Both the position numbers and the translations under genes were made by a program. The notes beneath the pieces were generated by a model. That model was not told the origin of the DNA. It did not search any database and was given only the letters and a program-made list of their open reading frames with translations. Shown piece after piece: positions 1 to 64,000 of a stretch of DNA of 64,000 bases. The first letter of the stretch is position 1. The number at the start of each line of letters is the position of its first letter. The DNA lies in the IMG/VR virus record IMGVR_UViG_3300010367_000056, positions 1 through 64,000 of that record. One strand, written 5' to 3'. The DNA comes from a virus. Taxonomy: Duplodnaviria; Heunggongvirae; Uroviricota; Caudoviricetes.

Positions 1-19
1 CTTAAATGTGCTCATATTT

Positions 20-514
20 TTAATTTAATATTTGATCAGGATAGTTCTCTTTGATATACTGGATAATAGGATTAAGTTGCTTGATTTGTTTATCAATATA
101 AGTTGTATCATTAACTAAGTCAAGATCATCTCTATTAGCAACTCTCTCTTTTAACACACTAGAATCAGCTTCATCAAAAATCTTAAATTTTACTTCAATT
201 GTTTTATTAATATAGTCTAAAGTAGAGACTATTTTATTAATATACTTAACCTGTAAATGAGTATTATCTATAATTACGTTATTATCATAGTATAATGTTT
301 TCTCAAGTAAAGTTTGCTCAATTTCAGTAACTAAGTTTTCAATACTAATAAGATCTTTTCTCTTATAATATCCAGTAAGATCTCCAACTAATGTTTTTCT
401 AATATCATCTCTATTAATTCTTAGAGTATTAGGATTCTTTTTAATATAGTCAGTAGACCAGGTAGTTTTACCTGATCCACTAACACCAACATTAATTATT
501 ACTTGTTTCTTCAT
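20..514 (-). CDS. P-loop kinase, polynucleotide-kinase-like (kinase domain only)
   Basis: Walker A GVSGSGKTT near the N-terminus. Size and motif fit the T4 Pnk kinase / AAA_33 family. It lies immediately downstream of the RNA ligase gene. The stop codon is at 20-22. Confidence 0.5.
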   Translation of the reverse strand: MKKQVIINVGVSGSGKTTWSTDYIKKNPNTLRINRDDIRKTLVGDLTGYYKRKDLISIENLVTEIEQTLLEKTLYYDNNVIIDNTHLQVKYINKIVSTLDYINKTIEVKFKIFDEADSSVLKERVANRDDLDLVNDTTYIDKQIKQLNPIIQYIKENYPDQILN

Positions 515-1838
515 TAGAATTAGTTTGTTCTTCTTCCATGTCTTTAGTACCTTTATCTAAAGCACTAGATTCATGAGCTAAAAACTTTTTAGATTTTATT
601 TTGAAAATCAATGGTTTAGGATAATTGTCAATTCTTACACAGAATCCTTCTTCTACTATATTCTTATCAAGAATACTTGGTTGTTCAAGTAATTGATTAT
701 AGAATATATCTTCTATTTCAGTAGCAATATCACAAGTGTTTATATTCACGTTTTTATGCTTAAGAATAAACTCTTGTACAGTTCCTCTGAAATATTCAGG
801 ACAAGGAATGAATCCCATCTGACAACCTCTTTCAACCATAAAATTATAAGGAAGATCTATCTCTATACCTTGAGAATTAATATTAGATATTCTGTAAATA
901 TAAGCTATTGGTTCATCAAATCCATAAGAATATCCTCCTTGAATTTCTTCTCCACCATAAGTCTTACCTACAATCTCAAAATAAACAGCTTCTCCTTTAT
1001 TAAGTTCACCTTGAAAGTTTTTCTTAGCGAACTCAGACCAAAGATCTCCTTCTTTAAAATAATGTTGCTTACCAGGAATTTCTTCAAATCCTACTGATTT
1101 CACAACTCTCCTAGAAGCTGCTACATATTCATAATCCTCTTCAACTACTTTAATACCAAACCATTTAGCTAGTCTTTCTTTCCATGATAATTTTCTTTTA
1201 ACTAAAGTATGAAATACTCTGGCAGAAGTACCATGAAGCTTATAACTAACTACTATGAAAGTATCCAGAGCCAATTTATGAAGATTTTTCATTAAATGGG
1301 CTGTATCCATGTGTTCTGGAGCCATCTTAGAATCAATAATATCATCTAAGACTTTAGCTCTAGGGTTACTAAATCCAGTTTTACCTGGATTCATCTTTCT
1401 GATATACTTTTTACAAATTTCAATTCCATCGAGTTCATTAAATTCGTCTCCAACTTTTAAACTAGTTATATCTGTATTCTCACATACAGTAACTAAGCTC
1501 GCAATTGGCATAATGAATCCAGAGCTTATTACACCTTTAAACTTAACTGCTTTTACTCTTCCATTATCTTCAAAGAATCCTGGTTTTGTTCCAGGTTGAG
1601 AATTTAATGCAAAATGTCTAAATAAGTTATTTTCTCTTAAGAATTTAGCACTTATCTGACACTCTGAAGGGAAGAACAAATAAAGCTCATCTTCTGGTGA
1701 ATCTTTACCAACCAACACTGAATTACCCTGATAAGTAACCTCCATTAAGTTATCTAATCCATTAACTTTCTTTTTGGTAGGTAGGTTTATAACTTGACAG
1801 GTATAATTCTTACTATCATCATATATTTTCAATTGCAT
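492..1838 (-). CDS. RNA ligase, Rnl2-like
   Basis: Nucleotidyltransferase motif I KLHGTSARV (compare T4 Rnl2 KIHGTN). Motif IV-like EGFCVR and motif V-like KIKSKKF are also present. It is adjacent to the kinase, as in phage tRNA-repair modules. Confidence 0.65.
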   Translation of the reverse strand: MQLKIYDDSKNYTCQVINLPTKKKVNGLDNLMEVTYQGNSVLVGKDSPEDELYLFFPSECQISAKFLRENNLFRHFALNSQPGTKPGFFEDNGRVKAVKFKGVISSGFIMPIASLVTVCENTDITSLKVGDEFNELDGIEICKKYIRKMNPGKTGFSNPRAKVLDDIIDSKMAPEHMDTAHLMKNLHKLALDTFIVVSYKLHGTSARVFHTLVKRKLSWKERLAKWFGIKVVEEDYEYVAASRRVVKSVGFEEIPGKQHYFKEGDLWSEFAKKNFQGELNKGEAVYFEIVGKTYGGEEIQGGYSYGFDEPIAYIYRISNINSQGIEIDLPYNFMVERGCQMGFIPCPEYFRGTVQEFILKHKNVNINTCDIATEIEDIFYNQLLEQPSILDKNIVEEGFCVRIDNYPKPLIFKIKSKKFLAHESSALDKGTKDMEEEQTNSNEETSNN

Positions 1839-2083
1839 TATCTCTTCATAACTCTTAAAAGATTCTGTTCAATATGTTCAGGTATATTACTTTCTCTACA
1901 TAGATAATCTTCATTTATTTGTTTACTAAATTGGGGTTTTCCAAAGTAATGTACATCACCTTTGTCAAACTTTAAATTTGTAATTATATAAGTTGACCAT
2001 AATCTAGCTAAAGTATCATATACCTGAATTTCAGATCCTATTTTCAAGAAATAAACCTTCTTTTCTCCTTTAATCTTAAACAT
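1838..2083 (-). CDS. hypothetical small protein (MFKIK N-terminus)
   Basis: ORF translationally coupled to its neighbours. Its N-terminus is MFKIKGEK. Confidence 0.4.
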   Translation of the reverse strand: MFKIKGEKKVYFLKIGSEIQVYDTLARLWSTYIITNLKFDKGDVHYFGKPQFSKQINEDYLCRESNIPEHIEQNLLRVMKR

Positions 2084-2303
2084 ATTCTACTAATTTAATT
2101 TTACCAGTAATAATATGTTCTTTAAAAAACTCTAATCCACATATATGAGTAAGTTTATCAGAATTAATAGGTTTTCCCCAAATCCTCTTTCCGAGATTAT
2201 CATTATCTTGGAACTCTGTTATAACATAACATGCACCTCCAATTTCAATAACATCTCCTATTTCAGGATTTTTTGGAGGTTTTAAGTTAATTTTAAATTT
2301 CAT
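2076..2303 (-). CDS. hypothetical small protein (MKFKINLK N-terminus)
   Basis: ORF in the operon context. Its N-terminus is MKFKINLKP. Confidence 0.4.
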   Translation of the reverse strand: MKFKINLKPPKNPEIGDVIEIGGACYVITEFQDNDNLGKRIWGKPINSDKLTHICGLEFFKEHIITGKIKLVEYV

Positions 2304-2311
2304 AGTAAAAT

Positions 2312-2347
2312 ATTAAAAATAAAAAGCCCAGGATAGAAATCCCAGGC
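2312..2347 (-). terminator. intrinsic terminator downstream of dut (minus strand)
   Basis: Minus-sense RNA folds GCCUGGGA-uuucua-UCCUGGGC (8 bp including 2 G-U pairs), followed by UUUUUAUUUUU. The plus-sense strand cannot fold. Confidence 0.55.
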
Positions 2348-2372
2348 TTAAAACAAAAAGGAGTATGTACAA

Positions 2373-2870
2373 TTATTTTCCAGTATGACCAAAACCACCT
2401 TCTCCTCTTACAGTAATACCCAACTCTTCCTCCTTTTTCAAAGGAATCATTCTCATATGAATGTTAACTTCTACAGAAGCTTGAACTGCTCTATCACCTA
2501 CTTTATAAGGACAATCATCATAAATGAAACCTAAAGGTAATCCAGTAAACTTATCTAATTTAATTCCTTGAGGAATAGCCTGAAATCTAACCTTCCACTC
2601 TCCTCTAAAATCAGAGTCTATTACACCGGGAGAATTTTGCATAACCCACCCTTTGTGTGTAAAGGAGCTTCTTGGCATTACAAAAACTTTATATCCATCA
2701 GGAATCTCAGTTGAAAAGCCGAACTTGAGAGTCACCTTATCCTCATCCTCATAATCAATCTCAGTTACAACTAAATCAACACAGGCAGCTCCATGAGTTT
2801 GATACTGAGGGATTACAGCTTTTTCATGTAGTTTCTTAAACTTAACTGGTACTGCAAGTCTTGGTTTCAT
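2373..2870 (-). CDS. dut: dUTP pyrophosphatase (dUTPase)
   Basis: Motifs AACVDL, GVIDSDFRGE and a C-terminal RGEGGFGHTG, typical of trimeric dUTPases. Confidence 0.9.
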   Translation of the reverse strand: MKPRLAVPVKFKKLHEKAVIPQYQTHGAACVDLVVTEIDYEDEDKVTLKFGFSTEIPDGYKVFVMPRSSFTHKGWVMQNSPGVIDSDFRGEWKVRFQAIPQGIKLDKFTGLPLGFIYDDCPYKVGDRAVQASVEVNIHMRMIPLKKEEELGITVRGEGGFGHTGK

Positions 2871-2872
2871 AA

Positions 2873-3478
2873 TTATATTTTTTCTTCGAGAATTTCAAAT
2901 GCTTTTTGAAAAGCTGCTATCTCAGCAGTTATACGTACTCCAAATTCATAAGAAGTCTGAATTAAGATATTTCTGGTCTTAATGTTATAAGCCCATTTAC
3001 CATTATACTCAGTATTTGTGAAAATATCTTTCTGATCAAAGAAATCAAATATAACAGTTCTAGGAGCTGCCAACATGATACCCATAGCAGTTTCTTCATC
3101 CATTTCCTCCATGTCATTAGCTTTAGTTTTACAATAAGCTAAGAATAAGCCCCATGCTCTAGGATAAAGTCTTTTCAATGTAATAGCATTATAAGCCACT
3201 AAATTCTTCTCAATAGAAATTCTCACATACTCATCAAGAGCTTTTTCATCATCAGTTATCTGACTTGAAATCCCTTGAACTTGACTTTGATTGGCAATTT
3301 CTGTATCCCCACTTGAATTCCCATCACCTGCAACCACCTCTGCTCTGTTAATTGCATTACTAGATGTTGCTCCTTCTGCTGAACTTGAAGAAATTTGAAT
3401 TGCTGCATCAATATTTCCTCCTCCATTTCCTGTGTTAATAATGTTTCCATTACCAGTATTTACAATTGTTGTATCCAT
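2873..3478 (-). CDS. hypothetical protein (N-terminal Gly/Asn-rich low complexity)
   Basis: Long ORF in the operon. No motif recognised. Confidence 0.5.
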   Translation of the reverse strand: MDTTIVNTGNGNIINTGNGGGNIDAAIQISSSSAEGATSSNAINRAEVVAGDGNSSGDTEIANQSQVQGISSQITDDEKALDEYVRISIEKNLVAYNAITLKRLYPRAWGLFLAYCKTKANDMEEMDEETAMGIMLAAPRTVIFDFFDQKDIFTNTEYNGKWAYNIKTRNILIQTSYEFGVRITAEIAAFQKAFEILEEKI

Positions 3479-4084
3479 TTACTTCAAAATATTTTGAATA
3501 TTAAAAATCAAGTCTTTTTCTCCAGGTTTACTCCAAAGCTCTAAATTATCACTAAGTTCCATAAGACCTAATCTATCCATTAACTTATCTTTTAACCATT
3601 GAGTCTTATTAAAGATATGATAATAAATAGTATACTCTTTACCTATAACTTTCTTATTTTCTGTTACTTCAATTATAGGTGGAAACTTAGATTTAAAATC
3701 TATAGAAAGTTTAGAATATCTACCCGAAAGAACATTATCGTAATCTTCTACGAACACTTCAGGAAAATCAAGTACTACAACACAATGCTCATTTACGAGT
3801 TCGTAACTGAAGACTGCTGAAACCTGCACTTCTGCAAGTTCCAACACAATCTTCTTCATTTCTTCATGAGCCATTTTTTTATTCTTAAATAATATAAATA
3901 ATAACCTTTGATTTTCATTGAGTTTTATCATATCCATGATTGTTGGATCTTGAGTATATGTATCAACAAGTCCTATCTTTTTCAATACCTCAAAGTTATT
4001 ACCGAATATAAACCTAGTTAAAAACAACGTTGTAATATTATACTTGTCCTGAATTCTAATTTCAGAATGTGCCTGTTTTTCCAT
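3479..4084 (-). CDS. hypothetical protein
   Basis: Long ORF that abuts its neighbours with no gap. Confidence 0.5.
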   Translation of the reverse strand: MEKQAHSEIRIQDKYNITTLFLTRFIFGNNFEVLKKIGLVDTYTQDPTIMDMIKLNENQRLLFILFKNKKMAHEEMKKIVLELAEVQVSAVFSYELVNEHCVVVLDFPEVFVEDYDNVLSGRYSKLSIDFKSKFPPIIEVTENKKVIGKEYTIYYHIFNKTQWLKDKLMDRLGLMELSDNLELWSKPGEKDLIFNIQNILK

Positions 4085-4277
4085 ACTTATAACCTTTTAC
4101 ATAGTCTTGTTCAGAACCATTAAAATCTTTATCATTTTCAGCATCTAATAGACCATTTAAAAAAGCTGGAATGTCATTTATACCTTCCTTACGTAAGTTA
4201 CTCATATCTATCACTTTCACTGTCTTAAGACCTTCATCATCAATATGAAGCTCTTTTACTATTGAATCATTACTCAT
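4062..4277 (-). CDS. hypothetical small protein
   Basis: ORF in the operon. Confidence 0.35.
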   Translation of the reverse strand: MSNDSIVKELHIDDEGLKTVKVIDMSNLRKEGINDIPAFLNGLLDAENDKDFNGSEQDYVKGYKYGKTGTF

Positions 4278-4279
4278 AC

Positions 4280-5008
4280 TTAACTGTTTATCATTTCAGA
4301 ATTTACATTAACCTTATGGAGTTTAAGTAATTTGTAGTGCAATCTTAAAAGCTCCTTAGCTCGTTCTGGTGATTCACAGTTCTTCAAATATTCTCTATAA
4401 ATAACTTTTACCATTTGGAAGTTAGACATTCCTTTGGTTATTAGCTTTTTAGCTTTTACAGGCCCATATCCTTTCAAACCAATTATATTATCAGCAGCGT
4501 CACCCATAATCATTTGGATTGCTAAATTATAGTTAGCAGTCTCATTGTCAATATGAATGAACTTATTCTTTTGATAATCATAGTGTAATCCAGGAATTTG
4601 AAGCATATCCTTATCTACCGAACAAATGATTGTTCTCCCTTTAAATTTTTCTAGTTGGGAATAGGAGTAAGCATAATCGTCACTTTCTGCGTTATGTGAC
4701 TCAATAGCTCCAAAGTTTTCTACAAGATACTGATTCAATACATCTATGATAGGATGTTTTTGAGGACGTTTGCCCTTATAGTCAGGATAAATTTTATATC
4801 TAAAGTTATTTTTACCTTTCACGAATATATAATACTTTTCTAAATTATAGTTTTGCTCTATAATGTTTAAAATATCATATATTTTCTCTGAAAGTTTGGT
4901 TTCCGAGAAGAGTTGATCTTCCTCTGAACCATAACTACTAAAATATAATAAACTATCTGCGTCTATAAGAGCTATCATTGGCTCCTCATTTTTCCTTGTT
5001 CCTATCAT
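4280..5008 (-). CDS. 5'-3' exonuclease / flap endonuclease (T4 RNase H / T5 D15-like)
   Basis: N-terminal ALIDADSLLY, then GKRP and SDDYA, and an H3TH-like GDAADNIIGLKGYGPVKAKKL. Confidence 0.8.
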   Translation of the reverse strand: MIGTRKNEEPMIALIDADSLLYFSSYGSEEDQLFSETKLSEKIYDILNIIEQNYNLEKYYIFVKGKNNFRYKIYPDYKGKRPQKHPIIDVLNQYLVENFGAIESHNAESDDYAYSYSQLEKFKGRTIICSVDKDMLQIPGLHYDYQKNKFIHIDNETANYNLAIQMIMGDAADNIIGLKGYGPVKAKKLITKGMSNFQMVKVIYREYLKNCESPERAKELLRLHYKLLKLHKVNVNSEMINS

Positions 5009-5120
5009 AGTGTAAATTTATGAAAATTTCTCGGAAAAAACAAAAAAGAAGCAGAAGAATGGCATTTCTTTAGCACACCCACGCTGTACTACGAGTGAGT
5101 ACGTAGCCATTGCTACTTTA

Positions 5121-5504
5121 TTAAGCTGCTTCTTTTTGGTTAAGTAAAAGATATTTGAAATCATTATATGGCATAGTCACAAGATTGTGATATTTATGCT
5201 TGCCATCTATTTTGTGGATAAGTACTTTTGGATACTTATGAATAGCATCATTCTCAGGAAAATTTTCTTTCAATCTCTCATCCATTTCCTTAAATATCAG
5301 TTCAGGCTTAGGTCTACTTTTTTCATAGCCCATCTTAGTCTGAACTAAATATGGAATACCAAAAATGTCAATCTTACAGCTATCAAGCAGCGTTGAAGCA
5401 TTTCTGGAGGTCTTAGCAAACTTGAATCCAAGTTCATCTCTGAACATTTTTACAACATCCCTTTCAAGTTTGTGCCCTTTTCTTCTGTTGTTTTTTCCAC
5501 TCAT
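5121..5504 (-). CDS. Holliday junction resolvase, archaeal Hjc-like (PD-(D/E)xK)
   Basis: RRKGHKLERDVVKMFRDELGFKF...ASTLL...KIDIFG...YLVQTK matches the Hjc pattern RKGxxxERxL...GF...S...D-I...IEVK. The usual ExK appears here as QTK. Confidence 0.45.
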   Translation of the reverse strand: MSGKNNRRKGHKLERDVVKMFRDELGFKFAKTSRNASTLLDSCKIDIFGIPYLVQTKMGYEKSRPKPELIFKEMDERLKENFPENDAIHKYPKVLIHKIDGKHKYHNLVTMPYNDFKYLLLNQKEAA

Positions 5505-5547
5505 TTATTCTCCTCTATTCTGTCCTTTTATAATGATTATCAGTATC

Positions 5548-7263
5548 TTATTTTCGAGGTTCTACTTCTACAAAGTTTTTACCATCATAATATATACATT
5601 GACCTTCTTCTACAAATTGCTTACCAGCACCTTCACCATAATCTCTAAAATAAGAGAAGTCAGTTCCAACACCTACGAATAATGCTTTTTCAGTATAAGT
5701 GTTTATATGACTTTCACCATCACTCAAAATTACAGCATTATTTCCAGATTTCACAACATTTTGTAGAACAGTTTCAATATTTGTTCCGCCTCTTGCAGCC
5801 ATCATGAGAATAGAAATATCTGTATTCATGATCTTTTTAGGTCTATCTTCAAACTCATAAAGTTCTCCAAGAATACCTAGTTCTTTCATTTGCATAGCTA
5901 AAGACTTTGCAAGATCAATTCTAGGTGTTCTTTCGAGATCTCCACCACAGCCAGATCCCATAGAGCCTGAACAATCTACATATAAGTCAAACTTACCTAT
6001 GTATTTTCTTTCTGTAATAGACATGTCAAAAAGTCTGGACTTCTTAAAGAAAGGATGCAATAATTCAAGACCATTGATATCAAGAATATCATCAGCTTCA
6101 AATAATTCTACATCAGTGATAGTGCATTTTCTTGAGAAATAATTAGTTGTACCATCAAGAATCTTTTTAACAGCTTTCATAATTTTCTCCTTAGATACAC
6201 TTAGACGTTTAAGAGAGTCTCTTATACTATCAAGGTTATTAAGGTTTCTTACAATCTCCTGTTGTTCTTCTGCTGGCATATTCTCATCATTCTCAGTATC
6301 TACACCAATATCTTTAAGCTTATCCAGCTTCTTTTCAGCTTCTTTAAAAGCTTGTTCCAATTCTTTCTGAGATTGCTTAGAGTTAAGATTCTTTTCAAGA
6401 TTATTAAGCATGTCTTTCAGATCTTGATCCATTTTATCAGCAGCTTCTTGAGACATATCTTTATGAGAATTGTTACCAAAGCTGTTATTAGCAGCCCCTT
6501 GTGAACTATTATCTCCGTCTCTTTTGCTCTGTTCATTTGGATTACTATCTTGTCTTCCAGACTGATCTTGTCTCTCATTAGGTCTCTTACCCTGTTGGCC
6601 ATTACTTTGACCATCACCAGCTTGAGGTTGTTGACCTTGACCTTTTTGGTCACTTGGATTATTTCCTTGTTGTCCTTGTCCTTGTTGACCTTGCTGTTTT
6701 TGATTCTGACCATTACTTTGCTGACCACCTTGATTACAATTATTCAAAGCTTCTTCAAGCTTTTTTCTTTGTTCAGGTGGCATTTCCATAAATTTCTTAT
6801 ACAAGAATTTACTAATTTCCTCAGTATAGACATAAGAACCTATATGAGAATTATTAGTGACAATCTTAATAAGAGAGTTATTAATACTATCCAAGATATC
6901 AAACTTAACTTTGTTGGTTTTGTCTAAACCTTCAAACTTCATCTTACCACTTGGATTGTAATAGAGTGAATATAAATCGTTAACTAAGTGCTTAGGAAGT
7001 AATTTATCATAGTTAGCTACAATACTTGGATCTATACTCTTCAAATTCTGTTTTACTGATCTCTCAACCTGTTCATTTACAATTGCACTATCAATTGGAT
7101 GTAAATACGGTTGAACAATTTCTCTTTTTTTGAACATTTGAATTCTTCCAGAGTCATCAAAATTAAAACTAGGAACCCTTGAGTTCCCAGTTTTAATAGA
7201 TGTACTACCTTTCTGAATTTTTCTTAAAAGAGTATCAGCTTTTATTTTTTTAGCCTTAGCCAT
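5548..7263 (-). CDS. von Willebrand factor A (vWA) domain protein with a central Q/G-rich low-complexity linker
   Basis: C-terminal MIDAS motif DCSGSMGSG followed by a vWA-like fold. Central segment QGGQQSNGQNQKQQGQQGQGQQG. Sits directly downstream of the MoxR ATPase. Confidence 0.7.
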   Translation of the reverse strand: MAKAKKIKADTLLRKIQKGSTSIKTGNSRVPSFNFDDSGRIQMFKKREIVQPYLHPIDSAIVNEQVERSVKQNLKSIDPSIVANYDKLLPKHLVNDLYSLYYNPSGKMKFEGLDKTNKVKFDILDSINNSLIKIVTNNSHIGSYVYTEEISKFLYKKFMEMPPEQRKKLEEALNNCNQGGQQSNGQNQKQQGQQGQGQQGNNPSDQKGQGQQPQAGDGQSNGQQGKRPNERQDQSGRQDSNPNEQSKRDGDNSSQGAANNSFGNNSHKDMSQEAADKMDQDLKDMLNNLEKNLNSKQSQKELEQAFKEAEKKLDKLKDIGVDTENDENMPAEEQQEIVRNLNNLDSIRDSLKRLSVSKEKIMKAVKKILDGTTNYFSRKCTITDVELFEADDILDINGLELLHPFFKKSRLFDMSITERKYIGKFDLYVDCSGSMGSGCGGDLERTPRIDLAKSLAMQMKELGILGELYEFEDRPKKIMNTDISILMMAARGGTNIETVLQNVVKSGNNAVILSDGESHINTYTEKALFVGVGTDFSYFRDYGEGAGKQFVEEGQCIYYDGKNFVEVEPRK

Positions 7264-7317
7264 CTAATTGATTTTTAATTTATTATAAAGAAAGTCCGAA
7301 CATAATGATACTAGTGA

Positions 7318-8487
7318 TTATGCTTCTTCTTCATCACTTTCTTCCTCATCTGTTTCAATCTCTATCTTATAATAAGGGTGGTTGGCCATTGCTGCTTCAA
7401 TCAGGTGTTTCAGCTCATCAAGATCACTTGCAGAGAATTTACCTGCGGAAGCATAATTACCTACCAATTTTTCAATATCAGCCATTGCTTTTTCAATCTG
7501 AGTTTCATTGGTCATACCAGAAATCAGATCCACTTTATCCATAACTTGGCGTTTCTCAGGGCTTAACAGCTCTTTGGACAGTTTTTCAGCAGTGGTTTTG
7601 TTAACCAACAGCTCACAAGCTTTAATCAGGGCCTTATCTATAGAGCAATTATAAACCAGAGAAATGGCTTTTGCCATACGAGGAACTTTAGACATGGTTC
7701 TATCAGAACACTCTTTATAAGCAACATTAGTAAATTTCTCCAGTTTGTCAGGAGCAATTTTTACTGCTTTAATTTGAGTTTCTGTAGGAATATTTACCTT
7801 GATTTTGGTAGTATAATCCTGGTCACCATTTTTATAATATTTAATAAGTTCACCTGCTTGTAAGCGATTTACTGTAATTTTCAGTAAAAACCTATCCCAA
7901 AAAGGAGAATCAATCTCATCTTTAGGAATTTCATTACAAGTAGCCACAAACAGCTTCCAATTACACTTAGTTTTGGTTTTACCATTGAACAAAACTCTTT
8001 CATTCATGATACCCAAGAAAGCGTTTCTTAAAGCTGAAGATGACTTATCAATCTCATTTACAATAACAGTGTCAGCTTTAGTGATTGGAGAGTCAATTAC
8101 ATATTTATTATTAGTAACCAATTGTTCCAGATCTACCACACCTTTTACTTCTGAAGACTTAGTACCTTCATCAGTTTCCAACATATACACACCATCTTCA
8201 TTGAAGTGTTGAATATGATCAGGATTTGTAAGATCAAACATACCTTTGGTATAATCTACCACAATGTTTGTTTTACCTACACCTGGCTCTCCTACAAGGA
8301 GAATAGGAAGCTTCAAAGATTCTGCTAATGCTAACAGTTTAAAGATCTCTTCCTTACCCATTAAGGAAGTTTGAAATTCACGATTACCGGTTTTAATAAC
8401 AATTGGATTTTGCATAGGAATTACACTTGTTGATTCTACTTCGATTTTAGTTGTTTGTTCTACTGGTGCTAATGTTTCTTGACTCAT
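7318..8487 (-). CDS. MoxR-family AAA+ ATPase (AAA_5)
   Basis: Walker A LLVGEPGVGKT, Walker B VIVNEIDK, sensor VATCNEIP and a FWDRF motif. Confidence 0.8.
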   Translation of the reverse strand: MSQETLAPVEQTTKIEVESTSVIPMQNPIVIKTGNREFQTSLMGKEEIFKLLALAESLKLPILLVGEPGVGKTNIVVDYTKGMFDLTNPDHIQHFNEDGVYMLETDEGTKSSEVKGVVDLEQLVTNNKYVIDSPITKADTVIVNEIDKSSSALRNAFLGIMNERVLFNGKTKTKCNWKLFVATCNEIPKDEIDSPFWDRFLLKITVNRLQAGELIKYYKNGDQDYTTKIKVNIPTETQIKAVKIAPDKLEKFTNVAYKECSDRTMSKVPRMAKAISLVYNCSIDKALIKACELLVNKTTAEKLSKELLSPEKRQVMDKVDLISGMTNETQIEKAMADIEKLVGNYASAGKFSASDLDELKHLIEAAMANHPYYKIEIETDEEESDEEEA

Positions 8488-8516
8488 CTTATGTGATTTT
8501 TCGATTTTATTAGATT

Positions 8517-8885
8517 TTAGATGAAAGCCTCAATTTTTGGCTTTACAATTTGTTTTACTACTTCGATTTTTGATTGGATAATTGGATCTTGCTTAGGCTG
8601 AACTGGTAAAGTTACCAGATTCTTAGGAAGTTCAGGAAGACCCTTGATAATTTCATCTTCAGGTAAATCATCCACAATAATAAAAGTTGGAATTCTAGTT
8701 TCCATCGTCTTAACTCTTGGATGACTAAATAACTCAACTGCTTCATTAGTTAAAAGATTATATTTTTTCTCAATACTTCCAAAACCAATATCATCTTTTT
8801 TCCATTTTGTGAGGCCATTGTTAAGATCTTCCTTAATTGCTGATAAGGATACAGACTTAACTTGAGGTGCTGTTTCTTTAGACAT
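8517..8885 (-). CDS. hypothetical protein
   Basis: ORF in the operon. Confidence 0.45.
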   Translation of the reverse strand: MSKETAPQVKSVSLSAIKEDLNNGLTKWKKDDIGFGSIEKKYNLLTNEAVELFSHPRVKTMETRIPTFIIVDDLPEDEIIKGLPELPKNLVTLPVQPKQDPIIQSKIEVVKQIVKPKIEAFI

Positions 8886-9273
8886 TCTCTACTGCTGTTT
8901 CAGATTTTAAAACTTCAATTGTGGTTCTTTTAACTCTTTGTTCCTGGTTGAACCTAGTAATTCTTCTTTTCCATTTACGGTTCTTTCTAACCACAGACAC
9001 TACAATACTGTACAGTTGTGCTAAACATTGCTCATTCTCTGTAAGAGAGGCTATATTAGCAGGAACCTCTTTAATTAAGCCGAAACCTTTGTTTAATCTG
9101 TTTTCAGCTACTTCTCTTCCTATCTTTCTGTTGAAATTGTCATGTTTTGAACAAATTGACAATCCAAATTTAAAGCTATCTCCATCTTTCTGGAGAGCAA
9201 TAGTGCAAGCAGGAACTATACCCATTTTGGTTACTTCAAACTTGCTTGTGTGAAAATAAAAAACTTTTGACAT
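8878..9273 (-). CDS. hypothetical protein
   Basis: ORF in the operon. Confidence 0.45.
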   Translation of the reverse strand: MSKVFYFHTSKFEVTKMGIVPACTIALQKDGDSFKFGLSICSKHDNFNRKIGREVAENRLNKGFGLIKEVPANIASLTENEQCLAQLYSIVVSVVRKNRKWKRRITRFNQEQRVKRTTIEVLKSETAVENV

Positions 9274-9287
9274 AGTTGTAAATTTAA

Positions 9288-9542
9288 TTAACCTGTAATT
9301 AACTCATAATGACCTTCAATAAACTTACGAGTTAAATCTTCTTCTTTCCAAGTACCTCTACTATCACCTGTACCAGCTTTATATAGGTCTTCATCACTAT
9401 ATACTTTATATAAGTTTTCTTTAGTATGAGAAATTTTATGAAATCTTATATTATATATAAGACTATCAGCATCTTTAACCCTAAACTTAGCATTGTGATA
9501 TTTCTTTTCAGTCTTCTGTTCTTTAAGTTTAATCTTGAACAT
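9288..9542 (-). CDS. hypothetical small protein (MFKIKLK N-terminus)
   Basis: ORF with N-terminus MFKIKLKEQK. Confidence 0.4.
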   Translation of the reverse strand: MFKIKLKEQKTEKKYHNAKFRVKDADSLIYNIRFHKISHTKENLYKVYSDEDLYKAGTGDSRGTWKEEDLTRKFIEGHYELITG

Positions 9543-9543
9543 G

Positions 9544-10569
9544 CTAAAGTAATTTCTTGATCTTTAAATAGTTTTTCATAGTATCGAGATCTTTTTCTTT
9601 CACGAGATCTGACCAATCTTTAATACCTTCTCTTCTAAAAACTTTAGGTACATTGACATAGTTGAACCCATAATTTTTAGTATAGTAGGTGCTGGCCTCT
9701 ATTCCAGCATCATCGTTATCATATGCAATGAAGACATTTTTTCTTTCATATCCTTTTGTTATCCATTGCATATTTTCATCATTAATGCTGGCACTGCTTT
9801 CATTTTGAGTACTACATACATCTGGAAAGAATTTTGACATTATTATTTCATCTTTTACTGATTTAGTGATAATTAATTTATCACTCTGCTTACCAGTAAA
9901 GATTTTGTGTTTAATCTCATCAAATCCAGATATGTGATCATTAGGACATGAAGATATCCATTTGTACTTTTTACTATGTGGAGAATATATTTTAAGATGC
10001 TGATCAAATTGATAAGCAAATCTTAATTCTTTTTCATAATTTGGAAGCAGTTGTTTATTGATATATAATTTATCAATACTATATATTAATTTTCTTTCTA
10101 ATTCCTCTTTATAAATTTCATATTCTTTCCACCATTTTAGTTCTTCAAAGGTAAAATCTCTAGGGATAATTTGGATAAGCTTGGCTTGCTTGTGGATAGA
10201 GTCTGGTCTTTTAGTAACCTGGATTTTAAAAACGGGGTTCGCGTCTTGGAGACCAAGACCAAAATCTTCATCAATCTTCTCTAAGACTTGATAAAAATTT
10301 AAACCAAATATATGACCAACGAACTTGAAACAATCACCTCCTTTACCAGATGCAAAATCCTTAAATAGAATTTCATCATTATCTCCAATAAAGAAGCAAA
10401 GATTAGGAGTATTGTCAAAGCCCTTATCTCTAAATGGAGATGGATACTTCTTCTTATAATCAAAGTCTTGTCCTAAGTAATGTCTTATTATATTGTAGTC
10501 ATCAACTTTACTGAGAATCAATTCTTTATTTAATTTACCCTCTTTCCTGACTGTTTTCCCATTAATCAT
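9544..10569 (-). CDS. DnaG-like DNA primase (degenerate zinc-binding region plus Toprim)
   Basis: SPFRDKGFDNTPNLCFF...FKDFASGKGGDCFKFVGHIFG resembles the DnaG zinc-ribbon region CPFH..TPSF...CFGCG. The Toprim-like YDNDDAG is present. Replication-module context. Confidence 0.5.
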   Translation of the reverse strand: MINGKTVRKEGKLNKELILSKVDDYNIIRHYLGQDFDYKKKYPSPFRDKGFDNTPNLCFFIGDNDEILFKDFASGKGGDCFKFVGHIFGLNFYQVLEKIDEDFGLGLQDANPVFKIQVTKRPDSIHKQAKLIQIIPRDFTFEELKWWKEYEIYKEELERKLIYSIDKLYINKQLLPNYEKELRFAYQFDQHLKIYSPHSKKYKWISSCPNDHISGFDEIKHKIFTGKQSDKLIITKSVKDEIIMSKFFPDVCSTQNESSASINDENMQWITKGYERKNVFIAYDNDDAGIEASTYYTKNYGFNYVNVPKVFRREGIKDWSDLVKEKDLDTMKNYLKIKKLL

Positions 10570-10796
10570 ATCTCACTTGGATTTGTATCATGCAGTGTCC
10601 AATCATTATTCAAATTACTCTTGATGTATTCGAGTCCAAGATCTGACATAATGATCTCTTGCTCACCATGAGTTTTCTGAACATAATAGTTTCCTTCTTT
10701 GTAATATATTAGTTTATATATACTTCCATTCTTAGTTTTAAGAAACTTTCCATCAAATACTGCACAAATTTTAATAGGCTTAATTGTAAACTTCAT
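10566..10796 (-). CDS. hypothetical small protein (MKFTIKPIK N-terminus)
   Basis: ORF overlapping its neighbour by 4 nt. Confidence 0.4.
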   Translation of the reverse strand: MKFTIKPIKICAVFDGKFLKTKNGSIYKLIYYKEGNYYVQKTHGEQEIIMSDLGLEYIKSNLNNDWTLHDTNPSEI

Positions 10797-10805
10797 ACTT
10801 AAAGT

Positions 10806-10842
10806 TTTATATAATAAAGAACCCCAGGTAGAAACCCAGGGT
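10806..10842 (-). terminator. intrinsic terminator downstream of the SSB gene (minus strand)
   Basis: Minus-sense RNA folds ACCCUGGG-uuucua-CCUGGGGU (8 bp including 2 G-U pairs), followed by a U-rich tract. Same design as the hairpin at 2312-2347. Confidence 0.5.
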
Positions 10843-10879
10843 CTTATTATAAAATCTTCATAGATATTGGTATTTATTC

Positions 10880-11791
10880 TTAGAATGGCAAATCATCTAC
10901 CACTGTATCCACAGTTATATTATTCTGTATCTGAGTTTGTGGTTTGATTACTGCTGAATTTGTAGAGTTAACTACATTATTCTGAGGATCATATTCCTTC
11001 ATAGGTTTCAACTCATAGTAATCTTTACATCCATATTCAGTATCCTGAACTTTCTGAATGAACCTGTCTACTGCTCTATAATTCTTTTTAGCTCCGGTAA
11101 AACAATCCAAAGCATATGAAGGTAAAAACTCATAAGAGTATACACTCTGATATTCTTTACCATCATCAGCAGTTCTAATGGTTGCCATGCAGCAAATAGT
11201 TTTATCACTATTACTATCTATCACATCTTGAAGCTCTTTTACTTTACCATTCATTAATGACTTCCAATCATCAAGTACTAGTTCAGTAGAAGCATCTTCA
11301 AAGTTCCAACTACTAGCAACCCAATTTCTTAAGAATTTATAGAGCAATTCTTCACCTTTCTTGGCTTTACGAATCTTCCTGCCATTCTCTGTTAAAAACT
11401 CTGGAAGTTGACTTGCATCTTCTGAATAAGAAGTAGCACCTATGGTATTAATAAATTGATATTTACCAGTTTTGCTCTGAATTACAGTATCTTCCAGATT
11501 AAATCTTACATTAAACAGATTACCAGTATTTTCTTCTTTCAACCAAAAAGATATTGTTACCTTTTTAGCTCCAGTATCACTAGAAACTCCAGTATATTCC
11601 AAATCTTTTTCAATATCATTTCCAAGTAATTTTGAAAGTTGTTCTTTTGTAGGATTAACAGCAACTACATTTGCATTAAATACACCAACATACTTTGTGT
11701 AAGCTTTAATTTCTTTTTCTTTACCTTTAAAGGCCATAATTTCAAGTTTAGTATTATAAATTCGATTTGACTTGTTATTTGTAGTCATCAA
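10880..11791 (-). CDS. single-stranded DNA-binding protein (candidate)
   Basis: The C-terminus ends in an acidic DDLPF tail resembling the SSB-Ct D-I/L-P-F motif. It has a terminator downstream and sits in the replication module. Confidence 0.45.
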   Translation of the reverse strand: MMTTNNKSNRIYNTKLEIMAFKGKEKEIKAYTKYVGVFNANVVAVNPTKEQLSKLLGNDIEKDLEYTGVSSDTGAKKVTISFWLKEENTGNLFNVRFNLEDTVIQSKTGKYQFINTIGATSYSEDASQLPEFLTENGRKIRKAKKGEELLYKFLRNWVASSWNFEDASTELVLDDWKSLMNGKVKELQDVIDSNSDKTICCMATIRTADDGKEYQSVYSYEFLPSYALDCFTGAKKNYRAVDRFIQKVQDTEYGCKDYYELKPMKEYDPQNNVVNSTNSAVIKPQTQIQNNITVDTVVDDLPF

Positions 11792-11820
11792 ATTTACAAC
11801 TTTAGACTTGAATGATGAAA

Positions 11821-12672
11821 TTATTCTTCAACAAAGATTTTCTCCCACTCAAAAACACCTTCATAAGATCCGACTTCTCCTCTATTACCACCTGTCTTAT
11901 CCTCATTACCCTTGAATGAAATCTTTAATTCTTCCTCGTCTTTGTATACAGAGCCTATTGCACTTACATTCCTAGCATAAATATCAGCTACTGCGCCTGT
12001 AAGAGCTATGTCTTTCACAAAAACTTCTCCTTTGTCTCCTTTAGATAACATTTTATCTTTTATGTGACATACATAAATGAAACATTTGTTAGCACATTGA
12101 CGACTAAGATTAAGAAGATCAACCATTACAGTTCTTGACCATCTCCAACCATTCTGACCTATTTCAATAACTGATTGATATTCAGTATCTCCATATTTCA
12201 GTCTTGGCCATTGAGTTGATGGTTTACCTTGTAGTGGTTGACGATTAAAAGATTTACCTTGAAGACTTTCCATATATAGTTCAGTACCAGCCCACTCAGC
12301 ATCCATATCTGCTTGAGTAATAGTATCTAAACTAACAAAGTCATAAGGTTTTCCAAGTTTAATGAGTGCATTGAGAATCCTAGTTAATGCTTTATGGCGT
12401 TCTGAAGGATCTAATATATCAGCTATATCTAAGACTTTAGTCTTTACATCCAGAGTTAATAACTCGGTAATGTCTTTAACAGAAGCTGATAAGATTCCAG
12501 AACAATCAATTACATCAACACCATCAAGAAAATCACAACCATTTTTCTCCATACTGATAATAAGATTATTCTTCAGTTTGGTTAGCATTGTTGATTTTCC
12601 TACTTTAGGTTTCCCTGAATAAAGCAAAGTGTCAGGATTACGTCTTCTCTTTTTTACTTGGAATGTACTCAT
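11821..12672 (-). CDS. RecA-fold ATPase, Sak4-like (AAA_24)
   Basis: Walker A LLYSGKPKVGKST. About 280 aa. Replication/recombination context. Confidence 0.45.
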   Translation of the reverse strand: MSTFQVKKRRRNPDTLLYSGKPKVGKSTMLTKLKNNLIISMEKNGCDFLDGVDVIDCSGILSASVKDITELLTLDVKTKVLDIADILDPSERHKALTRILNALIKLGKPYDFVSLDTITQADMDAEWAGTELYMESLQGKSFNRQPLQGKPSTQWPRLKYGDTEYQSVIEIGQNGWRWSRTVMVDLLNLSRQCANKCFIYVCHIKDKMLSKGDKGEVFVKDIALTGAVADIYARNVSAIGSVYKDEEELKISFKGNEDKTGGNRGEVGSYEGVFEWEKIFVEE

Positions 12673-12719
12673 TTATATATTCGATTTGGTTATACAATAC
12701 AATATTGGATTTAAGATTA

Positions 12720-13127
12720 TTACAAGTATTTTTCTACCCAATTAGCGATTGTCTTAAAACCAGCTTTTCTTCTTGTAGTATCATTAAGATAAACAAGATA
12801 ATCAACTACTTTATTATCATGGCTACTTACAAGTACTTTGGGTACTTTTTGCTTAACTCCATGACTAATATTTAATACAGCATGATTACCTAATTTGTTA
12901 GTATCGCATCCTAATACTACACCAGCAACTCCTAAACAACAATACCCTACTTTAGTTTCTCCACTAACCTTTTCTTCAATTTTACACAATTGTCCAGTTG
13001 TTCTAGCATAATCACCTGATCTTAAAGCTTCTAGCCATTTTCTTTTAAAAGCTTTGGGTAGTTTACGATCTTTTGCTGGAAGAGTTTTTAAATACTCTCT
13101 TGCCTGCTTACTTGTATACTCACTCAT
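12720..13127 (-). CDS. hypothetical protein
   Basis: ORF in the operon. Confidence 0.45.
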   Translation of the reverse strand: MSEYTSKQAREYLKTLPAKDRKLPKAFKRKWLEALRSGDYARTTGQLCKIEEKVSGETKVGYCCLGVAGVVLGCDTNKLGNHAVLNISHGVKQKVPKVLVSSHDNKVVDYLVYLNDTTRRKAGFKTIANWVEKYL

Positions 13128-13133
13128 AGATTA

Positions 13134-13517
13134 TTAATCTTCTTTTTCATTAACATAAGTTACTAAGAGATCATCTCCCATTTCTTTTTGAACTTCCTCA
13201 GCTACATCTTCAGGAAGATCTTTCATAGCTACAATTCTTGTTTCAACACCATTAAATGCTGTATTTAAGAATAATTGTAACTCTTCATCAGTTCCTTCTT
13301 TCATGTACTGTCTCATCACATTAACATCAGTAGCATATTTCTTAATATCTTCCTGAGCTTGAACAAGCTTAGTTAAAGATAATATTGCCATCCCAACAAC
13401 CTTAGCTAATTCTTCATTCTTAGATGTGAATTCATACTGAGATTTTGGCATTGACAAACAATACAAATCTACTGTACCTTCTTGTTTATTAGACATATTT
13501 GATTTTTGATTGGTCAA
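13134..13517 (-). CDS. hypothetical acidic protein
   Basis: ORF in the operon. Confidence 0.45.
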   Translation of the reverse strand: MTNQKSNMSNKQEGTVDLYCLSMPKSQYEFTSKNEELAKVVGMAILSLTKLVQAQEDIKKYATDVNVMRQYMKEGTDEELQLFLNTAFNGVETRIVAMKDLPEDVAEEVQKEMGDDLLVTYVNEKED

Positions 13518-14568
13518 AAAATTCTAATGACTTCTTAAGCCATTTAAGTTCTACTTCCTCGGTAGATGAGATAATATAAATATTACTAATCTTACCAGGA
13601 GCATCTAATATCAAAGATCTACATATACGCTGTGTCAGGTTTTCAGAATTACTATCAAAAGCATTGATAACAATATTGCTAAGATTTTTGAAGGATACAC
13701 CAGTATTACCAATTTTACATACAGCAAAATGATTAGAACTACTATTACTGGATATAAACTTTTCAAATTCTTCTTGGTCATAACTTTTACTTGTATGAAT
13801 TTTACAACCTAATTGATTAGCTATCTTGTTATTAGCACAGAAAACAAGAATTCTTTCATTCTTCAGGCTCTTTAATAAATCTTTTGTCAACTGAAGTTTG
13901 GCTAGAGAATTATGAATAATTCTCATTCTTGCTAGATTTAAAAACAATGAATGTCCTTTTACTTTAATTATATAAGACAATGCATTAAATTTCTGCTTTT
14001 CTGTCTTCTTTTTCTTTGGATCTACAATTGCTTTATTATCTAAATCTGTAGTTAATACAGTAATTCTATAATCAGATATAATTCCATCTTGTATAGCTTC
14101 TTCAAGACTATATTCTAATCTTACTCTTAACTCAAGATCTCTTTCTAATTCAAATTCTGTATTTGAAGACAGTGTTCCGCTCAATCCTAATATATAACTA
14201 TTTGGATTTGATTCCATCAGTTTTTTGAAATTACTCTTTTGATTTAAAGATAAAAGATGAATTTCATCACAAACAATTATATCATATTGATTTTGAACTT
14301 CTTTTTTTAAAGAGATATGAGTTACATAAGTAACATTCGGATTATTATATCCTACGGCCTTAAAGTCGGACTCCCAACTTTGTTGAATATTTTTGTCTGG
14401 ATAACATATTAGAACTCTAGGTCTATAACCAATCAATCTTTGTAATTTACAAAAGATCCTTATTGTTGTTCTTGTTTTTCCAGATCTTGGACATAGATGT
14501 AGAATTCCATTTCCATGATTCATAAATTCAGAAGCCCATTTTTCTTGAAGTTGATCTCTAAAATTCAT
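13489..14568 (-). CDS. SF2 DNA helicase (DEAH-type)
   Basis: Motif I LCPRSGKT, motif II VCDEIH, motif III-like SGTLS. Confidence 0.7.
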   Translation of the reverse strand: MNFRDQLQEKWASEFMNHGNGILHLCPRSGKTRTTIRIFCKLQRLIGYRPRVLICYPDKNIQQSWESDFKAVGYNNPNVTYVTHISLKKEVQNQYDIIVCDEIHLLSLNQKSNFKKLMESNPNSYILGLSGTLSSNTEFELERDLELRVRLEYSLEEAIQDGIISDYRITVLTTDLDNKAIVDPKKKKTEKQKFNALSYIIKVKGHSLFLNLARMRIIHNSLAKLQLTKDLLKSLKNERILVFCANNKIANQLGCKIHTSKSYDQEEFEKFISSNSSSNHFAVCKIGNTGVSFKNLSNIVINAFDSNSENLTQRICRSLILDAPGKISNIYIISSTEEVELKWLKKSLEFFDQSKIKYV

Positions 14569-14590
14569 AGTACAAATATACTAATTTTAG

Positions 14591-16102
14591 TTATAAACTC
14601 CAAGTATCTAGGAAGAAATCATTGGTAATCACTGCATTAATCTCTTTTTGAGAAATGTCTTTTGATTTGGTTAATTCTTTAAATAAGGAAACTTCACCCA
14701 AAAATCCTAGACCTATTCTTACATTATCAGTGCCATATGAATTCTTTAAGATCTTTAAACCTCTAAATTTATTACTACCTGTAATAGAGTCTGTAAATTC
14801 CTCAACTTTATAATCCATATAATCTTCTAAATTATACTTATAAGGATTAAATAAGGAAATTGCTACATCACAATCCTCAATTACATTACCAGAATCTTTC
14901 CAATATTCTACAGTCGGATCAGGATCAGATCCATCTTTTTTAGCAAACTGAACATCTTGATAAGAAGTTCTATTAAACTGACTAATTACGATAGGTGAAT
15001 AACCTAAATAATCTCTGGCCCATGAACAATATTCTGACATTTTATCAACAGTGAGTTTTTTATCATATTTACCACCTATACTTTCTAACTTCACTTTACC
15101 TATATGATCTATAACTACATTAGAGATAAGATTATCATTATCAGGAATATATCTAGTTTCCCATTGATTTACTTCTTCTTCATGTCCTTTTTTAAGAGCA
15201 TGAGAATACATATACTTATAACAACCAGTAGGATTCTGAGTACCATCTATTATCTTAATTATTCCACTTTCCATCATCTCCTTGAAATAGTTATCAATAT
15301 AGAATTTTGCTATTTCTTGTTCTCTTTTACCAAGCTTTGTTTGCCATGATAAAAGTTGGTCAGTAGTTAGTAGAATATTCTCTTCTTTCCAGATCTTCAT
15401 ACAAAGCCATTTTGCAAGCTTATAAGTTTTACTTCTCTCCATAGAGAAGTAAATAACTTCAAACTTAACAGTAGACTTATGTTGATTTCTTACATACCAG
15501 TCATAGGGATTTAGAACATAAGCACAATCAACAAGAGAAGTTTTACCACAACCAGCAGCAGCTCCAATAGTTGTATATATCTTTTTTCTGAGACCAAGAT
15601 ATTTATTCAACCTATTAAAACCCATAGGAATACCACTATTTTTACCACTAATTCCATTACAGATTTCATCCCATAATAAATCAGTATCAGACTTTATGGA
15701 TTGACTGGAGATAATGGTCGGGGATTGGCTTTCCAAATCCACTTTCCTTTGCTCTGATCGTAATTTATCTTTATTGTCTCCACTAGTTCTCTGGCTGTTT
15801 CTGCTTCTGGATCTAGGATTTCTATTGTGCTCACTAACAAGGATTTCTTCTTCTTCAACTTCTTCAATTTGTCCATTATATCCATCTTCTGGTTGTTCAG
15901 GTAAAGGTAATTCTTCAATCTCCTCTCCAGAGAGTCTATTTCCCTGTGAAGATTCAAAAGAGCTGCTCTGTATTCCGTTGCTACTCTCAATCTTCTCTGT
16001 TTGTCCATGATCTCCCTGTGTTCCTTCAAAGTTGGCCCTATCCTGTTGATCTTGAACTTTATCTCGTTCATGTTCCTGAAATTTAGATCTTTTACCTATC
16101 AT
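14591..16102 (-). CDS. DnaB-family replicative helicase with an N-terminal acidic/Ser-rich extension
   Basis: RecA-like core with Walker A GAAAGCGKTS and a DnaB-like arrangement. The N-terminal 150 aa are low complexity. Confidence 0.65.
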   Translation of the reverse strand: MIGKRSKFQEHERDKVQDQQDRANFEGTQGDHGQTEKIESSNGIQSSSFESSQGNRLSGEEIEELPLPEQPEDGYNGQIEEVEEEEILVSEHNRNPRSRSRNSQRTSGDNKDKLRSEQRKVDLESQSPTIISSQSIKSDTDLLWDEICNGISGKNSGIPMGFNRLNKYLGLRKKIYTTIGAAAGCGKTSLVDCAYVLNPYDWYVRNQHKSTVKFEVIYFSMERSKTYKLAKWLCMKIWKEENILLTTDQLLSWQTKLGKREQEIAKFYIDNYFKEMMESGIIKIIDGTQNPTGCYKYMYSHALKKGHEEEVNQWETRYIPDNDNLISNVVIDHIGKVKLESIGGKYDKKLTVDKMSEYCSWARDYLGYSPIVISQFNRTSYQDVQFAKKDGSDPDPTVEYWKDSGNVIEDCDVAISLFNPYKYNLEDYMDYKVEEFTDSITGSNKFRGLKILKNSYGTDNVRIGLGFLGEVSLFKELTKSKDISQKEINAVITNDFFLDTWSL

Positions 16103-16158
16103 ATTTAGTTATTTAAGCTTACTGTTATTTGTAGCTGTCAATAACTAACCATAATAGA

Positions 16159-16887
16159 TTAAATATCATGTACATGTCTCTTCTTACTTCTGATTTTCTC
16201 TTCTCCCTTAATAAAATCAGGATTTTCTTTATGCATCTCTAAATAAGGACGATAAGTTTCTTGATTAAGATAAGCTTCCATTCCTTTAAAGAAATCCATT
16301 TGATTGGTGTTTTTCTTTACACTATCAAGTTTCTTGAGTTTTATCTCATAAAGTAAAGCTGACATTAAATCTTCATGCTTAAATCCTTGATTTAGAAGCT
16401 TCAAATATCTTTTCTTAGCTTCAGGTTTCCTTAGATTTTTAGGATTTCTGCTACCTAAGAATGCTATTCCATCATCAGATGTCCAAGCAGTGGATTTTGG
16501 ATAAGTCTTCCACCATTCTTCAAACATATCTTCTTCTGTCTTACCAAGATCTATCATAATTCCTCTTGCACTCATATTTTCAGATATTTGTACTGGCGGA
16601 TTAAGTAAATCTTCAATAAGATTTTTTCCTTTTACAGATATTACCAATTTAGAAGCATCTTCTGGATCTTCAACAATATATTCTAGCTTTTTCAGATTCT
16701 GGAGACTAATAGATAGATTTAAATCTTTAAGGCTTGGTATGGTGTAGACATTTAAAAATTCTCTATCATTCTCATAGTAGAAGCATTCAAGGATAAATAG
16801 ACTATTGAAGTCTAAATTATTCTCTCGTAGTTTCTGTATGAGAGTCTTGCTTTTCTGAATAAACTTCGATTCTTGTTTCTCTTCCAT
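16159..16887 (-). CDS. hypothetical protein
   Basis: ORF in the operon. Confidence 0.45.
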   Translation of the reverse strand: MEEKQESKFIQKSKTLIQKLRENNLDFNSLFILECFYYENDREFLNVYTIPSLKDLNLSISLQNLKKLEYIVEDPEDASKLVISVKGKNLIEDLLNPPVQISENMSARGIMIDLGKTEEDMFEEWWKTYPKSTAWTSDDGIAFLGSRNPKNLRKPEAKKRYLKLLNQGFKHEDLMSALLYEIKLKKLDSVKKNTNQMDFFKGMEAYLNQETYRPYLEMHKENPDFIKGEEKIRSKKRHVHDI

Positions 16888-17062
16888 CTTTCACTTCTAT
16901 TTTTGTGTAATCTGTATTTAAAACTCCCTCACTTACTAACTTGAGATATTCTTCATACTCCTGGTCTTTTTTAAGAGAATCATCTCTCATCCATTCTCTT
17001 TCTATATCTTCATCTCCATGTGGATAATGAACTTTCATGAATTCCTCCTTCATTTTTCCCAT
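16817..17062 (-). CDS. hypothetical small acidic protein
   Basis: ORF overlapping the upstream gene. Confidence 0.35.
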   Translation of the reverse strand: MGKMKEEFMKVHYPHGDEDIEREWMRDDSLKKDQEYEEYLKLVSEGVLNTDYTKIEVKDGRETRIEVYSEKQDSHTETTRE

Positions 17063-17064
17063 AT

Positions 17065-17700
17065 TTAAATTTCCTTTCCATCTTGCTTGAAAATTCTACT
17101 TTCTAATAGGGAACAGATTGTTATAGACTTAGCATATTTCTCTTTATCTCTATATGGATCTATTGTCATAAACTTAACATTAGGATTTCTATCTGAAAAG
17201 TCTTTCAACATATCCAGTTCTTCTTTCTTAATACCAAGTCTCTTACATTTCTCCTCTGTCCAATTCTCTCTGTAATCTTGATCAAATATCTTCATCCAAT
17301 GTTCTTGGTCATGATCTACATCTAATTTATCTAATTGAGGTCTTTTAAATACATCTATTAGATATTTCCATGCACTATTGATCTTACCATTGAAATCAGG
17401 TGAGATAAACATAACAAAATCAGGATCAAATTTTTCAACTGTACTGATATTCGCTATAATATGACATAGATTAAGTAGAACTTTAAGAGTTAAATCTTCT
17501 ATAGAATTAACAAGAACAGTATCCTTAATACTTAATAACTTCTGAGGATCTTTTATTCCATTGCCATACATAATTCTATATGTATAAACAGCTTCTCTTT
17601 TAAGTCCTCTTTTATAATGCATTTTTAAGAATATTGTTAAACTATGCTTCTTCTTAACATCATTACCATTCTTGGTCTTCAATTTAATATTGAACAACAT
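17065..17700 (-). CDS. hypothetical protein (MLFNIKLK N-terminus)
   Basis: ORF with N-terminus MLFNIKLKTK. Confidence 0.45.
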   Translation of the reverse strand: MLFNIKLKTKNGNDVKKKHSLTIFLKMHYKRGLKREAVYTYRIMYGNGIKDPQKLLSIKDTVLVNSIEDLTLKVLLNLCHIIANISTVEKFDPDFVMFISPDFNGKINSAWKYLIDVFKRPQLDKLDVDHDQEHWMKIFDQDYRENWTEEKCKRLGIKKEELDMLKDFSDRNPNVKFMTIDPYRDKEKYAKSITICSLLESRIFKQDGKEI

Positions 17701-17962
17701 AATCTCTCAATTTCTCTGGTATTGTAAACTCTGCACCTGGTTCTGTAACAATATATCTTCCTGATAAGATAGTCTTTTGAAGAAAATTTACTGTATAAGG
17801 ATCTGGTATTATATGTAAATTTCCACTTGGTTCATCATAATAACCTATTTTTAGTTGTCCATCAACTATTTTAGAGGTCTTAAAAATAGTTAAACCATAT
17901 TTAAAATACATATTTTCCCTAACAAGAACTTCTTCTTTTATTTTAGTCTTTATCTTGAACAC
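17684..17962 (-). CDS. hypothetical small protein (MFKIKTKIK, probable GTG start)
   Basis: ORF whose first codon at 17960-17962 is GTG. Confidence 0.35.
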   Translation of the reverse strand: MFKIKTKIKEEVLVRENMYFKYGLTIFKTSKIVDGQLKIGYYDEPSGNLHIIPDPYTVNFLQKTILSGRYIVTEPGAEFTIPEKLRDYVVQY

Positions 17963-18242
17963 AGGGATAAGATTTTAATAGTTCAGGTACTCTAAAATGT
18001 TCTTCAATAGGACAAATAAGCATTTCTCCCTTCATAAGCTCATTAATATAAGAAGATATTCTACTGGTAAGAGGATCAGCTACAGCTAATCCATCTTGAT
18101 ATAACCAAACAAAAGTAAATTGATCAGCTTTTAAATCTGTTCTTATAATCTTATACCAATCTTTTGGATCTTCAGCACCAGGAAAATAAAAATAGCAACC
18201 AGACTTTAATCTACAAGCCATTTTTAATTTAAAATTAAACAT
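17943..18242 (-). CDS. hypothetical small protein (MFNFKLK N-terminus)
   Basis: ORF in the operon. Confidence 0.35.
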   Translation of the reverse strand: MFNFKLKMACRLKSGCYFYFPGAEDPKDWYKIIRTDLKADQFTFVWLYQDGLAVADPLTSRISSYINELMKGEMLICPIEEHFRVPELLKSYPCVQDKD

Positions 18243-18252
18243 AATTTAAATT

Positions 18253-20184
18253 TTAATGACAATCAGCATAACTATGACCAAAATCCATAGAAATTCCTAA
18301 AGGTACATTCAGTTTAATCTGCTCATTTACAGATTTAATGGAGTCTTCAAGTTTATTAATAATTTTCTTTCTTTCTTGAGCATTATTAATAATTCTAAAT
18401 AAGATTTCATCATGCATTTGAAGTGAAACTTTAATTCCTCTCTTTCTCACTTCTCTCACATAATTGTCAAAACACCATACACCAGTTCCCTGATTTAGTG
18501 TAGAGAATCTATCCTTCTCAGCTCTTAAAGAATACCAAAATTTGCTTACTGGATTGTAAAGCCATTTTTGATTTCCCACATTTTTGACTGTACAGCTATC
18601 TGCAACCTTCTTAACACTCTCATTCCTTTTCCAGTAACCATCCAAAAGCTTCTTAGCTTCTTTGGTTGAGATGCCAATTTCTCTCGCAAGTTTTTCTGCA
18701 CCCACACCATATATGGATGAGAAATTGGTAGTTTTAGCCTTATGTCGCTTGGTTTTGATCTCCTCATACTTCTTTTTATCATCTGCTTCTTTATTAAAGT
18801 TTTTATAAAAATCAACTTCCTGTTGTGTTATAAGTCCACTCCTTACTCCAATATCCAAATGTGGATCAAATCCAGGAGTTCTCATTTCTAACACATACTT
18901 GGGATCATAGAAATACATATAATGTTGCTTAGTAGTATCTTCCAAAGAAGACATATCAGAGCCACATAGTATTTCTCCATCATCAGCTATTAAACTACCT
19001 CTAATTTCCTTACCATATAGTTTGTCAATACCTGGAAGATTTACAATATTTACATGTTTTAATCTTAAAGTATTGGTGAGACCACCTAAACTTGGTTCAA
19101 TAAATCCATCTACTTGGTTTTCAAGGAACCCTTCAAGAATAGCTATTCTATGAGAAATTACACTAAGTCCTTCTAAAACTTCTAGTCTAGGTTCTTTTAC
19201 AAACAACTTCTTAACAGAATCACATACAGATCCGTCTTTCTTGTTACTTCCTATCTGAGGAATTTTCCTAACCTTACCATCATCATCTTTCTCATATTTG
19301 AAGTGTTCTGGAACCCATCCCATATCAAATAGCCAAGCTTTCTTTTGATCATTTGAATTTGGATTTGGATCTTTATAACCTTTTATCAATTCAACTTCAT
19401 GTTCAAACTTAGGTTTATAACCTTCTCTGAAATAGTAATCATAAAGTAAATCTCCTTTGGAATAAAATTCTCCTGTATCAAGTACAATTGCATTCTTATA
19501 CTTTTTCTTAATCTTAACAGCAACCTTTGGCATAGCTGATCTTAACACATTTTCTTTATTCTCTTTTTCTCTCTTCAGCTTCTCCAGGTTATCCTTTATA
19601 AAAGGAATGTTAAGCTTAATCTTTACTTCTTCTTGTTCTCTTACACACTCAAGCTTAAATTGTAGATAGTTTATTAATCTATCCATCTCACTTAAGTCAT
19701 TGTCATATAAAGTGTTAAGAAGTGCTTTACATCTCTCCCATAATTCAAGATTAATTTTAGTATCTTCTTCACATCTGTGAATATACTCTTCAACAGTTAA
19801 ATTCTGCCAATCTTTAATTTCTACTTTATGTATCCCAAGATCATATCCCCAATGTTCAAGACCATGTTTAAGCCTGTCAGGAAACAAATACCATGAAAGA
19901 GCAAGAGTATCAATGATTTGATCAAACGAATTATTTGTATCTATGCCAAGAAACTTTTTAATGATTCTTTCATCATATAAAGTAATATTATGACCTATTC
20001 TAAGAATATCTTCTCTTAAAAAGAATTTTCTCATATCATCATAATCAGCTGTACTTTTTACTCTGATATTACCATTATAATCTCTCCAAGCTATACTTAA
20101 ACAGTGAATCTTAGTAGCACTATCAAGAAGTCCATCACACTCAATATCATATACATACTCAGGTTTTCCTAGTCTTATCATCAA
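18253..20184 (-). CDS. family A DNA polymerase with 3'-5' exonuclease domain
   Basis: Exo I YDIECDGL. Pol A motif B RHKAKTTNFSSIYG (R..K..F..YG). Motif C LQMHDEILF. Confidence 0.8.
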   Translation of the reverse strand: MMIRLGKPEYVYDIECDGLLDSATKIHCLSIAWRDYNGNIRVKSTADYDDMRKFFLREDILRIGHNITLYDERIIKKFLGIDTNNSFDQIIDTLALSWYLFPDRLKHGLEHWGYDLGIHKVEIKDWQNLTVEEYIHRCEEDTKINLELWERCKALLNTLYDNDLSEMDRLINYLQFKLECVREQEEVKIKLNIPFIKDNLEKLKREKENKENVLRSAMPKVAVKIKKKYKNAIVLDTGEFYSKGDLLYDYYFREGYKPKFEHEVELIKGYKDPNPNSNDQKKAWLFDMGWVPEHFKYEKDDDGKVRKIPQIGSNKKDGSVCDSVKKLFVKEPRLEVLEGLSVISHRIAILEGFLENQVDGFIEPSLGGLTNTLRLKHVNIVNLPGIDKLYGKEIRGSLIADDGEILCGSDMSSLEDTTKQHYMYFYDPKYVLEMRTPGFDPHLDIGVRSGLITQQEVDFYKNFNKEADDKKKYEEIKTKRHKAKTTNFSSIYGVGAEKLAREIGISTKEAKKLLDGYWKRNESVKKVADSCTVKNVGNQKWLYNPVSKFWYSLRAEKDRFSTLNQGTGVWCFDNYVREVRKRGIKVSLQMHDEILFRIINNAQERKKIINKLEDSIKSVNEQIKLNVPLGISMDFGHSYADCH

Positions 20185-20200
20185 TATTGGATTTAGTTAC

Positions 20201-20854
20201 TTATGCTGCTGCAAGATCTACTTCCTGAGTTGTTATTACTTCTACTGGAGCCGTTAAAACATGTTGAGTATTAATGATCTTCAAAATAACATCTCTCATT
20301 CCTGTTTGAACTCTGAGTTTATCTTGTTGTTGAATAATCTTTCTATTAAGACTATTAATATTATAGTCTCTAGTTCTTACAATACTATTAAGATCTACTT
20401 TTATATATCCATTATAAGTTAAAGCTCTAATTTGATCAACCTCAAGGAATTTTACAAGCTTACCTTTCACAATTTCTTTCACACCTCTCACTAAGGGTTT
20501 AATTGTTATCCTGCAAGCTCCAAAATTACCATTTTTCTGATATTCTGCAAAAAGTTGTTTTGTATTATTTATTTCAGTATTACTACTATAACTCTTTGTT
20601 CTATTATTAAACCTATCAATCTGATCTTTTGTAATAGGTTCTCTATGAATAGATACTACTTGATATATAGTATTGCTACTATTAGGTTTACCAATATAAT
20701 CTCCAATTTTAAACTTAAATAAGTCTGATTCTTCTGGAGTATTTGTAGGATAAGCTGATTTCCTAAGATTAGTTACTTTCAACTTAAATATAGGAGAATC
20801 TGCTGGTTCATTCTGGACATCAAATTCTATCTCAGTCTGCTTCAATTCTGTCAT
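20201..20854 (-). CDS. hypothetical protein
   Basis: ORF in the operon. Confidence 0.45.
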   Translation of the reverse strand: MTELKQTEIEFDVQNEPADSPIFKLKVTNLRKSAYPTNTPEESDLFKFKIGDYIGKPNSSNTIYQVVSIHREPITKDQIDRFNNRTKSYSSNTEINNTKQLFAEYQKNGNFGACRITIKPLVRGVKEIVKGKLVKFLEVDQIRALTYNGYIKVDLNSIVRTRDYNINSLNRKIIQQQDKLRVQTGMRDVILKIINTQHVLTAPVEVITTQEVDLAAA

Positions 20855-21800
20855 ATTGCGATATTGTTTTTAAAAACGATTCCACGTAGCCTGCATTATA
20901 TCTACCCTGAATTTGCTTATAAGCTCTTGTAGCAAATTCTCTAAAGAATCCATCACAAAGAGTTGTACAAACTCTCATCAAAGCCCAATCAAAAGCATCT
21001 TTTGCATTCCATTGTGGCGTATCTGTTTCAAAGATACCTGGTAAAATCTTTCTCTCAAGAGCTATTACATATACTTCTTCAAGTACACAATATATCTGCT
21101 CTCTTACAGGTAGAGTTTTCCATTTTTCATAATCAGTTTCAACTTCAGAATTATCTTTAAGTATTTTCTCATATTGTACTTGTCCTGAATGCATCATGGC
21201 AATTGCTTTATGCATATCATCATGAACATAATATGATTTTACATACTTTTTTGATTTTCCAAAGAATTTTTCTGTATTTTGATTCATTTTAGGAGTTTTT
21301 AACTCTCCTAATCTTTTTACTGTATCTTGCTGAAGAAGTCTAGTTAGTTCTGGGTTTAGATCCAACCTATCTCTTTCCAAGTCTGCCAAATCATCTACTG
21401 AGTAGACACCTTCTTGCTTTCTTATTAAGGATCTTAACAATATATAATCTTGTATATGTTTAGAAAACTTAATAGGATAGTGAATATGAGCTTTCTTTAA
21501 AGAGTATAAAACTCCAAGACTAGCATAATGACTTGTATGCCTATAATCAAGTATCTTCATTAAGCTTTCCTGTTTATCTGCAATAAAGAATTCTCTTGGT
21601 CTAAGATCATCCTCATATTTTATAATATGACTTAATCCTGTAGGACTATGTTGGATATACTCTATTCTATCTTTCTCCATATCAACAATATTCTCAAAAT
21701 ACCTTTCAAGAGCTATAATATCAATATCCTTTGGTTCTCTACCTAAATTAGGATAATGAAAATTTAAAGCTTCTGAGCCAATTATCATGTGATCTGTCAT
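20832..21800 (-). CDS. nucleotidyltransferase-fold protein (pol-beta-like NTase motif), function unknown
   Basis: N-terminal IIGSEALNFHYPNLGREPKDIDII matches the hG[GS]x9-13DxD minimal nucleotidyltransferase signature. A possible HD-like VHDDMHK lies downstream. Confidence 0.4.
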   Translation of the reverse strand: MTDHMIIGSEALNFHYPNLGREPKDIDIIALERYFENIVDMEKDRIEYIQHSPTGLSHIIKYEDDLRPREFFIADKQESLMKILDYRHTSHYASLGVLYSLKKAHIHYPIKFSKHIQDYILLRSLIRKQEGVYSVDDLADLERDRLDLNPELTRLLQQDTVKRLGELKTPKMNQNTEKFFGKSKKYVKSYYVHDDMHKAIAMMHSGQVQYEKILKDNSEVETDYEKWKTLPVREQIYCVLEEVYVIALERKILPGIFETDTPQWNAKDAFDWALMRVCTTLCDGFFREFATRAYKQIQGRYNAGYVESFLKTISQYDRIEAD

Positions 21801-22054
21801 GGTAAATCAACATTTAATTCTTTTGCTTTTTTAATAGTGCATTCACTATAGACTTTTTTATCAGCACAAGTTCTGAAAGTTAAAAATGTAGTTTTCATAC
21901 CTACAGTAACTCTCTTAGTAAAAGAGATTGCTGGTTCACCAACTTTAATATCTTTATCACAGATAGCACATTTATAAGTCTTTCTTCCAGCTCCCACAAA
22001 TTTAACTTCATAATCTCGGTCTTTGACTACTGGCTTTAGATTTATTTTGAACAT
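21797..22054 (-). CDS. hypothetical small protein (MFKINLKP N-terminus; CxxC pair)
   Basis: ORF containing KCAICDK...C..C. Confidence 0.4.
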   Translation of the reverse strand: MFKINLKPVVKDRDYEVKFVGAGRKTYKCAICDKDIKVGEPAISFTKRVTVGMKTTFLTFRTCADKKVYSECTIKKAKELNVDLP

Positions 22055-22058
22055 AAAA

Positions 22059-22877
22059 TTAATATTGAATATGCATATTAATCAATGCTTGTTCCCCATT
22101 ACTTAACTTAGTAATTAAATAGTTCTCAGAAATACCATTTTTAACTTCAGTTACATGAATTTCACATGTTTTATCGTCATAAAATACATGTTTAATATCT
22201 TTTCCTGTCATCTCTTTTAGTTTTTCCTGAGCCATATCAAGAATTTTAAAGAATGGGTCACCTATTCTAGCCATCATTCTCTCAATAAACATTATATCGT
22301 ATATCTTATATACTTCACAAAGCTTTTTGAGATCACTATCATTGAATGTTTTGATATCTGCAAGTCCCATTAACTTCTTCATCTTCAAATATTTGATAAC
22401 ATCTGAAAATAATCTAGTATTGGTACTCATGTATACTGGCATTCCAGGAGATTCAAGATCTTTTATGTCACATCCTTTACATGTAAATAATAAATTATCT
22501 ACTTTTCCTTTATCAAGAGTAAATTCAACATCTAATTCATCAAATTCTCCTCTTATTTTACCAGTAAAATCATTAATATCAAAAGAATGATCCATTATAA
22601 ACTGTAAACCTTGAGTTAAAGCAGATAATGATTGGGGAGATGCAATATAAGTAGCAGTAATATAGTTTATAATCCATGTTTGAATCAAAACTATTGTCTT
22701 ACCACTACCATTTTGACCTACAAATAGAGATAAGTTCTTCATCTCTATCTTCATAGGACTACCTAGAATATCAGATTCTAATATTCTAAGATTACTTAAT
22801 AATTTCTTTTTAGTCTGCATCTTCTTCCTCCTCTTCATCGTAAGACTCTTCATAAGACTCTTCATATGAAGAATCAT
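22059..22877 (-). CDS. P-loop ATPase (ABC/AAA_21-like); the true start is probably internal, near 22820
   Basis: Walker A VGQNGSGKT. The 5' end overlaps the acidic-tailed ORF 22810..23127 in another frame. Confidence 0.45.
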   Translation of the reverse strand: MILHMKSLMKSLTMKRRKKMQTKKKLLSNLRILESDILGSPMKIEMKNLSLFVGQNGSGKTIVLIQTWIINYITATYIASPQSLSALTQGLQFIMDHSFDINDFTGKIRGEFDELDVEFTLDKGKVDNLLFTCKGCDIKDLESPGMPVYMSTNTRLFSDVIKYLKMKKLMGLADIKTFNDSDLKKLCEVYKIYDIMFIERMMARIGDPFFKILDMAQEKLKEMTGKDIKHVFYDDKTCEIHVTEVKNGISENYLITKLSNGEQALINMHIQY

Positions 22878-23127
22878 ACTCTTCCTCTTCTTCCTCTTCC
22901 TGAGGTAAATTCTCAGGTTTTCTATCCATAATAGTTACATAAAACATCTTCTTTTCAGAAGCTATTCTATATAACTCTTTTAGAAGCTTATTCTTTTGGG
23001 TTTCCATGATATCTCCCTTCTCATAAGATTTAAAGATCTCATTTCTAATTTCAGATAAATAATCTGAATTAGGACTAACATTTTTCTCAAAATATTTAAG
23101 TGCTTCTTTAAGTTCTTCTCTTGTCAT
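22810..23127 (-). CDS. hypothetical protein with poly-Glu/Tyr/Ser acidic C-terminal tail
   Basis: The ORF ends in EEEEEEEYDSSYEESYEESYDEEEEEDAD. Confidence 0.4.
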   Translation of the reverse strand: MTREELKEALKYFEKNVSPNSDYLSEIRNEIFKSYEKGDIMETQKNKLLKELYRIASEKKMFYVTIMDRKPENLPQEEEEEEEYDSSYEESYEESYDEEEEEDAD

Positions 23128-23147
23128 TGAGTTTATTTTTAGTTTTA

Positions 23148-23185
23148 ATATGAAAAAATAACCCCTAGAGTAAAAACTCCAGGGG
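23148..23185 (-). terminator. intrinsic terminator downstream of the SPFH gene (minus strand)
   Basis: Minus-sense RNA folds CCCCUGGAG-uuuuua-CUCUAGGGG (9 bp including 1 G-U pair), followed by UUAUUUUUUCAU. Confidence 0.55.
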
Positions 23186-23219
23186 ATGTGACGGAAGTAT
23201 TACTTGTCTTTAATCACTA

Positions 23220-24059
23220 TTACTTGTTATTTAACTGAATCATTGGCATTGTACCACTACCAAACATATATTGAGGTAAATGACCATCCCATCTTTCAGC
23301 TTTGATTTTCTCAACAAACTGAGGAGAATTTTTCAAAGCCTCATTTACAACTTCAATACCTCTAGCTTCTGATTGCTTATTAATCATATTAACAGCAGAA
23401 TCTTTCTTAGCATTAGTAATATCAATCTGTGATTGAGCCTGAGCTACAGCAACACCAGCTAAAGCGGCTTGTGCTTCTTGCACAGCTCTTGCTTTAGATG
23501 CAATTGCAGCCTTTAAAGTTTCATCAGGTACAAGATTTGCAGTAAACTGAGTAATCTGGAAATAAGGTTGTAATTCTGATTGTAATTTAGCTAAAATAGC
23601 AGCATCATAACCAGCTTGATTATTTAATATACTATCAGGTGAAAATGTATTAGTAACTTCTCTAATAGCTGTAAGCATAGAAGTTCTAATAAATCCTTCT
23701 TCCAAAGAGGATAAACCCAATCTATATCTGGAAAACATACTACCTACTTCTCCAGCAGCTAGATTGTAATTGAATGTAGGATGTACAGTAAAGACAATTC
23801 CTCCTTTCGCAGGAACATTGTAAGGATCATACTCCTTATGTTGTTGGAAAGTAGGAAACTCATACACTTTCTGAGCTAATCTCCAATAAAAGCACCAACC
23901 AGTCACATACTCAGTTTTTGCAATACCTTGATTACCACCAGTCATGTTGACTTTAATACCTACATTACCAGCATCAATTCTCTCTATACCTACTAACATA
24001 GAGAATACAATAAATAATACTCCAATTACTGCTAAACGCAGTTTTGTTTTGTTGCTCAT
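23220..24059 (-). CDS. SPFH/band-7 (stomatin/prohibitin-like) membrane protein
   Basis: N-terminal TM helix (LRLAVIGVLFIVFSMLVGI) followed by an SPFH-like core, then a coiled-coil Ala/Gln-rich C-terminus. Confidence 0.7.
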   Translation of the reverse strand: MSNKTKLRLAVIGVLFIVFSMLVGIERIDAGNVGIKVNMTGGNQGIAKTEYVTGWCFYWRLAQKVYEFPTFQQHKEYDPYNVPAKGGIVFTVHPTFNYNLAAGEVGSMFSRYRLGLSSLEEGFIRTSMLTAIREVTNTFSPDSILNNQAGYDAAILAKLQSELQPYFQITQFTANLVPDETLKAAIASKARAVQEAQAALAGVAVAQAQSQIDITNAKKDSAVNMINKQSEARGIEVVNEALKNSPQFVEKIKAERWDGHLPQYMFGSGTMPMIQLNNK

Positions 24060-24078
24060 TTGAATTTATAATTAAAAA

Positions 24079-24423
24079 TTAACGAATGACTTTTTTAACA
24101 AGACCTCTTAAAATTTCCCACTCTAATGGACTTGGTTCAAATCTTAATTCACTTGTATCTTTCATTTTTTCAAAATCGTCAAATCTGTAAGAAATTTCCT
24201 GACCATCAGGGAGCACTAATACACTATTATATGGTCTCATCTTAAGATTTGTTTTATCTATCAACTGAGCTATCACAAGTTGACATTCTTGTGAAATGAA
24301 TTTTTGATCTACTTTCTGTCCATCTATTATTTTAGCAATAAACAGTTCTTTTTGATATTTCTCATACCAAACAATAAAAGTAGCAATAATTAGGACTAAT
24401 GTAAGGATTATTAAAGTTGGCAT
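24079..24423 (-). CDS. small membrane protein, possible NfeD-like partner of the SPFH protein
   Basis: N-terminal TM (MPTLIILTLVLIIATFIVW) plus a small beta-rich C-terminal domain. Sits immediately upstream of the SPFH gene in the same operon. Confidence 0.35.
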   Translation of the reverse strand: MPTLIILTLVLIIATFIVWYEKYQKELFIAKIIDGQKVDQKFISQECQLVIAQLIDKTNLKMRPYNSVLVLPDGQEISYRFDDFEKMKDTSELRFEPSPLEWEILRGLVKKVIR

Positions 24424-24428
24424 TAGGT

Positions 24429-24677
24429 TTAACTGTTAATGAATGATTGAATTTTGCTAGAAAGACTTGCATTCTTAGCAGCAACTCCTTCTAAATGAGC
24501 TACCTCATCAAGAATTTTTTGAGCTTCTTCTTTTTTACTGCCAACATGAGCTACAATCTCATTGTTTACAGATTCCAAATCTCTCATAGTATTAGTAAAA
24601 ATACTAAAGATGTCATCACTCTTCTTTGTAAGAGAGTCTTTTGTGCTTAGCACAGGCTTTCTTGTAATAATTGCCAT
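24429..24677 (-). CDS. hypothetical small protein
   Basis: ORF in the operon. Confidence 0.4.
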   Translation of the reverse strand: MAIITRKPVLSTKDSLTKKSDDIFSIFTNTMRDLESVNNEIVAHVGSKKEEAQKILDEVAHLEGVAAKNASLSSKIQSFINS

Positions 24678-24885
24678 TGTTTGTTTTATTTTGATTTTTT
24701 ATACAATACAATTGATTTTCTAATTCCATAATCAAATGGATCATTATACCACAGAACTCTTTCATCTGTCTCATAATTCCAATCGAGTTTTGGATTCATT
24801 GCTATTAGCGCATAGAGAAAACATGCTAATAGAAACAAAGTTATCAATGTTCCAGCCATACATAATATTTATTAGGTTATCGAAT

Positions 24886-24927
24886 AATGTAAAAATAAAG
24901 AACCCCAGTATTCACCTACTGGGGTTC
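24886..24927 (-). terminator. intrinsic terminator (minus strand) downstream of the tRNA/tmRNA island
   Basis: Perfect 10-bp stem GAACCCCAGT / ACTGGGGTTC with an 8-nt loop, followed on the minus strand by UUUAUUUUUAC. Confidence 0.6.
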
Positions 24928-25110
24928 TATTAGGTCACTTGATTTAGTGACTCCACCACCAATTTAATTTTTGAGTAAATTGGAACTCTAAGACTATCCC
25001 TATGGCCTACAGATTACTCACAACAGCCATACTTTCGGGGCATGGTTCCCTGCACGAAACCAGAGAGTTTTAAGGTATTTACCAAATACTGAGAATGTCT
25101 TGGGTATAAG

Positions 25111-25193
25111 TGGGGGCCAGAGGAGTCGAACCTCCACACTTTACAGCAATAGGCTCATACGCCTACCGTGGCTACCAATTTCACCAAACCCCC
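25111..25193 (-). tRNA. tRNA gene with long variable region and non-canonical anticodon loop (isotype unresolved)
   Basis: Acceptor GGGGGTT/GGCCCCC and T-arm GGAGG-TTCGACT-CCTCT. The anticodon stem TAGGC/GCCTA encloses only 6 nt (GTATGA). The alternative 4-bp stem leaves 8 nt (CGTATGAG). No 7-nt loop can be drawn. Confidence 0.55.
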
Positions 25194-25632
25194 TAAAAAT
25201 TTTACCATTGTTTGAGAGAAATTAGATATCTCTGCCAGCACGGCAGCCTTCTCTAATCTCTCTCCAGGTGAGGGCGCAACACCTGTCTTGCAAGAATTTA
25301 AGTTACAAACATTCCGCTTACAACTACAGAAGTCTCAAGTTTACTTTCAAAATACTCAATGATCTCTTTAGCAAGTTCAATGCCATATTCATGTCCATGA
25401 TATGAAAATGACTTCTGATCTCTCAAAACTGTTGAGTAATAGTACTTTTTAAAGTTTTCTAATAGTTCTTTTGTAAAAATAAGATCTATCATATAATAAA
25501 TTAAAAGGATGGGAGATTATTGTAAGCATTTTTGGTTTTAAAGACCAAAGCCTAGATTTCAGGTTCCATTCCTGTGGGCGTTAGATGCTCTCCAACATCA
25601 AACGCTTTATCTTACAATATTATCATTCCTAG

Positions 25633-26056
25633 TGGAGCTGAGGGGACTCGAACCCCTGTCCAAACAATCTAAAAGAATCATAGTTATCTTATATGCTTAT
25701 CTAGTAATTCCCTACTAGAAGGTAGCACCTTTCATTTACTTGCAAGATGTTGAAAAGCCTAGCCCCACTGAAGGGATTCAAACAGCTTAAACTGCAAAGC
25801 AAGAGTATAGTTTAACTATTTCGGTGAACTATACCAGAAAGTCCCTATCTCTTTTTACCATGAGATGGTGGGTGATTAAGCCAGAGCAAGCTCAGTCTCA
25901 AACAGTTGAGCTAAAGTAGCATCAACATCTTCACCTACAGTTATAGAAGAAACTTCTACATTTATTTTTGATTCACATTCATTAAGGCTCTATAGAATCA
26001 TTGAGCCTGCATACCTATAATCCTCATAATTTGCTGTCAAAACCAAAAACAGCCCC
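25633..26056 (-). ncRNA. ssrA: candidate tmRNA (SsrA-like), about 424 nt
   Basis: Minus-sense 5' end GGGGCTGTTTTTGGTTTTGACAGC (compare E. coli GGGGCUGAUUCUGGAUUCGAC). The 3' end GGACAGGGGTTCGAGTCCCCTCAGCTCCA (compare GGACGCGGGUUCAACUCCCGCCAGCUCCACCA) forms a 7-bp acceptor with the 5' end. An internal tag frame reads ...ATLAQLFETELALA followed by TAA, at about 25876-25935. Confidence 0.55.
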
Positions 26057-26062
26057 ATTATT

Positions 26063-26314
26063 TTAAAGTTTTAATTTTAACTTTTTAGTTTTTCTTACAA
26101 AAGGAATGAAATGCATTCCAGGTCTCCAGTACCAAGTATTGATATGATCGTTATAATCATCATATTCAAAGTATACATATAATCCTTGAACATCAAGACA
26201 TAACTCATTAACTTTACGAGTTTGACCTATAAATTCATTCATTCCATCATTCCAATTCTTTTCTCCTTTAATTATAGTTACAACATCACCAATTTTCACT
26301 TCAAAGCTCACCAT
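26063..26314 (-). CDS. hypothetical small protein
   Basis: ORF. Confidence 0.4.
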   Translation of the reverse strand: MVSFEVKIGDVVTIIKGEKNWNDGMNEFIGQTRKVNELCLDVQGLYVYFEYDDYNDHINTWYWRPGMHFIPFVRKTKKLKLKL

Positions 26315-26316
26315 AA

Positions 26317-26553
26317 CTATGAATTTACAATTAATCTACCAATTTGAACATGTCTTTGGTGTATAAGATTCTCAGTATCAAGCTTACATTGTTTAAAACC
26401 CTTCTTCATCATTGTAAATTGCATAATTGACAAATTAGGATAATCCTCTATTTTATCATTTTTAAGATGATCCTCTACTACCCTTAATCTTTGTTTAAGT
26501 AAAGATATTTCTATCTTATATTTATCAATAATTTGTTCATTTGTAGGTTTCAT
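26317..26553 (-). CDS. hypothetical small protein
   Basis: ORF. Confidence 0.4.
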   Translation of the reverse strand: MKPTNEQIIDKYKIEISLLKQRLRVVEDHLKNDKIEDYPNLSIMQFTMMKKGFKQCKLDTENLIHQRHVQIGRLIVNS

Positions 26554-26736
26554 AGCTTAAATTTTAATCTCTCCAACTGAAGGGAATTCCTACCCTTTTA
26601 CTTGCCTGCTGAACTTATCCGAGTTTCTATACCCATTTATCATTGTTAGACCCAGGGTTACCTGATAAATAAAGTATATACAAGGGTACAGGCTTATCCC
26701 TTCATGGTAGAGATTTTCAAGATTTTATTGATCCAA

Positions 26737-27084
26737 TTATAAACATCCTGGATCATTAATAGGACACAAATTTACAACTTCTTTAGTTTTCTTTATTACT
26801 TTTCTAGCCCTTTTTTCTGCTTGAGCATCTAATGATTTATCAATTTCTTCTAAAAGAATCTCTTCTGCAAGATCTTTACTTTTAAATTCATGAGCTTCAT
26901 AGAATGAACTCTTAGATTGTAACATAAAGCTAGGTGGATTATCATGTACTTTTACTACATTTTCCACAAAATAATAAGGTATAACCCAAAAGAAGATACC
27001 TCTGTATTTTACATGAGCTGTATAGAATTTTCGTCCATCAACTCTTTCATTAGTTTCAACCCAGGCTTTAACAATTTTTGCCAT
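26737..27084 (-). CDS. hypothetical protein
   Basis: ORF. Confidence 0.4.
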   Translation of the reverse strand: MAKIVKAWVETNERVDGRKFYTAHVKYRGIFFWVIPYYFVENVVKVHDNPPSFMLQSKSSFYEAHEFKSKDLAEEILLEEIDKSLDAQAEKRARKVIKKTKEVVNLCPINDPGCL

Positions 27085-27086
27085 TA

Positions 27087-27386
27087 TTAGGACTTTTTGG
27101 GTTTTTGGTAATGCTTTTTCTTCTCTTTAGGAGTATTACCAGAGCCAGTACTATCAGGAATTCCACCAGTGTGTTCAATCTCATATTGAAGTTTTTTCCT
27201 TTCCTTAATAGCTCCCTTACCATCTCCATATATGAGATCCAGTTTTAGAAGTTTTTGCTTAGGAGATAACTTCTTAAAACCTTCCTGTCTTTCGAGTGCT
27301 TCTTCTCTTTTTTCAGCTTTAGTCTTCATTGTATCAGATTTTGTAATTAAAGAACCATATCCATAGAAGGTTTTGATGTACTCCAC
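27087..27386 (-). CDS. hypothetical basic protein
   Basis: ORF. Overlaps the upstream gene end by about 40 nt. Confidence 0.35.
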   Translation of the reverse strand: MEYIKTFYGYGSLITKSDTMKTKAEKREEALERQEGFKKLSPKQKLLKLDLIYGDGKGAIKERKKLQYEIEHTGGIPDSTGSGNTPKEKKKHYQKPKKS

Positions 27387-28471
27387 TTATTCTTAGTAAG
27401 TTTATACATAACTTTCTTCTTAGATTTAATGTTTTCATCGTCATCGTACTCATAAACCAGTTCCTCATATATAATCTTATCTCCATCATTATATTTAAGC
27501 TCAGCATGATAGTTAACATTTGGAATATAATGACTTATATGATCAATCTCATGAGGAAGAGGTTTGTTAAGTTCAACTTCTTCTTGATATTCCCACTTAT
27601 TCTCAATCATAACATATTTGTTATATGATTGTTTTCTCTCATGGAAATTAAATATATCCTTAAAAGTAGAATATGGCTTTCTATGTACATTGATCTCATC
27701 AATAATTGATGTTAAGATGTCAATTGTGCAATCAGGAATATGAAGATTATCTTCAAGATCCTTAGCAAATTTCTTATTCTTAAGTTTATCTGCTACAATA
27801 GCATGAAATACTTCAGGATTCATGAAATTATATTTCTTATAATATCTGATCCTTGAAGGTCTATCAAGAAGTTTGTCACTCACATCATCATTACAAGTCA
27901 AAATAGTTAATCTCTTATGCTTAGGAGTGAATGTACCATCAAGCAAGCTTAAAAAGCTACTTTGAGTATGAAACTTATTCTCAGCATCATTAGCTACAGG
28001 AGCTGGAAATAATTTCTCAAACTCATCTACAAATAGACAATAATCTTGTTTAATTTGTTGAAGATAACTAGAGAAGTCTGCAATTTTTGGAATAACTCCA
28101 TTAATACAAACAATTGGTAATCTACTCTCAATTGCTAATTGTTTAGCAGTTACTGATTTACCTTGACCTTTATAACCAATAAGACCAACACCAATATTCA
28201 TATTAGCTTGGCTAAGTCTTAGTGTAGTAAGAACTTGATTTCTAAACTCTTGGTCAAAATCATAGATTCTAGGTGGAAGTGTAAGAGCTTGTCCTTTTGT
28301 CATCCACATTTCACCATATACATGATCTACATTAAAATTATAAACCTGACCTGGTTGTAGCTCTTCTGTAATTATCACAGCATCAGGATAGAAATTCATT
28401 CTACCCATTGATTCAATAATAGTCATCTTACCTGGTTTGGTAATATGATGTTTAGCTAACGGTTGTGACAT
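27347..28471 (-). CDS. AAA+ ATPase
   Basis: Walker A GLIGYKGQGKSVTAK and Walker B LFVDEFEKL. Confidence 0.55.
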   Translation of the reverse strand: MSQPLAKHHITKPGKMTIIESMGRMNFYPDAVIITEELQPGQVYNFNVDHVYGEMWMTKGQALTLPPRIYDFDQEFRNQVLTTLRLSQANMNIGVGLIGYKGQGKSVTAKQLAIESRLPIVCINGVIPKIADFSSYLQQIKQDYCLFVDEFEKLFPAPVANDAENKFHTQSSFLSLLDGTFTPKHKRLTILTCNDDVSDKLLDRPSRIRYYKKYNFMNPEVFHAIVADKLKNKKFAKDLEDNLHIPDCTIDILTSIIDEINVHRKPYSTFKDIFNFHERKQSYNKYVMIENKWEYQEEVELNKPLPHEIDHISHYIPNVNYHAELKYNDGDKIIYEELVYEYDDDENIKSKKKVMYKLTKNKWSTSKPSMDMVL

Positions 28472-28479
28472 AATAATTA

Positions 28480-29007
28480 TTACGGATTTTGAAGTTTTGT
28501 TTTTTGTGCTAATGCAATCTTTATAATAGGATTTGCTTTTGCAACATTATGTTGGTTAGTAGCTTGAGCTAATGAAGACATCATTCCTTGTAAATTCTCA
28601 GGAACCATTGGTGTTCTCTCATTAGCATAATAAGTTGGCATTTCTTGATCACCTTCCACAATTTTATAGCCATCAGCAAGATACCATTCTAATCTTTTAA
28701 GAAAGTTCTTTTGAGCATCATGATCTGTGTTGTAAATGAGTGGAGTAGTAGCCTCTACAATATGTTTATCATCTTTGATAAATCCTTTGTAGAATTTAAT
28801 GACTGACTCTTTTTTAAGTCCCTTACTGACCATATTACCCTCAGCATCAAACTCATCTGGAGTCTCCTCTCTTACCCATAATCTCTGCATATGAACAAAA
28901 GATGGCATATCTCCAACCTCTAATCTTTGCAGCATTAACCACTCTGTGGTATTATCTGTTACATCAAAATCCCCAACCTTTTTTGATGCTTTTTTAAGTC
29001 TAAACAT
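28480..29007 (-). CDS. hypothetical protein
   Basis: ORF. Confidence 0.45.
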   Translation of the reverse strand: MFRLKKASKKVGDFDVTDNTTEWLMLQRLEVGDMPSFVHMQRLWVREETPDEFDAEGNMVSKGLKKESVIKFYKGFIKDDKHIVEATTPLIYNTDHDAQKNFLKRLEWYLADGYKIVEGDQEMPTYYANERTPMVPENLQGMMSSLAQATNQHNVAKANPIIKIALAQKTKLQNP

Positions 29008-29018
29008 AGTTTTGAATT

Positions 29019-29339
29019 TTAAAATTTAGTATCATTTGTAGGTTCTGTCACCCTAACATAATCCTTTTCGAGTTTTTGTTTTACCTTCTTAGCTAAATGC
29101 TTCTCAGCATCTTCAAAATATTTAAATTTATGATGAATCTTAGTACCTTCAGTACCTATTCTACCAAAGTGAAACTCAACTAAATAAGGAAAATCACTCA
29201 TCTTATCAGGATTATCTTTTATATACATATAATAATACTTATAATGAGTACTAGTTTTACATTCAAGATAAGTACCTGTAGTTGAGAATCTAGCTTCTAT
29301 TTTCTTTAACTTAATTCCCAAACTAAATGGTTTTTCCAT
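29019..29339 (-). CDS. WGR-domain-like small protein
   Basis: FHFGRIGTEGTK...KFKYFEDAEKHLAKKVKQKLEKDY resembles the WGR motif and its fold context. Confidence 0.35.
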   Translation of the reverse strand: MEKPFSLGIKLKKIEARFSTTGTYLECKTSTHYKYYYMYIKDNPDKMSDFPYLVEFHFGRIGTEGTKIHHKFKYFEDAEKHLAKKVKQKLEKDYVRVTEPTNDTKF

Positions 29340-37994: not shown

Positions 37995-38597
37995 CTATTT
38001 TTCTTCATCCTCCATGAAATTGTCATCTCTTCCATAAGGATTCTCTTTTTTCTCTTTTTGCCACATTTTGACTACAGCATTAGCTGTTGACATATCTGGT
38101 TCACCATAAGTTCTACTATCATGTAAATCATTATGTTCATGTTTAGAACTATCTACATTTCCACCACTCACATGAAATGTGTTATTAACAGGTAAATATG
38201 AATTACCATAATCATCTTTTCTCCTACCTCTTTCAGATAATACTAATACCACAGCTCCCATACCACATACTAATCCTAGTATTCCAAGTGCCAATAGTAC
38301 ATCATTATGATTATCATGATATACTATTTGTGCTGGCTGATCTTGATATCTCACAGGATATGCAGGAATAGGTAATTGTGGATAATTATTATACTCAGGT
38401 AATTGAATATTAATAATCTTTGGTTCCACATCCCTCCTTATAAATGTTTTCTTTAACTGTCTTTTAGCAGGAATTACAATCTTCATATCGCCCCCGACTA
38501 AGATAGTATCTCCTTTTTCAACAGTAATTAGTTTAGTTTGCGCATCTAATTGATACACAGTAATAACAAACATAGTAAATACAACAAACTTTTTCAT
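37995..38597 (-). CDS. membrane protein with signal peptide and internal TM helix
   Basis: Signal peptide MKKFVVFTMFVITVYQLDAQ. TM helix LLALGILGLVCGMGAVVLVL. Confidence 0.5.
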   Translation of the reverse strand: MKKFVVFTMFVITVYQLDAQTKLITVEKGDTILVGGDMKIVIPAKRQLKKTFIRRDVEPKIINIQLPEYNNYPQLPIPAYPVRYQDQPAQIVYHDNHNDVLLALGILGLVCGMGAVVLVLSERGRRKDDYGNSYLPVNNTFHVSGGNVDSSKHEHNDLHDSRTYGEPDMSTANAVVKMWQKEKKENPYGRDDNFMEDEEK

Positions 38598-38681
38598 AAA
38601 TAAAAGTTTAAATGATTAATAATATAAAAGGAGAGAAATTAATCTCCCCTTTTACTAATTATGAAGCAATACCTATGAAGA

Positions 38682-39065
38682 CTACTGATATTTGGTAATA
38701 GTTACCTTTGAATATTGTGTTTTACCATCTATATCTACAGATTTAATCCTTGAATAGATAGTTCTAACATCTTTAAACCAATGAGTTACATCTACTTGTG
38801 CAGTGTAGTTATGTGATAATCCACCAGTTTCAGACATTAATATAAATCCTGTAGTCCAATCACCAGGATTATTAACATTACCAGTAGTAGATATTTCTAT
38901 CTCATACTGTTTAACATTAATTTGATCATCAACACTAAATTCATAATTCAAATATGAATTCTGATTGCTAATGATATCATCATGATTAGCTTTACATGAT
39001 GGTAAAAATGATATAGCACCTAATATAAGAGCTATAACTGTGCTTGTATACAAAAACTTTTTCAT
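38682..39065 (-). CDS. putative lipoprotein
   Basis: Signal peptide ending ...LPSC, with Cys at about residue 24. Confidence 0.45.
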   Translation of the reverse strand: MKKFLYTSTVIALILGAISFLPSCKANHDDIISNQNSYLNYEFSVDDQINVKQYEIEISTTGNVNNPGDWTTGFILMSETGGLSHNYTAQVDVTHWFKDVRTIYSRIKSVDIDGKTQYSKVTITKYQ

Positions 39066-39089
39066 ACTAATAACTTTTAGGGTTTAGGG

Positions 39090-40019
39090 TTATTTTTTAC
39101 TGTGGGATAAGGTTACTGTGATACTCTTAATAGTCACTGGTAATGAAGTATTCGCAGGCCAATATCCTGTTGCTAAATCTGAAATATCAGACTCAGATTT
39201 CATTAAACTACATTTTACAGTACCAATACCATTAAAATTAGTGGTAGTTTGGTCTATAAAGTATAATCCTGAACTAGTAGACAAATATGCAGAACCAGTA
39301 CTAGCAAATGCAAACCCATTTACAGTTCCACCAAATTGTGTACCATCAGATTTCCTTAAATCCCATTTAGAACTAATACTATTAACACTACTACTATTAG
39401 CAGATGCAAGACTAGTAAGAGAGATAGTATAGATCTTCGTTGAGCCGGAGCCATTGTTTGCAAGAATAAATAAGGTATTAGACGCAATAGCAAGGTCACC
39501 ATTAATAAAAATACTATTAGTGTTGTCATTTGTATTTAATTTACCTCTTTTATTGACATTTACACTTGGATTAGATAAACTACCATTCCAAGTAAATGTA
39601 CCAATATAAATACTATTAGAACTAGATGATTTGGATACAATATATCCTACACCATTCTGATCAATACCTAATCTTACATAATCAAGATCAACATCACCTG
39701 ATGCAATATCAGCATTGTTCATGATTTTAACATAAGATCCAGTACCATCAGCTTTTCTAGCATATATATCCACATGATCATCAGTAGTATATTGTAATGT
39801 AACAATATAACCAATACCATTGAATATTCCATATCCTAGAGCAGCAGTTTGATCTACACTCATAGAACCACCAAATGAACCTGTAGCAGATCCAGTGGTT
39901 CCATTAGCTGTAATAGATTTGACTGCTTGTGAACTAAAAAATGCACCATAGATTTTATCTTGTGCATTAGTTGATATTACCAATAATGATAATACAATGA
40001 TTGAGAACAACTTTTTCAT
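39090..40019 (-). CDS. secreted Ser/Thr/Gly/Asn-rich protein (beta-rich, adhesin-like)
   Basis: Signal peptide MKKLFSIIVLSLLVISTNAQ. Repetitive S/T/G/N composition. Confidence 0.5.
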   Translation of the reverse strand: MKKLFSIIVLSLLVISTNAQDKIYGAFFSSQAVKSITANGTTGSATGSFGGSMSVDQTAALGYGIFNGIGYIVTLQYTTDDHVDIYARKADGTGSYVKIMNNADIASGDVDLDYVRLGIDQNGVGYIVSKSSSSNSIYIGTFTWNGSLSNPSVNVNKRGKLNTNDNTNSIFINGDLAIASNTLFILANNGSGSTKIYTISLTSLASANSSSVNSISSKWDLRKSDGTQFGGTVNGFAFASTGSAYLSTSSGLYFIDQTTTNFNGIGTVKCSLMKSESDISDLATGYWPANTSLPVTIKSITVTLSHSKK

Positions 40020-40218
40020 GATTGTTTTTTATTAGAGTTTAGAATTAACAATTTAAGTTGTTTCTCATAGTATATTGATTATGAAATAAATAGAAAAAAC
40101 CCCATATAAAAATACAGGGTTTTAACGATTGCTTGCCATTGAAAAATCAAAATCTTCTATTCCAGCCACATATTATGACAGTAATAACTCTATTTAATAC
40201 AAGTAATACAAGTGAATA

Positions 40219-40626
40219 TTATCTATGAACTAATGTTGTTAGTTCTGAATGTTCTTCAATAAGGTTAAGAGAATCTTCTCTATTACCAAGAAATAGATTT
40301 CTTGGAATAGTTTTACCAGTATATCCTAAATGAATATCACCACCATCATCTATAAATACAGCCATTAGGTCTATATTTTTATCATCATACCACGATACTT
40401 GTGATATTTCATCAGGTATATCTAATCTATGTCCTTCTAAATATTGATATGAGCTATCAACAAAAAAGTCTTCAGGTGCCAACATTGAGTTAACATCATT
40501 ACTTAATTGGTTGATAACTTTCTCATCCTGTTGGTATTGATATCCTTTACCAACTAAAAAACCAATACAAATTAAAAAGGTAATTGCTAATATTTGCAAT
40601 ATACCTAAAGTTGTTTCCTTTTTCAT
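40219..40626 (-). CDS. membrane-anchored protein
   Basis: N-terminal TM helix LGILQILAITFLICIGFLVG. Confidence 0.45.
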   Translation of the reverse strand: MKKETTLGILQILAITFLICIGFLVGKGYQYQQDEKVINQLSNDVNSMLAPEDFFVDSSYQYLEGHRLDIPDEISQVSWYDDKNIDLMAVFIDDGGDIHLGYTGKTIPRNLFLGNREDSLNLIEEHSELTTLVHR

Positions 40627-40751
40627 GTCTACTAATTTAGAAGTTAATAATAAAAGAATAAATAAAGAAGGCCAGATATAGATATATCTAGCCTTATGGT
40701 ATTAACCATTAAACCCTTATCCGTCTCTTTGTACCCTTTAACAATAATATC

Positions 40752-41114
40752 TTAATCATGACCTGTTTCAAGCAAACAAATCAATTTAAATCCAGATGCA
40801 CAAACCATGTAAAATCCATCATTATCTTGTATGAGATCCCCAACACTACATGATCTTACATTTTTCTTTGCATAATCTGGATTAAAATCATTTTGTGATT
40901 TCTTAAATGCTTCTTCCAAGTCTTTTGCAATAACAGTGGCTGCATATTTTCTTATCTGAAATTCCTCTTCAGTATATGTAGAAGAACTTTCAACAGCTAA
41001 GAAAATATGATACAATTTCAATTGATCAGAATCAACCTTTTGATCAACTCCTATTTCTTGAGGAGTACGAAATATATTGTGTGTAGGAACTAATGTTCCA
41101 TTCTTTGTAGACAT
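40752..41114 (-). CDS. hypothetical protein
   Basis: ORF. Confidence 0.45.
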   Translation of the reverse strand: MSTKNGTLVPTHNIFRTPQEIGVDQKVDSDQLKLYHIFLAVESSSTYTEEEFQIRKYAATVIAKDLEEAFKKSQNDFNPDYAKKNVRSCSVGDLIQDNDGFYMVCASGFKLICLLETGHD

Positions 41115-41125
41115 AACAAAACAAT

Positions 41126-41317
41126 TTAATTTTTAGTAATAATTGTGTTAGTCTGACACAGCATATTGGATAGATCTTCTTCATACATAATATAAAAATT
41201 CTTTCTATGTTCATGAAGATCTCTTTCAGATTCACTTAGCTTAATTCCACCTTGTTTTACCATGATGTCAAGCCATAGTTTCTTCTGATAACTGTTTATC
41301 AAATCAGCAAATGTCAT
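41126..41317 (-). CDS. hypothetical small protein
   Basis: ORF. Confidence 0.3.
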   Translation of the reverse strand: MTFADLINSYQKKLWLDIMVKQGGIKLSESERDLHEHRKNFYIMYEEDLSNMLCQTNTIITKN

Positions 41318-41370
41318 AGATAAAGGATTTTAAGGGTTAATGAATTAATTGATCTAATCGAGACTGTTTT

Positions 41371-41499
41371 TTAAAAAATTCCTAGTTTTCTAAGAATAGC
41401 ACCAGTAATTAAGATTAAAACAATCAATACTAATGCAATGAAAACTCTAGGAATTGAATCTTTCCCCTTAGGAAAATTGTAATCATATTCAGTTTCCAT
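41371..41499 (-). CDS. unlisted 42-aa single-TM peptide
   Basis: ATG at 41497-41499 (minus strand) gives METEYDYNFPKGKDSIPRVFIALVLIVLILITGAILRKLGIF followed by a stop. It is below the ORF-track size cutoff. Confidence 0.3.
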   Translation of the reverse strand: METEYDYNFPKGKDSIPRVFIALVLIVLILITGAILRKLGIF

Positions 41500-41646
41500 T
41501 TGTACAGATTTAGGTTTAGATTAAAATATCGCTACACTTATATATATGTAATAGAAAGGGAATTAAATTAATAACTCCCTTTCTCTCTGAGATAAATCAG
41601 GTATGTTTTCACTTAACAAGGTTTAGTTCTTAAGAGTATTTATGGA

Positions 41647-42270
41647 CTATTCTTCACCTGTTTCTGTTTCATCATTTTCAGGCTCTGGAAATTCCACTTG
41701 TTCATCATCAGGATGTGGAACATAATCCTGATCTGATGTTGATACTCCACGTTCTTGTAACCATTCATCTTGATTGACAATTGTACCACCACTACCAACT
41801 GAAGTTCCAGGTCTGACTTCTCTTGCAGTTTCATGACCTTGACCAGTCGTAGTTGGTATTGCAGGATGATACAATCCTTGTCTAATTCTTACTGTTCTGT
41901 TAGATTCAATAGCATCACCTTTTCTTTGATAATGCTGCTCAAATCCTTCAGGTCTTTGAACATAAAGAACTCTAGCTTCTCCTAACTGCATTGCTGATTG
42001 TACTATATCCAATCCAGACTTTAGTTCCATAATCTTAATGAATGTATAATCAGGGCCAAACACTTCATCAAATCCAGTCTCTCTTACATTCACTAGATAA
42101 GTCTTACCAATCTCAAATCCAGCTCTTTGAGCTACAGTACCAGCTAATACATTTCTGTTTGGCATCTGACCTGCAATACATTGTAACATTACAGGTGCTG
42201 ATCCATTTTTGTCAGGAGTTGAAGTACCACTAAATGCAGTGACACTTGCGACAATCATTGTGTTCAACAT
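41647..42270 (-). CDS. hypothetical protein with atypical (higher GC) composition and acidic C-terminus
   Basis: ORF whose GC content is noticeably above the surrounding sequence. Ends in PEPENDETETGEE. Confidence 0.45.
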   Translation of the reverse strand: MLNTMIVASVTAFSGTSTPDKNGSAPVMLQCIAGQMPNRNVLAGTVAQRAGFEIGKTYLVNVRETGFDEVFGPDYTFIKIMELKSGLDIVQSAMQLGEARVLYVQRPEGFEQHYQRKGDAIESNRTVRIRQGLYHPAIPTTTGQGHETAREVRPGTSVGSGGTIVNQDEWLQERGVSTSDQDYVPHPDDEQVEFPEPENDETETGEE

Positions 42271-42632
42271 AAACCCTAAATTTTCAATTTAATTGATGAT
42301 AATTTTTCCAGCCATCATCAATAAGCCAAAACTTGGATTTAGAACATTTGACTTTGTACTTACTAATCATCCAAGCTTGAGCATCTCAAATACCACATAA
42401 ACTCAAATCATAATCTCTTGGTAAATGAGACCTAAACCCAACAATACTGGAAGATAGTTATTCTTCAATACTATTAGATCCAATAGTAGTAAATATTGAG
42501 CAAAACACTACTATTGTGCGCTTGGTTGATACTACAAGGGAACTTTGATTATTTAATACAAACAACTTAAGACAAAATACCATATTAGCTCACCAAATAC
42601 CATGAACGTAAGCTCTCCGTAAAACTTTAATC

Positions 42633-43106
42633 TTAAAGCTCTAATTGAGTCTCAAAGTTCACAATATGTTTATGACTAGTTAACTCTTGACAATTACACT
42701 TAACATCATCATTCTTAACTATTTCCCATTCTAATACATCCTCATCTTTCTCAATAATTTGAGGATATAATCTATTTTCATCTTTCTTTGCTTCAGCCAC
42801 CATCATATTCACATCTTTACTAGAACTGAGAAATATAACACAATGTCCTGATTGATTAACAAATCCAATCACACCTCTTGCAGTCCTAACCTTCAGGCCA
42901 ATCAAGTTATTTCTCTGATCTATAGGTAGATCTTTAATACGCATAGCAACATACAATTTAGACATTAAAGAATAGAGCTTTGTCTTCTCTTTCATTAATT
43001 GGAGATCAGCAATGTCTCCAACTCTACAAACAGCTTTAGAATCATCAGATTTCTCATCAAATTCAACAAGCCATACAGACCTACCAAATATCATTACAAT
43101 AAGCAT
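42633..43106 (-). CDS. hypothetical protein
   Basis: ORF. Confidence 0.4.
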   Translation of the reverse strand: MLIVMIFGRSVWLVEFDEKSDDSKAVCRVGDIADLQLMKEKTKLYSLMSKLYVAMRIKDLPIDQRNNLIGLKVRTARGVIGFVNQSGHCVIFLSSSKDVNMMVAEAKKDENRLYPQIIEKDEDVLEWEIVKNDDVKCNCQELTSHKHIVNFETQLEL

Positions 43107-43174
43107 AAGTAATACAGATTTTAATTGATAATTGGATAATGGTGTAGAACATAATTTAATAGCTTACTATATTA

Positions 43175-43489
43175 TTAACACAGTCCACAATATAACCATA
43201 TACTTCCATCAGGATCAATAACTCTTCTAGTAACTACTATAGTGCTATCATATAAGAACTCCCAACTATCAACATTCTTACTAACAATACCTCTACTTGT
43301 AGTAGCTGTAATTTGTCTAATAGTATTAGGAATAATCTTCTCTTCACAAATACCACTATGGTAAGTGAATGATAATTGATCCCCAACTAATGGAATAAAT
43401 GGAACATTCATGATAACATGAACACCATAAAAGTTTTTACTAGATCTTCCTTCAAGAGATATATGAATCTCATAATGTGAACCACTCAT
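43175..43489 (-). CDS. hypothetical protein
   Basis: ORF. Confidence 0.4.
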   Translation of the reverse strand: MSGSHYEIHISLEGRSSKNFYGVHVIMNVPFIPLVGDQLSFTYHSGICEEKIIPNTIRQITATTSRGIVSKNVDSWEFLYDSTIVVTRRVIDPDGSIWLYCGLC

Positions 43490-43500
43490 AATTAAATGAT

Positions 43501-43842
43501 TTAGATTGTGTTAATAATCTTATAATGCCATTGTAAGAACTTCAATTGGGATTCTTCAACTCCTATCTTATAAGCCCAACAATACCTTTCAAATCCACAA
43601 CCTACAACATAAGGTATAACCTCATTAATTGTAAGATATGGTAACTTAGCCAACCTAACACATTCTTGTACATTCTCTTGTGTATCCCATGAGATAATCT
43701 CAATAAAATCTCCTAATTTTGGTCTTCTCCAATCAGGATAATCTTCTACAGTTAGATCTTCAGGATTAGCTAATAATCTAAGAACATGAATATTAAACTC
43801 ATCATTATCATTACTAACTAATCCATCTTTAATTCCACTCAT
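43501..43842 (-). CDS. hypothetical protein
   Basis: ORF. Confidence 0.4.
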   Translation of the reverse strand: MSGIKDGLVSNDNDEFNIHVLRLLANPEDLTVEDYPDWRRPKLGDFIEIISWDTQENVQECVRLAKLPYLTINEVIPYVVGCGFERYCWAYKIGVEESQLKFLQWHYKIINTI

Positions 43843-44255
43843 AAGTGAAAATAGGGTTTAGAATAAAGCCAGATTATAAAGATATATCAGTATATTACCA
43901 ATAATATGGCAATCATATGATATACTCCCAATTAGATTATAACAATACTATAGTACACTATAAGCTATAATATCTCATAACCTAATCTAATTTTCATAGT
44001 AACAAACTATAACAACAATAACCAACAATAAGAATATACCCGAATTCTCATACATTTCTTTAAATTTCACTCATTATTACAATAATTTCACACTGTTCCA
44101 CGTGGAACATGCATAATTATTAGCAAACTATGAGCGTAACTCTTAAGTTAACGTATAAAAAATAGAATATATTCTTATTTAGCAACATGTTGATTAACAA
44201 TAAACTATATTGTCGGGAATATAATCTATTGTTAATCAATTAGTTGTAATTAATA

Positions 44256-44606
44256 TTAATCATTGTCTACAAAGGCACAAAATTTAATTGCTGTTTGTCC
44301 TTCGCGTGGAAATTCACGACAAACGCACTGCATTTTTGCACCTTCTTTATGTATTTCAGGATCAAATGAAGCATTTACGCGTATACTATAGCCCTCTTTA
44401 GTGGTATAATATGCACCTTTTTGCCCTTGAAATTCTCTAATTTCAATCTTACCTGACAATGTAACAGTGAATGTATCACCTACATTTTTACCATTGATTG
44501 GTGAACCCGGTCTAATGCCTGTCTTAGCTTGAAACTCTTCTACATTCTTAAATGCTTTAGTTTCAACGGTTTCTACAATCTTTGTTCTAGCTTGTTGAAC
44601 TGCCAT
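44256..44606 (-). CDS. hypothetical protein, first gene of the minus-strand arm (start at MAVQQ preferred)
   Basis: The track ORF extends to 44660, but ATG at 44604-44606 gives MAVQQARTK. The upstream stretch is AT-rich and promoter-like. Confidence 0.45.
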   Translation of the reverse strand: MAVQQARTKIVETVETKAFKNVEEFQAKTGIRPGSPINGKNVGDTFTVTLSGKIEIREFQGQKGAYYTTKEGYSIRVNASFDPEIHKEGAKMQCVCREFPREGQTAIKFCAFVDND

Positions 44607-44822
44607 AAAATAATAATTTATAAATTTGTTAAACTTGTATTGTATTAAATAAGTTAGCACAGCTTACAAGTACCCGACTACCCATGTTGCTACGCAACAC
44701 CCCTGGGTGTTGTATATGAGGTGGTCTATTCTCTCACACACTTATTTAAAATTTTAGGGTAAAAAATTTTTTCTAAAATTGGGAAAAATTTTTATATCTT
44801 TATATTATAAAAACGTCGATAA

Positions 44823-45371
44823 ATGACAATAGAAGAAATTAAAGAAATGATAAGAAGTCAAGGTTACTTATCAGAGAAAGAACTTGATTTTAGAAAACGC
44901 GTGGAAGAGCTTAAAACTCAAGCAGTTAATCAAGCTTTGGCAAGTAATAGTACTTATCTCGATCCTAATTGGAATCAACAACAATCTACTGGTATTAATA
45001 ATCCATTTCCACAACCAGCTCCTAATCCTACTTATTATGATTATGAGCAGTTTAAGAAGACTCGTATACCAACTAGGGATGCTTCTAAAGATTATCAAGA
45101 GGCTATGTCTTCACTATCTAATTATATGAATAAGACTCAGAAAGCTCCTGTACAAGCTCTTTTAGATGATTTGTTTGTAGAAGATGAGAAACTTGATTAT
45201 CTTCTTTCTATGGGATATAGACAATTAGAGAATAGTTCATACTTAGTAAAGGGAGAGCCTGATCCTGAGTTTAAGAGAACATTTACTCTTGATGAAGCTT
45301 TTGTTATAGAGATGAGAGTTAAATTAAAGAATATATTATTGGCTAAACAATCATTAAAATTTAAGATATAA
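44823..45371 (+). CDS. hypothetical protein, first gene of the plus-strand arm
   Basis: ORF. Confidence 0.5.
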   Translation: MTIEEIKEMIRSQGYLSEKELDFRKRVEELKTQAVNQALASNSTYLDPNWNQQQSTGINNPFPQPAPNPTYYDYEQFKKTRIPTRDASKDYQEAMSSLSNYMNKTQKAPVQALLDDLFVEDEKLDYLLSMGYRQLENSSYLVKGEPDPEFKRTFTLDEAFVIEMRVKLKNILLAKQSLKFKI

Positions 45372-45372
45372 T

Positions 45373-45627
45373 ATGAGTCAGGAAGTAATTAGTAAAATTG
45401 AGAGCTTTGGTTATAAGAGGGTTGAAGATAGAGACTTAGAAGAAAATGGTGGGATACTATTTAAGTATTCTCCAGAAGGTCAGGTAGAACTTAGATATTG
45501 GAAGATTCATCCTAGAGTTAATGTTACTTATAATGGTAAGAGCATGTATGAGAGTGGTATTACAACGAATGAAAAACTATTAAAATTTATGGAGGATGTT
45601 TATGACAAATGGAGAGGACAAAAATAA
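45373..45627 (+). CDS. hypothetical small protein
   Basis: ORF. Confidence 0.4.
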   Translation: MSQEVISKIESFGYKRVEDRDLEENGGILFKYSPEGQVELRYWKIHPRVNVTYNGKSMYESGITTNEKLLKFMEDVYDKWRGQK

Positions 45628-45784
45628 AGAGCCAAGATGGGAACCATTTATTGAGCGTAAATTTAGAGATTGCTTTTATGGTAATATTACCAAAGAAGAA
45701 TATGATTTAGCTGAACAATATGTGGCAGAAGGAAAGAGTTATAGTATGACATTTCAGGAGTGGTTAGAGAAAAAGAATATTTGA
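45596..45784 (+). CDS. hypothetical small protein
   Basis: ORF overlapping the upstream gene by 32 nt. Confidence 0.35.
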   Translation: MFMTNGEDKNKEPRWEPFIERKFRDCFYGNITKEEYDLAEQYVAEGKSYSMTFQEWLEKKNI

Positions 45785-45785
45785 T

Positions 45786-46013
45786 ATGTTTAAGATTCAT
45801 TTGAAAGCGAAATTTACTAGAGAAGATATTTTAGCAATGTCAGGAGATATTATTGTATGCAGTCTTCCTGAAGGAGATAAAAGAGAATTTTATGTAAAAT
45901 CCATTACTTCTAATGGAGTTATTATAGGGACATTTACAGATAATATTAATCCTACTATTGCTTGGCCATATGGAGAAAATTATAATAGAATTTGTGCAGT
46001 AGTAGAACATTAA
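45786..46013 (+). CDS. hypothetical small protein (MFKIHLK N-terminus)
   Basis: ORF. Confidence 0.4.
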   Translation: MFKIHLKAKFTREDILAMSGDIIVCSLPEGDKREFYVKSITSNGVIIGTFTDNINPTIAWPYGENYNRICAVVEH

Positions 46014-46114
46014 GCTATATTAAGAGTTATAAAGCGATTATATTCTGGTATGTGAGAAGTTAATGCAAGGAGATTATTTTAGTTTTACAGTGTTGAAAAC
46101 CAATAGATAAATAG

Positions 46115-46483
46115 ATGGAAAGACAAACAATAGTGAAGACAATTAAGAAGTCTTTTGCTAATAAAATTAAAGCGGGGATTACCTGGTTCAGATTTATGGC
46201 TGCTATTAATGATATTAAGTTGACTAAGCGTGAACTTGAGTTACTTTCTTTTATTAATCTTAGAGGTACTATTTCCTCTCTTCAAGCTAAAGAGGAATTT
46301 GTTAAGATCTTTGAATCGTCTTCAGCTACTGTATCTAATATGATTGGCCCTTTAATAGAGAAGAAGTTCTTAGTGAAGGATAAGTCTAAAGTACGAATTA
46401 ATCCTTCCTTAAGGGTAGATTTCTCTCATAACTTTGTAGTGCGATTTTTTATTGATATTGAAACCAATGAAGATGGAAATTAA
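46115..46483 (+). CDS. winged-helix (MarR/BlaI-like) DNA-binding regulator candidate
   Basis: LTKRELELLSFINLRGTISSLQAKEEF...ATVSNMIGPLIEKKFLVKD is consistent with an HTH plus wing. Confidence 0.4.
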   Translation: MERQTIVKTIKKSFANKIKAGITWFRFMAAINDIKLTKRELELLSFINLRGTISSLQAKEEFVKIFESSSATVSNMIGPLIEKKFLVKDKSKVRINPSLRVDFSHNFVVRFFIDIETNEDGN

Positions 46484-46850
46484 AGAAGAGTTATTAGATA
46501 TTGAAGATATTAAGCGTAGTAGGAAACCATTGATTGATTTGTTTATTAGAAGGACTGCTGTAATTAATCAGACTTCTGAAGATTTAGTAGACTTAATTAT
46601 AAGGGATCAGTGGAGAAATATGCTGAAGGTCGCAAGTAGCGATACTCTAGTAAGTGAGCTAGATGTACCAATGATAGGTTTACTTAAACTTAGTAGAACT
46701 AAAGCTAATAAGAAAATTGGTTTATATGAACGTAAATTAGAAACATATAAATCTAATATGTCAGAAGATGAAAAGCGTAGAGAGAAACAACTGACTCACA
46801 TGCAGAAGTATGAGAAGCTTATTAATAATATTAAATATAAACTAAGATAA
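46452..46850 (+). CDS. hypothetical protein
   Basis: ORF. Confidence 0.4.
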   Translation: MILKPMKMEIKEELLDIEDIKRSRKPLIDLFIRRTAVINQTSEDLVDLIIRDQWRNMLKVASSDTLVSELDVPMIGLLKLSRTKANKKIGLYERKLETYKSNMSEDEKRREKQLTHMQKYEKLINNIKYKLR

Positions 46851-46851
46851 A

Positions 46852-47190
46852 ATGAAATTCAATATCAAGCATATTATAGAAGGAGTTACTAATAGTATTT
46901 TTGTAAGAGAAGAAGTAGAGAAGATAGCTGAATACAGACATGATATTTGTAAAGCATGTCCTAAAAATTCTAAGGTTATTGCTGAACAAAAATCACTACA
47001 TTTTGATACTGTAGAACCAGGCCCTTATTATTCAGAGATTAGACCTGATGAGCATTGTTCAATGTGTGCATGTAATATTCATGCAAAAGTTAGAAGTTTA
47101 CACACTGACTGTCCTATTGACAAGTGGGAAGCTGTAGCTTCAAAAGAGGAAGCAGCTAAGATTGCTGCGGCTATTGATGGAAATTCATAA
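46852..47190 (+). CDS. Cys-rich (zinc-binding?) small protein
   Basis: CKACPKN...HCSMCACNIHAKVRSLHTDCP. Confidence 0.4.
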   Translation: MKFNIKHIIEGVTNSIFVREEVEKIAEYRHDICKACPKNSKVIAEQKSLHFDTVEPGPYYSEIRPDEHCSMCACNIHAKVRSLHTDCPIDKWEAVASKEEAAKIAAAIDGNS

Positions 47191-47205
47191 TTTAAATTTA
47201 TACCT

Positions 47206-47475
47206 ATGACAGCTTACAATATAAACATTGAACAGTTCATTAATATATTAATAGATATAAGGGAAAGAGGTATTCAGTTAATGAATCTTGATATGGTTCC
47301 TGATGAGAGTAATCCTCAAATGAACAAGTTAATAATCCATCCTAATGAAAACATAGTTGATCGTAAACCTTTATTTAAACCTTCTGATACTCCAGAAGAC
47401 TTAGGAGCAGATAATATTAAAGATCCTGATATAGAAGGTGATGACATATTTAACTTATTTAGTAAAGTCCTGTAA
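47206..47475 (+). CDS. hypothetical acidic small protein
   Basis: ORF. Confidence 0.4.
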   Translation: MTAYNINIEQFINILIDIRERGIQLMNLDMVPDESNPQMNKLIIHPNENIVDRKPLFKPSDTPEDLGADNIKDPDIEGDDIFNLFSKVL

Positions 47476-47484
47476 GACTTACAC

Positions 47485-47555
47485 ACATATATAGTTCAAT
47501 GGTAGAATGCTGGTCTCCAAAACCAGAGGTAGAGGTTCGAGTCCTTTTATGTGTG
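47485..47555 (+). tRNA. tRNA-Trp (anticodon CCA)
   Basis: Acceptor ACATATA/TATGTGT. D-arm GTTC-AATGGTA-GAAT. Anticodon arm CTGGT-CTCCAAA-ACCAG. T-arm AGAGG-TTCGAGT-CCTTT. Resembles E. coli tRNA-Trp. Confidence 0.8.
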
Positions 47556-47561
47556 CAAATT

Positions 47562-47636
47562 GGACATATGGCTGAGTGGTCAAAAGCAACGGTCTGCAAA
47601 ACCGTACAATCACTGGTTCAAATCCAGTTGTGTCCT
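47562..47636 (+). tRNA. tRNA-Cys (anticodon GCA)
   Basis: Acceptor GGACATA/TGTGTCC. Anticodon arm ACGGT-CTGCAAA-ACCGT. T-arm ACTGG-TTCAAAT-CCAGT. Confidence 0.75.
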
Positions 47637-47649
47637 CAAAACATAATCA

Positions 47650-48129
47650 ATGTATAAACTCGAAATCAAAGTTCCTATCTATGACTGTACTTGTAAAGTG
47701 ATAATTGACAAGGATATAGATAAAACTATAAATAGATATGCAAAGAAATTAAACTGGGAAAGACATGATTGCAAAGTACATGGATTAGCTTTGAATCCTG
47801 AGAATATGAAAGAATATTATGTTTTTTATTCTCTTGATAGTCTGAATGTTAATATTATTGTACATGAAATTACTCATCTTGTAGATTTTATTTTAGAGGA
47901 TAGAGCGATACAAAATGAAGGAGAAGCTAAAGCATATTTGACAGGGTTTATTTCAGAGAAAGTATTTGATTACATATTAAAGAAACATTTATTTATAAAC
48001 AAATGGTATAAACCAATTGAGAATGAAAAACCAAGTAGATTACTTCGAGAAGGTGATGAGGGTATTGAGAGATCTGAAGAGGGATCACCCGGATGTGGAG
48101 ATCAGCAAACATTACCTATTAGCAACTGA
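47650..48129 (+). CDS. small HExxH metallopeptidase-like protein
   Basis: IVHEITHLVDF (HEITH). Confidence 0.4.
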   Translation: MYKLEIKVPIYDCTCKVIIDKDIDKTINRYAKKLNWERHDCKVHGLALNPENMKEYYVFYSLDSLNVNIIVHEITHLVDFILEDRAIQNEGEAKAYLTGFISEKVFDYILKKHLFINKWYKPIENEKPSRLLREGDEGIERSEEGSPGCGDQQTLPISN

Positions 48130-48310
48130 TAATAGTTCGTATCCTTTGACAGATAAAGAGTTATATTATGCTCTTGGTAAACATAAATCTGAGTTAGATA
48201 TGAATACTCTGTCTACAGAAGACATGGAGAAAGTGATATCAGAAACTGAAGAACTTTTTAAAGAAGTAGAAATTGATGATGAATGGTCTGAAGAAGATCC
48301 AGTATTTTAA
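48017..48310 (+). CDS. hypothetical acidic protein (overlaps previous gene by 113 nt in another frame)
   Basis: ORF. The true start may be internal. Confidence 0.3.
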   Translation: MRMKNQVDYFEKVMRVLRDLKRDHPDVEISKHYLLATDNSSYPLTDKELYYALGKHKSELDMNTLSTEDMEKVISETEELFKEVEIDDEWSEEDPVF

Positions 48311-48325
48311 TAAATATAACTACAT

Positions 48326-48646
48326 ATGGCAGTAAAGAAGAGTATATATGTTGAAGCTGAACTTGAATGGGCTGAACAGCAATTACAGCAGTGGAAAGAA
48401 TATGTTGACTCTAGACCTTTAGCAACTCTTAAAGATAGGGAAGGTCAAAAGACTACTATGAAAGGAGGTATAATTCCTTATACTATTGCTTCAATAGAAC
48501 AACAGGGTAAGTTTATCCAAGATACAATGGAGAAATATCTCAAACTTTTAGTTGAAGTTAATAGAATGCGAACTTTAGAAGAAGAAAAGAAAATTAAAGC
48601 TCGTGGTATTGATAATTTAAGTCCTTTAGAAGATGGCTCAATATAA
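48326..48646 (+). CDS. putative terminase small subunit
   Basis: A 106-aa ORF immediately upstream of TerL, overlapping it by 14 nt. The call rests on position only. Confidence 0.35.
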   Translation: MAVKKSIYVEAELEWAEQQLQQWKEYVDSRPLATLKDREGQKTTMKGGIIPYTIASIEQQGKFIQDTMEKYLKLLVEVNRMRTLEEEKKIKARGIDNLSPLEDGSI

Positions 48647-50747
48647 ACAAGATACTAAGAATATATGGTTTCCTAAACAGAAAGAACCTGTTTTTGATCC
48701 ATTAGATCCTAATGCAGTGTTTCTCTTTAATACTTATTGGAAAGCAGAGAAGGATAGATGTATTAACGGATTTTATTTGGATAAGAAGAAGACAATATAT
48801 GTTTCTGGATGGTTATATTTCCATACAGTATATTGGAAAATTGCTATGTACCAAACTCTATATGAGGGTACTCCACAAGAAAGAACAGTTCGTGAAATAA
48901 AAACTCCCATACTGAGAGATGTTGATTGGATGATAGCTCAGGATTTGAGAAAATGTGAAGTTGAAGGAAAGTTTTATGCTCTTATAGGTGCTCGTGGATT
49001 TGGTAAATCTATTATTGCTGCTAGTAGAGCTGGATGGTTATATACCTTTTTTGATAACTCTCAAAGTGTGATATCGGCAGGTGCGACTGGCTATATTAAG
49101 CTGGTGACAGATAAAATTGAGGATGGATTAACAAATATTCATCCTATATTTATTAAGAATAGATTAATGTCTAACTGGAAACTTGAGATAAAAGCTGGTT
49201 GGAAAGATAAATCTACAAATGCTCCACATCATAAGTCTTCTAATTCTCAAATTCTTATGAGAAATTTTGAAGATGGAAACAACTCAATGGTATGTAATGG
49301 AACCCGTCCTGGGTTTCACTTAATAGATGAAATTGGTACTTTACCTAATTTAATTGGTTGTTATAAAGATAGTGATGGTTGTTGGTGGGCTGGAACTTCA
49401 GGAAATTCTAAACCTTCTTGTCTTACATTTATTACAGGTACAGGTGGTGATATGGAAGTTGGAGCTGAAGCTGCTGAGATGTTCTATCATCCTAGTTCAT
49501 ATAACTTATTAGAGTTTGAAAACACGTGGGAAGGTGGAGCTAAAATAGGAAGGTTTATTGAAGCTGGTATGGGAAATCTTGGATTTTCAAATGAAAAAAC
49601 TCTTAATGAATACTTAAATATTCCTACATCAGAGATAGATCTTTCACATATAAAAATTTTAGTATCTGATCTTGATAGATATAATAAGAATTGGTGGGAA
49701 CCTAAGTATATTGAAGCTAAAAAATCAGGTAACTCTAAAACAGTACTTAAATTTAAAGCATACTGGTGTAAGAAACCTAGTGATTCATTTATAGTACTTA
49801 CAAAGAATGATTTCAATACAGAAGAAGCAAAGAGACAACAAAAGAATATCTTGGATAAAGATCTTAAAGGTATTTCAGTTGATCTTGTTCTGTCTGATAA
49901 TGGCATGGTTACTCATGAATTTAGTGAGAGGTTGTCAGTAACAGAGTTTCCTGTAAAAACACAGAGTAAAGATGCTCCTGTAATTATATATGAATTTCCT
50001 ATGCAGAATCCTCCATTTGGATTATATGTAGCTGGAGTTGACCCTTATAGACACTCAGAATCTGAGTACTCGGACTCTTTAGGAGTTATATACATATATA
50101 AGAGAATGCATGAAATTGGTTCTGAGAAATATCAGGATATGTTCGTAGCTTCATATGCAGCAAGACCTGGAGATATTAAGATATGGAATGAAACTGCTAG
50201 AAGGTTAGTTAAATTTTATAATGCTAGGGTTTTATGTGAGAATGACGAAATGTCATTTATAAATTATATGATTGACAAAGGAGATGGACATTATTTAGAA
50301 GATACTCCAGAATGGCTAAGATTAATAGTTCCTAATACTACACAGTTTAATAGAAAGAAAGGTATTTCCAGAGCAGCTAAGCAAGTAAGAAGTTTCCTAG
50401 ATGGACAACTTAAAGAATACCTAGATCAAAGTATTCATAAGGAATATGATGATAATGGCTCTGTTACAAGAGAGATATTAGGAGTTTCTAAGGTGTTAGA
50501 TTATATGCTATTGGAAGAGATAGTAAGATTTGATAAAGATAAAAACTTTGATAGAGTAATTGCTGCTCAACTTGCAATAGCTTTAGCTAATAAACTTAAT
50601 CCTGTAATAAAAGTACAGTCATTAGATAATGACAATAGAATAGAAGCATATTATAATAGATATAAGAATCAAGAATCCAGAACTAATTCAATGTTTTCTA
50701 GGAATTCTTCATTCTCAACAAGAAAAAGATCAAAATTATTTCTATAA
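48633..50747 (+). CDS. terL: terminase large subunit
   Basis: N-terminal ATPase with Walker A-like LIGARGFGKS. The gene is about 700 aa and directly followed by the portal gene. Confidence 0.75.
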   Translation: MAQYKQDTKNIWFPKQKEPVFDPLDPNAVFLFNTYWKAEKDRCINGFYLDKKKTIYVSGWLYFHTVYWKIAMYQTLYEGTPQERTVREIKTPILRDVDWMIAQDLRKCEVEGKFYALIGARGFGKSIIAASRAGWLYTFFDNSQSVISAGATGYIKLVTDKIEDGLTNIHPIFIKNRLMSNWKLEIKAGWKDKSTNAPHHKSSNSQILMRNFEDGNNSMVCNGTRPGFHLIDEIGTLPNLIGCYKDSDGCWWAGTSGNSKPSCLTFITGTGGDMEVGAEAAEMFYHPSSYNLLEFENTWEGGAKIGRFIEAGMGNLGFSNEKTLNEYLNIPTSEIDLSHIKILVSDLDRYNKNWWEPKYIEAKKSGNSKTVLKFKAYWCKKPSDSFIVLTKNDFNTEEAKRQQKNILDKDLKGISVDLVLSDNGMVTHEFSERLSVTEFPVKTQSKDAPVIIYEFPMQNPPFGLYVAGVDPYRHSESEYSDSLGVIYIYKRMHEIGSEKYQDMFVASYAARPGDIKIWNETARRLVKFYNARVLCENDEMSFINYMIDKGDGHYLEDTPEWLRLIVPNTTQFNRKKGISRAAKQVRSFLDGQLKEYLDQSIHKEYDDNGSVTREILGVSKVLDYMLLEEIVRFDKDKNFDRVIAAQLAIALANKLNPVIKVQSLDNDNRIEAYYNRYKNQESRTNSMFSRNSSFSTRKRSKLFL

Positions 50748-50758
50748 AATAAGTAAAA

Positions 50759-53416
50759 ATGGTAATAACTCATATTGATAGTGCCATAGGTCAATCAGTA
50801 GCAAATGAAGTTTATAATCTTTATCCTGACCAATATGTTCCTGAAAAGGATAAATATAAAGAGAAGTGGATAAAGACTAATAATGATTACTTTGCCAATG
50901 TGGCATATTCTCAATACATGGCTAATTATAAAGAAGTTTCTAAGAACTATAGACTTCTAAAAGGTATTCTAACTAAAGAAGATTTCTATGAGACTGAAGA
51001 AACAGTTTCATTTATGGAGACTCTTTCAAAGAATATGGGTCTTCCTGAACATGTAAAACACTATCCTATTCTCAATCCTCCTATTAATACAATGATGGGA
51101 GAACTCTCAAAGAGACCTGATAATCATAGAGTTAAAGCTTATGATGAAGATAGCAAATCTGAAGAGCTTCAAAATAGAACACAAGTACTTCAAGATTATA
51201 TCTTAGATAAAGCAAGAAGTAAAATCTTAATGAAACTAGCTCAGCAAACTGGAGTTTCTCCAGATGAGTTTTTAGCTTCAGAAGAAGGTCAGCAACAACT
51301 GGATCAGATGACTGAAGAGCAGATAAGTGAGTATATGGTATCTTATACTTCTACTGCTGAGAAGTGGGCCAATATAACTCTTGAAGCTTTAAAGATGGAA
51401 CTTAATATGAAAGAGAAATCCGAGGAAGCTTTTAGAGATCTTTTAATATGTTCAAGACAGTTCTATAATATATATGAGGATAATTCTAAACTTGGATTCT
51501 CAGTTAGAGTTTTAAATCCTAAGAATGTTTGGTATTTGACAACTCCTAATAAGAAATATACTAAAGACTCATATGCAGTTGGTACTATTGATATTATGGA
51601 GTTCTCTGAAATATTAAATACTTTCAATCTTTCAATGGAAGAAATAGATTCTTTGAGAAAAGGTATGGAAGGTTATGAGACTAACTTGGGAAGAGAATCT
51701 AACTTATTTAACTCTGTTAAAGGAGACAAGTCAGTTACGTATGATGTATATGATCCTCTTGTTCAAAGAGAAAGAATGTTAATGGAGTCTCAAGTACAGA
51801 CTGATGATCATAGAAGTGGTACTGAAGCTTTAAATGCTTATTTAGGTTTAGGAAATAATATAGCTACATTTGGATCTAAATTTGTGGTAGTAAGATCTTA
51901 TTGGTTAGGTAAGAAGAAAACTGGTTTACTTACATATAGAGATCCTGAATCTGGACAAGTTCTGAAAGCTTTAGTAGATGAAACTTATAAGAAGATTCCA
52001 GAAGAAATTAGTATTGAATGGGGTTACCAGAACCAATGGTGGGAAGGTATTAAAATAGGTGCAACTGTTTATTTTGCAAGACCTTATACTCTTTTGAACT
52101 ATCCTCCAGTTATAGGTGTGGTTCATGAGAATAAGAATACTGAAGCTAGAAGCTTAGTAGATCTTATGAAACCTTTTCAGGTATTATATAATATATGTAT
52201 GAACCAACTCTTTGGCTTATTTGAGAAAGAGTTAGGTAATGTAGCTAATGTCTCTATTAGAAGAATCCCAAGATTAAAAGATGGAGATGATCAAGATGCT
52301 ATAGATGCTTGGGAATTAATGGCTAAAGAAAGAGGTATTACATTTGATGATGATTCTCCAGAAAATACTAAAGTACCTGTTAGTAATCAATCAGTTGCTA
52401 GAAGTATTGACTTAACTAGGACTAATGAGATTAGCTCAAGATATCAAATTGCAGTAGGTCTAAAGAATGAGTGCTGGGAACTTGTAGGATTTAATAGACA
52501 AAGACTAGGTTCAGTCTTGGCAACAGAGACTGCAACTGGCACAAATACTGCTATGACACAATCTTATGCTCAAACTGAGCCTTATTTCAGCCAGCATGAG
52601 TATTGTTTAAATGAGCTTTATCAAGCTATGTTGGATGCTGCTCAAACTATAGAACAGGAAAAACCAACTTCTACTATCTCGTATGTGAATGATGAAGGTA
52701 CAGAAGCATTTATTCAAGTTAGTGGTTCGGATCTTAAATTAAAAGATCTTAAGGTATTTGTATCTAGTAGATCTGAAGATCAGAGAATCTTTAATGAGCT
52801 TAGACAACTGGCTCAACCTATGTTACAAAATGGTGCTTCTATCTATGATATTGCCGTACTCTATTCTACTAATTCAGTTAGACAGATGAAAGATACTTTC
52901 AAACGTCTTAAAGATAGAATGGATGAATTACAATCTCAGCAACAACAAATTGAACAACAAAAATTACAACAACAACAAGAGCAATTCCAGGCTCAAATGC
53001 AAGCTGAAGATGCTAAGGAACAAAGAGTTATGATCAATGATAACTATCAGAAAGATCTGGATAGAATCAATAAGAAAGAAGTTGCTCTTATCAATTCATT
53101 TAGCAAACAGGATGATAATCTTAAGGATGAATCTGGTAATGGAGTTCCTGACATACTTGAAATTTCAAGACTTTCTATGGATGAAGAACAAGCTAAGAAG
53201 AGCCATATGGTTGATCTTATGAAAGAACAAAATAATAAGAGAAAGAATGATGATCACTTCAAACTTGAAAGTGAAAAGCTTAAACTTGAAAAAGAGAAAC
53301 TTAAACAAGAGAAAGAATTGAAAGAGAAAGAGTTACAAACTGAATTAACAGTTGCTAAATATAGAGATAAAGGGACAAAGAATTCTCCAAAATCTGGAGG
53401 AAAAAAGAAGAAATAA
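50759..53416 (+). CDS. portal protein (large, with C-terminal Q/K/E-rich coiled-coil extension)
   Basis: An 885-aa ORF between TerL and the scaffold/MCP genes. The portal-size core is followed by QQQQIEQQKLQQQQEQFQAQ and K/E repeats. Confidence 0.6.
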   Translation: MVITHIDSAIGQSVANEVYNLYPDQYVPEKDKYKEKWIKTNNDYFANVAYSQYMANYKEVSKNYRLLKGILTKEDFYETEETVSFMETLSKNMGLPEHVKHYPILNPPINTMMGELSKRPDNHRVKAYDEDSKSEELQNRTQVLQDYILDKARSKILMKLAQQTGVSPDEFLASEEGQQQLDQMTEEQISEYMVSYTSTAEKWANITLEALKMELNMKEKSEEAFRDLLICSRQFYNIYEDNSKLGFSVRVLNPKNVWYLTTPNKKYTKDSYAVGTIDIMEFSEILNTFNLSMEEIDSLRKGMEGYETNLGRESNLFNSVKGDKSVTYDVYDPLVQRERMLMESQVQTDDHRSGTEALNAYLGLGNNIATFGSKFVVVRSYWLGKKKTGLLTYRDPESGQVLKALVDETYKKIPEEISIEWGYQNQWWEGIKIGATVYFARPYTLLNYPPVIGVVHENKNTEARSLVDLMKPFQVLYNICMNQLFGLFEKELGNVANVSIRRIPRLKDGDDQDAIDAWELMAKERGITFDDDSPENTKVPVSNQSVARSIDLTRTNEISSRYQIAVGLKNECWELVGFNRQRLGSVLATETATGTNTAMTQSYAQTEPYFSQHEYCLNELYQAMLDAAQTIEQEKPTSTISYVNDEGTEAFIQVSGSDLKLKDLKVFVSSRSEDQRIFNELRQLAQPMLQNGASIYDIAVLYSTNSVRQMKDTFKRLKDRMDELQSQQQQIEQQKLQQQQEQFQAQMQAEDAKEQRVMINDNYQKDLDRINKKEVALINSFSKQDDNLKDESGNGVPDILEISRLSMDEEQAKKSHMVDLMKEQNNKRKNDDHFKLESEKLKLEKEKLKQEKELKEKELQTELTVAKYRDKGTKNSPKSGGKKKK

Positions 53417-53557
53417 GCTATATTATATACCTCTTTAGGCTCTAATATAATGTAATTTCTTTGTTAATTAAAATAGTTAAAATATTTTTACACTGCGTTT
53501 TGGAAGACAAAATGTTGATTCACAAGTTCAAACAAACCAATAAATAAATATTCAGTT

Positions 53558-54832
53558 ATGCCAGATCAAGATAATGTATCATTGGAGAAAATCTCTTTGA
53601 GTGGCTCAGACTTTGCTGATGATCTTGGAAACTTTGGTATTCAAGATACTCAAGTCTTAGCCAATAAGGATCTTAATAAATTCTTGTTAAGCGATCCTGA
53701 TACTGTTAAAGATGTTGATGATGAGGAAGAAGAACAAAAACAACAGACTCAACAAAAGCAACAGCAGAAGCCGCAACAGAAACAACAAGCTTTTGATGAA
53801 GACGAAGATGAGGAAACTCCATTAACTCGTAAGCAGAGTCAGAAAAAAGAAAAAGAGGAAAAACCTAATGGTAAAGATTTCCTTGATAAGTATGTTTTTG
53901 GTGATGGAGATGAAGATACCAGTGAACAAAATGTTGATCCAAAAGATGCTCCTCAAAGTGGAGATGATGACACTTACTCAACTCTTGCTAAAGATTTAAT
54001 GAGATTGGGTGTTTTCTCTAAAAACTCTGATGATGAATCTGAAGAAAACCTAACTATTAAAACTCCAGAAGAATTCCTTGAGAGGTTTTCACTAGAGAAA
54101 AAGAAAGGTGCTATCTCTATTCTTGATAATTTTTTATCACAGTTTGGAGATGATTATAGACAGATGTTTGATTCAGTCTTTGTAAATGGCATGAAACCAC
54201 AAGAATACTTGCAATCATTTGCAAAAATGGAAGCAATTAATTCTTTGGATATTTCTTCAGAAAACAACCAGGAGAGAATTGTAAGAGCTTATTACAAGAA
54301 TCTTAAATGGGATGATAATAAGATAGAAAATAGAATTCAGAAACTCAAAGATTATGGTGATCTGGAGGATGAAGCTAAATCTTATCAAGAAATATTACTG
54401 AATAAAGAGAAAGAACAACTTGCTGAAACAGAGCGTAAAAAACAAGAAGAGCTGTTAGAAGCTAAAAATAAAGAAATTAATACTAAAAAATCTTTACAAA
54501 GAGTATTAGGTGAGAAACTGAAAACTCAAGAATTTGATGGTATTCCTTTAAATGATAAAGAAGCTCAAGCTGCTCTTGAATATATGACAGATAAAAAGTA
54601 TAAGCTTCCTAGTGGAGAATTACTTTCTGAATATGACAAAGATCTTTTAGAATTATCTCGTCCTGAGAATCATGAACTTAAAGTTAAGTTGGCTCTCTTA
54701 CTGAGAAAGAAATTAGATCTTAAAGATGTGAAGAAAACTACAATCTCCAAAGAATCAGGTAAACTGTTCAATCTGTCAACAAAAAATGCTAAAAATAATC
54801 AAAAAGAAAAAGAAGTTAAATCTTTCTTCTAA
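53558..54832 (+). CDS. scaffolding-like acidic coiled-coil protein
   Basis: Highly acidic and Q/E/K-rich with coiled-coil character. Located between the portal and capsid genes. Confidence 0.4.
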   Translation: MPDQDNVSLEKISLSGSDFADDLGNFGIQDTQVLANKDLNKFLLSDPDTVKDVDDEEEEQKQQTQQKQQQKPQQKQQAFDEDEDEETPLTRKQSQKKEKEEKPNGKDFLDKYVFGDGDEDTSEQNVDPKDAPQSGDDDTYSTLAKDLMRLGVFSKNSDDESEENLTIKTPEEFLERFSLEKKKGAISILDNFLSQFGDDYRQMFDSVFVNGMKPQEYLQSFAKMEAINSLDISSENNQERIVRAYYKNLKWDDNKIENRIQKLKDYGDLEDEAKSYQEILLNKEKEQLAETERKKQEELLEAKNKEINTKKSLQRVLGEKLKTQEFDGIPLNDKEAQAALEYMTDKKYKLPSGELLSEYDKDLLELSRPENHELKVKLALLLRKKLDLKDVKKTTISKESGKLFNLSTKNAKNNQKEKEVKSFF

Positions 54833-54860
54833 TATACGTTTAAATTAAAATTAATAAACA

Positions 54861-56411
54861 ATGCCTTTAAACAAAATACCTGGCTTTACTGGTTTTGCTG
54901 CCACTAGGGTATCATCTCTTGATAAGAGGGCTATTGGTAAGTTTACTGACTCTAATCACTTGGAATCCTTACATCTTACTGATCCTGCTGATTATGATAA
55001 GAAAATTATCACTCTCTATACTCAAACGCAGCTTTATTCTAATGATTTCCAGCAAATGTTGGATAAATCCACTCCTTTCTACATTGATAGCAATAGTGAT
55101 GCTTTCAAATGGGATATTAATGTTCCTTATGAATTCCCTAGAGTTGTAGAAATTCCTGAAGAAACAGAGCTGCTTGACAAGCCTGGTATTGATGGACAGG
55201 AATTTACTCTTGTATTTGATAAGAAAGAGTTCTTCTTGAATGATGTTATCACTTCTCAAAAGATGGAATTGTCTACCCCTCTGGTAGTTACTAAAGATCC
55301 AGTTCCTCATAATTCTGCTTGGTTATATACTTTCACTATCCTTTCTGAAAATCCAAAAGTAGATTTCATTCACAAGAAATTCTTTGGTGTTGGTGTTGAG
55401 TTTGAATTCTTATTCAACATGGTAGGTGAGACTACTACTGATTTAACTGGTCTTGGTAGCATGGGTAGTAAAATTACTCTGTTTGAGACTTTAGGTGCTG
55501 GTTTTGGTGCTGAACATTCTATCACAGATTGGGCTGATGCTCGTATGTTGAGAGATGGTAAAGGTCAACCTTTGGATTTGATGGTTTATGGTAATATGCG
55601 CAGAGGTGCTATTCCCGAAACTATGTCTACTGATGTTCGCTGGGAACCTTATGTTGAGTATCTGATGCGTAAAAAAATGTATGACATGAAAACTGCATAC
55701 ATGATTTGGGGTCGTCCTGGTACTTCTAAAGACAGAGGTTCTAAACAAGAAATTAAGAAAGCTTCTAGTGGTATCTATCACAAAATGCTGAACAATGGTA
55801 ATACTGTTTACTACAATCGTGGTGAATTCAATATTCAACTGTTGAGAGATGTGTTTGGTGATCTGTTCTATAGACGCGTAGATATCAAAGACAGACATGT
55901 TAAGATTTATACAAACGAAGCTGGTTTTGAAGTATTTAAAAAAGCTAACAAAGAAGATCTGTTGAACTCTGGTTTAACTGTAATCGCTGATAATAGATTC
56001 ATTCAAGGTTCTGGTCAGAATATGACTGTATCTTATGCTTTTGATAGCTTGATTACTTCTGATACTGGTAGAATTGATCTGGTACATTTACGTCAACTTG
56101 ACTTACCAAATACTAATTTGGAACAAGGTCAAAATAAGAAATCTACTCCTATCTTCATGGTATTTGACGTATCACCTTCTTCTGATGGTGGTTTGCAGAA
56201 TAACATTAGACAGGTTAGAATGAGATCTCGTCCTTCTATGACTTGGGGTTATATTGATGGTGCTATCCATCACTTAGGTTTTGCTAAGTCACAGGGTATG
56301 AGTTCAGTTTCAAAAGATCCCTGGTACACAATTTGGATGAAAGACAGATGTGATGTGTTCATTGAAGACTTAAGCCGTTGTGTCATTATAAAAGAAATTC
56401 CAAGCTTCTAA
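54861..56411 (+). CDS. major capsid protein (candidate)
   Basis: A 516-aa ORF after the scaffold-like gene, followed by a strong intrinsic terminator. Confidence 0.5.
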   Translation: MPLNKIPGFTGFAATRVSSLDKRAIGKFTDSNHLESLHLTDPADYDKKIITLYTQTQLYSNDFQQMLDKSTPFYIDSNSDAFKWDINVPYEFPRVVEIPEETELLDKPGIDGQEFTLVFDKKEFFLNDVITSQKMELSTPLVVTKDPVPHNSAWLYTFTILSENPKVDFIHKKFFGVGVEFEFLFNMVGETTTDLTGLGSMGSKITLFETLGAGFGAEHSITDWADARMLRDGKGQPLDLMVYGNMRRGAIPETMSTDVRWEPYVEYLMRKKMYDMKTAYMIWGRPGTSKDRGSKQEIKKASSGIYHKMLNNGNTVYYNRGEFNIQLLRDVFGDLFYRRVDIKDRHVKIYTNEAGFEVFKKANKEDLLNSGLTVIADNRFIQGSGQNMTVSYAFDSLITSDTGRIDLVHLRQLDLPNTNLEQGQNKKSTPIFMVFDVSPSSDGGLQNNIRQVRMRSRPSMTWGYIDGAIHHLGFAKSQGMSSVSKDPWYTIWMKDRCDVFIEDLSRCVIIKEIPSF

Positions 56412-56430
56412 TTGTTGCTTGAGTTCTTAT

Positions 56431-56480
56431 TCCCCAGGTTCCCTGTGTAAACAAAGCCTGGGGTCTTTTTAGATATAGTT
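56431..56480 (+). terminator. intrinsic terminator after the capsid gene
   Basis: CCCCAGG-ttccctgtgtaaacaaag-CCTGGGG stem followed by TCTTTTT. Confidence 0.6.
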
Positions 56481-56511
56481 CATATAAAATAAACCAATAA
56501 AAAATTACATT

Positions 56512-57477
56512 ATGGGTAGATCCGGTAAAATTAGCTCTATTAAAAAAGAGTATAATCGCAGTAATGGTAGCTTAGAAGCTTCCTTAGCAATGAATGGATA
56601 TTCAAGATTTCCTGGAACAATGGTAAGAATGATTCCATATAAAGAACCTACTACTGGAGCATATAGAACAGGTTTAGATCCTGATGCTTTATATATTAGG
56701 AGATTAAGGGATAGAGATCCTGAAAGTGCTAAAGTTGAGATTGAAAGAGTAACTACACTTAGAAAAGAATTAGAGGATATGACTGGTTTGGATTTAAATC
56801 CTAGATCAGATTTTTACTCTAAAATCTTTGATGATAGGGTGAGTATGAAAGCTCATACAGTAGCTCTAAAAGAAGGTGATAATGTTTTTGATCTTAATAT
56901 AGCAATGGATGCTATTACTTACGCATGGTTGAGAGTACATCCTTTGATAGCTAGTTCATATCAAGCTTATGAAAGAGGTGAGTATCCTTCTAATACACAG
57001 TTTTATGTAAATGATACTAATATTGAAGAAGAATTACAATATAAGAAAAGAACCTTAATCAATAAAGCTATCATAGAACTTGATGCTATGAGTCTTGATA
57101 AGAGAAAGAAAGTTGCTCGATTACTTGGACTACCTGTAACTGATAATAGTAAAGAAATCTTTGTATATAATCTTTTGGATGCTTTCATCAAAGAAACTGA
57201 GATTAAAGCTGGTGATTTTAGAGGATCTAATCCAATTGAACTGTTTAATAAGTTTAATAAAATGGATGAATCTCTGTTAGCAGCTAAAGATCTGGTAGAA
57301 CAAGCTCTCAGACATAGTATCTACAGAATTACTAAAGGTGGAAGAATTACAGAAGGTAAAACTGAAATAGCAAAATCTAAAGAAGAATTGGTAGATTTTA
57401 TCATGGATAAGAAAAACCAAGATGACTTATTTGCTCTTCAGGAAAAACTGAAAATGAAAAAAGCTTTATTAGTATAA
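56512..57477 (+). CDS. virion structural protein (hypothetical)
   Basis: ORF in the structural operon. Confidence 0.4.
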   Translation: MGRSGKISSIKKEYNRSNGSLEASLAMNGYSRFPGTMVRMIPYKEPTTGAYRTGLDPDALYIRRLRDRDPESAKVEIERVTTLRKELEDMTGLDLNPRSDFYSKIFDDRVSMKAHTVALKEGDNVFDLNIAMDAITYAWLRVHPLIASSYQAYERGEYPSNTQFYVNDTNIEEELQYKKRTLINKAIIELDAMSLDKRKKVARLLGLPVTDNSKEIFVYNLLDAFIKETEIKAGDFRGSNPIELFNKFNKMDESLLAAKDLVEQALRHSIYRITKGGRITEGKTEIAKSKEELVDFIMDKKNQDDLFALQEKLKMKKALLV

Positions 57478-57481
57478 TCAT

Positions 57482-58204
57482 ATGATAGATGTAAAAGAAC
57501 TGTTATATGACATTGATTTAAAGTTAAATAAAATCGGTTCTAATGAACATCAGAATATAGAGCTGGAAAATAAAATCATAGCTTTAAATGATGCTCAGAT
57601 AAATCTAGTTAAAACTAAATTCTCTGGAAATAACATATTCAAGATTGGTTTAGACGGATTTCAGAAGAGATATAATGATCTTGAGATTTTAATAGAAAAA
57701 GACAAGTATATTGATCTCAAGAATGATTCAAATCCTCTAAAATCCTACTCAGGTAGTCTTGATCAATTAGATCCTAAATATATGTTAGGAATTCCAGGAA
57801 GTGAGTATATATTAGCAGATAAAGGATCTTGTAAAGATCATGTAATAGAAGTTCTTCAAATAAGACATGGAGATATAAATAAGGTTCTTGGAAATTCAAA
57901 TATGAATCCATCATTTGAATGGCAACAAACTCCAGGAGCAATATCAGGTCATAAATGGCAGGTATATACAGATGGAAGCTTTCTTCCTACGAAATTATAT
58001 CTCTGGTATGTGAGATATCCAATCTTAGTAGATTTTGAAGGATATACTCACTTAGATGGTTCAGCATCACAAGTAATTGATTGTGAGCTACCATATTTCT
58101 TAAAAGAGGAAATTGTAGATATAGCTGTGAGAAATCTGGCTCTATTTACAGAGAATCAAGGTGCTGCTCAAGCTGCGCAATTAAAAATTCAAAATAACGA
58201 ATAA
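57482..58204 (+). CDS. virion structural protein (hypothetical)
   Basis: ORF in the structural operon. Confidence 0.4.
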   Translation: MIDVKELLYDIDLKLNKIGSNEHQNIELENKIIALNDAQINLVKTKFSGNNIFKIGLDGFQKRYNDLEILIEKDKYIDLKNDSNPLKSYSGSLDQLDPKYMLGIPGSEYILADKGSCKDHVIEVLQIRHGDINKVLGNSNMNPSFEWQQTPGAISGHKWQVYTDGSFLPTKLYLWYVRYPILVDFEGYTHLDGSASQVIDCELPYFLKEEIVDIAVRNLALFTENQGAAQAAQLKIQNNE

Positions 58205-58277
58205 TAACAATGGGTATGATGCTGATCCACACTCATTGGTAACCAGAGTCAGCAGTAATATAAAAATTTAATAACGA

Positions 58278-60437
58278 ATGGATTATTCATTAACAACCTT
58301 GTATGTGTTGGGTACTGGGAACTTGGTTCCTGATGGTTTCAAAAGAGAAAACCTGAATCCTACACAATTTGGTATCTTCAACAGCAGATACAAAGCTGTT
58401 ACAACTGCTAATGAGGCTGTGAAGTCTCCTTACATCCAGTTTGGTCAAGGTAGAATTGAAAAAGTACCTGGCTTAACTGATAAGTATTCTGATAAAATCT
58501 CCAGAGGTTCTCTGATTGAGTGGTACAAAACTACTGGCTCTGCTGAATCTAAAAGCCAAATCACTTATGCTGGTTTTGATGGTATTGATAATACTAAAAC
58601 CATAAAAGCTTCCTGTGACGAAGAATATTCGTTGACAATTAGAGCACGTTCTTTGTATATTGATGTTTTGACAGCTTATGGTTTGACAAGAACTGTAACT
58701 GTAAAAACTCCTTGTTGTGAAGATTGTGGTGATAATTGTTCTACAATTGATCCTCGCTGGTTAGCTGAACAGTTTGCTGCTAAGATTAATGCTGAGCCCA
58801 TGCTCTCTAAATTCTTTGTAGCTACTCCAGTATTTGAGTGTGGTACTCCTCCTGATGCTCCTACTGTAGTAAACGTAATTGTTTATTGCTTGAATGTGTG
58901 TGATAATGGTGATGCTGGTTCTCTGGCTGCCGTACAAGCACAATATCCTAATGATGTAGTAGTGAAATCTGATAGAGTAGGTTCTATTTCTACTTATCAA
59001 ATCACCAGACTTTCTACAGATTCAGCTCCTGCTAATGCTCTGGTAACTCTTCCTGTAAGACAGGCTGTATGTTCTGTATGTCCTGCTACTTACACTTTAC
59101 AAGCTGCTGCTAATCAGTATATCATCGAAACTGCTTTAGATGGTTCTGAAGATTTGAATAGTGCTGCTGATCAACAAACTTTTGCTAATACTATAAAAGC
59201 TTTGTATGCAGTTCCTGTAACTTTCAATGGTGCTACTGCTGTAGATCCTACTACTGATCAAATCACCTTGACTGCTCATCCTTATGTAACTGGTGAAGCT
59301 ATTGTTTACTCAAATGGTGGTGGTACTACTATCGTAGGTTTGACTAATGGTGCGACTTATTACATCATAAAAGTGGATGCCAACACTGTAAAATTAGCTA
59401 CATCTAAAGCTAATGCTATTGCAGGTACTGCTGTAGATATTACTGCTGATGGTGTAGGTGCTGCTCATACTTTGACTGTTCAAAGTTCTGCTACTTTCTT
59501 GGAAAATAAAGGTGGTTCTGCTAAAATCTTGATTTCTCTTGATTCTCTGGCTCCTGCTATCACTGTTCCAGTACTAGCTGACATTGTAACTTTCGTAGGT
59601 GATACTGAAGCTCTCTGTGTACCTCCTGCTGGCACTTCTGTAGCTTGGACTTCTTGTGATACTGGTTTTAAAGTTCAAAGAACTCTTCACCTAACTATCA
59701 CTGATGACTGTGCTTCTGATTTGGCTGCTGTTCAAGCTGCTTATCCAAGTAATACTGTTACTTTGGTTGAGTCTGCTAACTGTAACTCTCAATATGCTTT
59801 GGTTCAGACCTCTGATACAATCCAGGAAGATTGTGAATTCCATGTTCCTCCTGTATTTGCTGATGTTCAACCTTATAAAGGTATTGAGTGGGAAATAGTA
59901 CCTGACACTTTAACTGGTGCAGATTGCGTAGCTGGTGTTAAAATTGAAGGTAAAGTACTGGATAAATATGGTAATCCATGTAATCCTCTGTCATGGCCTT
60001 ATGAGTATGACAAACTGACCTTTGAAGTATTTGCTTATAAAGCTCCTGCTACCTCACAAGATTTCAACACTTATGATCGTTGTGATAATATTCCTGTAAC
60101 TACTACTCAGAAATCAACTTTCCCTAAAGGACTTGGTGATGAGATTTATGAACTGGAAAAACAATATCATAGCTATCAGACCACTATGAAGCATATCTAC
60201 TTTAACACTGATTACAATGGTGGTTTTGTAAGATATTCTGATCCTAACACTGTATATGATACTTATGTTCTGAAATTTAAATCTCCTGATTTGAATACTT
60301 GGAGTGAGACTTCAAGACAAGATGAATCAGTAATCATAGCAGTACCAACTGGTACAGGTGTTCAGATCGAAAACTTCTTGATTGGTTACTTTGGTATAGA
60401 GAAGTTTACTGCTGGTGTGTTGAGTCAAAGTCTATAA
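58278..60437 (+). CDS. large structural protein (tail/decoration candidate), Thr/Ala/Val-rich with Cys clusters
   Basis: A 719-aa ORF with CCEDCGDNC and multiple beta-rich repeats. Followed by a terminator. Confidence 0.4.
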   Translation: MDYSLTTLYVLGTGNLVPDGFKRENLNPTQFGIFNSRYKAVTTANEAVKSPYIQFGQGRIEKVPGLTDKYSDKISRGSLIEWYKTTGSAESKSQITYAGFDGIDNTKTIKASCDEEYSLTIRARSLYIDVLTAYGLTRTVTVKTPCCEDCGDNCSTIDPRWLAEQFAAKINAEPMLSKFFVATPVFECGTPPDAPTVVNVIVYCLNVCDNGDAGSLAAVQAQYPNDVVVKSDRVGSISTYQITRLSTDSAPANALVTLPVRQAVCSVCPATYTLQAAANQYIIETALDGSEDLNSAADQQTFANTIKALYAVPVTFNGATAVDPTTDQITLTAHPYVTGEAIVYSNGGGTTIVGLTNGATYYIIKVDANTVKLATSKANAIAGTAVDITADGVGAAHTLTVQSSATFLENKGGSAKILISLDSLAPAITVPVLADIVTFVGDTEALCVPPAGTSVAWTSCDTGFKVQRTLHLTITDDCASDLAAVQAAYPSNTVTLVESANCNSQYALVQTSDTIQEDCEFHVPPVFADVQPYKGIEWEIVPDTLTGADCVAGVKIEGKVLDKYGNPCNPLSWPYEYDKLTFEVFAYKAPATSQDFNTYDRCDNIPVTTTQKSTFPKGLGDEIYELEKQYHSYQTTMKHIYFNTDYNGGFVRYSDPNTVYDTYVLKFKSPDLNTWSETSRQDESVIIAVPTGTGVQIENFLIGYFGIEKFTAGVLSQSL

Positions 60438-60460
60438 TTGGTTTGTTTTGACTATATAAC

Positions 60461-60500
60461 AAGGAGAAGGGAGGATAAGTCCTTTCTCCTTTTTTATTTA
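60461..60500 (+). terminator. intrinsic terminator
   Basis: GGAGAAGGGA-ggataa-GTCCTTTCTCC stem (one G-U pair) followed by TTTTTTATTT. Confidence 0.55.
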
Positions 60501-60511
60501 AAAATACAATA

Positions 60512-61048
60512 ATGGTAAGCAGATTAAACTTTGATATAATTGATACTCATGATTTTAAGACACTTGGTGTCTTGGACACTTCATGGTATAATCCAGATAT
60601 AAAAATAGAAACTCCTATAATTGAAATACTTCCTCCAGGTTATACTGTTGCAGCTTCTCCCTTCTTTATGATTGGTGCTTTAAATGTGTATAATTCTAAT
60701 GGATTAGGAATTACAAAAGCTTCTTGTGAAGAAGAACTTGTACAACTTCCTGATGGTATTTGGAAAGTAAAGTATTCTATATGTCCAAACGACAAGCTAT
60801 TTATAGAGAAATTTTTTCTCAAAACTGATATTATTAGATGTAGATATACAAAAGCTTTTCTTAATTTAGATCTTAATGTATGTGATAACCCTTATAATAT
60901 AGAGAAAAAAAAGAAACTTGAAGAGATTGAATTCTACATTAATGGAGCAGTTGCAGCAGCTAATGATAAAGATGCTAAATTAGCTATAGACTTATATAAT
61001 AAAGCTAATAAACTCTTAGATAGATTTTCTGAAAAATGCTCATGTTAA
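60512..61048 (+). CDS. hypothetical protein
   Basis: ORF. Confidence 0.4.
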   Translation: MVSRLNFDIIDTHDFKTLGVLDTSWYNPDIKIETPIIEILPPGYTVAASPFFMIGALNVYNSNGLGITKASCEEELVQLPDGIWKVKYSICPNDKLFIEKFFLKTDIIRCRYTKAFLNLDLNVCDNPYNIEKKKKLEEIEFYINGAVAAANDKDAKLAIDLYNKANKLLDRFSEKCSC

Positions 61049-61060
61049 AACCAACTCAAT

Positions 61061-61336
61061 ATGGCAAAATGTTCTAAGTGTGGTAAAGAAGTTGGTTGTG
61101 GATGTAATCTTATTACTGGTTCTTGTCATACTTGTTATAATAAACAAGTCTCTCTTACAAGTGTAGGATTAACTGAAACTCAAGCACAAAGTTTGCAATT
61201 GCCAGTAGTTCAAAATCCACCTCCAAATACTGAATTTGATAAGATTCTTAAAACTCAAGGTCTTTCAAAGGAAGAGAAACTTAAAAGAATTAATGATATC
61301 TTAGAAAAAGGAATACAAAATGCTCTTAATCAGTAA
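61061..61336 (+). CDS. zinc-ribbon small protein
   Basis: MAKCSKCGKEVGCGCNLITGSCHTCYN. Confidence 0.4.
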   Translation: MAKCSKCGKEVGCGCNLITGSCHTCYNKQVSLTSVGLTETQAQSLQLPVVQNPPPNTEFDKILKTQGLSKEEKLKRINDILEKGIQNALNQ

Positions 61337-61598
61337 TAAAACTCAAGACATTGATCTTATATCAGATACACTCGATCTTATATGTCAAATAGATACTTTT
61401 CTTTCTCAGGAAACTAAAACTAAACTTGATAGTGATAGATTTGGTACTAGAAAGTGTAAAGTAAATATAGAAGATTCACAGTTATTAGTTAAATATAAGA
61501 AAATCTTAATAGATAAAGTCAACAATTCTTATTGCTTAAGAGATTTCCAACTTGATGATATCATACATCGTATTAAACAATTGTTAAACAGAAATTAA
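61320..61598 (+). CDS. hypothetical small protein
   Basis: ORF. Confidence 0.35.
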   Translation: MLLISNKTQDIDLISDTLDLICQIDTFLSQETKTKLDSDRFGTRKCKVNIEDSQLLVKYKKILIDKVNNSYCLRDFQLDDIIHRIKQLLNRN

Positions 61599-62374
61599 TG
61601 TGTAATCACTGTAAAGACAATTTCATTGTTAAAGCTACTTCTAATGAAATCTCATGGCAGGGCAATCCTGTAACTGAGCTTGATATATGTGTTAATGACT
61701 CTCTCACTTACGTAGAAAATATAGTTCTTAGTAAGATTGTAGATTTACTTAAAGGTAGAGGAATTATACTTCAAGATTTGACAATATCTGATTGTGAATA
61801 TTTAGAAGACTTGTTAGGAGTTCAAGAAAAGAATTTACTTAATATTCTTAAAATATATAAACAAGCAATATGTCAACTCAAAGTAGCTACAGATACTAAT
61901 GCTGCTACTATTGCAAACTTTACTACTGTAGCTAATTATACTTTAGGATGTATAACTCCAACTGATCCTTGTGGAGATCCTTTGACTTTTCAGTCAATGA
62001 TACAAGCTATAATCACAAAACTTTGTGCACTTAATACTCAATTTGCAAGTATAGCATCAACTATTCTTGATGCAATTGAAGAAGGTACAGGTAATATGCT
62101 CATAGGTGGTGCAGTAACAACTGCTGGTCATAATGGTTATATTACCTCTGGTACTGGAGCTACTGCTAAAGTAATATTTGAAGCTGTTGTTCCTCCAAAC
62201 TGTCCTATTCTTTATAGAGGGTCTACTTCCTATTTTGATGTAAATGGTGTCGGATTACCTAATACTCCTTATCAAGGATGGTATATCTGTAATGGAGCCA
62301 ATGGAACTCCAACATCTAGTACATTACCTCAAAATTTGGCTGGAAACTTAATTTATATTATAAGATTCACATAA
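61598..62374 (+). CDS. hypothetical protein (Cys-containing, structural-operon context)
   Basis: ORF. Confidence 0.4.
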   Translation: MCNHCKDNFIVKATSNEISWQGNPVTELDICVNDSLTYVENIVLSKIVDLLKGRGIILQDLTISDCEYLEDLLGVQEKNLLNILKIYKQAICQLKVATDTNAATIANFTTVANYTLGCITPTDPCGDPLTFQSMIQAIITKLCALNTQFASIASTILDAIEEGTGNMLIGGAVTTAGHNGYITSGTGATAKVIFEAVVPPNCPILYRGSTSYFDVNGVGLPNTPYQGWYICNGANGTPTSSTLPQNLAGNLIYIIRFT

Positions 62375-62387
62375 TAAATTTAAATAA

Positions 62388-62753
62388 ATGAATTATTCTA
62401 TCTATTTTCCTAACTCTTGTAGCTGTAATAGCAATCAAGGTATTTATGGAACCAATATGTGGAATGTAAATGGTAATCAACCTGGAAATCAATATTCTTG
62501 TGGTCATCAACAGGCTTGTAACGGATGTATAGACATTATAAAAGATATTTGTACACTCTATCTTGGAGCTAACCTTGTTAATACAGGTATTAATACAAAT
62601 GATGATTTAAGAGTTATTTTCCAGAAATTGGATGCTATTAAAGCAATCCAAGATACTAAGAATACTAATCTTTTAGCAGCTATTAACGATTTAAATACAA
62701 GAGTTAATACTCTAGCTGGTGGTACTCCTCATCCTCCTTATACTTTACTCTAA
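62388..62753 (+). CDS. hypothetical Cys/Asn-rich small protein
   Basis: ORF. Confidence 0.35.
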   Translation: MNYSIYFPNSCSCNSNQGIYGTNMWNVNGNQPGNQYSCGHQQACNGCIDIIKDICTLYLGANLVNTGINTNDDLRVIFQKLDAIKAIQDTKNTNLLAAINDLNTRVNTLAGGTPHPPYTLL

Positions 62754-62763
62754 AATATTATAA

Positions 62764-63090
62764 ATGTCAAGCCCTTGTAATCAACAACCCATGAAGTGGG
62801 TTTCATGCTGTCAAATAGTAGATTGTCTTGATATTAAGTCAAGTGATGGCACTATTGAAGTACTGAAGTCTGATTGTGGGATAGATCTGAAATTTTCAGG
62901 TAATAACCTGGATAAGGTAATAAAATTAAATGATGGAGATTGTGTAAGCTTCATAAAAGAATTTGTTGATGGAGTATTAACATTTACTCCTCAGATAGAT
63001 TTTGAATGTTTAGCTCCAGAGATATGTAATATTTGTGCTCCAACTGTAACTTGTCCAGCTCCCTTATTTTTATCTATAACTAATTTATAA
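62764..63090 (+). CDS. hypothetical Cys-rich small protein
   Basis: ORF with 11 Cys in 108 aa. Confidence 0.35.
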   Translation: MSSPCNQQPMKWVSCCQIVDCLDIKSSDGTIEVLKSDCGIDLKFSGNNLDKVIKLNDGDCVSFIKEFVDGVLTFTPQIDFECLAPEICNICAPTVTCPAPLFLSITNL

Positions 63091-63121
63091 ACTTACTTTG
63101 GTTTATTGGTTTACCAAAGAT

Positions 63122-63160
63122 TCAGCCCTTGTCCAGTCTTGGACTGAGGGCTTTTTTATT
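63122..63160 (+). terminator. intrinsic terminator ending the structural operon
   Basis: Nested stem AGCCCT-t-GTCCA-gtct-TGGAC-tg-AGGGCT followed by TTTTTTATT. Confidence 0.6.
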
Positions 63161-63197
63161 AAAACTAATCAACTTGATTAAAATATCTTTCACACTA

Positions 63198-63229
63198 TTT
63201 GGTAAAATCAATTAAGTTAATTATTTTTG
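63198..63229 (+). promoter_or_regulatory. Bacteroidota-type sigma-A promoter candidate (-33 TTTG / -7 TAnnTTTG)
   Basis: TTTG at 63198-63201, TATTTTTG at 63222-63229, 20-bp spacing, 38 nt upstream of the ATG at 63267. Confidence 0.3.
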
Positions 63230-63266
63230 AGCTTAGAATCTCGAATGTCTAATTAAAAAGATTTTG

Positions 63267-64000
63267 CATGGGTAAAGATAAGGTTCTCAAACAAGAGATG
63301 ATAGAATTCTTAATTGAAAATTACAAGCCAGGAAGAACTTCGTATACTTGGAAACAAATTGGTGAGCAGTTTGGATTTGAAGCAGAACAAGCAAGAAAAA
63401 TATGGCTCAACTACAGAAAGAAAGTGGATTTCACTTCAATGGAAGATGTTCCTCAAGAAACACAACCAGTAGAAAGTATAATTAGTAATTATCAATCAAA
63501 CTGGAGAAGGATAAATGATCTTGATAAGTTAGTTAACAAGAACTACAATGATGATGGCTGCTTAGTATTAAACCTCCCTGATCTTCACTTAGACAAAAGA
63601 GATTTAGAAAATAATACAATAGATGAGAATATAGAAAGATATTTTGCTGTTCTCAAATACTTAGTTGGTAGAGCTTATGCTTCAAGTAAGATAAATCAAA
63701 TTGTGTTTGTAGTAGGAAATGATCTTTTTAATACAGATAATATTTTAGATTCAACAGCTAATGGTACAATACAAAGAGTTAATACAACGTGGGATAAAGC
63801 TTATGAAAAGATTTATGATGCTATGGTTCAAAGCATTGCTTTGCTTAGCAAGTTTTGTAATAATGTCCATGTTGTTCTCATACAAGGAAACCATGACAAG
63901 TCTAAGAGCTACTATATGGCTCATGCTCTTGAGCAATATTTTAGGAACGATCCTAGTATTACTTTTGACAGGGAAAACAAAATCAATAAAATTGTAACTT
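63267..64000 (+). CDS. calcineurin-like metallophosphoesterase (partial; runs off the window end)
   Basis: ATG at 63267, open to the end of the window (MGKDKVLKQEMIEF...). Motifs VFVVGNDLF and VVLIQGNHDK (GNHD). Absent from the ORF track because it is incomplete. Confidence 0.5.

Follow-up and report, generated by a model that had tools for sequence, protein, structure and literature searches.

The DNA analysed here, a window of 64,000 nt, belongs to an uncultured, crAss-related phage in which a short N-terminal motif recurs on about a dozen proteins, nearly all of them encoded in the DNA-replication half of the genome. The features concerned are:

1838..2083 (minus strand), 81 aa, MFKIKGEK; ORFan carrier in tandem with 2076..2303, 8-nt overlap
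2076..2303 (minus), 75 aa, MKFKINLK; probable member of a small SH3-like family
9288..9542 (minus), 84 aa, MFKIKLKE; accessory carrier gene directly after the primase
10566..10796 (minus), 76 aa, MKFTIKPIK; carrier in the pre-primase slot
11821..12672 (minus), Sak4-like / AAA_24 ATPase, MSTFQVKKRRRNPD (MSTFQVKKRR); carrier missed in the original prediction
17065..17700 (minus), 211 aa, MLFNIKLKTKNGND; conserved carrier downstream of the DNA polymerase and small-gene array
17684..17962 (minus), 92 aa, GTG start, (M)FKIKTKIK; small SH3-like family, array copy 2
17943..18242 (minus), 99 aa, MFNFKLKM; small SH3-like family, array copy 1, directly after the DNA polymerase
18253..20184 (minus), family A DNA polymerase (PHROG_17, E 6e-102); anchor of the locus with the tandem small-gene array
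21797..22054 (minus), 85 aa, MFKINLKP; carrier, CxxC-containing family
28480..29007 (minus), 175 aa, MFRLKKASKKVGDF (MFRLKKASKK); weaker carrier, also missed originally
29323..29589 (minus), 88 aa, MFKFKKQPK; ORFan carrier
45786..46013 (plus), 75 aa, MFKIHLKA; ORFan carrier upstream of the terminase
46852..47190 (plus), 112 aa, MKFNIKHI; false positive, Cys-rich family conserved beside the terminase

Translation of the sequence confirmed all 11 N-termini listed in the original prediction, which had described a recurring M-F-K-I-K-L-K start on unrelated small proteins. One of these genes, 46852..47190, was not borne out as a carrier and was rejected: more than 50 homologues start MKINFSQIYEGW, MSLGQIIEGW or similar, and its PHROG matches are weak. 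Smallness does not hold for 17065..17700, because its product has 211 aa. The final list comprises 11 carriers below 30.3 kb and one at 45786 (11 of 49 genes in 1–30.3 kb, 0 of 30 in 30.3–44.7 kb and 1 of 26 on the plus strand). All but one lie within the replication/recombination module, and the virion genes occupy the other strand; no structural-module protein of this genome carries the motif, and the capsid, portal, terminase and polymerase genes, including the most highly expressed, are without it.

The genome has a GC content of 31%, and residues 2–8 of its proteins are rich in Lys (17%) and Ile (10%), so that a chance product of K/I/F/N-rich composition must be considered. A core pattern, F[KNT][IF][KNH] beginning at residue 2–4, matches 11 of 105 called genes, a count to be read with the fact that the definition was adjusted post hoc with the data already in view. 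The expected mean is 0.18 when pooled N-terminal residues are shuffled and 0.34 for within-peptide shuffles, 11 was attained in 0 of 3000 shuffles, Poisson P is ~1e-13, and the strict tripeptide FKI occurs six times against 0.2–0.3 expected; internal, non-N-terminal matches number only 4 in 18,061 positions. Phages other than this one, with a GC content no higher, show almost none: the count was 0 in most DNA-polymerase-centred loci (~800 genes) and 2 of 1824 genes in terminase-centred loci. These loci, of 25–34% GC, thus carry it in ~0.2% of genes. Orthologues in related genomes, in turn, keep it. The claim that the recurrence is unlikely by chance is thus upheld by composition-matched shuffling, and chance, refuted by the shuffles and by both surveys of other phages, is left with virtually no probability.

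Related loci were retrieved via the DNA polymerase gene. The motif, in extended form M-(0–3 residues)-F-[K/N]-[I/V/L/F]-K-[L/I]-K, is confined to a single clade of uncultured phages related to crAss, whose translation signals suggest Bacteroidota as hosts. The ~210-aa family of 17065..17700, which has no relative in Pfam or PDB, has 80 homologues in which an N-terminal F-x-IKLKTK-x-GN hardly changes, even at 33% identity, the first 13 residues containing 5 of the 7 invariant columns. The CxxC family has 13 homologues; every one of the 12 full-length sequences begins M(S[ILV] or PI)?FK[IV][NK][LI], down to 23% identity. The Sak4-like ATPase (PHROG_124, E 3e-13; PF13479 match) starts MS.F.[IV]K.[KR]R..PD within the clade (orthologues MSTFTIKPKR, MSVFTVKRKR, MSSFKIKTKR and MSTFVVKKKR), and its gut Crassvirales homologues, without the motif, start MIVLPTEKVKAK, also given as MIVLPTEKVKAKVNNPR. 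In hhalign, profiles for the small, ~210-aa and CxxC families align with one another only over the first 9–11 columns, the CxxC profile matching the other two over 9–10. In all, no fewer than three or four protein families that are unrelated to one another begin with the motif, as do several orphan genes.

Some carriers are, however, related. After removal of the motif, a profile built solely on the proteins of relatives was used to rank 3270 proteins; it placed 17684..17962 at rank 1/3270 (E 3.4e-5), recovered 17943..18242 at E 6e-3 and placed 2076..2303 at rank 4/3270 with a borderline E of 0.07. Compared by hhalign without the motif, 2076..2303 and a protein of a related locus (L001:11930) gave a probability of 48% and E 1.8e-4; the C-terminal motif of 2076..2303 reads FFKEHIITGKIKLV. 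On this evidence 17684 and 17943 are paralogues in one clade-restricted, tandemly amplified family, to which 2076 probably also belongs. The family (70–105 aa, fast-evolving) probably adopts an SH3-like fold; the sole usable structure model is the AlphaFold2 prediction for 17943. Each of the clade genomes examined has a tandem array of the family, of 1–4 copies depending on the genome, flanked by the DNA polymerase and the ~210-aa gene; the array sequences diverge strongly between genomes, the motif start is kept in all, and the GTG start and gene overlap of 17684..17962 are conserved in two related loci (L053 and L156). A duplicated small-protein family, one of the explanations first proposed, accordingly describes this subset (2076 as a borderline member), and it is for these genes that "otherwise dissimilar" fails, while standing for the remaining families. 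Duplication cannot cover the whole pattern, because the ~210-aa, CxxC and Sak4-like proteins match the small family in the first ~10 residues only; with the same peptide on unrelated proteins, the recurrence is therefore only in part paralogy. Lineage-specific multi-copy ORFan families of large phages likewise consist of tandem, copy-number-variable, fast-evolving small paralogues between conserved replication genes, but here the N-terminal signature extends to conserved proteins of the module that do not belong to the family.

Under the motif-free profile, 9288..9542, with an orthologue in none of the related loci, ranked 17/3270, and 10566..10796 ranked 26/3270; the former has the C-terminal motif, and proteins in the pre-primase slot of the latter elsewhere (MSIFKCKLIS in L001, MEFKIKRE in L158, MKFNIKKK in L159) keep the N-terminal motif and little else. 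For 1838..2083, which has no match in Pfam or PHROG, the family link is unstable (rank 7–8 of ~3200 in two profiles, 343 in a third). A search of related loci found no orthologue of 29323..29589, which gave no motif-free profile signal, possesses the C-terminal motif and yielded an unusable AlphaFold2 model (pLDDT 46.6); 45786..46013 is missing from the closest terminase relative (L070) and likewise gave no profile signal. With the motif removed, 1838, 29323, 45786 and 21797 give no consistent family signal.

One could envision that paralogy and ordinary structure suffice, the motif being the first beta-strand of the expanded small family, retained through descent, and the similar starts of the others being unrelated first strands of the kind usual in Lys-rich, AT-rich genomes, with no common function. 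Besides the arrays and the motif-free hits, 9288 and 10566 ranking within the best 1%, the alternation of hydrophobic residues and Lys is typical of an amphipathic edge strand (as a beta-strand, the motif would set a Phe/Ile/Leu face against a Lys face), and a C-terminal phi..G.phi.phi motif accompanies the N-terminal one in 11 of 19 carriers, compared with 9 of the 67 others (Fisher P 2e-4, an optimistic value because orthologues were counted in). Yet the three family profiles have nothing in common beyond those first columns, four independent families in one module would be unexpected at a per-gene background of ~0.2%, Sak4 homologues outside the clade are without the motif, and four carriers lack a consistent family signal. 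We consider this explanation rather unlikely, though the most probable of the rivals.

Whether the peptide or its RNA is selected is addressed by the codons of 25 carriers from five genomes. Phe is encoded by TTT (15) or TTC (9), Lys at position 2 by AAA (10) or AAG (8), Leu by TTA, CTT, TTG or CTA, and the hydrophobic positions by ATT, ATA, TTT, CTT, TTA or GTT, while the distance from start to Phe codon varies by 0–3 codons (0–9 nt). The motif codons are no more A/U-rich than the genome (TTC 38% versus 26%; AAG 44% versus 34%), carriers resemble other genes in the upstream A-run (A at −14..−10, 3.09 versus 2.95) and in start-region folding energy (−4.97 versus −5.27), and their upstream regions, when compared, shared nothing beyond the A-run common to all genes. 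Synonymous variation, variable offset from ATG and ordinary initiation signals therefore favour selection at the coding level, on the peptide rather than the RNA; the A/U-rich initiation enhancer originally suggested is disfavoured on the same grounds, the most highly expressed genes also being without the motif.

Alternatively, the motif could be an early-elongation "translational ramp" raising the output of packed, coupled genes in a non-Shine-Dalgarno host. In E. coli, K/N-I/Y at codons 3–5 is the best-expressing class, the effect is partly at the amino-acid level, and strong motifs include KIH and KFS (Verma et al. 2019, PMC6920384); MFKIK, MFNIK and MFKIH match in having K/N and then I at codons 3–4. 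Eight of 11 carriers overlap the preceding stop codon or begin no more than 10 nt from it, compared with 37% among the remaining genes, and one has a GTG start. That ramp, however, is codon-position-dependent and general, whereas the motif has a variable offset and an unchanging Phe, and its distribution is limited to one clade and one genome module: many orthologues (MS[IL]FKIK, MGVFNIK) have the K-I pair at codons 4–6 with the motif intact, conservation through KTKNGND would go unaccounted for, phages of similar composition do not use the motif, and neither the lack of it in the capsid, portal, terminase and polymerase genes nor the unremarkable A-run and folding energy of carriers fit a ramp. 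We judge it improbable. T4 RegA binds AU-rich initiation regions of replication-gene mRNAs, and AUG-UUY-AAR-AUH-AAR might similarly be an RNA operator for a phage translational repressor or nuclease, with the peptide as by-product. Carriers do cluster in the replication module, and ATGTTYAARATH occurs five times against 0.78 expected, four of the five at gene starts; but third codon positions and first positions of Leu codons are free while the amino acids are kept, and neither the variable spacing to the AUG nor an upstream A-run belonging to all genes suggests an operator, which makes this very unlikely.

We tentatively read the motif as a recognition peptide, specific to this clade, at the N-terminus of proteins from the replication module and shared by unrelated families; a tag role is plausible because the motif exceeds chance, is conserved at the protein level and occurs on unrelated families. 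Protein bodies turn over in the pre-primase slot and post-polymerase arrays, where the motif start is kept. The motif is followed in ~60% of carriers by a few basic residues and a proline, with proline within 10 residues past the core in 22 of 37 carriers versus 23 of 92 controls (orthologues included, so that here too the P value is optimistic), and in the 17943 model residues 1–11 lie outside the confident barrel, the N-terminus having low confidence; together these features point to a tail-like architecture. We infer that such a peptide would be read by one shared partner: it may add as a strand to a hub protein of the replisome or the host, or it may be a degron through which an AAA+ unfoldase/protease recognises the N-terminus. 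Against a free tag, conservation in the ~210-aa and CxxC families extends over 15–20 residues, as would be expected if the motif formed part of a beta-hairpin built into a folded domain; and in orthologues of 28480..29007, which read ...PIFKFKKKETKKVGDF and MEEGKPIFKFKKTN, the motif lies 7–8 residues from Met, an offset that a structural strand would fit better than a terminal tag.

The earlier suggestion of an N-terminal targeting signal is thus favoured as a general peptide-level signal, but its comparison with T4 capsid targeting is unsupported, because it is the replication/recombination module, not the virion genes, that holds the carriers. A packaging tag directing proteins into the prohead for injection would share with the T4 sequence a position-specific address peptide on small, dissimilar phage proteins. 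The T4 proteins, however, are virion components cut by the prohead protease; here the carriers include a Sak4-like ATPase, the structural module is free of the tag, and no conserved protease cleavage motif was found after it in carrier or homologue sequences. Such a role is exceedingly improbable.

A recognition peptide would have parallels. Sliding-clamp-binding motifs and the partners of the SSB C-terminal tail illustrate a terminal motif common to unrelated replication and repair proteins that dock onto one hub. The likeness is a short terminal motif on otherwise unrelated replication proteins; the sequence here is unrelated to QL[SD]LF or DDDIPF-binding systems. The LAST motif of T4 gp32, which docks onto the neighbouring protein's core domain (PMC12893549), is likewise a short basic peptide with which a phage replication protein opens, and it has an M-F-K-x-K start (MFKRKST..., confirmed on PDB 8gme_A). 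LAST, however, is (K/R)3(S/T)2 in a single protein family and serves homotypic cooperativity, whereas the peptide here alternates hydrophobic residues and Lys, has no Ser/Thr pair and occurs on several unrelated families, with no gp32 homologue among the carriers. ClpX N-terminal degrons (N-motifs 1–3; lambda O tag) are also short peptides at the N-termini of unrelated proteins; a single AAA+ machine reads them, and a phage replication protein is among its classic substrates (PMC12723719). They differ in that conservation here extends far past five residues in two families. N-motif 1 is reportedly polar-T/phi-phi-basic-phi (Flynn et al. 2003), a consensus that S-I-F-K-I would fit.

We found that 11 of the 105 genes called in the window begin with the ordered pattern F[KNT][IF][KNH] starting at residue 2-4, under a definition sharpened after the data had been seen, whereas none of 3000 composition-matched shuffles reached this number: pooled shuffling of residues 2-9 gave 0.18 matches and shuffling within each peptide 0.34. 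The claim of the original prediction that an ordered N-terminal motif (Met-Phe-Lys-Ile-Lys-Leu-Lys) recurs beyond chance is thus upheld, and all eleven starts that it listed were confirmed by translation, the one at 17962 as a GTG start. At internal positions the same pattern occurs at a rate of 2e-4 per position, and ATGTTYAARATH was found five times in the window versus 0.78 expected. Essentially no motif was present among ~800 genes in loci around related DNA polymerases (40-53% identity, GC 25-41%), and in terminase-centred loci it was found in two of 1824 genes. Because shuffles yield so few matches and the loci of other phages almost none, composition is excluded as the cause of the recurrence, and chance, refuted on the same two grounds, has a negligible probability. 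A text search of the literature for the motif (e.g., MFKIK, MFKFK, MKFKI) returned unrelated matches only, such as Bacillus signal peptides.

Two genes with the motif (carriers, named here by their lower coordinate) were missing from the first list:

11821-12672, minus strand: Sak4-like ATPase, beginning MSTFQVKKRR
28480-29007, minus strand: carrier beginning MFRLKKASKK

Conversely, 46852-47190 does not belong among the carriers, as more than 50 homologues beside the terminases of many phages start MKINFSQIYEGW, MSLGQIIEGW and similar. This plus-strand gene represents a Cys-rich family of ~100 aa lying just upstream of the terminase in more than 50 loci (L070-L148), many of them from crAss-related phages. 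Counted from the final list, with 11 real carriers below 30.3 kb and one at 45786, carriers account for 11 of 49 genes in 1-30.3 kb, none of 30 in 30.3-44.7 kb and one of 26 on the plus strand.

The window comes from a 125-kb metagenomic contig and has a GC content of 31%; the coding strand is minus as far as ~44.7 kb and plus beyond, with the following content:

Minus-strand part: replication and nucleotide-metabolism genes (RNA ligase, dUTPase, primase, two helicases, Sak4-like ATPase, family A DNA polymerase)
Plus-strand part: terminase, portal and major capsid genes

A packaging signal of the T4 capsid-targeting type had been among the functions first proposed. Position and annotation, however, place the carriers among the genes for RNA ligase, primase, helicase, Sak4, DNA polymerase and dUTPase, with the virion genes on the other strand, and this location in the replication module makes capsid targeting extremely unlikely. 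No conserved prohead-protease site, L-x-E-like or of another common type, was found after the motif in the aligned families. A Sec or lipoprotein signal peptide, which would have a basic n-region and then a hydrophobic h-region of at least 10 residues, was rejected, charged or polar residues following the motif in all carriers. A second recurring N-terminus was observed at 32781-40626 (minus strand), where seven genes start MKK and six of these continue into a hydrophobic stretch (MKKLVILTIAAILS, MKKWSLLFTIMMVT, MKKFVVFTMFVITV, MKKFLYTSTVIALI, MKKLFSIIVLSLLV and MKKETTLGILQILA); these starts have the appearance of ordinary signal or lipoprotein peptides and cluster in the tRNA region.

Alternatively, the conserved element could reside in the RNA, as in the A/U-rich downstream box or initiation enhancer of the original prediction. 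In the window motif TTC makes up 38% of Phe codons versus 26% genome-wide, and AAG 44% of Lys codons versus 34%, so the motif is not extra A/U-rich. In a codon survey of 25 carriers from five genomes, Phe is present in 24 (TTT 15, TTC 9), AAA and AAG both occur at Lys positions, at least six codons are used at hydrophobic ones, Leu is encoded by TTA, CTT, TTG and CTA, and the Phe codon is offset from the start by 0-3 codons. With no fixed sequence or distance, a downstream box is not supported, and an RNA operator, which free variation at synonymous positions argues against, is very improbable. The initiation regions do not distinguish carriers from other genes: the start-region folding energy is equal (-4.97 versus -5.27 kcal/mol), and so is the upstream A-run (3.09 versus 2.95 adenines). 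Because the A-run is equal, we rejected the motif as compensation for a weak initiation region. The motif is also absent from highly expressed virion genes; this, together with the variable offset and an essentially invariant Phe, renders the early-elongation ramp of Verma et al. (PMC6920384) improbable. Varying codon use and offset, ordinary folding and A-runs, and virion genes without the motif indicate that selection acts on the amino acids rather than on an RNA element.

The recurrence is due partly to paralogy and partly to sharing among unrelated families. The paralogous part of the copies belongs to a newly defined, tandemly amplified small-protein family: in every clade genome, an array of one to four small genes, whose stops and starts often overlap, lies directly after the DNA polymerase gene and is followed by the gene for a ~210-aa protein. 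Between these two flanks we counted two copies in the window, one in each of the related-phage loci L001 and L158, and four in L002/L154 and in L159, so the family is arranged in tandem and varies in copy number from one related genome to the next. Array members have in common an internal VGxYF, a Y-K-V strand and a C-terminal F.K.I..G.phi.phi motif (phi, hydrophobic residue). When a motif-trimmed profile of 15 array members, all taken from other genomes, was run against 3270 proteins lacking their first nine residues, 17684 ranked first (E 3.4e-5), 17943 second (E 6e-3) and 2076 fourth (E 0.07), with 9288 and 10566 at ranks 17 and 26 (top 1%); no consistent signal without the motif was obtained for 1838, 29323, 45786, 21797, 17065 or 28480. 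Of the early suggestions that the carriers are unrelated or form one duplicated family, shared descent thus stands for two or three carriers and not for the whole set. A leave-one-out profile from a mixed set was uninformative because its training alignment was heterogeneous, and profiles trained on other genomes alone were used instead. The gene at 5539-5976 (plus strand) of L079, a terminase region from a related phage, is a spurious top match of the small-family profile and by eye resembles an HNH/NUMOD4-type homing endonuclease.

All-against-all BLASTP among the carriers gave nothing significant, and Pfam and PHROGs hold no family for any small carrier. Searches for the small family in 5.8 billion proteins (word-indexed) and 1.84 billion representatives (full HMMER) returned only training sequences or close orthologues; the family is therefore clade-restricted. 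One usable structure model was obtained among the carriers, the AlphaFold2 model of 29323 (pLDDT 46.6) having been discarded. For the small family an SH3-like small beta-barrel, whose mark in structure comparison would be five strands, is a candidate fold. The consecutive carriers 17943-18242, 17684-17962 and 17065-17700 (minus strand) overlap by 20 and 17 nt, so that in each case the motif codons of the downstream gene are also read, in another frame, as the C-terminal tail of the protein encoded upstream. Relatives (L053, L156) keep GTG as the start of the middle gene, and the orthologues of 17943 vary in steps of a whole hydrophobic-Lys unit (MFNFKLKM, MFKLKI, MFKLKIKLDTKL).

Outside the small family, the motif is kept by orthologues in related phages in three further cases. 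The ~210-aa protein (17065-17700) has 80 homologues in which the block M(x0-2)F[NSHK]IKLKTK[NAS]GN hardly varies down to 33% identity, five of the protein's seven invariant columns falling within its first 13 residues; neither the PDB sequence search nor Pfam yielded a relative for this family. For the 85-aa CxxC protein (21797-22054), with 13 homologues, FK[IV][NK][LI] follows after 0-2 residues in all 12 full-length homologues, even at 23% identity. The Sak4-like ATPase starts MS.F.[IV]K.[KR]R..PD in the window and in the orthologues read from L001, L002, L158 and L159, and gut Crassvirales Sak4 homologues start MIVLPTEKVKAKVNNPR, an equivalent tail of different sequence. The same N-terminal peptide is thus kept by no fewer than three, and probably by four, unrelated families of one module; with a background near 0.2% per gene, such sharing is not coincidence. 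Profile-profile alignment of the small, ~210-aa and CxxC families covers the first 9-11 columns only. One could envision a structural strand kept by descent and serving no common function, but the three profiles have only some ten columns in common and we consider this explanation rather unlikely. Even if the motif were only a structural strand, a new small-protein family confined to the clade and two new conserved families would have been defined, all three recognisable by a diagnostic N-terminus.

Within ten residues after the core, a proline is found in 22 of 37 carriers versus 23 of 92 controls, counting orthologues as independent, which suggests a layout of motif, basic linker, proline and domain. 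Accessory genes are found among the carriers several times. The nearest relatives lack orthologues of 9288 and 45786, and each genome has a small protein of its own at the position before the primase gene, held in the window by 10566-10796; all of these proteins carry the motif. The start lies within 10 nt of the upstream stop in eight of the 11 listed genes versus 37% of other genes, a spacing consistent with the insertion of small genes immediately after conserved genes. Immediately downstream of carrier 29323-29589, and overlapping it, is a gene for a WGR-domain protein (29019-29339, minus strand; PF05406, E 6e-10).

The motif is real: selection acts on it in the protein, and it is confined to a single clade and to one genome module. 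The most fitting description is a new N-terminal peptide motif, specific to the clade, on proteins of the replication module. When unrelated proteins have a short terminal motif in common, a hub usually lies behind it; sliding clamps, SSB tails, ClpX tags and capsid-targeting systems are examples. The organisation of replication modules in crAss-related Bacteroidota phages has hardly been described. We infer, as the likeliest of the readings though at less than even odds, that the peptide is a recognition element read by a common partner. In one version it would dock by strand addition onto a hub of the replication or recombination machinery, much as T4 gp32 carries an N-terminal docking peptide, MFKRKST or 'LAST' (PMC12893549). 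In LAST, however, residues 3-7 of the gp32-type SSB are (Lys/Arg)3(Ser/Thr)2, whereas the carriers read F-K-phi-K-phi-K with no Ser/Thr pair, and a search for the gp32 or SSB family among the carriers gave no match. Clamp-binding and SSB-tail-binding motifs are further analogues for docking to a hub. In a second version the peptide would be an N-terminal degron for an AAA+ unfoldase. ClpX N-motif-1 reportedly reads polar-T/phi-phi-basic-phi at the N-terminus (Flynn et al. 2003); MS[ILV]FK[IV] variants (S-I-F-K-I) fit this loose pattern, and MFKIK variants do so in part. The lambda O tag, an N-terminal degron read by ClpX (PMC12723719), is the analogue for this version.

It is possible, if on balance doubtful, that a family-level clade of uncultured crAss-related phages evolved its own address peptide, F-K-I-K-L-K, marking conserved and newly born replication or recombination proteins for one partner (a replisome hub or an AAA+ unfoldase/protease), with new accessory genes joining by gaining a seven-residue start. 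Such a short-linear-motif system would be specific to phages and would resemble clamp-binding motifs or tags of the ssrA/lambda O type. Were the peptide a recognition tag, it could serve as bait for the hub, new members of the network could be recognised by sequence alone, and the clade would offer an example of orphan genes plugged into an existing machine through seven residues. A comparison of clade-specific gene content did not single out a candidate reader, since almost all of the module is specific to the clade. A MoxR-type AAA+ ATPase (7318-8487, minus strand) is conserved in the clade's replication module, its orthologue at 16404-17558 of L159 matching PF20030 bpMoxR / AAA_5; it was considered as reader, and nothing ties it to the motif.

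The window terminase shares 27-34% identity with terminases of Crassvirales, Flavobacterium, Cellulophaga and Bacteroides phages, a distant relationship, and a search for a close cultured phage found none. In the 40 nt upstream of the 105 called starts, a Shine-Dalgarno sequence is absent, an adenine run occupies -14 to -10 (A 69-71% at -12/-11), G is 3-10%, and TAAA starts at -15 to -13 in 41 of the 105 genes. This agrees with the signature of Bacteroidetes initiation regions, which have an adenine run at -14 to -11 and no Shine-Dalgarno sequence (Baez et al. 2019), and because of it a Bacteroidota host appears to be indicated. The ~210-aa family had no match in GTDB representative genomes, which therefore yielded no prophage or host clue. 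The window also encodes several RNA genes:

25630-26056, minus strand: tmRNA (Rfam RF00023, 74.6 bits, E 3.9e-27, full-length model match)
25110-33957, minus strand: tRNA island (Arg-TCT, Arg-TCG, Asn-GTT, Gln-TTG and three irregular tRNA-like genes)
47485-47637, plus strand: tRNA Trp/Cys pair

ARAGORN predicts the tmRNA tag peptide as EDVDATLAQLFETELALA*. The Trp/Cys pair is the sole match to cultured phage DNA of 44-64 kb, the part of the window compared (its right-hand third), and is 80% identical to the tRNA-Trp/Cys of 'Sphingomonas' phage PAU.

Follow-up and report, generated by a model that had tools for sequence, protein, structure and literature searches.

The 64,000-nucleotide stretch of viral DNA analysed here (the window) carries on its minus strand a gene whose product would, with a probability of roughly 0.85 as judged by sequence comparison, be a functional, phage-encoded, one-piece tmRNA of the Bacteroidota type, a stable element of the early/middle gene block in crAss-like phages of one clade with genomes of ~125 kb. 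Phage tmRNAs, those of crAss-like phages included, are already known; what is new here is a distinctive and conserved family of long, acidic tags. ARAGORN calls the tmRNA at 25632–26056 on the minus strand, and the Rfam model RF00023 matches 25630–26056 over its full length (model positions 1–374 of 374) with 74.6 bits and E=3.9e-27, the gathering score being 47. The match is far beyond chance and the tmRNA gene is genuine; that it is also functional is very probable from the comparison with its orthologues. The complete gene occupies 25633–26056 (424 nt, from G1 to the discriminator A), with a minus-strand 5′ end at 26056 that reads GGGGCTGTTTTTGGTTTTGACAGC and a 3′ end at 25633 that reads GGACAGGGGTTCGAGTCCCCTCAGCTCCA. 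A preliminary description of this DNA had quoted both ends correctly, had proposed a phage-borne tmRNA and had suggested running ARAGORN and Rfam; both programs bear the proposal out, as does covariation in 9–10 orthologues. A ‘tRNA-His’ that ARAGORN places at 25632–25711 was rejected as an artefact, the tRNA-like domain of the tmRNA being read a second time as a tRNA.

The gene lies in a phage genome of recognisable type. The window encodes a crAss-type major capsid protein (PF23898 Crass_capsid, 3.5e-28), a portal protein (phrog_6547, 9e-98) and a large terminase (phrog_6681, 1e-72), and also a family-A DNA polymerase (PolA), a DnaB-like helicase and an RNA ligase. The terminase is 33.6% identical to that of Leptolyngbya phage Lbo-JY46 and 25–28% identical to those of classified Crassvirales, a low identity which points to a distant crAss-like lineage rather than to a classified member of that order. 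The tmRNA gene sits among tRNA genes in the minus-strand early/middle block, flanked by genes for an AAA ATPase (27347–28471) and a Band_7 protein (23220–24059). The initiation signature of Bacteroidota combines the lack of a Shine-Dalgarno sequence with an upstream A-rich peak. In the window, Shine-Dalgarno-like motifs precede 2 of 68 ORFs, compared with 9.7% of background sequence windows, and adenine makes up 56–79% of the bases at -13 to -10 of ORF starts. These SD-poor, A-rich starts fit a Bacteroidota host, in agreement with a crAss-like phage.

The tmRNA belongs to a family of 12 members, namely the window and the loci L122, L126, L127, L128, L129, L130, L131, L142, L179, L183 and L184; L139 and L181 duplicate the L129 record, and L180 that of L142. 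Orthologues were found via homologues of the adjacent ATPase and the contigs encoding them, plus two pattern scans, the L128 tmRNA being recovered by Rfam and those of L130 and L131 by an nhmmer profile of the family. The ATPase-derived members lie on contigs of 25–130 kb, five of which are ~125–130 kb long. A common gene order (AAA ATPase, small ORFs, tmRNA, Leu-type tRNA, Band_7, and further on PolA) is seen in L122, L126, L127, L128, L129, L130, L131, L183 and L184; in L142/L180, where this flank only was examined, the tmRNA adjoins the Leu-type tRNA. No tmRNA was found within 10 kb of the most distant ATPase homologue, that of L182. The L185 contig stops too near its ATPase gene for a verdict on a tmRNA. 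Pairwise RNA identity between the orthologues and the window is 64–78%, a divergence sufficient for testing structure.

A blastn search of the tmRNA region against 50,697 phage records gave no nucleotide match, and L001 and L129 as queries matched at the T-arm/acceptor end only. A related-locus search starting from the neighbouring ATPase found no relatives, whereas a protein search followed by inspection of the encoding contigs succeeded. The exact 3′-end pattern retrieved a single tmRNA from IMG/VR, L001, which proved unrelated; the tag that ARAGORN gives for it (ANNEIYLGYFI) was rejected, as it conflicts with the Rfam-aligned frame GNRILNTLRNLFTNKVALA. A degenerate version of the 3′ pattern yielded 121 viral loci with 61 tmRNAs, which resemble the window only in their last ~35 nt and are thus useless as orthologues. 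The family-specific pattern found only three contigs in JGI metagenomes and one contig among 185,579 species genomes, the latter belonging to a Bacteroidaceae MAG, whose tmRNA is intron-split and a different one. In Leptolyngbya phage Lbo-JY46, the isolate closest by terminase, no tmRNA was seen in the 75 kb examined, which lie on either side of the middle 50 kb.

For the analysis of structure, the 5′ part of each RNA was joined to its 3′ part and nine sequences were aligned by MAFFT with an artificial constant prefix anchoring the 5′ ends; when the prefix was omitted, the acceptor stems were misaligned. Across the tRNA-like domain and the P2 helix, 92.3% of cells are standard-paired and both sides have changed in 17 of 39 pairs (n=9), values that none of 500 shuffles matched on any of five measures. 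Pairing fell to only 40–50% in a control in which partners were slid by 1–3 columns. The acceptor stem, which had been described beforehand as a 7-bp helix with one G-U pair, is confirmed as such: its 5′ strand GGGGCUG (26050–26056) pairs with CAGCUCC (25640–25634), which is followed by the discriminator A (25633; the 3′ strand and discriminator together span 25633–25640), and its sole wobble joins G3 at 26054 to the U at 25636, a G3·U70-type pair. All seven pairs are intact throughout the alignment (100% of cells, n=9), with compensatory changes in three; positions 4, 5 and 6 covary, and position 5 is variously C-G, A-U, G-C or U-A. The alanine identity pair G3·U70 is invariant in 9/9 orthologues, and the discriminator (A73) is unchanged across the alignment. 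The T-arm at 25641–25657 (stem AGGGG/CCCCU with the 7-nt loop UUCGAGU) has all five pairs at 100% paired, two of them compensatory. P2, the long helix that replaces the anticodon arm, is built from a 5′ strand at 26009–26036 (RNA nt 21–48) and a 3′ strand at 25658–25696 (RNA nt 361–399), the latter holding the conserved AAGCAUAUAAGA and GUUUGGAC motifs, which of 32 viral-contig tmRNAs only the Bacteroidota-type tmRNA L090 has as well. In this three-part helix both sides have changed in 12 of 27 pairs, 85.6–100% of cells are paired and 0/500 shuffles are as good. A plain, pseudoknot-free minimum free energy fold also gives the acceptor stem, T-arm and P2; the z-score of the whole RNA is an unremarkable -1.57.

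The pseudoknots, whose folding was another check suggested beforehand, were compared across the orthologues as well. PK1 lies at 25970–26007 (RNA nt 50–87) and consists of stem 1 GGCUC/GAGCC and stem 2 GAUUC/GAAUC, its 3′ end being 10 nt upstream of the resume codon. In eight orthologues, 93.8% of its cells are paired, 7 of 10 pairs are compensatory and none of 500 shuffles is as good. This count leaves out L122 and L184, which have a one-base register shift in the alignment; by eye, PK1 is formed in L122 by AGAGC/GCUCU with GGAUA/UAUUC and in L184 by GUGC/GCAC with GGAUA/UAUUC. The acceptor stem, T-arm, P2 and PK1 are all maintained by compensatory changes across the orthologues. A predicted H-type pseudoknot, PK2, follows at 25847–25871 (RNA nt 186–210), with stems CCA/UGG and AUCUC/GAGAU and an A-rich joining loop. 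In 9 of 11 family members, the top-scoring pseudoknot has an equal layout and begins 7–9 nt past the stop codon; the A-rich third loop is retained in these while the stem sequences differ, and each one alone scores only moderately above shuffles. The remaining 3′ body, at 25699–25846 in the place of PK3/PK4 of canonical tmRNAs, is variable. Its hairpins GUAUAGUU/AACUAUAC and CUAGUA/UACUAG covary by eye, and the Rfam posterior probability in this interval is low.

The tag reading frame is predicted to run from a GUA resume codon at 25959–25957 (RNA nt 98–100) through 27 codons to a UAA stop at 25878–25876 (whole frame 25876–25959, minus strand), encoding VEVSSITVGEDVDATLAQLFETELALA (27 aa) and ending ...ATLAQLFETELALA-TAA. 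The leader and frame read AAAAAUAAAU|GUA...GCU UAA. Four lines of evidence place the start at GUA. The Rfam alignment sets the E. coli resume codon onto GUA 98–100 with high posterior probability; the nine codons 5′ of the start chosen by ARAGORN (VEVSSITVG) are conserved at the protein level, with synonymous changes; ARAGORN itself chooses the upstream site in L127, L129 and L184; and the site and its context are shared by the family. The resume codon is GUA in 9 of 11 orthologues and GCA in two (L179 and L184). GCA (Ala) is the canonical resume codon. Directly before it stands UA(A/G)AU in all except L142, which has CAAAU, so that A is present at -4 in every member and U at -5 in all but this one. 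In E. coli, the positions U85 and A86 (-5 and -4) are decisive for setting the frame (PMC2481249). These comparative data displace upstream the start of two shorter candidates, the ARAGORN tag EDVDATLAQLFETELALA, which starts at Glu, and the tag (A)TLAQLFETELALA of the preliminary description. The latter had rightly recognised an open, non-canonical frame running to TAA, and a check of the resume codon and frame that it called for finds the GUA/GCA site common to all 11 orthologues; the tag it gave is about half of the actual length and starts at Ala, where the frame starts at Val (GUA). Comparison of the orthologues thereby corrects the automatic annotation, since ARAGORN gives wrong tag starts in several family members and overlooks both the L128 tmRNA (565 nt) and the intron-split genes of L130 and L131.

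The tags predicted for the other loci are VEVSSITVGENVDATLAQLFETELALA (L122), VEVSSITVGDNGNIDSLLNSLAYSTEEVADLELA (L126), VEVSNITVGSEGNVDSLLASLAYEVEAEVAFA (L127), VEKSNITVGDNGNIDTLLSSLSYEVEAEITLA (L128), VETSTIEVGTDIDEMLADIFSEELELA (L129), VEKSNITVGDNGNIDTLLSSLSYEVESELALA (L130), VEKSNITVGENGNIDSLLNSLSYEAEEVGAELCFA (L142), AEVSDITVGDNGNVDSFLSSLSYEVEAELAYA (L179), VEVSSITVGEDVDATLAQIFGITEEVVA (L183) and AEVSNYSVGVNGNVDSLLNSLSYEVKPELAYA (L184). They are 27–35 residues long and contain 4–9 acidic and 0–1 basic residues. E2, S4, V8, G9, D13, L16 and the terminal Ala (A27 in the window) are the same in all, and the last two residues are hydrophobic-Ala in every member and Ala-Ala in none. The tag frame alone is open, the remaining two frames having many stops in every member. 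Pairwise differences between tags number 476, 329 and 660 at codon positions 1, 2 and 3, most falling at third positions, and pN/pS is ~0.54 (uncorrected). The open frame, the codon-position pattern and the pN/pS value together show that selection, of moderate strength, preserves the frame for its coding function. A long acidic peptide is thus kept under selection by a family of twelve phage tmRNAs, and it differs from the tag found in the phylum to which the host probably belongs.

Every RNA feature for trans-translation appears, from these comparisons, to be present, conserved and covarying, and from them we infer how the RNA is expressed, processed and charged, that it employs the SmpB of the host, and what becomes of the tagged proteins, as follows. 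The RNA would be excised from a longer transcript, like the neighbouring phage tRNAs, and a host enzyme would add CCA. In a scan of the tmRNA flanks for sigma-70 promoters and terminators, sites were no more numerous than in shuffles and none was convincing. Charging with alanine by host AlaRS could proceed via G3·U70 and A73, after which host SmpB and EF-Tu would bring the charged RNA to ribosomes that have stalled because their mRNA is broken or lacks a stop codon. Resumption at GUA would append Ala and VEVSSITVGEDVDATLAQLFETELALA to the nascent chain, and termination at UAA would free the ribosome. The benefit to the phage would lie in ribosomes being kept available during infection. Rescue, or the tagging of host or defence proteins during infection, as envisaged beforehand, is plausible on this analysis. 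The tag, long and acidic and with a hydrophobic-Ala end, most likely still marks its product for proteolysis; its A-L-A end is unlike the host-type degron L-A-A, so that degradation is not assured.

The partners of the RNA seem to be supplied by the host. Pfam detects no SmpB in 49 ORFs of the window, and a search with E. coli SmpB against 913 ORF fragments from the window and 16 loci gave a best E of 1.9, the window covering 64 kb of a ~125-kb genome. (The E. coli query itself matches PF01668 at 1.5e-57.) As no phage SmpB was found, the tmRNA presumably uses the SmpB, AlaRS, EF-Tu and CCA-adding enzyme of the host. CCA is absent from the genomic sequence directly 3′ of the tmRNA, where 25632–25630 reads CUA (DNA CTA), as had been noticed at the outset; the orthologues have CUA, CAA, CUG or CUU after the discriminator. 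This is not peculiar, since CCA is encoded by none of the eight tRNA genes of the window and is lacking also from the Bacteroidota-type tmRNA L090, so that it reflects the way in which tRNAs of the host type mature and is no sign of a defect. The result is a well-supported case of a virus retaining its own rescue RNA, for which SmpB, AlaRS and CCA addition would come from the host. The eight tRNA genes, together with an RNA ligase adjoining a P-loop kinase, fit a strategy of sustaining translation under mRNA or tRNA damage.

The RNA resembles the Bacteroidota tmRNA (RF00023) in its acceptor stem with G3·U70 and A73, its T-arm, P2, PK1, tag frame and predicted PK2, and in having more body beyond these. 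Of the one-piece tmRNAs of viral loci, 32 distinct ones were compared, and only L090 (tag GENNFALAA) has the family core motifs UUGACAGC, AUAAGCAURUA and GUUUGGAC; like the window tmRNA, L090 also encodes no CCA, but its overall identity is only 52%. The message part differs from the Bacteroidota type: the window tag has 27 aa rather than 9, resumes at GUA (Val) rather than GGN (Gly), is very acidic, ends in L-A-L-A rather than A-L-A-A, and is carried by a lytic-type crAss-like phage. The native Bacteroides tag, GETNYALAA, is a strong degron there (bioRxiv 10.1101/2025.03.18.644028). On the most economical reading of these sequences, a Bacteroidota tmRNA was captured by an ancestor of the phage clade, and its message part later grew and diverged.

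That tmRNA is uncommon in phages, as the preliminary description had stated, is true, with tmRNA in 402 of 18,146 phage genomes, or ~2% (~2.3% for isolate phages; PMC9004378), but the occurrence is not new to crAss-like phages. RefSeq annotates ‘transfer-messenger RNA, SsrA’ in cr7_1 (NC_055895) and cr124_1 (NC_055899), which by terminase are the closest crAss-like records after Leptolyngbya phage Lbo-JY46, and in these Crassvirales genomes, as in the window, the tmRNA genes lie near tRNA genes. The cr7_1 gene, unlike that of the window, is circularly permuted and in two pieces (RF04321, 66.4 bits) and has a 13-aa tag, DNVNNIVDYTNVA; with L129 as query, cr7_1 and cr124_1 match over the T-arm/acceptor end only, ~37 nt. 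Other phage tmRNAs, among them those of huge phages, Melnitz and pelagiphages, are likewise copies of the host rescue RNA that usually stand among tRNA genes. Huge phages encode both tmRNA and SmpB (PMC7162821), the latter not found in the window, and the Melnitz tmRNA gene is two-piece and riboswitch-linked, unlike the window gene. Proposed roles for phage tmRNAs are the upkeep of hijacked translation machinery or selective tagging (PMC9004378, PMC7162821). The tmRNA database includes viruses (PMC11915505). The tag family of the window is not described in the cited papers on phage tmRNAs, and a full-text literature search returned no paper on tmRNA function in crAss-like phages or on this tag family.

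An unlikely alternative is that the tmRNA works but its tag does not serve as a degradation signal of the host type; the phage would then replace or out-compete the host tmRNA and so alter the fate of rescued products. The tag may then evade ClpXP-type proteases, reroute products to Lon or a tail-specific protease, or be an active acidic amphipathic peptide. Pointing this way are its length of 27–35 aa, set against the commonest tag length of 10 aa (PMC11915505) and the nine residues of the Bacteroides tag, its strongly acidic composition, the conservation of N-terminal and central residues beyond the C-terminus, and the consistent hydrophobic-Ala end. Other phage tmRNA tags also end in V-A, L-A or F-A; crAss-like examples are the cr7_1 tag and GSSVQKLAMVA of phi14:2 (an ARAGORN-only call with no Rfam match), and large contigs provide L001 (...KVALA) and L188 (...SVAFA). 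Non-polar C-termini ending in Ala are, however, a general hallmark of tmRNA degrons. Gur and Sauer reportedly found in 2008 that the long ssrA tags of Mollicutes (~27 aa, ending ...YAFA) are degraded by Lon; these tags are similar in length to those of the family and share a hydrophobic-Ala-hydrophobic-Ala end (compare LALA, VAFA and LAYA in the family), but they have no sequence relationship to the family tags, and the RNA core of the window is Bacteroidota-like. Moreover, a profile of the tags gave no significant hit in the PDB and resembles no known motif (best E=0.55), and the neighbourhood of the tmRNA gene showed neither a protease nor an adaptor of the phage. Only tentatively, then, might this lineage be said to have re-engineered the Bacteroidota tmRNA message so that truncated proteins get, during infection, an acidic amphipathic tail of 27–35 residues with a phage-specific fate or activity in place of ...YALAA. 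Were this true, examples would be evasion of ClpXP-type degradation, rerouting by way of a protease or adaptor, or a blunting of host responses that need normal ssrA tagging, with a possible tie, through non-stop complexes, to suppressor tRNAs in sister phages.

These suppressor-type tRNAs have the anticodon UUA in L127 and L183, CUA in L129 and UCA in L131; no suppressor tRNA or recoding was seen in the window. As a hypothesis only, read-through of host stop codons by such tRNAs would create non-stop complexes and raise the demand for rescue.

It is improbable, more so than an altered tag fate, that the tRNA-like domain acts as a decoy or competitor (a sink for SmpB, a target or decoy for RNA-directed defence, or an inhibitor of host trans-translation) with tagging incidental. 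There is a precedent in mycobacteriophage DS6A, whose mini-tmRNA without a tag frame inhibits the endogenous tmRNA of the host (PMC11915505); conservation within the family is also highest in the tRNA-like domain, and an RNA ligase and kinase are encoded by the phage as well. Every complete orthologue, however, retains the tag frame with its stop codon, the context of the resume site and PK1, and the substitutions are of coding type; a pure decoy has no need of these. A non-functional remnant, either a decaying copy of host ssrA or an attachment-site fragment from a temperate ancestor, has very little to recommend it: prophages often integrate into ssrA and take its 3′ end, and about half of the 121 viral 3′-motif loci lack a full tmRNA, but the gene here is full length, genome-internal and syntenic in all complete members with flanks examined, no integrase occurs among the 49 window ORFs or in the Pfam lists of related loci, and at 64–78% RNA identity the compensatory pairing and intact tag frame already contradict decay.

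The functional tmRNA gene favoured here is uninterrupted in the window, unlike that of some relatives. In the sister phages L130 and L131 the T-loop of the tmRNA is interrupted by a group I intron of 738 nt, which contains an HNH ORF, and the L188 tmRNA is split at the same place. Such intron-form tmRNA genes, with a group I intron in the T-loop, number 883, a homing endonuclease gene being present in 4.1% (PMC11915505).

Two tmRNA genes of the phage family are split by an intron. In the sister phages L130 (gene at 12331–13471, intron at 12721–13458) and L131 (gene at 12149–13290, intron at 12540–13277), the interruption lies within the T-loop, the gene reading ...GGGGUUCGAUU before the intron and CCCCUCAUCUCCA after it. 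The insert is a group I intron of 738 nt (RF00028, 81.8 bits), which carries an HNH endonuclease ORF on its opposite strand. Neither split gene was detected by ARAGORN or by RF00023, the Rfam one-piece tmRNA model. A T-loop interruption likewise appears to be present outside the family, in the tmRNA gene of L188 (about 1–950, minus strand), a 120-kb contig (CAZLVK010000007.1) that is rich in tRNAs and binned in a Bacteroidaceae MAG. Together with the tmRNA of the large contig L001 (3025–3391), that of L188 forms a second group of phage-type tmRNAs, whose tags are long and basic and end hydrophobic-Ala-hydrophobic-Ala; the tag is GNIFNKVVNKVKSLFAVNSVAFA in L188 and GNRILNTLRNLFTNKVALA in L001, where the tag placed by ARAGORN was rejected as misplaced.

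Within the family, the tmRNAs of L128 (11837–12401) and L183 (11977–12491) reach 565 and 515 nt, respectively, because of structured inserts of ~65 and ~84 nt between the hairpin of PK1, the first pseudoknot, and its downstream strand. The tmRNA of L179 (1–557 of the 1133-bp contig Ga0079218_10434237) is missing ~12 nt at its start, the 5′ acceptor strand among them, and the sequence upstream has a protein-coding appearance. This truncated end is probably an assembly chimera, or else possibly a junction of some kind.

ARAGORN also predicted a 470-nt tmRNA in a cultured crAss-like phage, Cellulophaga phage phi14:2 (L190 1084–1553; about 4031–4500 of KC821624), with the tag GSSVQKLAMVA. An Rfam search of this candidate gave no match at the gathering threshold, and the GenBank annotation of the site comprises small hypothetical ORFs only.

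Directly downstream of the window tmRNA lies a Leu-type tRNA with a long variable arm (25110–25193, minus strand), whose anticodon loop, CGUAUGAG, is not the usual 7 nt but 8 nt, or 6 nt with C-G closing. The loops of its orthologues are CAUUUGGG in L122 (13836–13919) and CAUCUGAG in L127 (12071–12154); in six other relatives the tRNA at this site is an ordinary tRNA-Leu (UAG or AAG). Taking the third base as U33 would make the anticodons AUG in the window, UUG in L122 and CUG in L127. The anticodon loop is also 8 nt long, CGUGAAAU, in a Phe-like tRNA (GAA; window 33263–33335, minus strand); in the L122 orthologue of this tRNA the loop has 7 nt, CCGAAAU, without U at position 33. Further tRNAs with 6- or 8-nt loops are listed for related phages: 'tttt' in L122, 'aa' and 'ac' in L183, 'ttgc' in L185, and 'tcaa' in L130, compared with 'tca' in L131.

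Across the sister phages, suppressor-type tRNAs cover all three stop codons, with the anticodons UUA (L127 5695–5765; L183 559–632), CUA (L129 4255–4328) and UCA (L131 6659–6733). These tRNAs suggest stop-codon recoding somewhere in the clade. In the window, the long late genes stay intact when read with the standard code.

Shine-Dalgarno motifs are depleted at ORF starts in the window (2 of 68 ORFs, against 9.7% of background windows), and adenine is enriched upstream of the starts, with peaks at −13 to −10 and at −3. Start sites of this kind point to a host among the Bacteroidota. In most relatives the tmRNA is flanked by genes for a Band_7/SPFH protein, an AAA+ ATPase and a WGR-domain protein (window 23220–24059, 27347–28471 and 29019–29339, all minus strand); in bacteria, Band_7 proteins regulate the FtsH protease. 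The window also encodes a P-loop kinase (20–514; AAA_33, 1.4e-15) and an adjoining RNA ligase (492–1838; phrog_968, 1.9e-59), both on the minus strand, which look like a T4-style RNA repair pair and might counter host anticodon nucleases.
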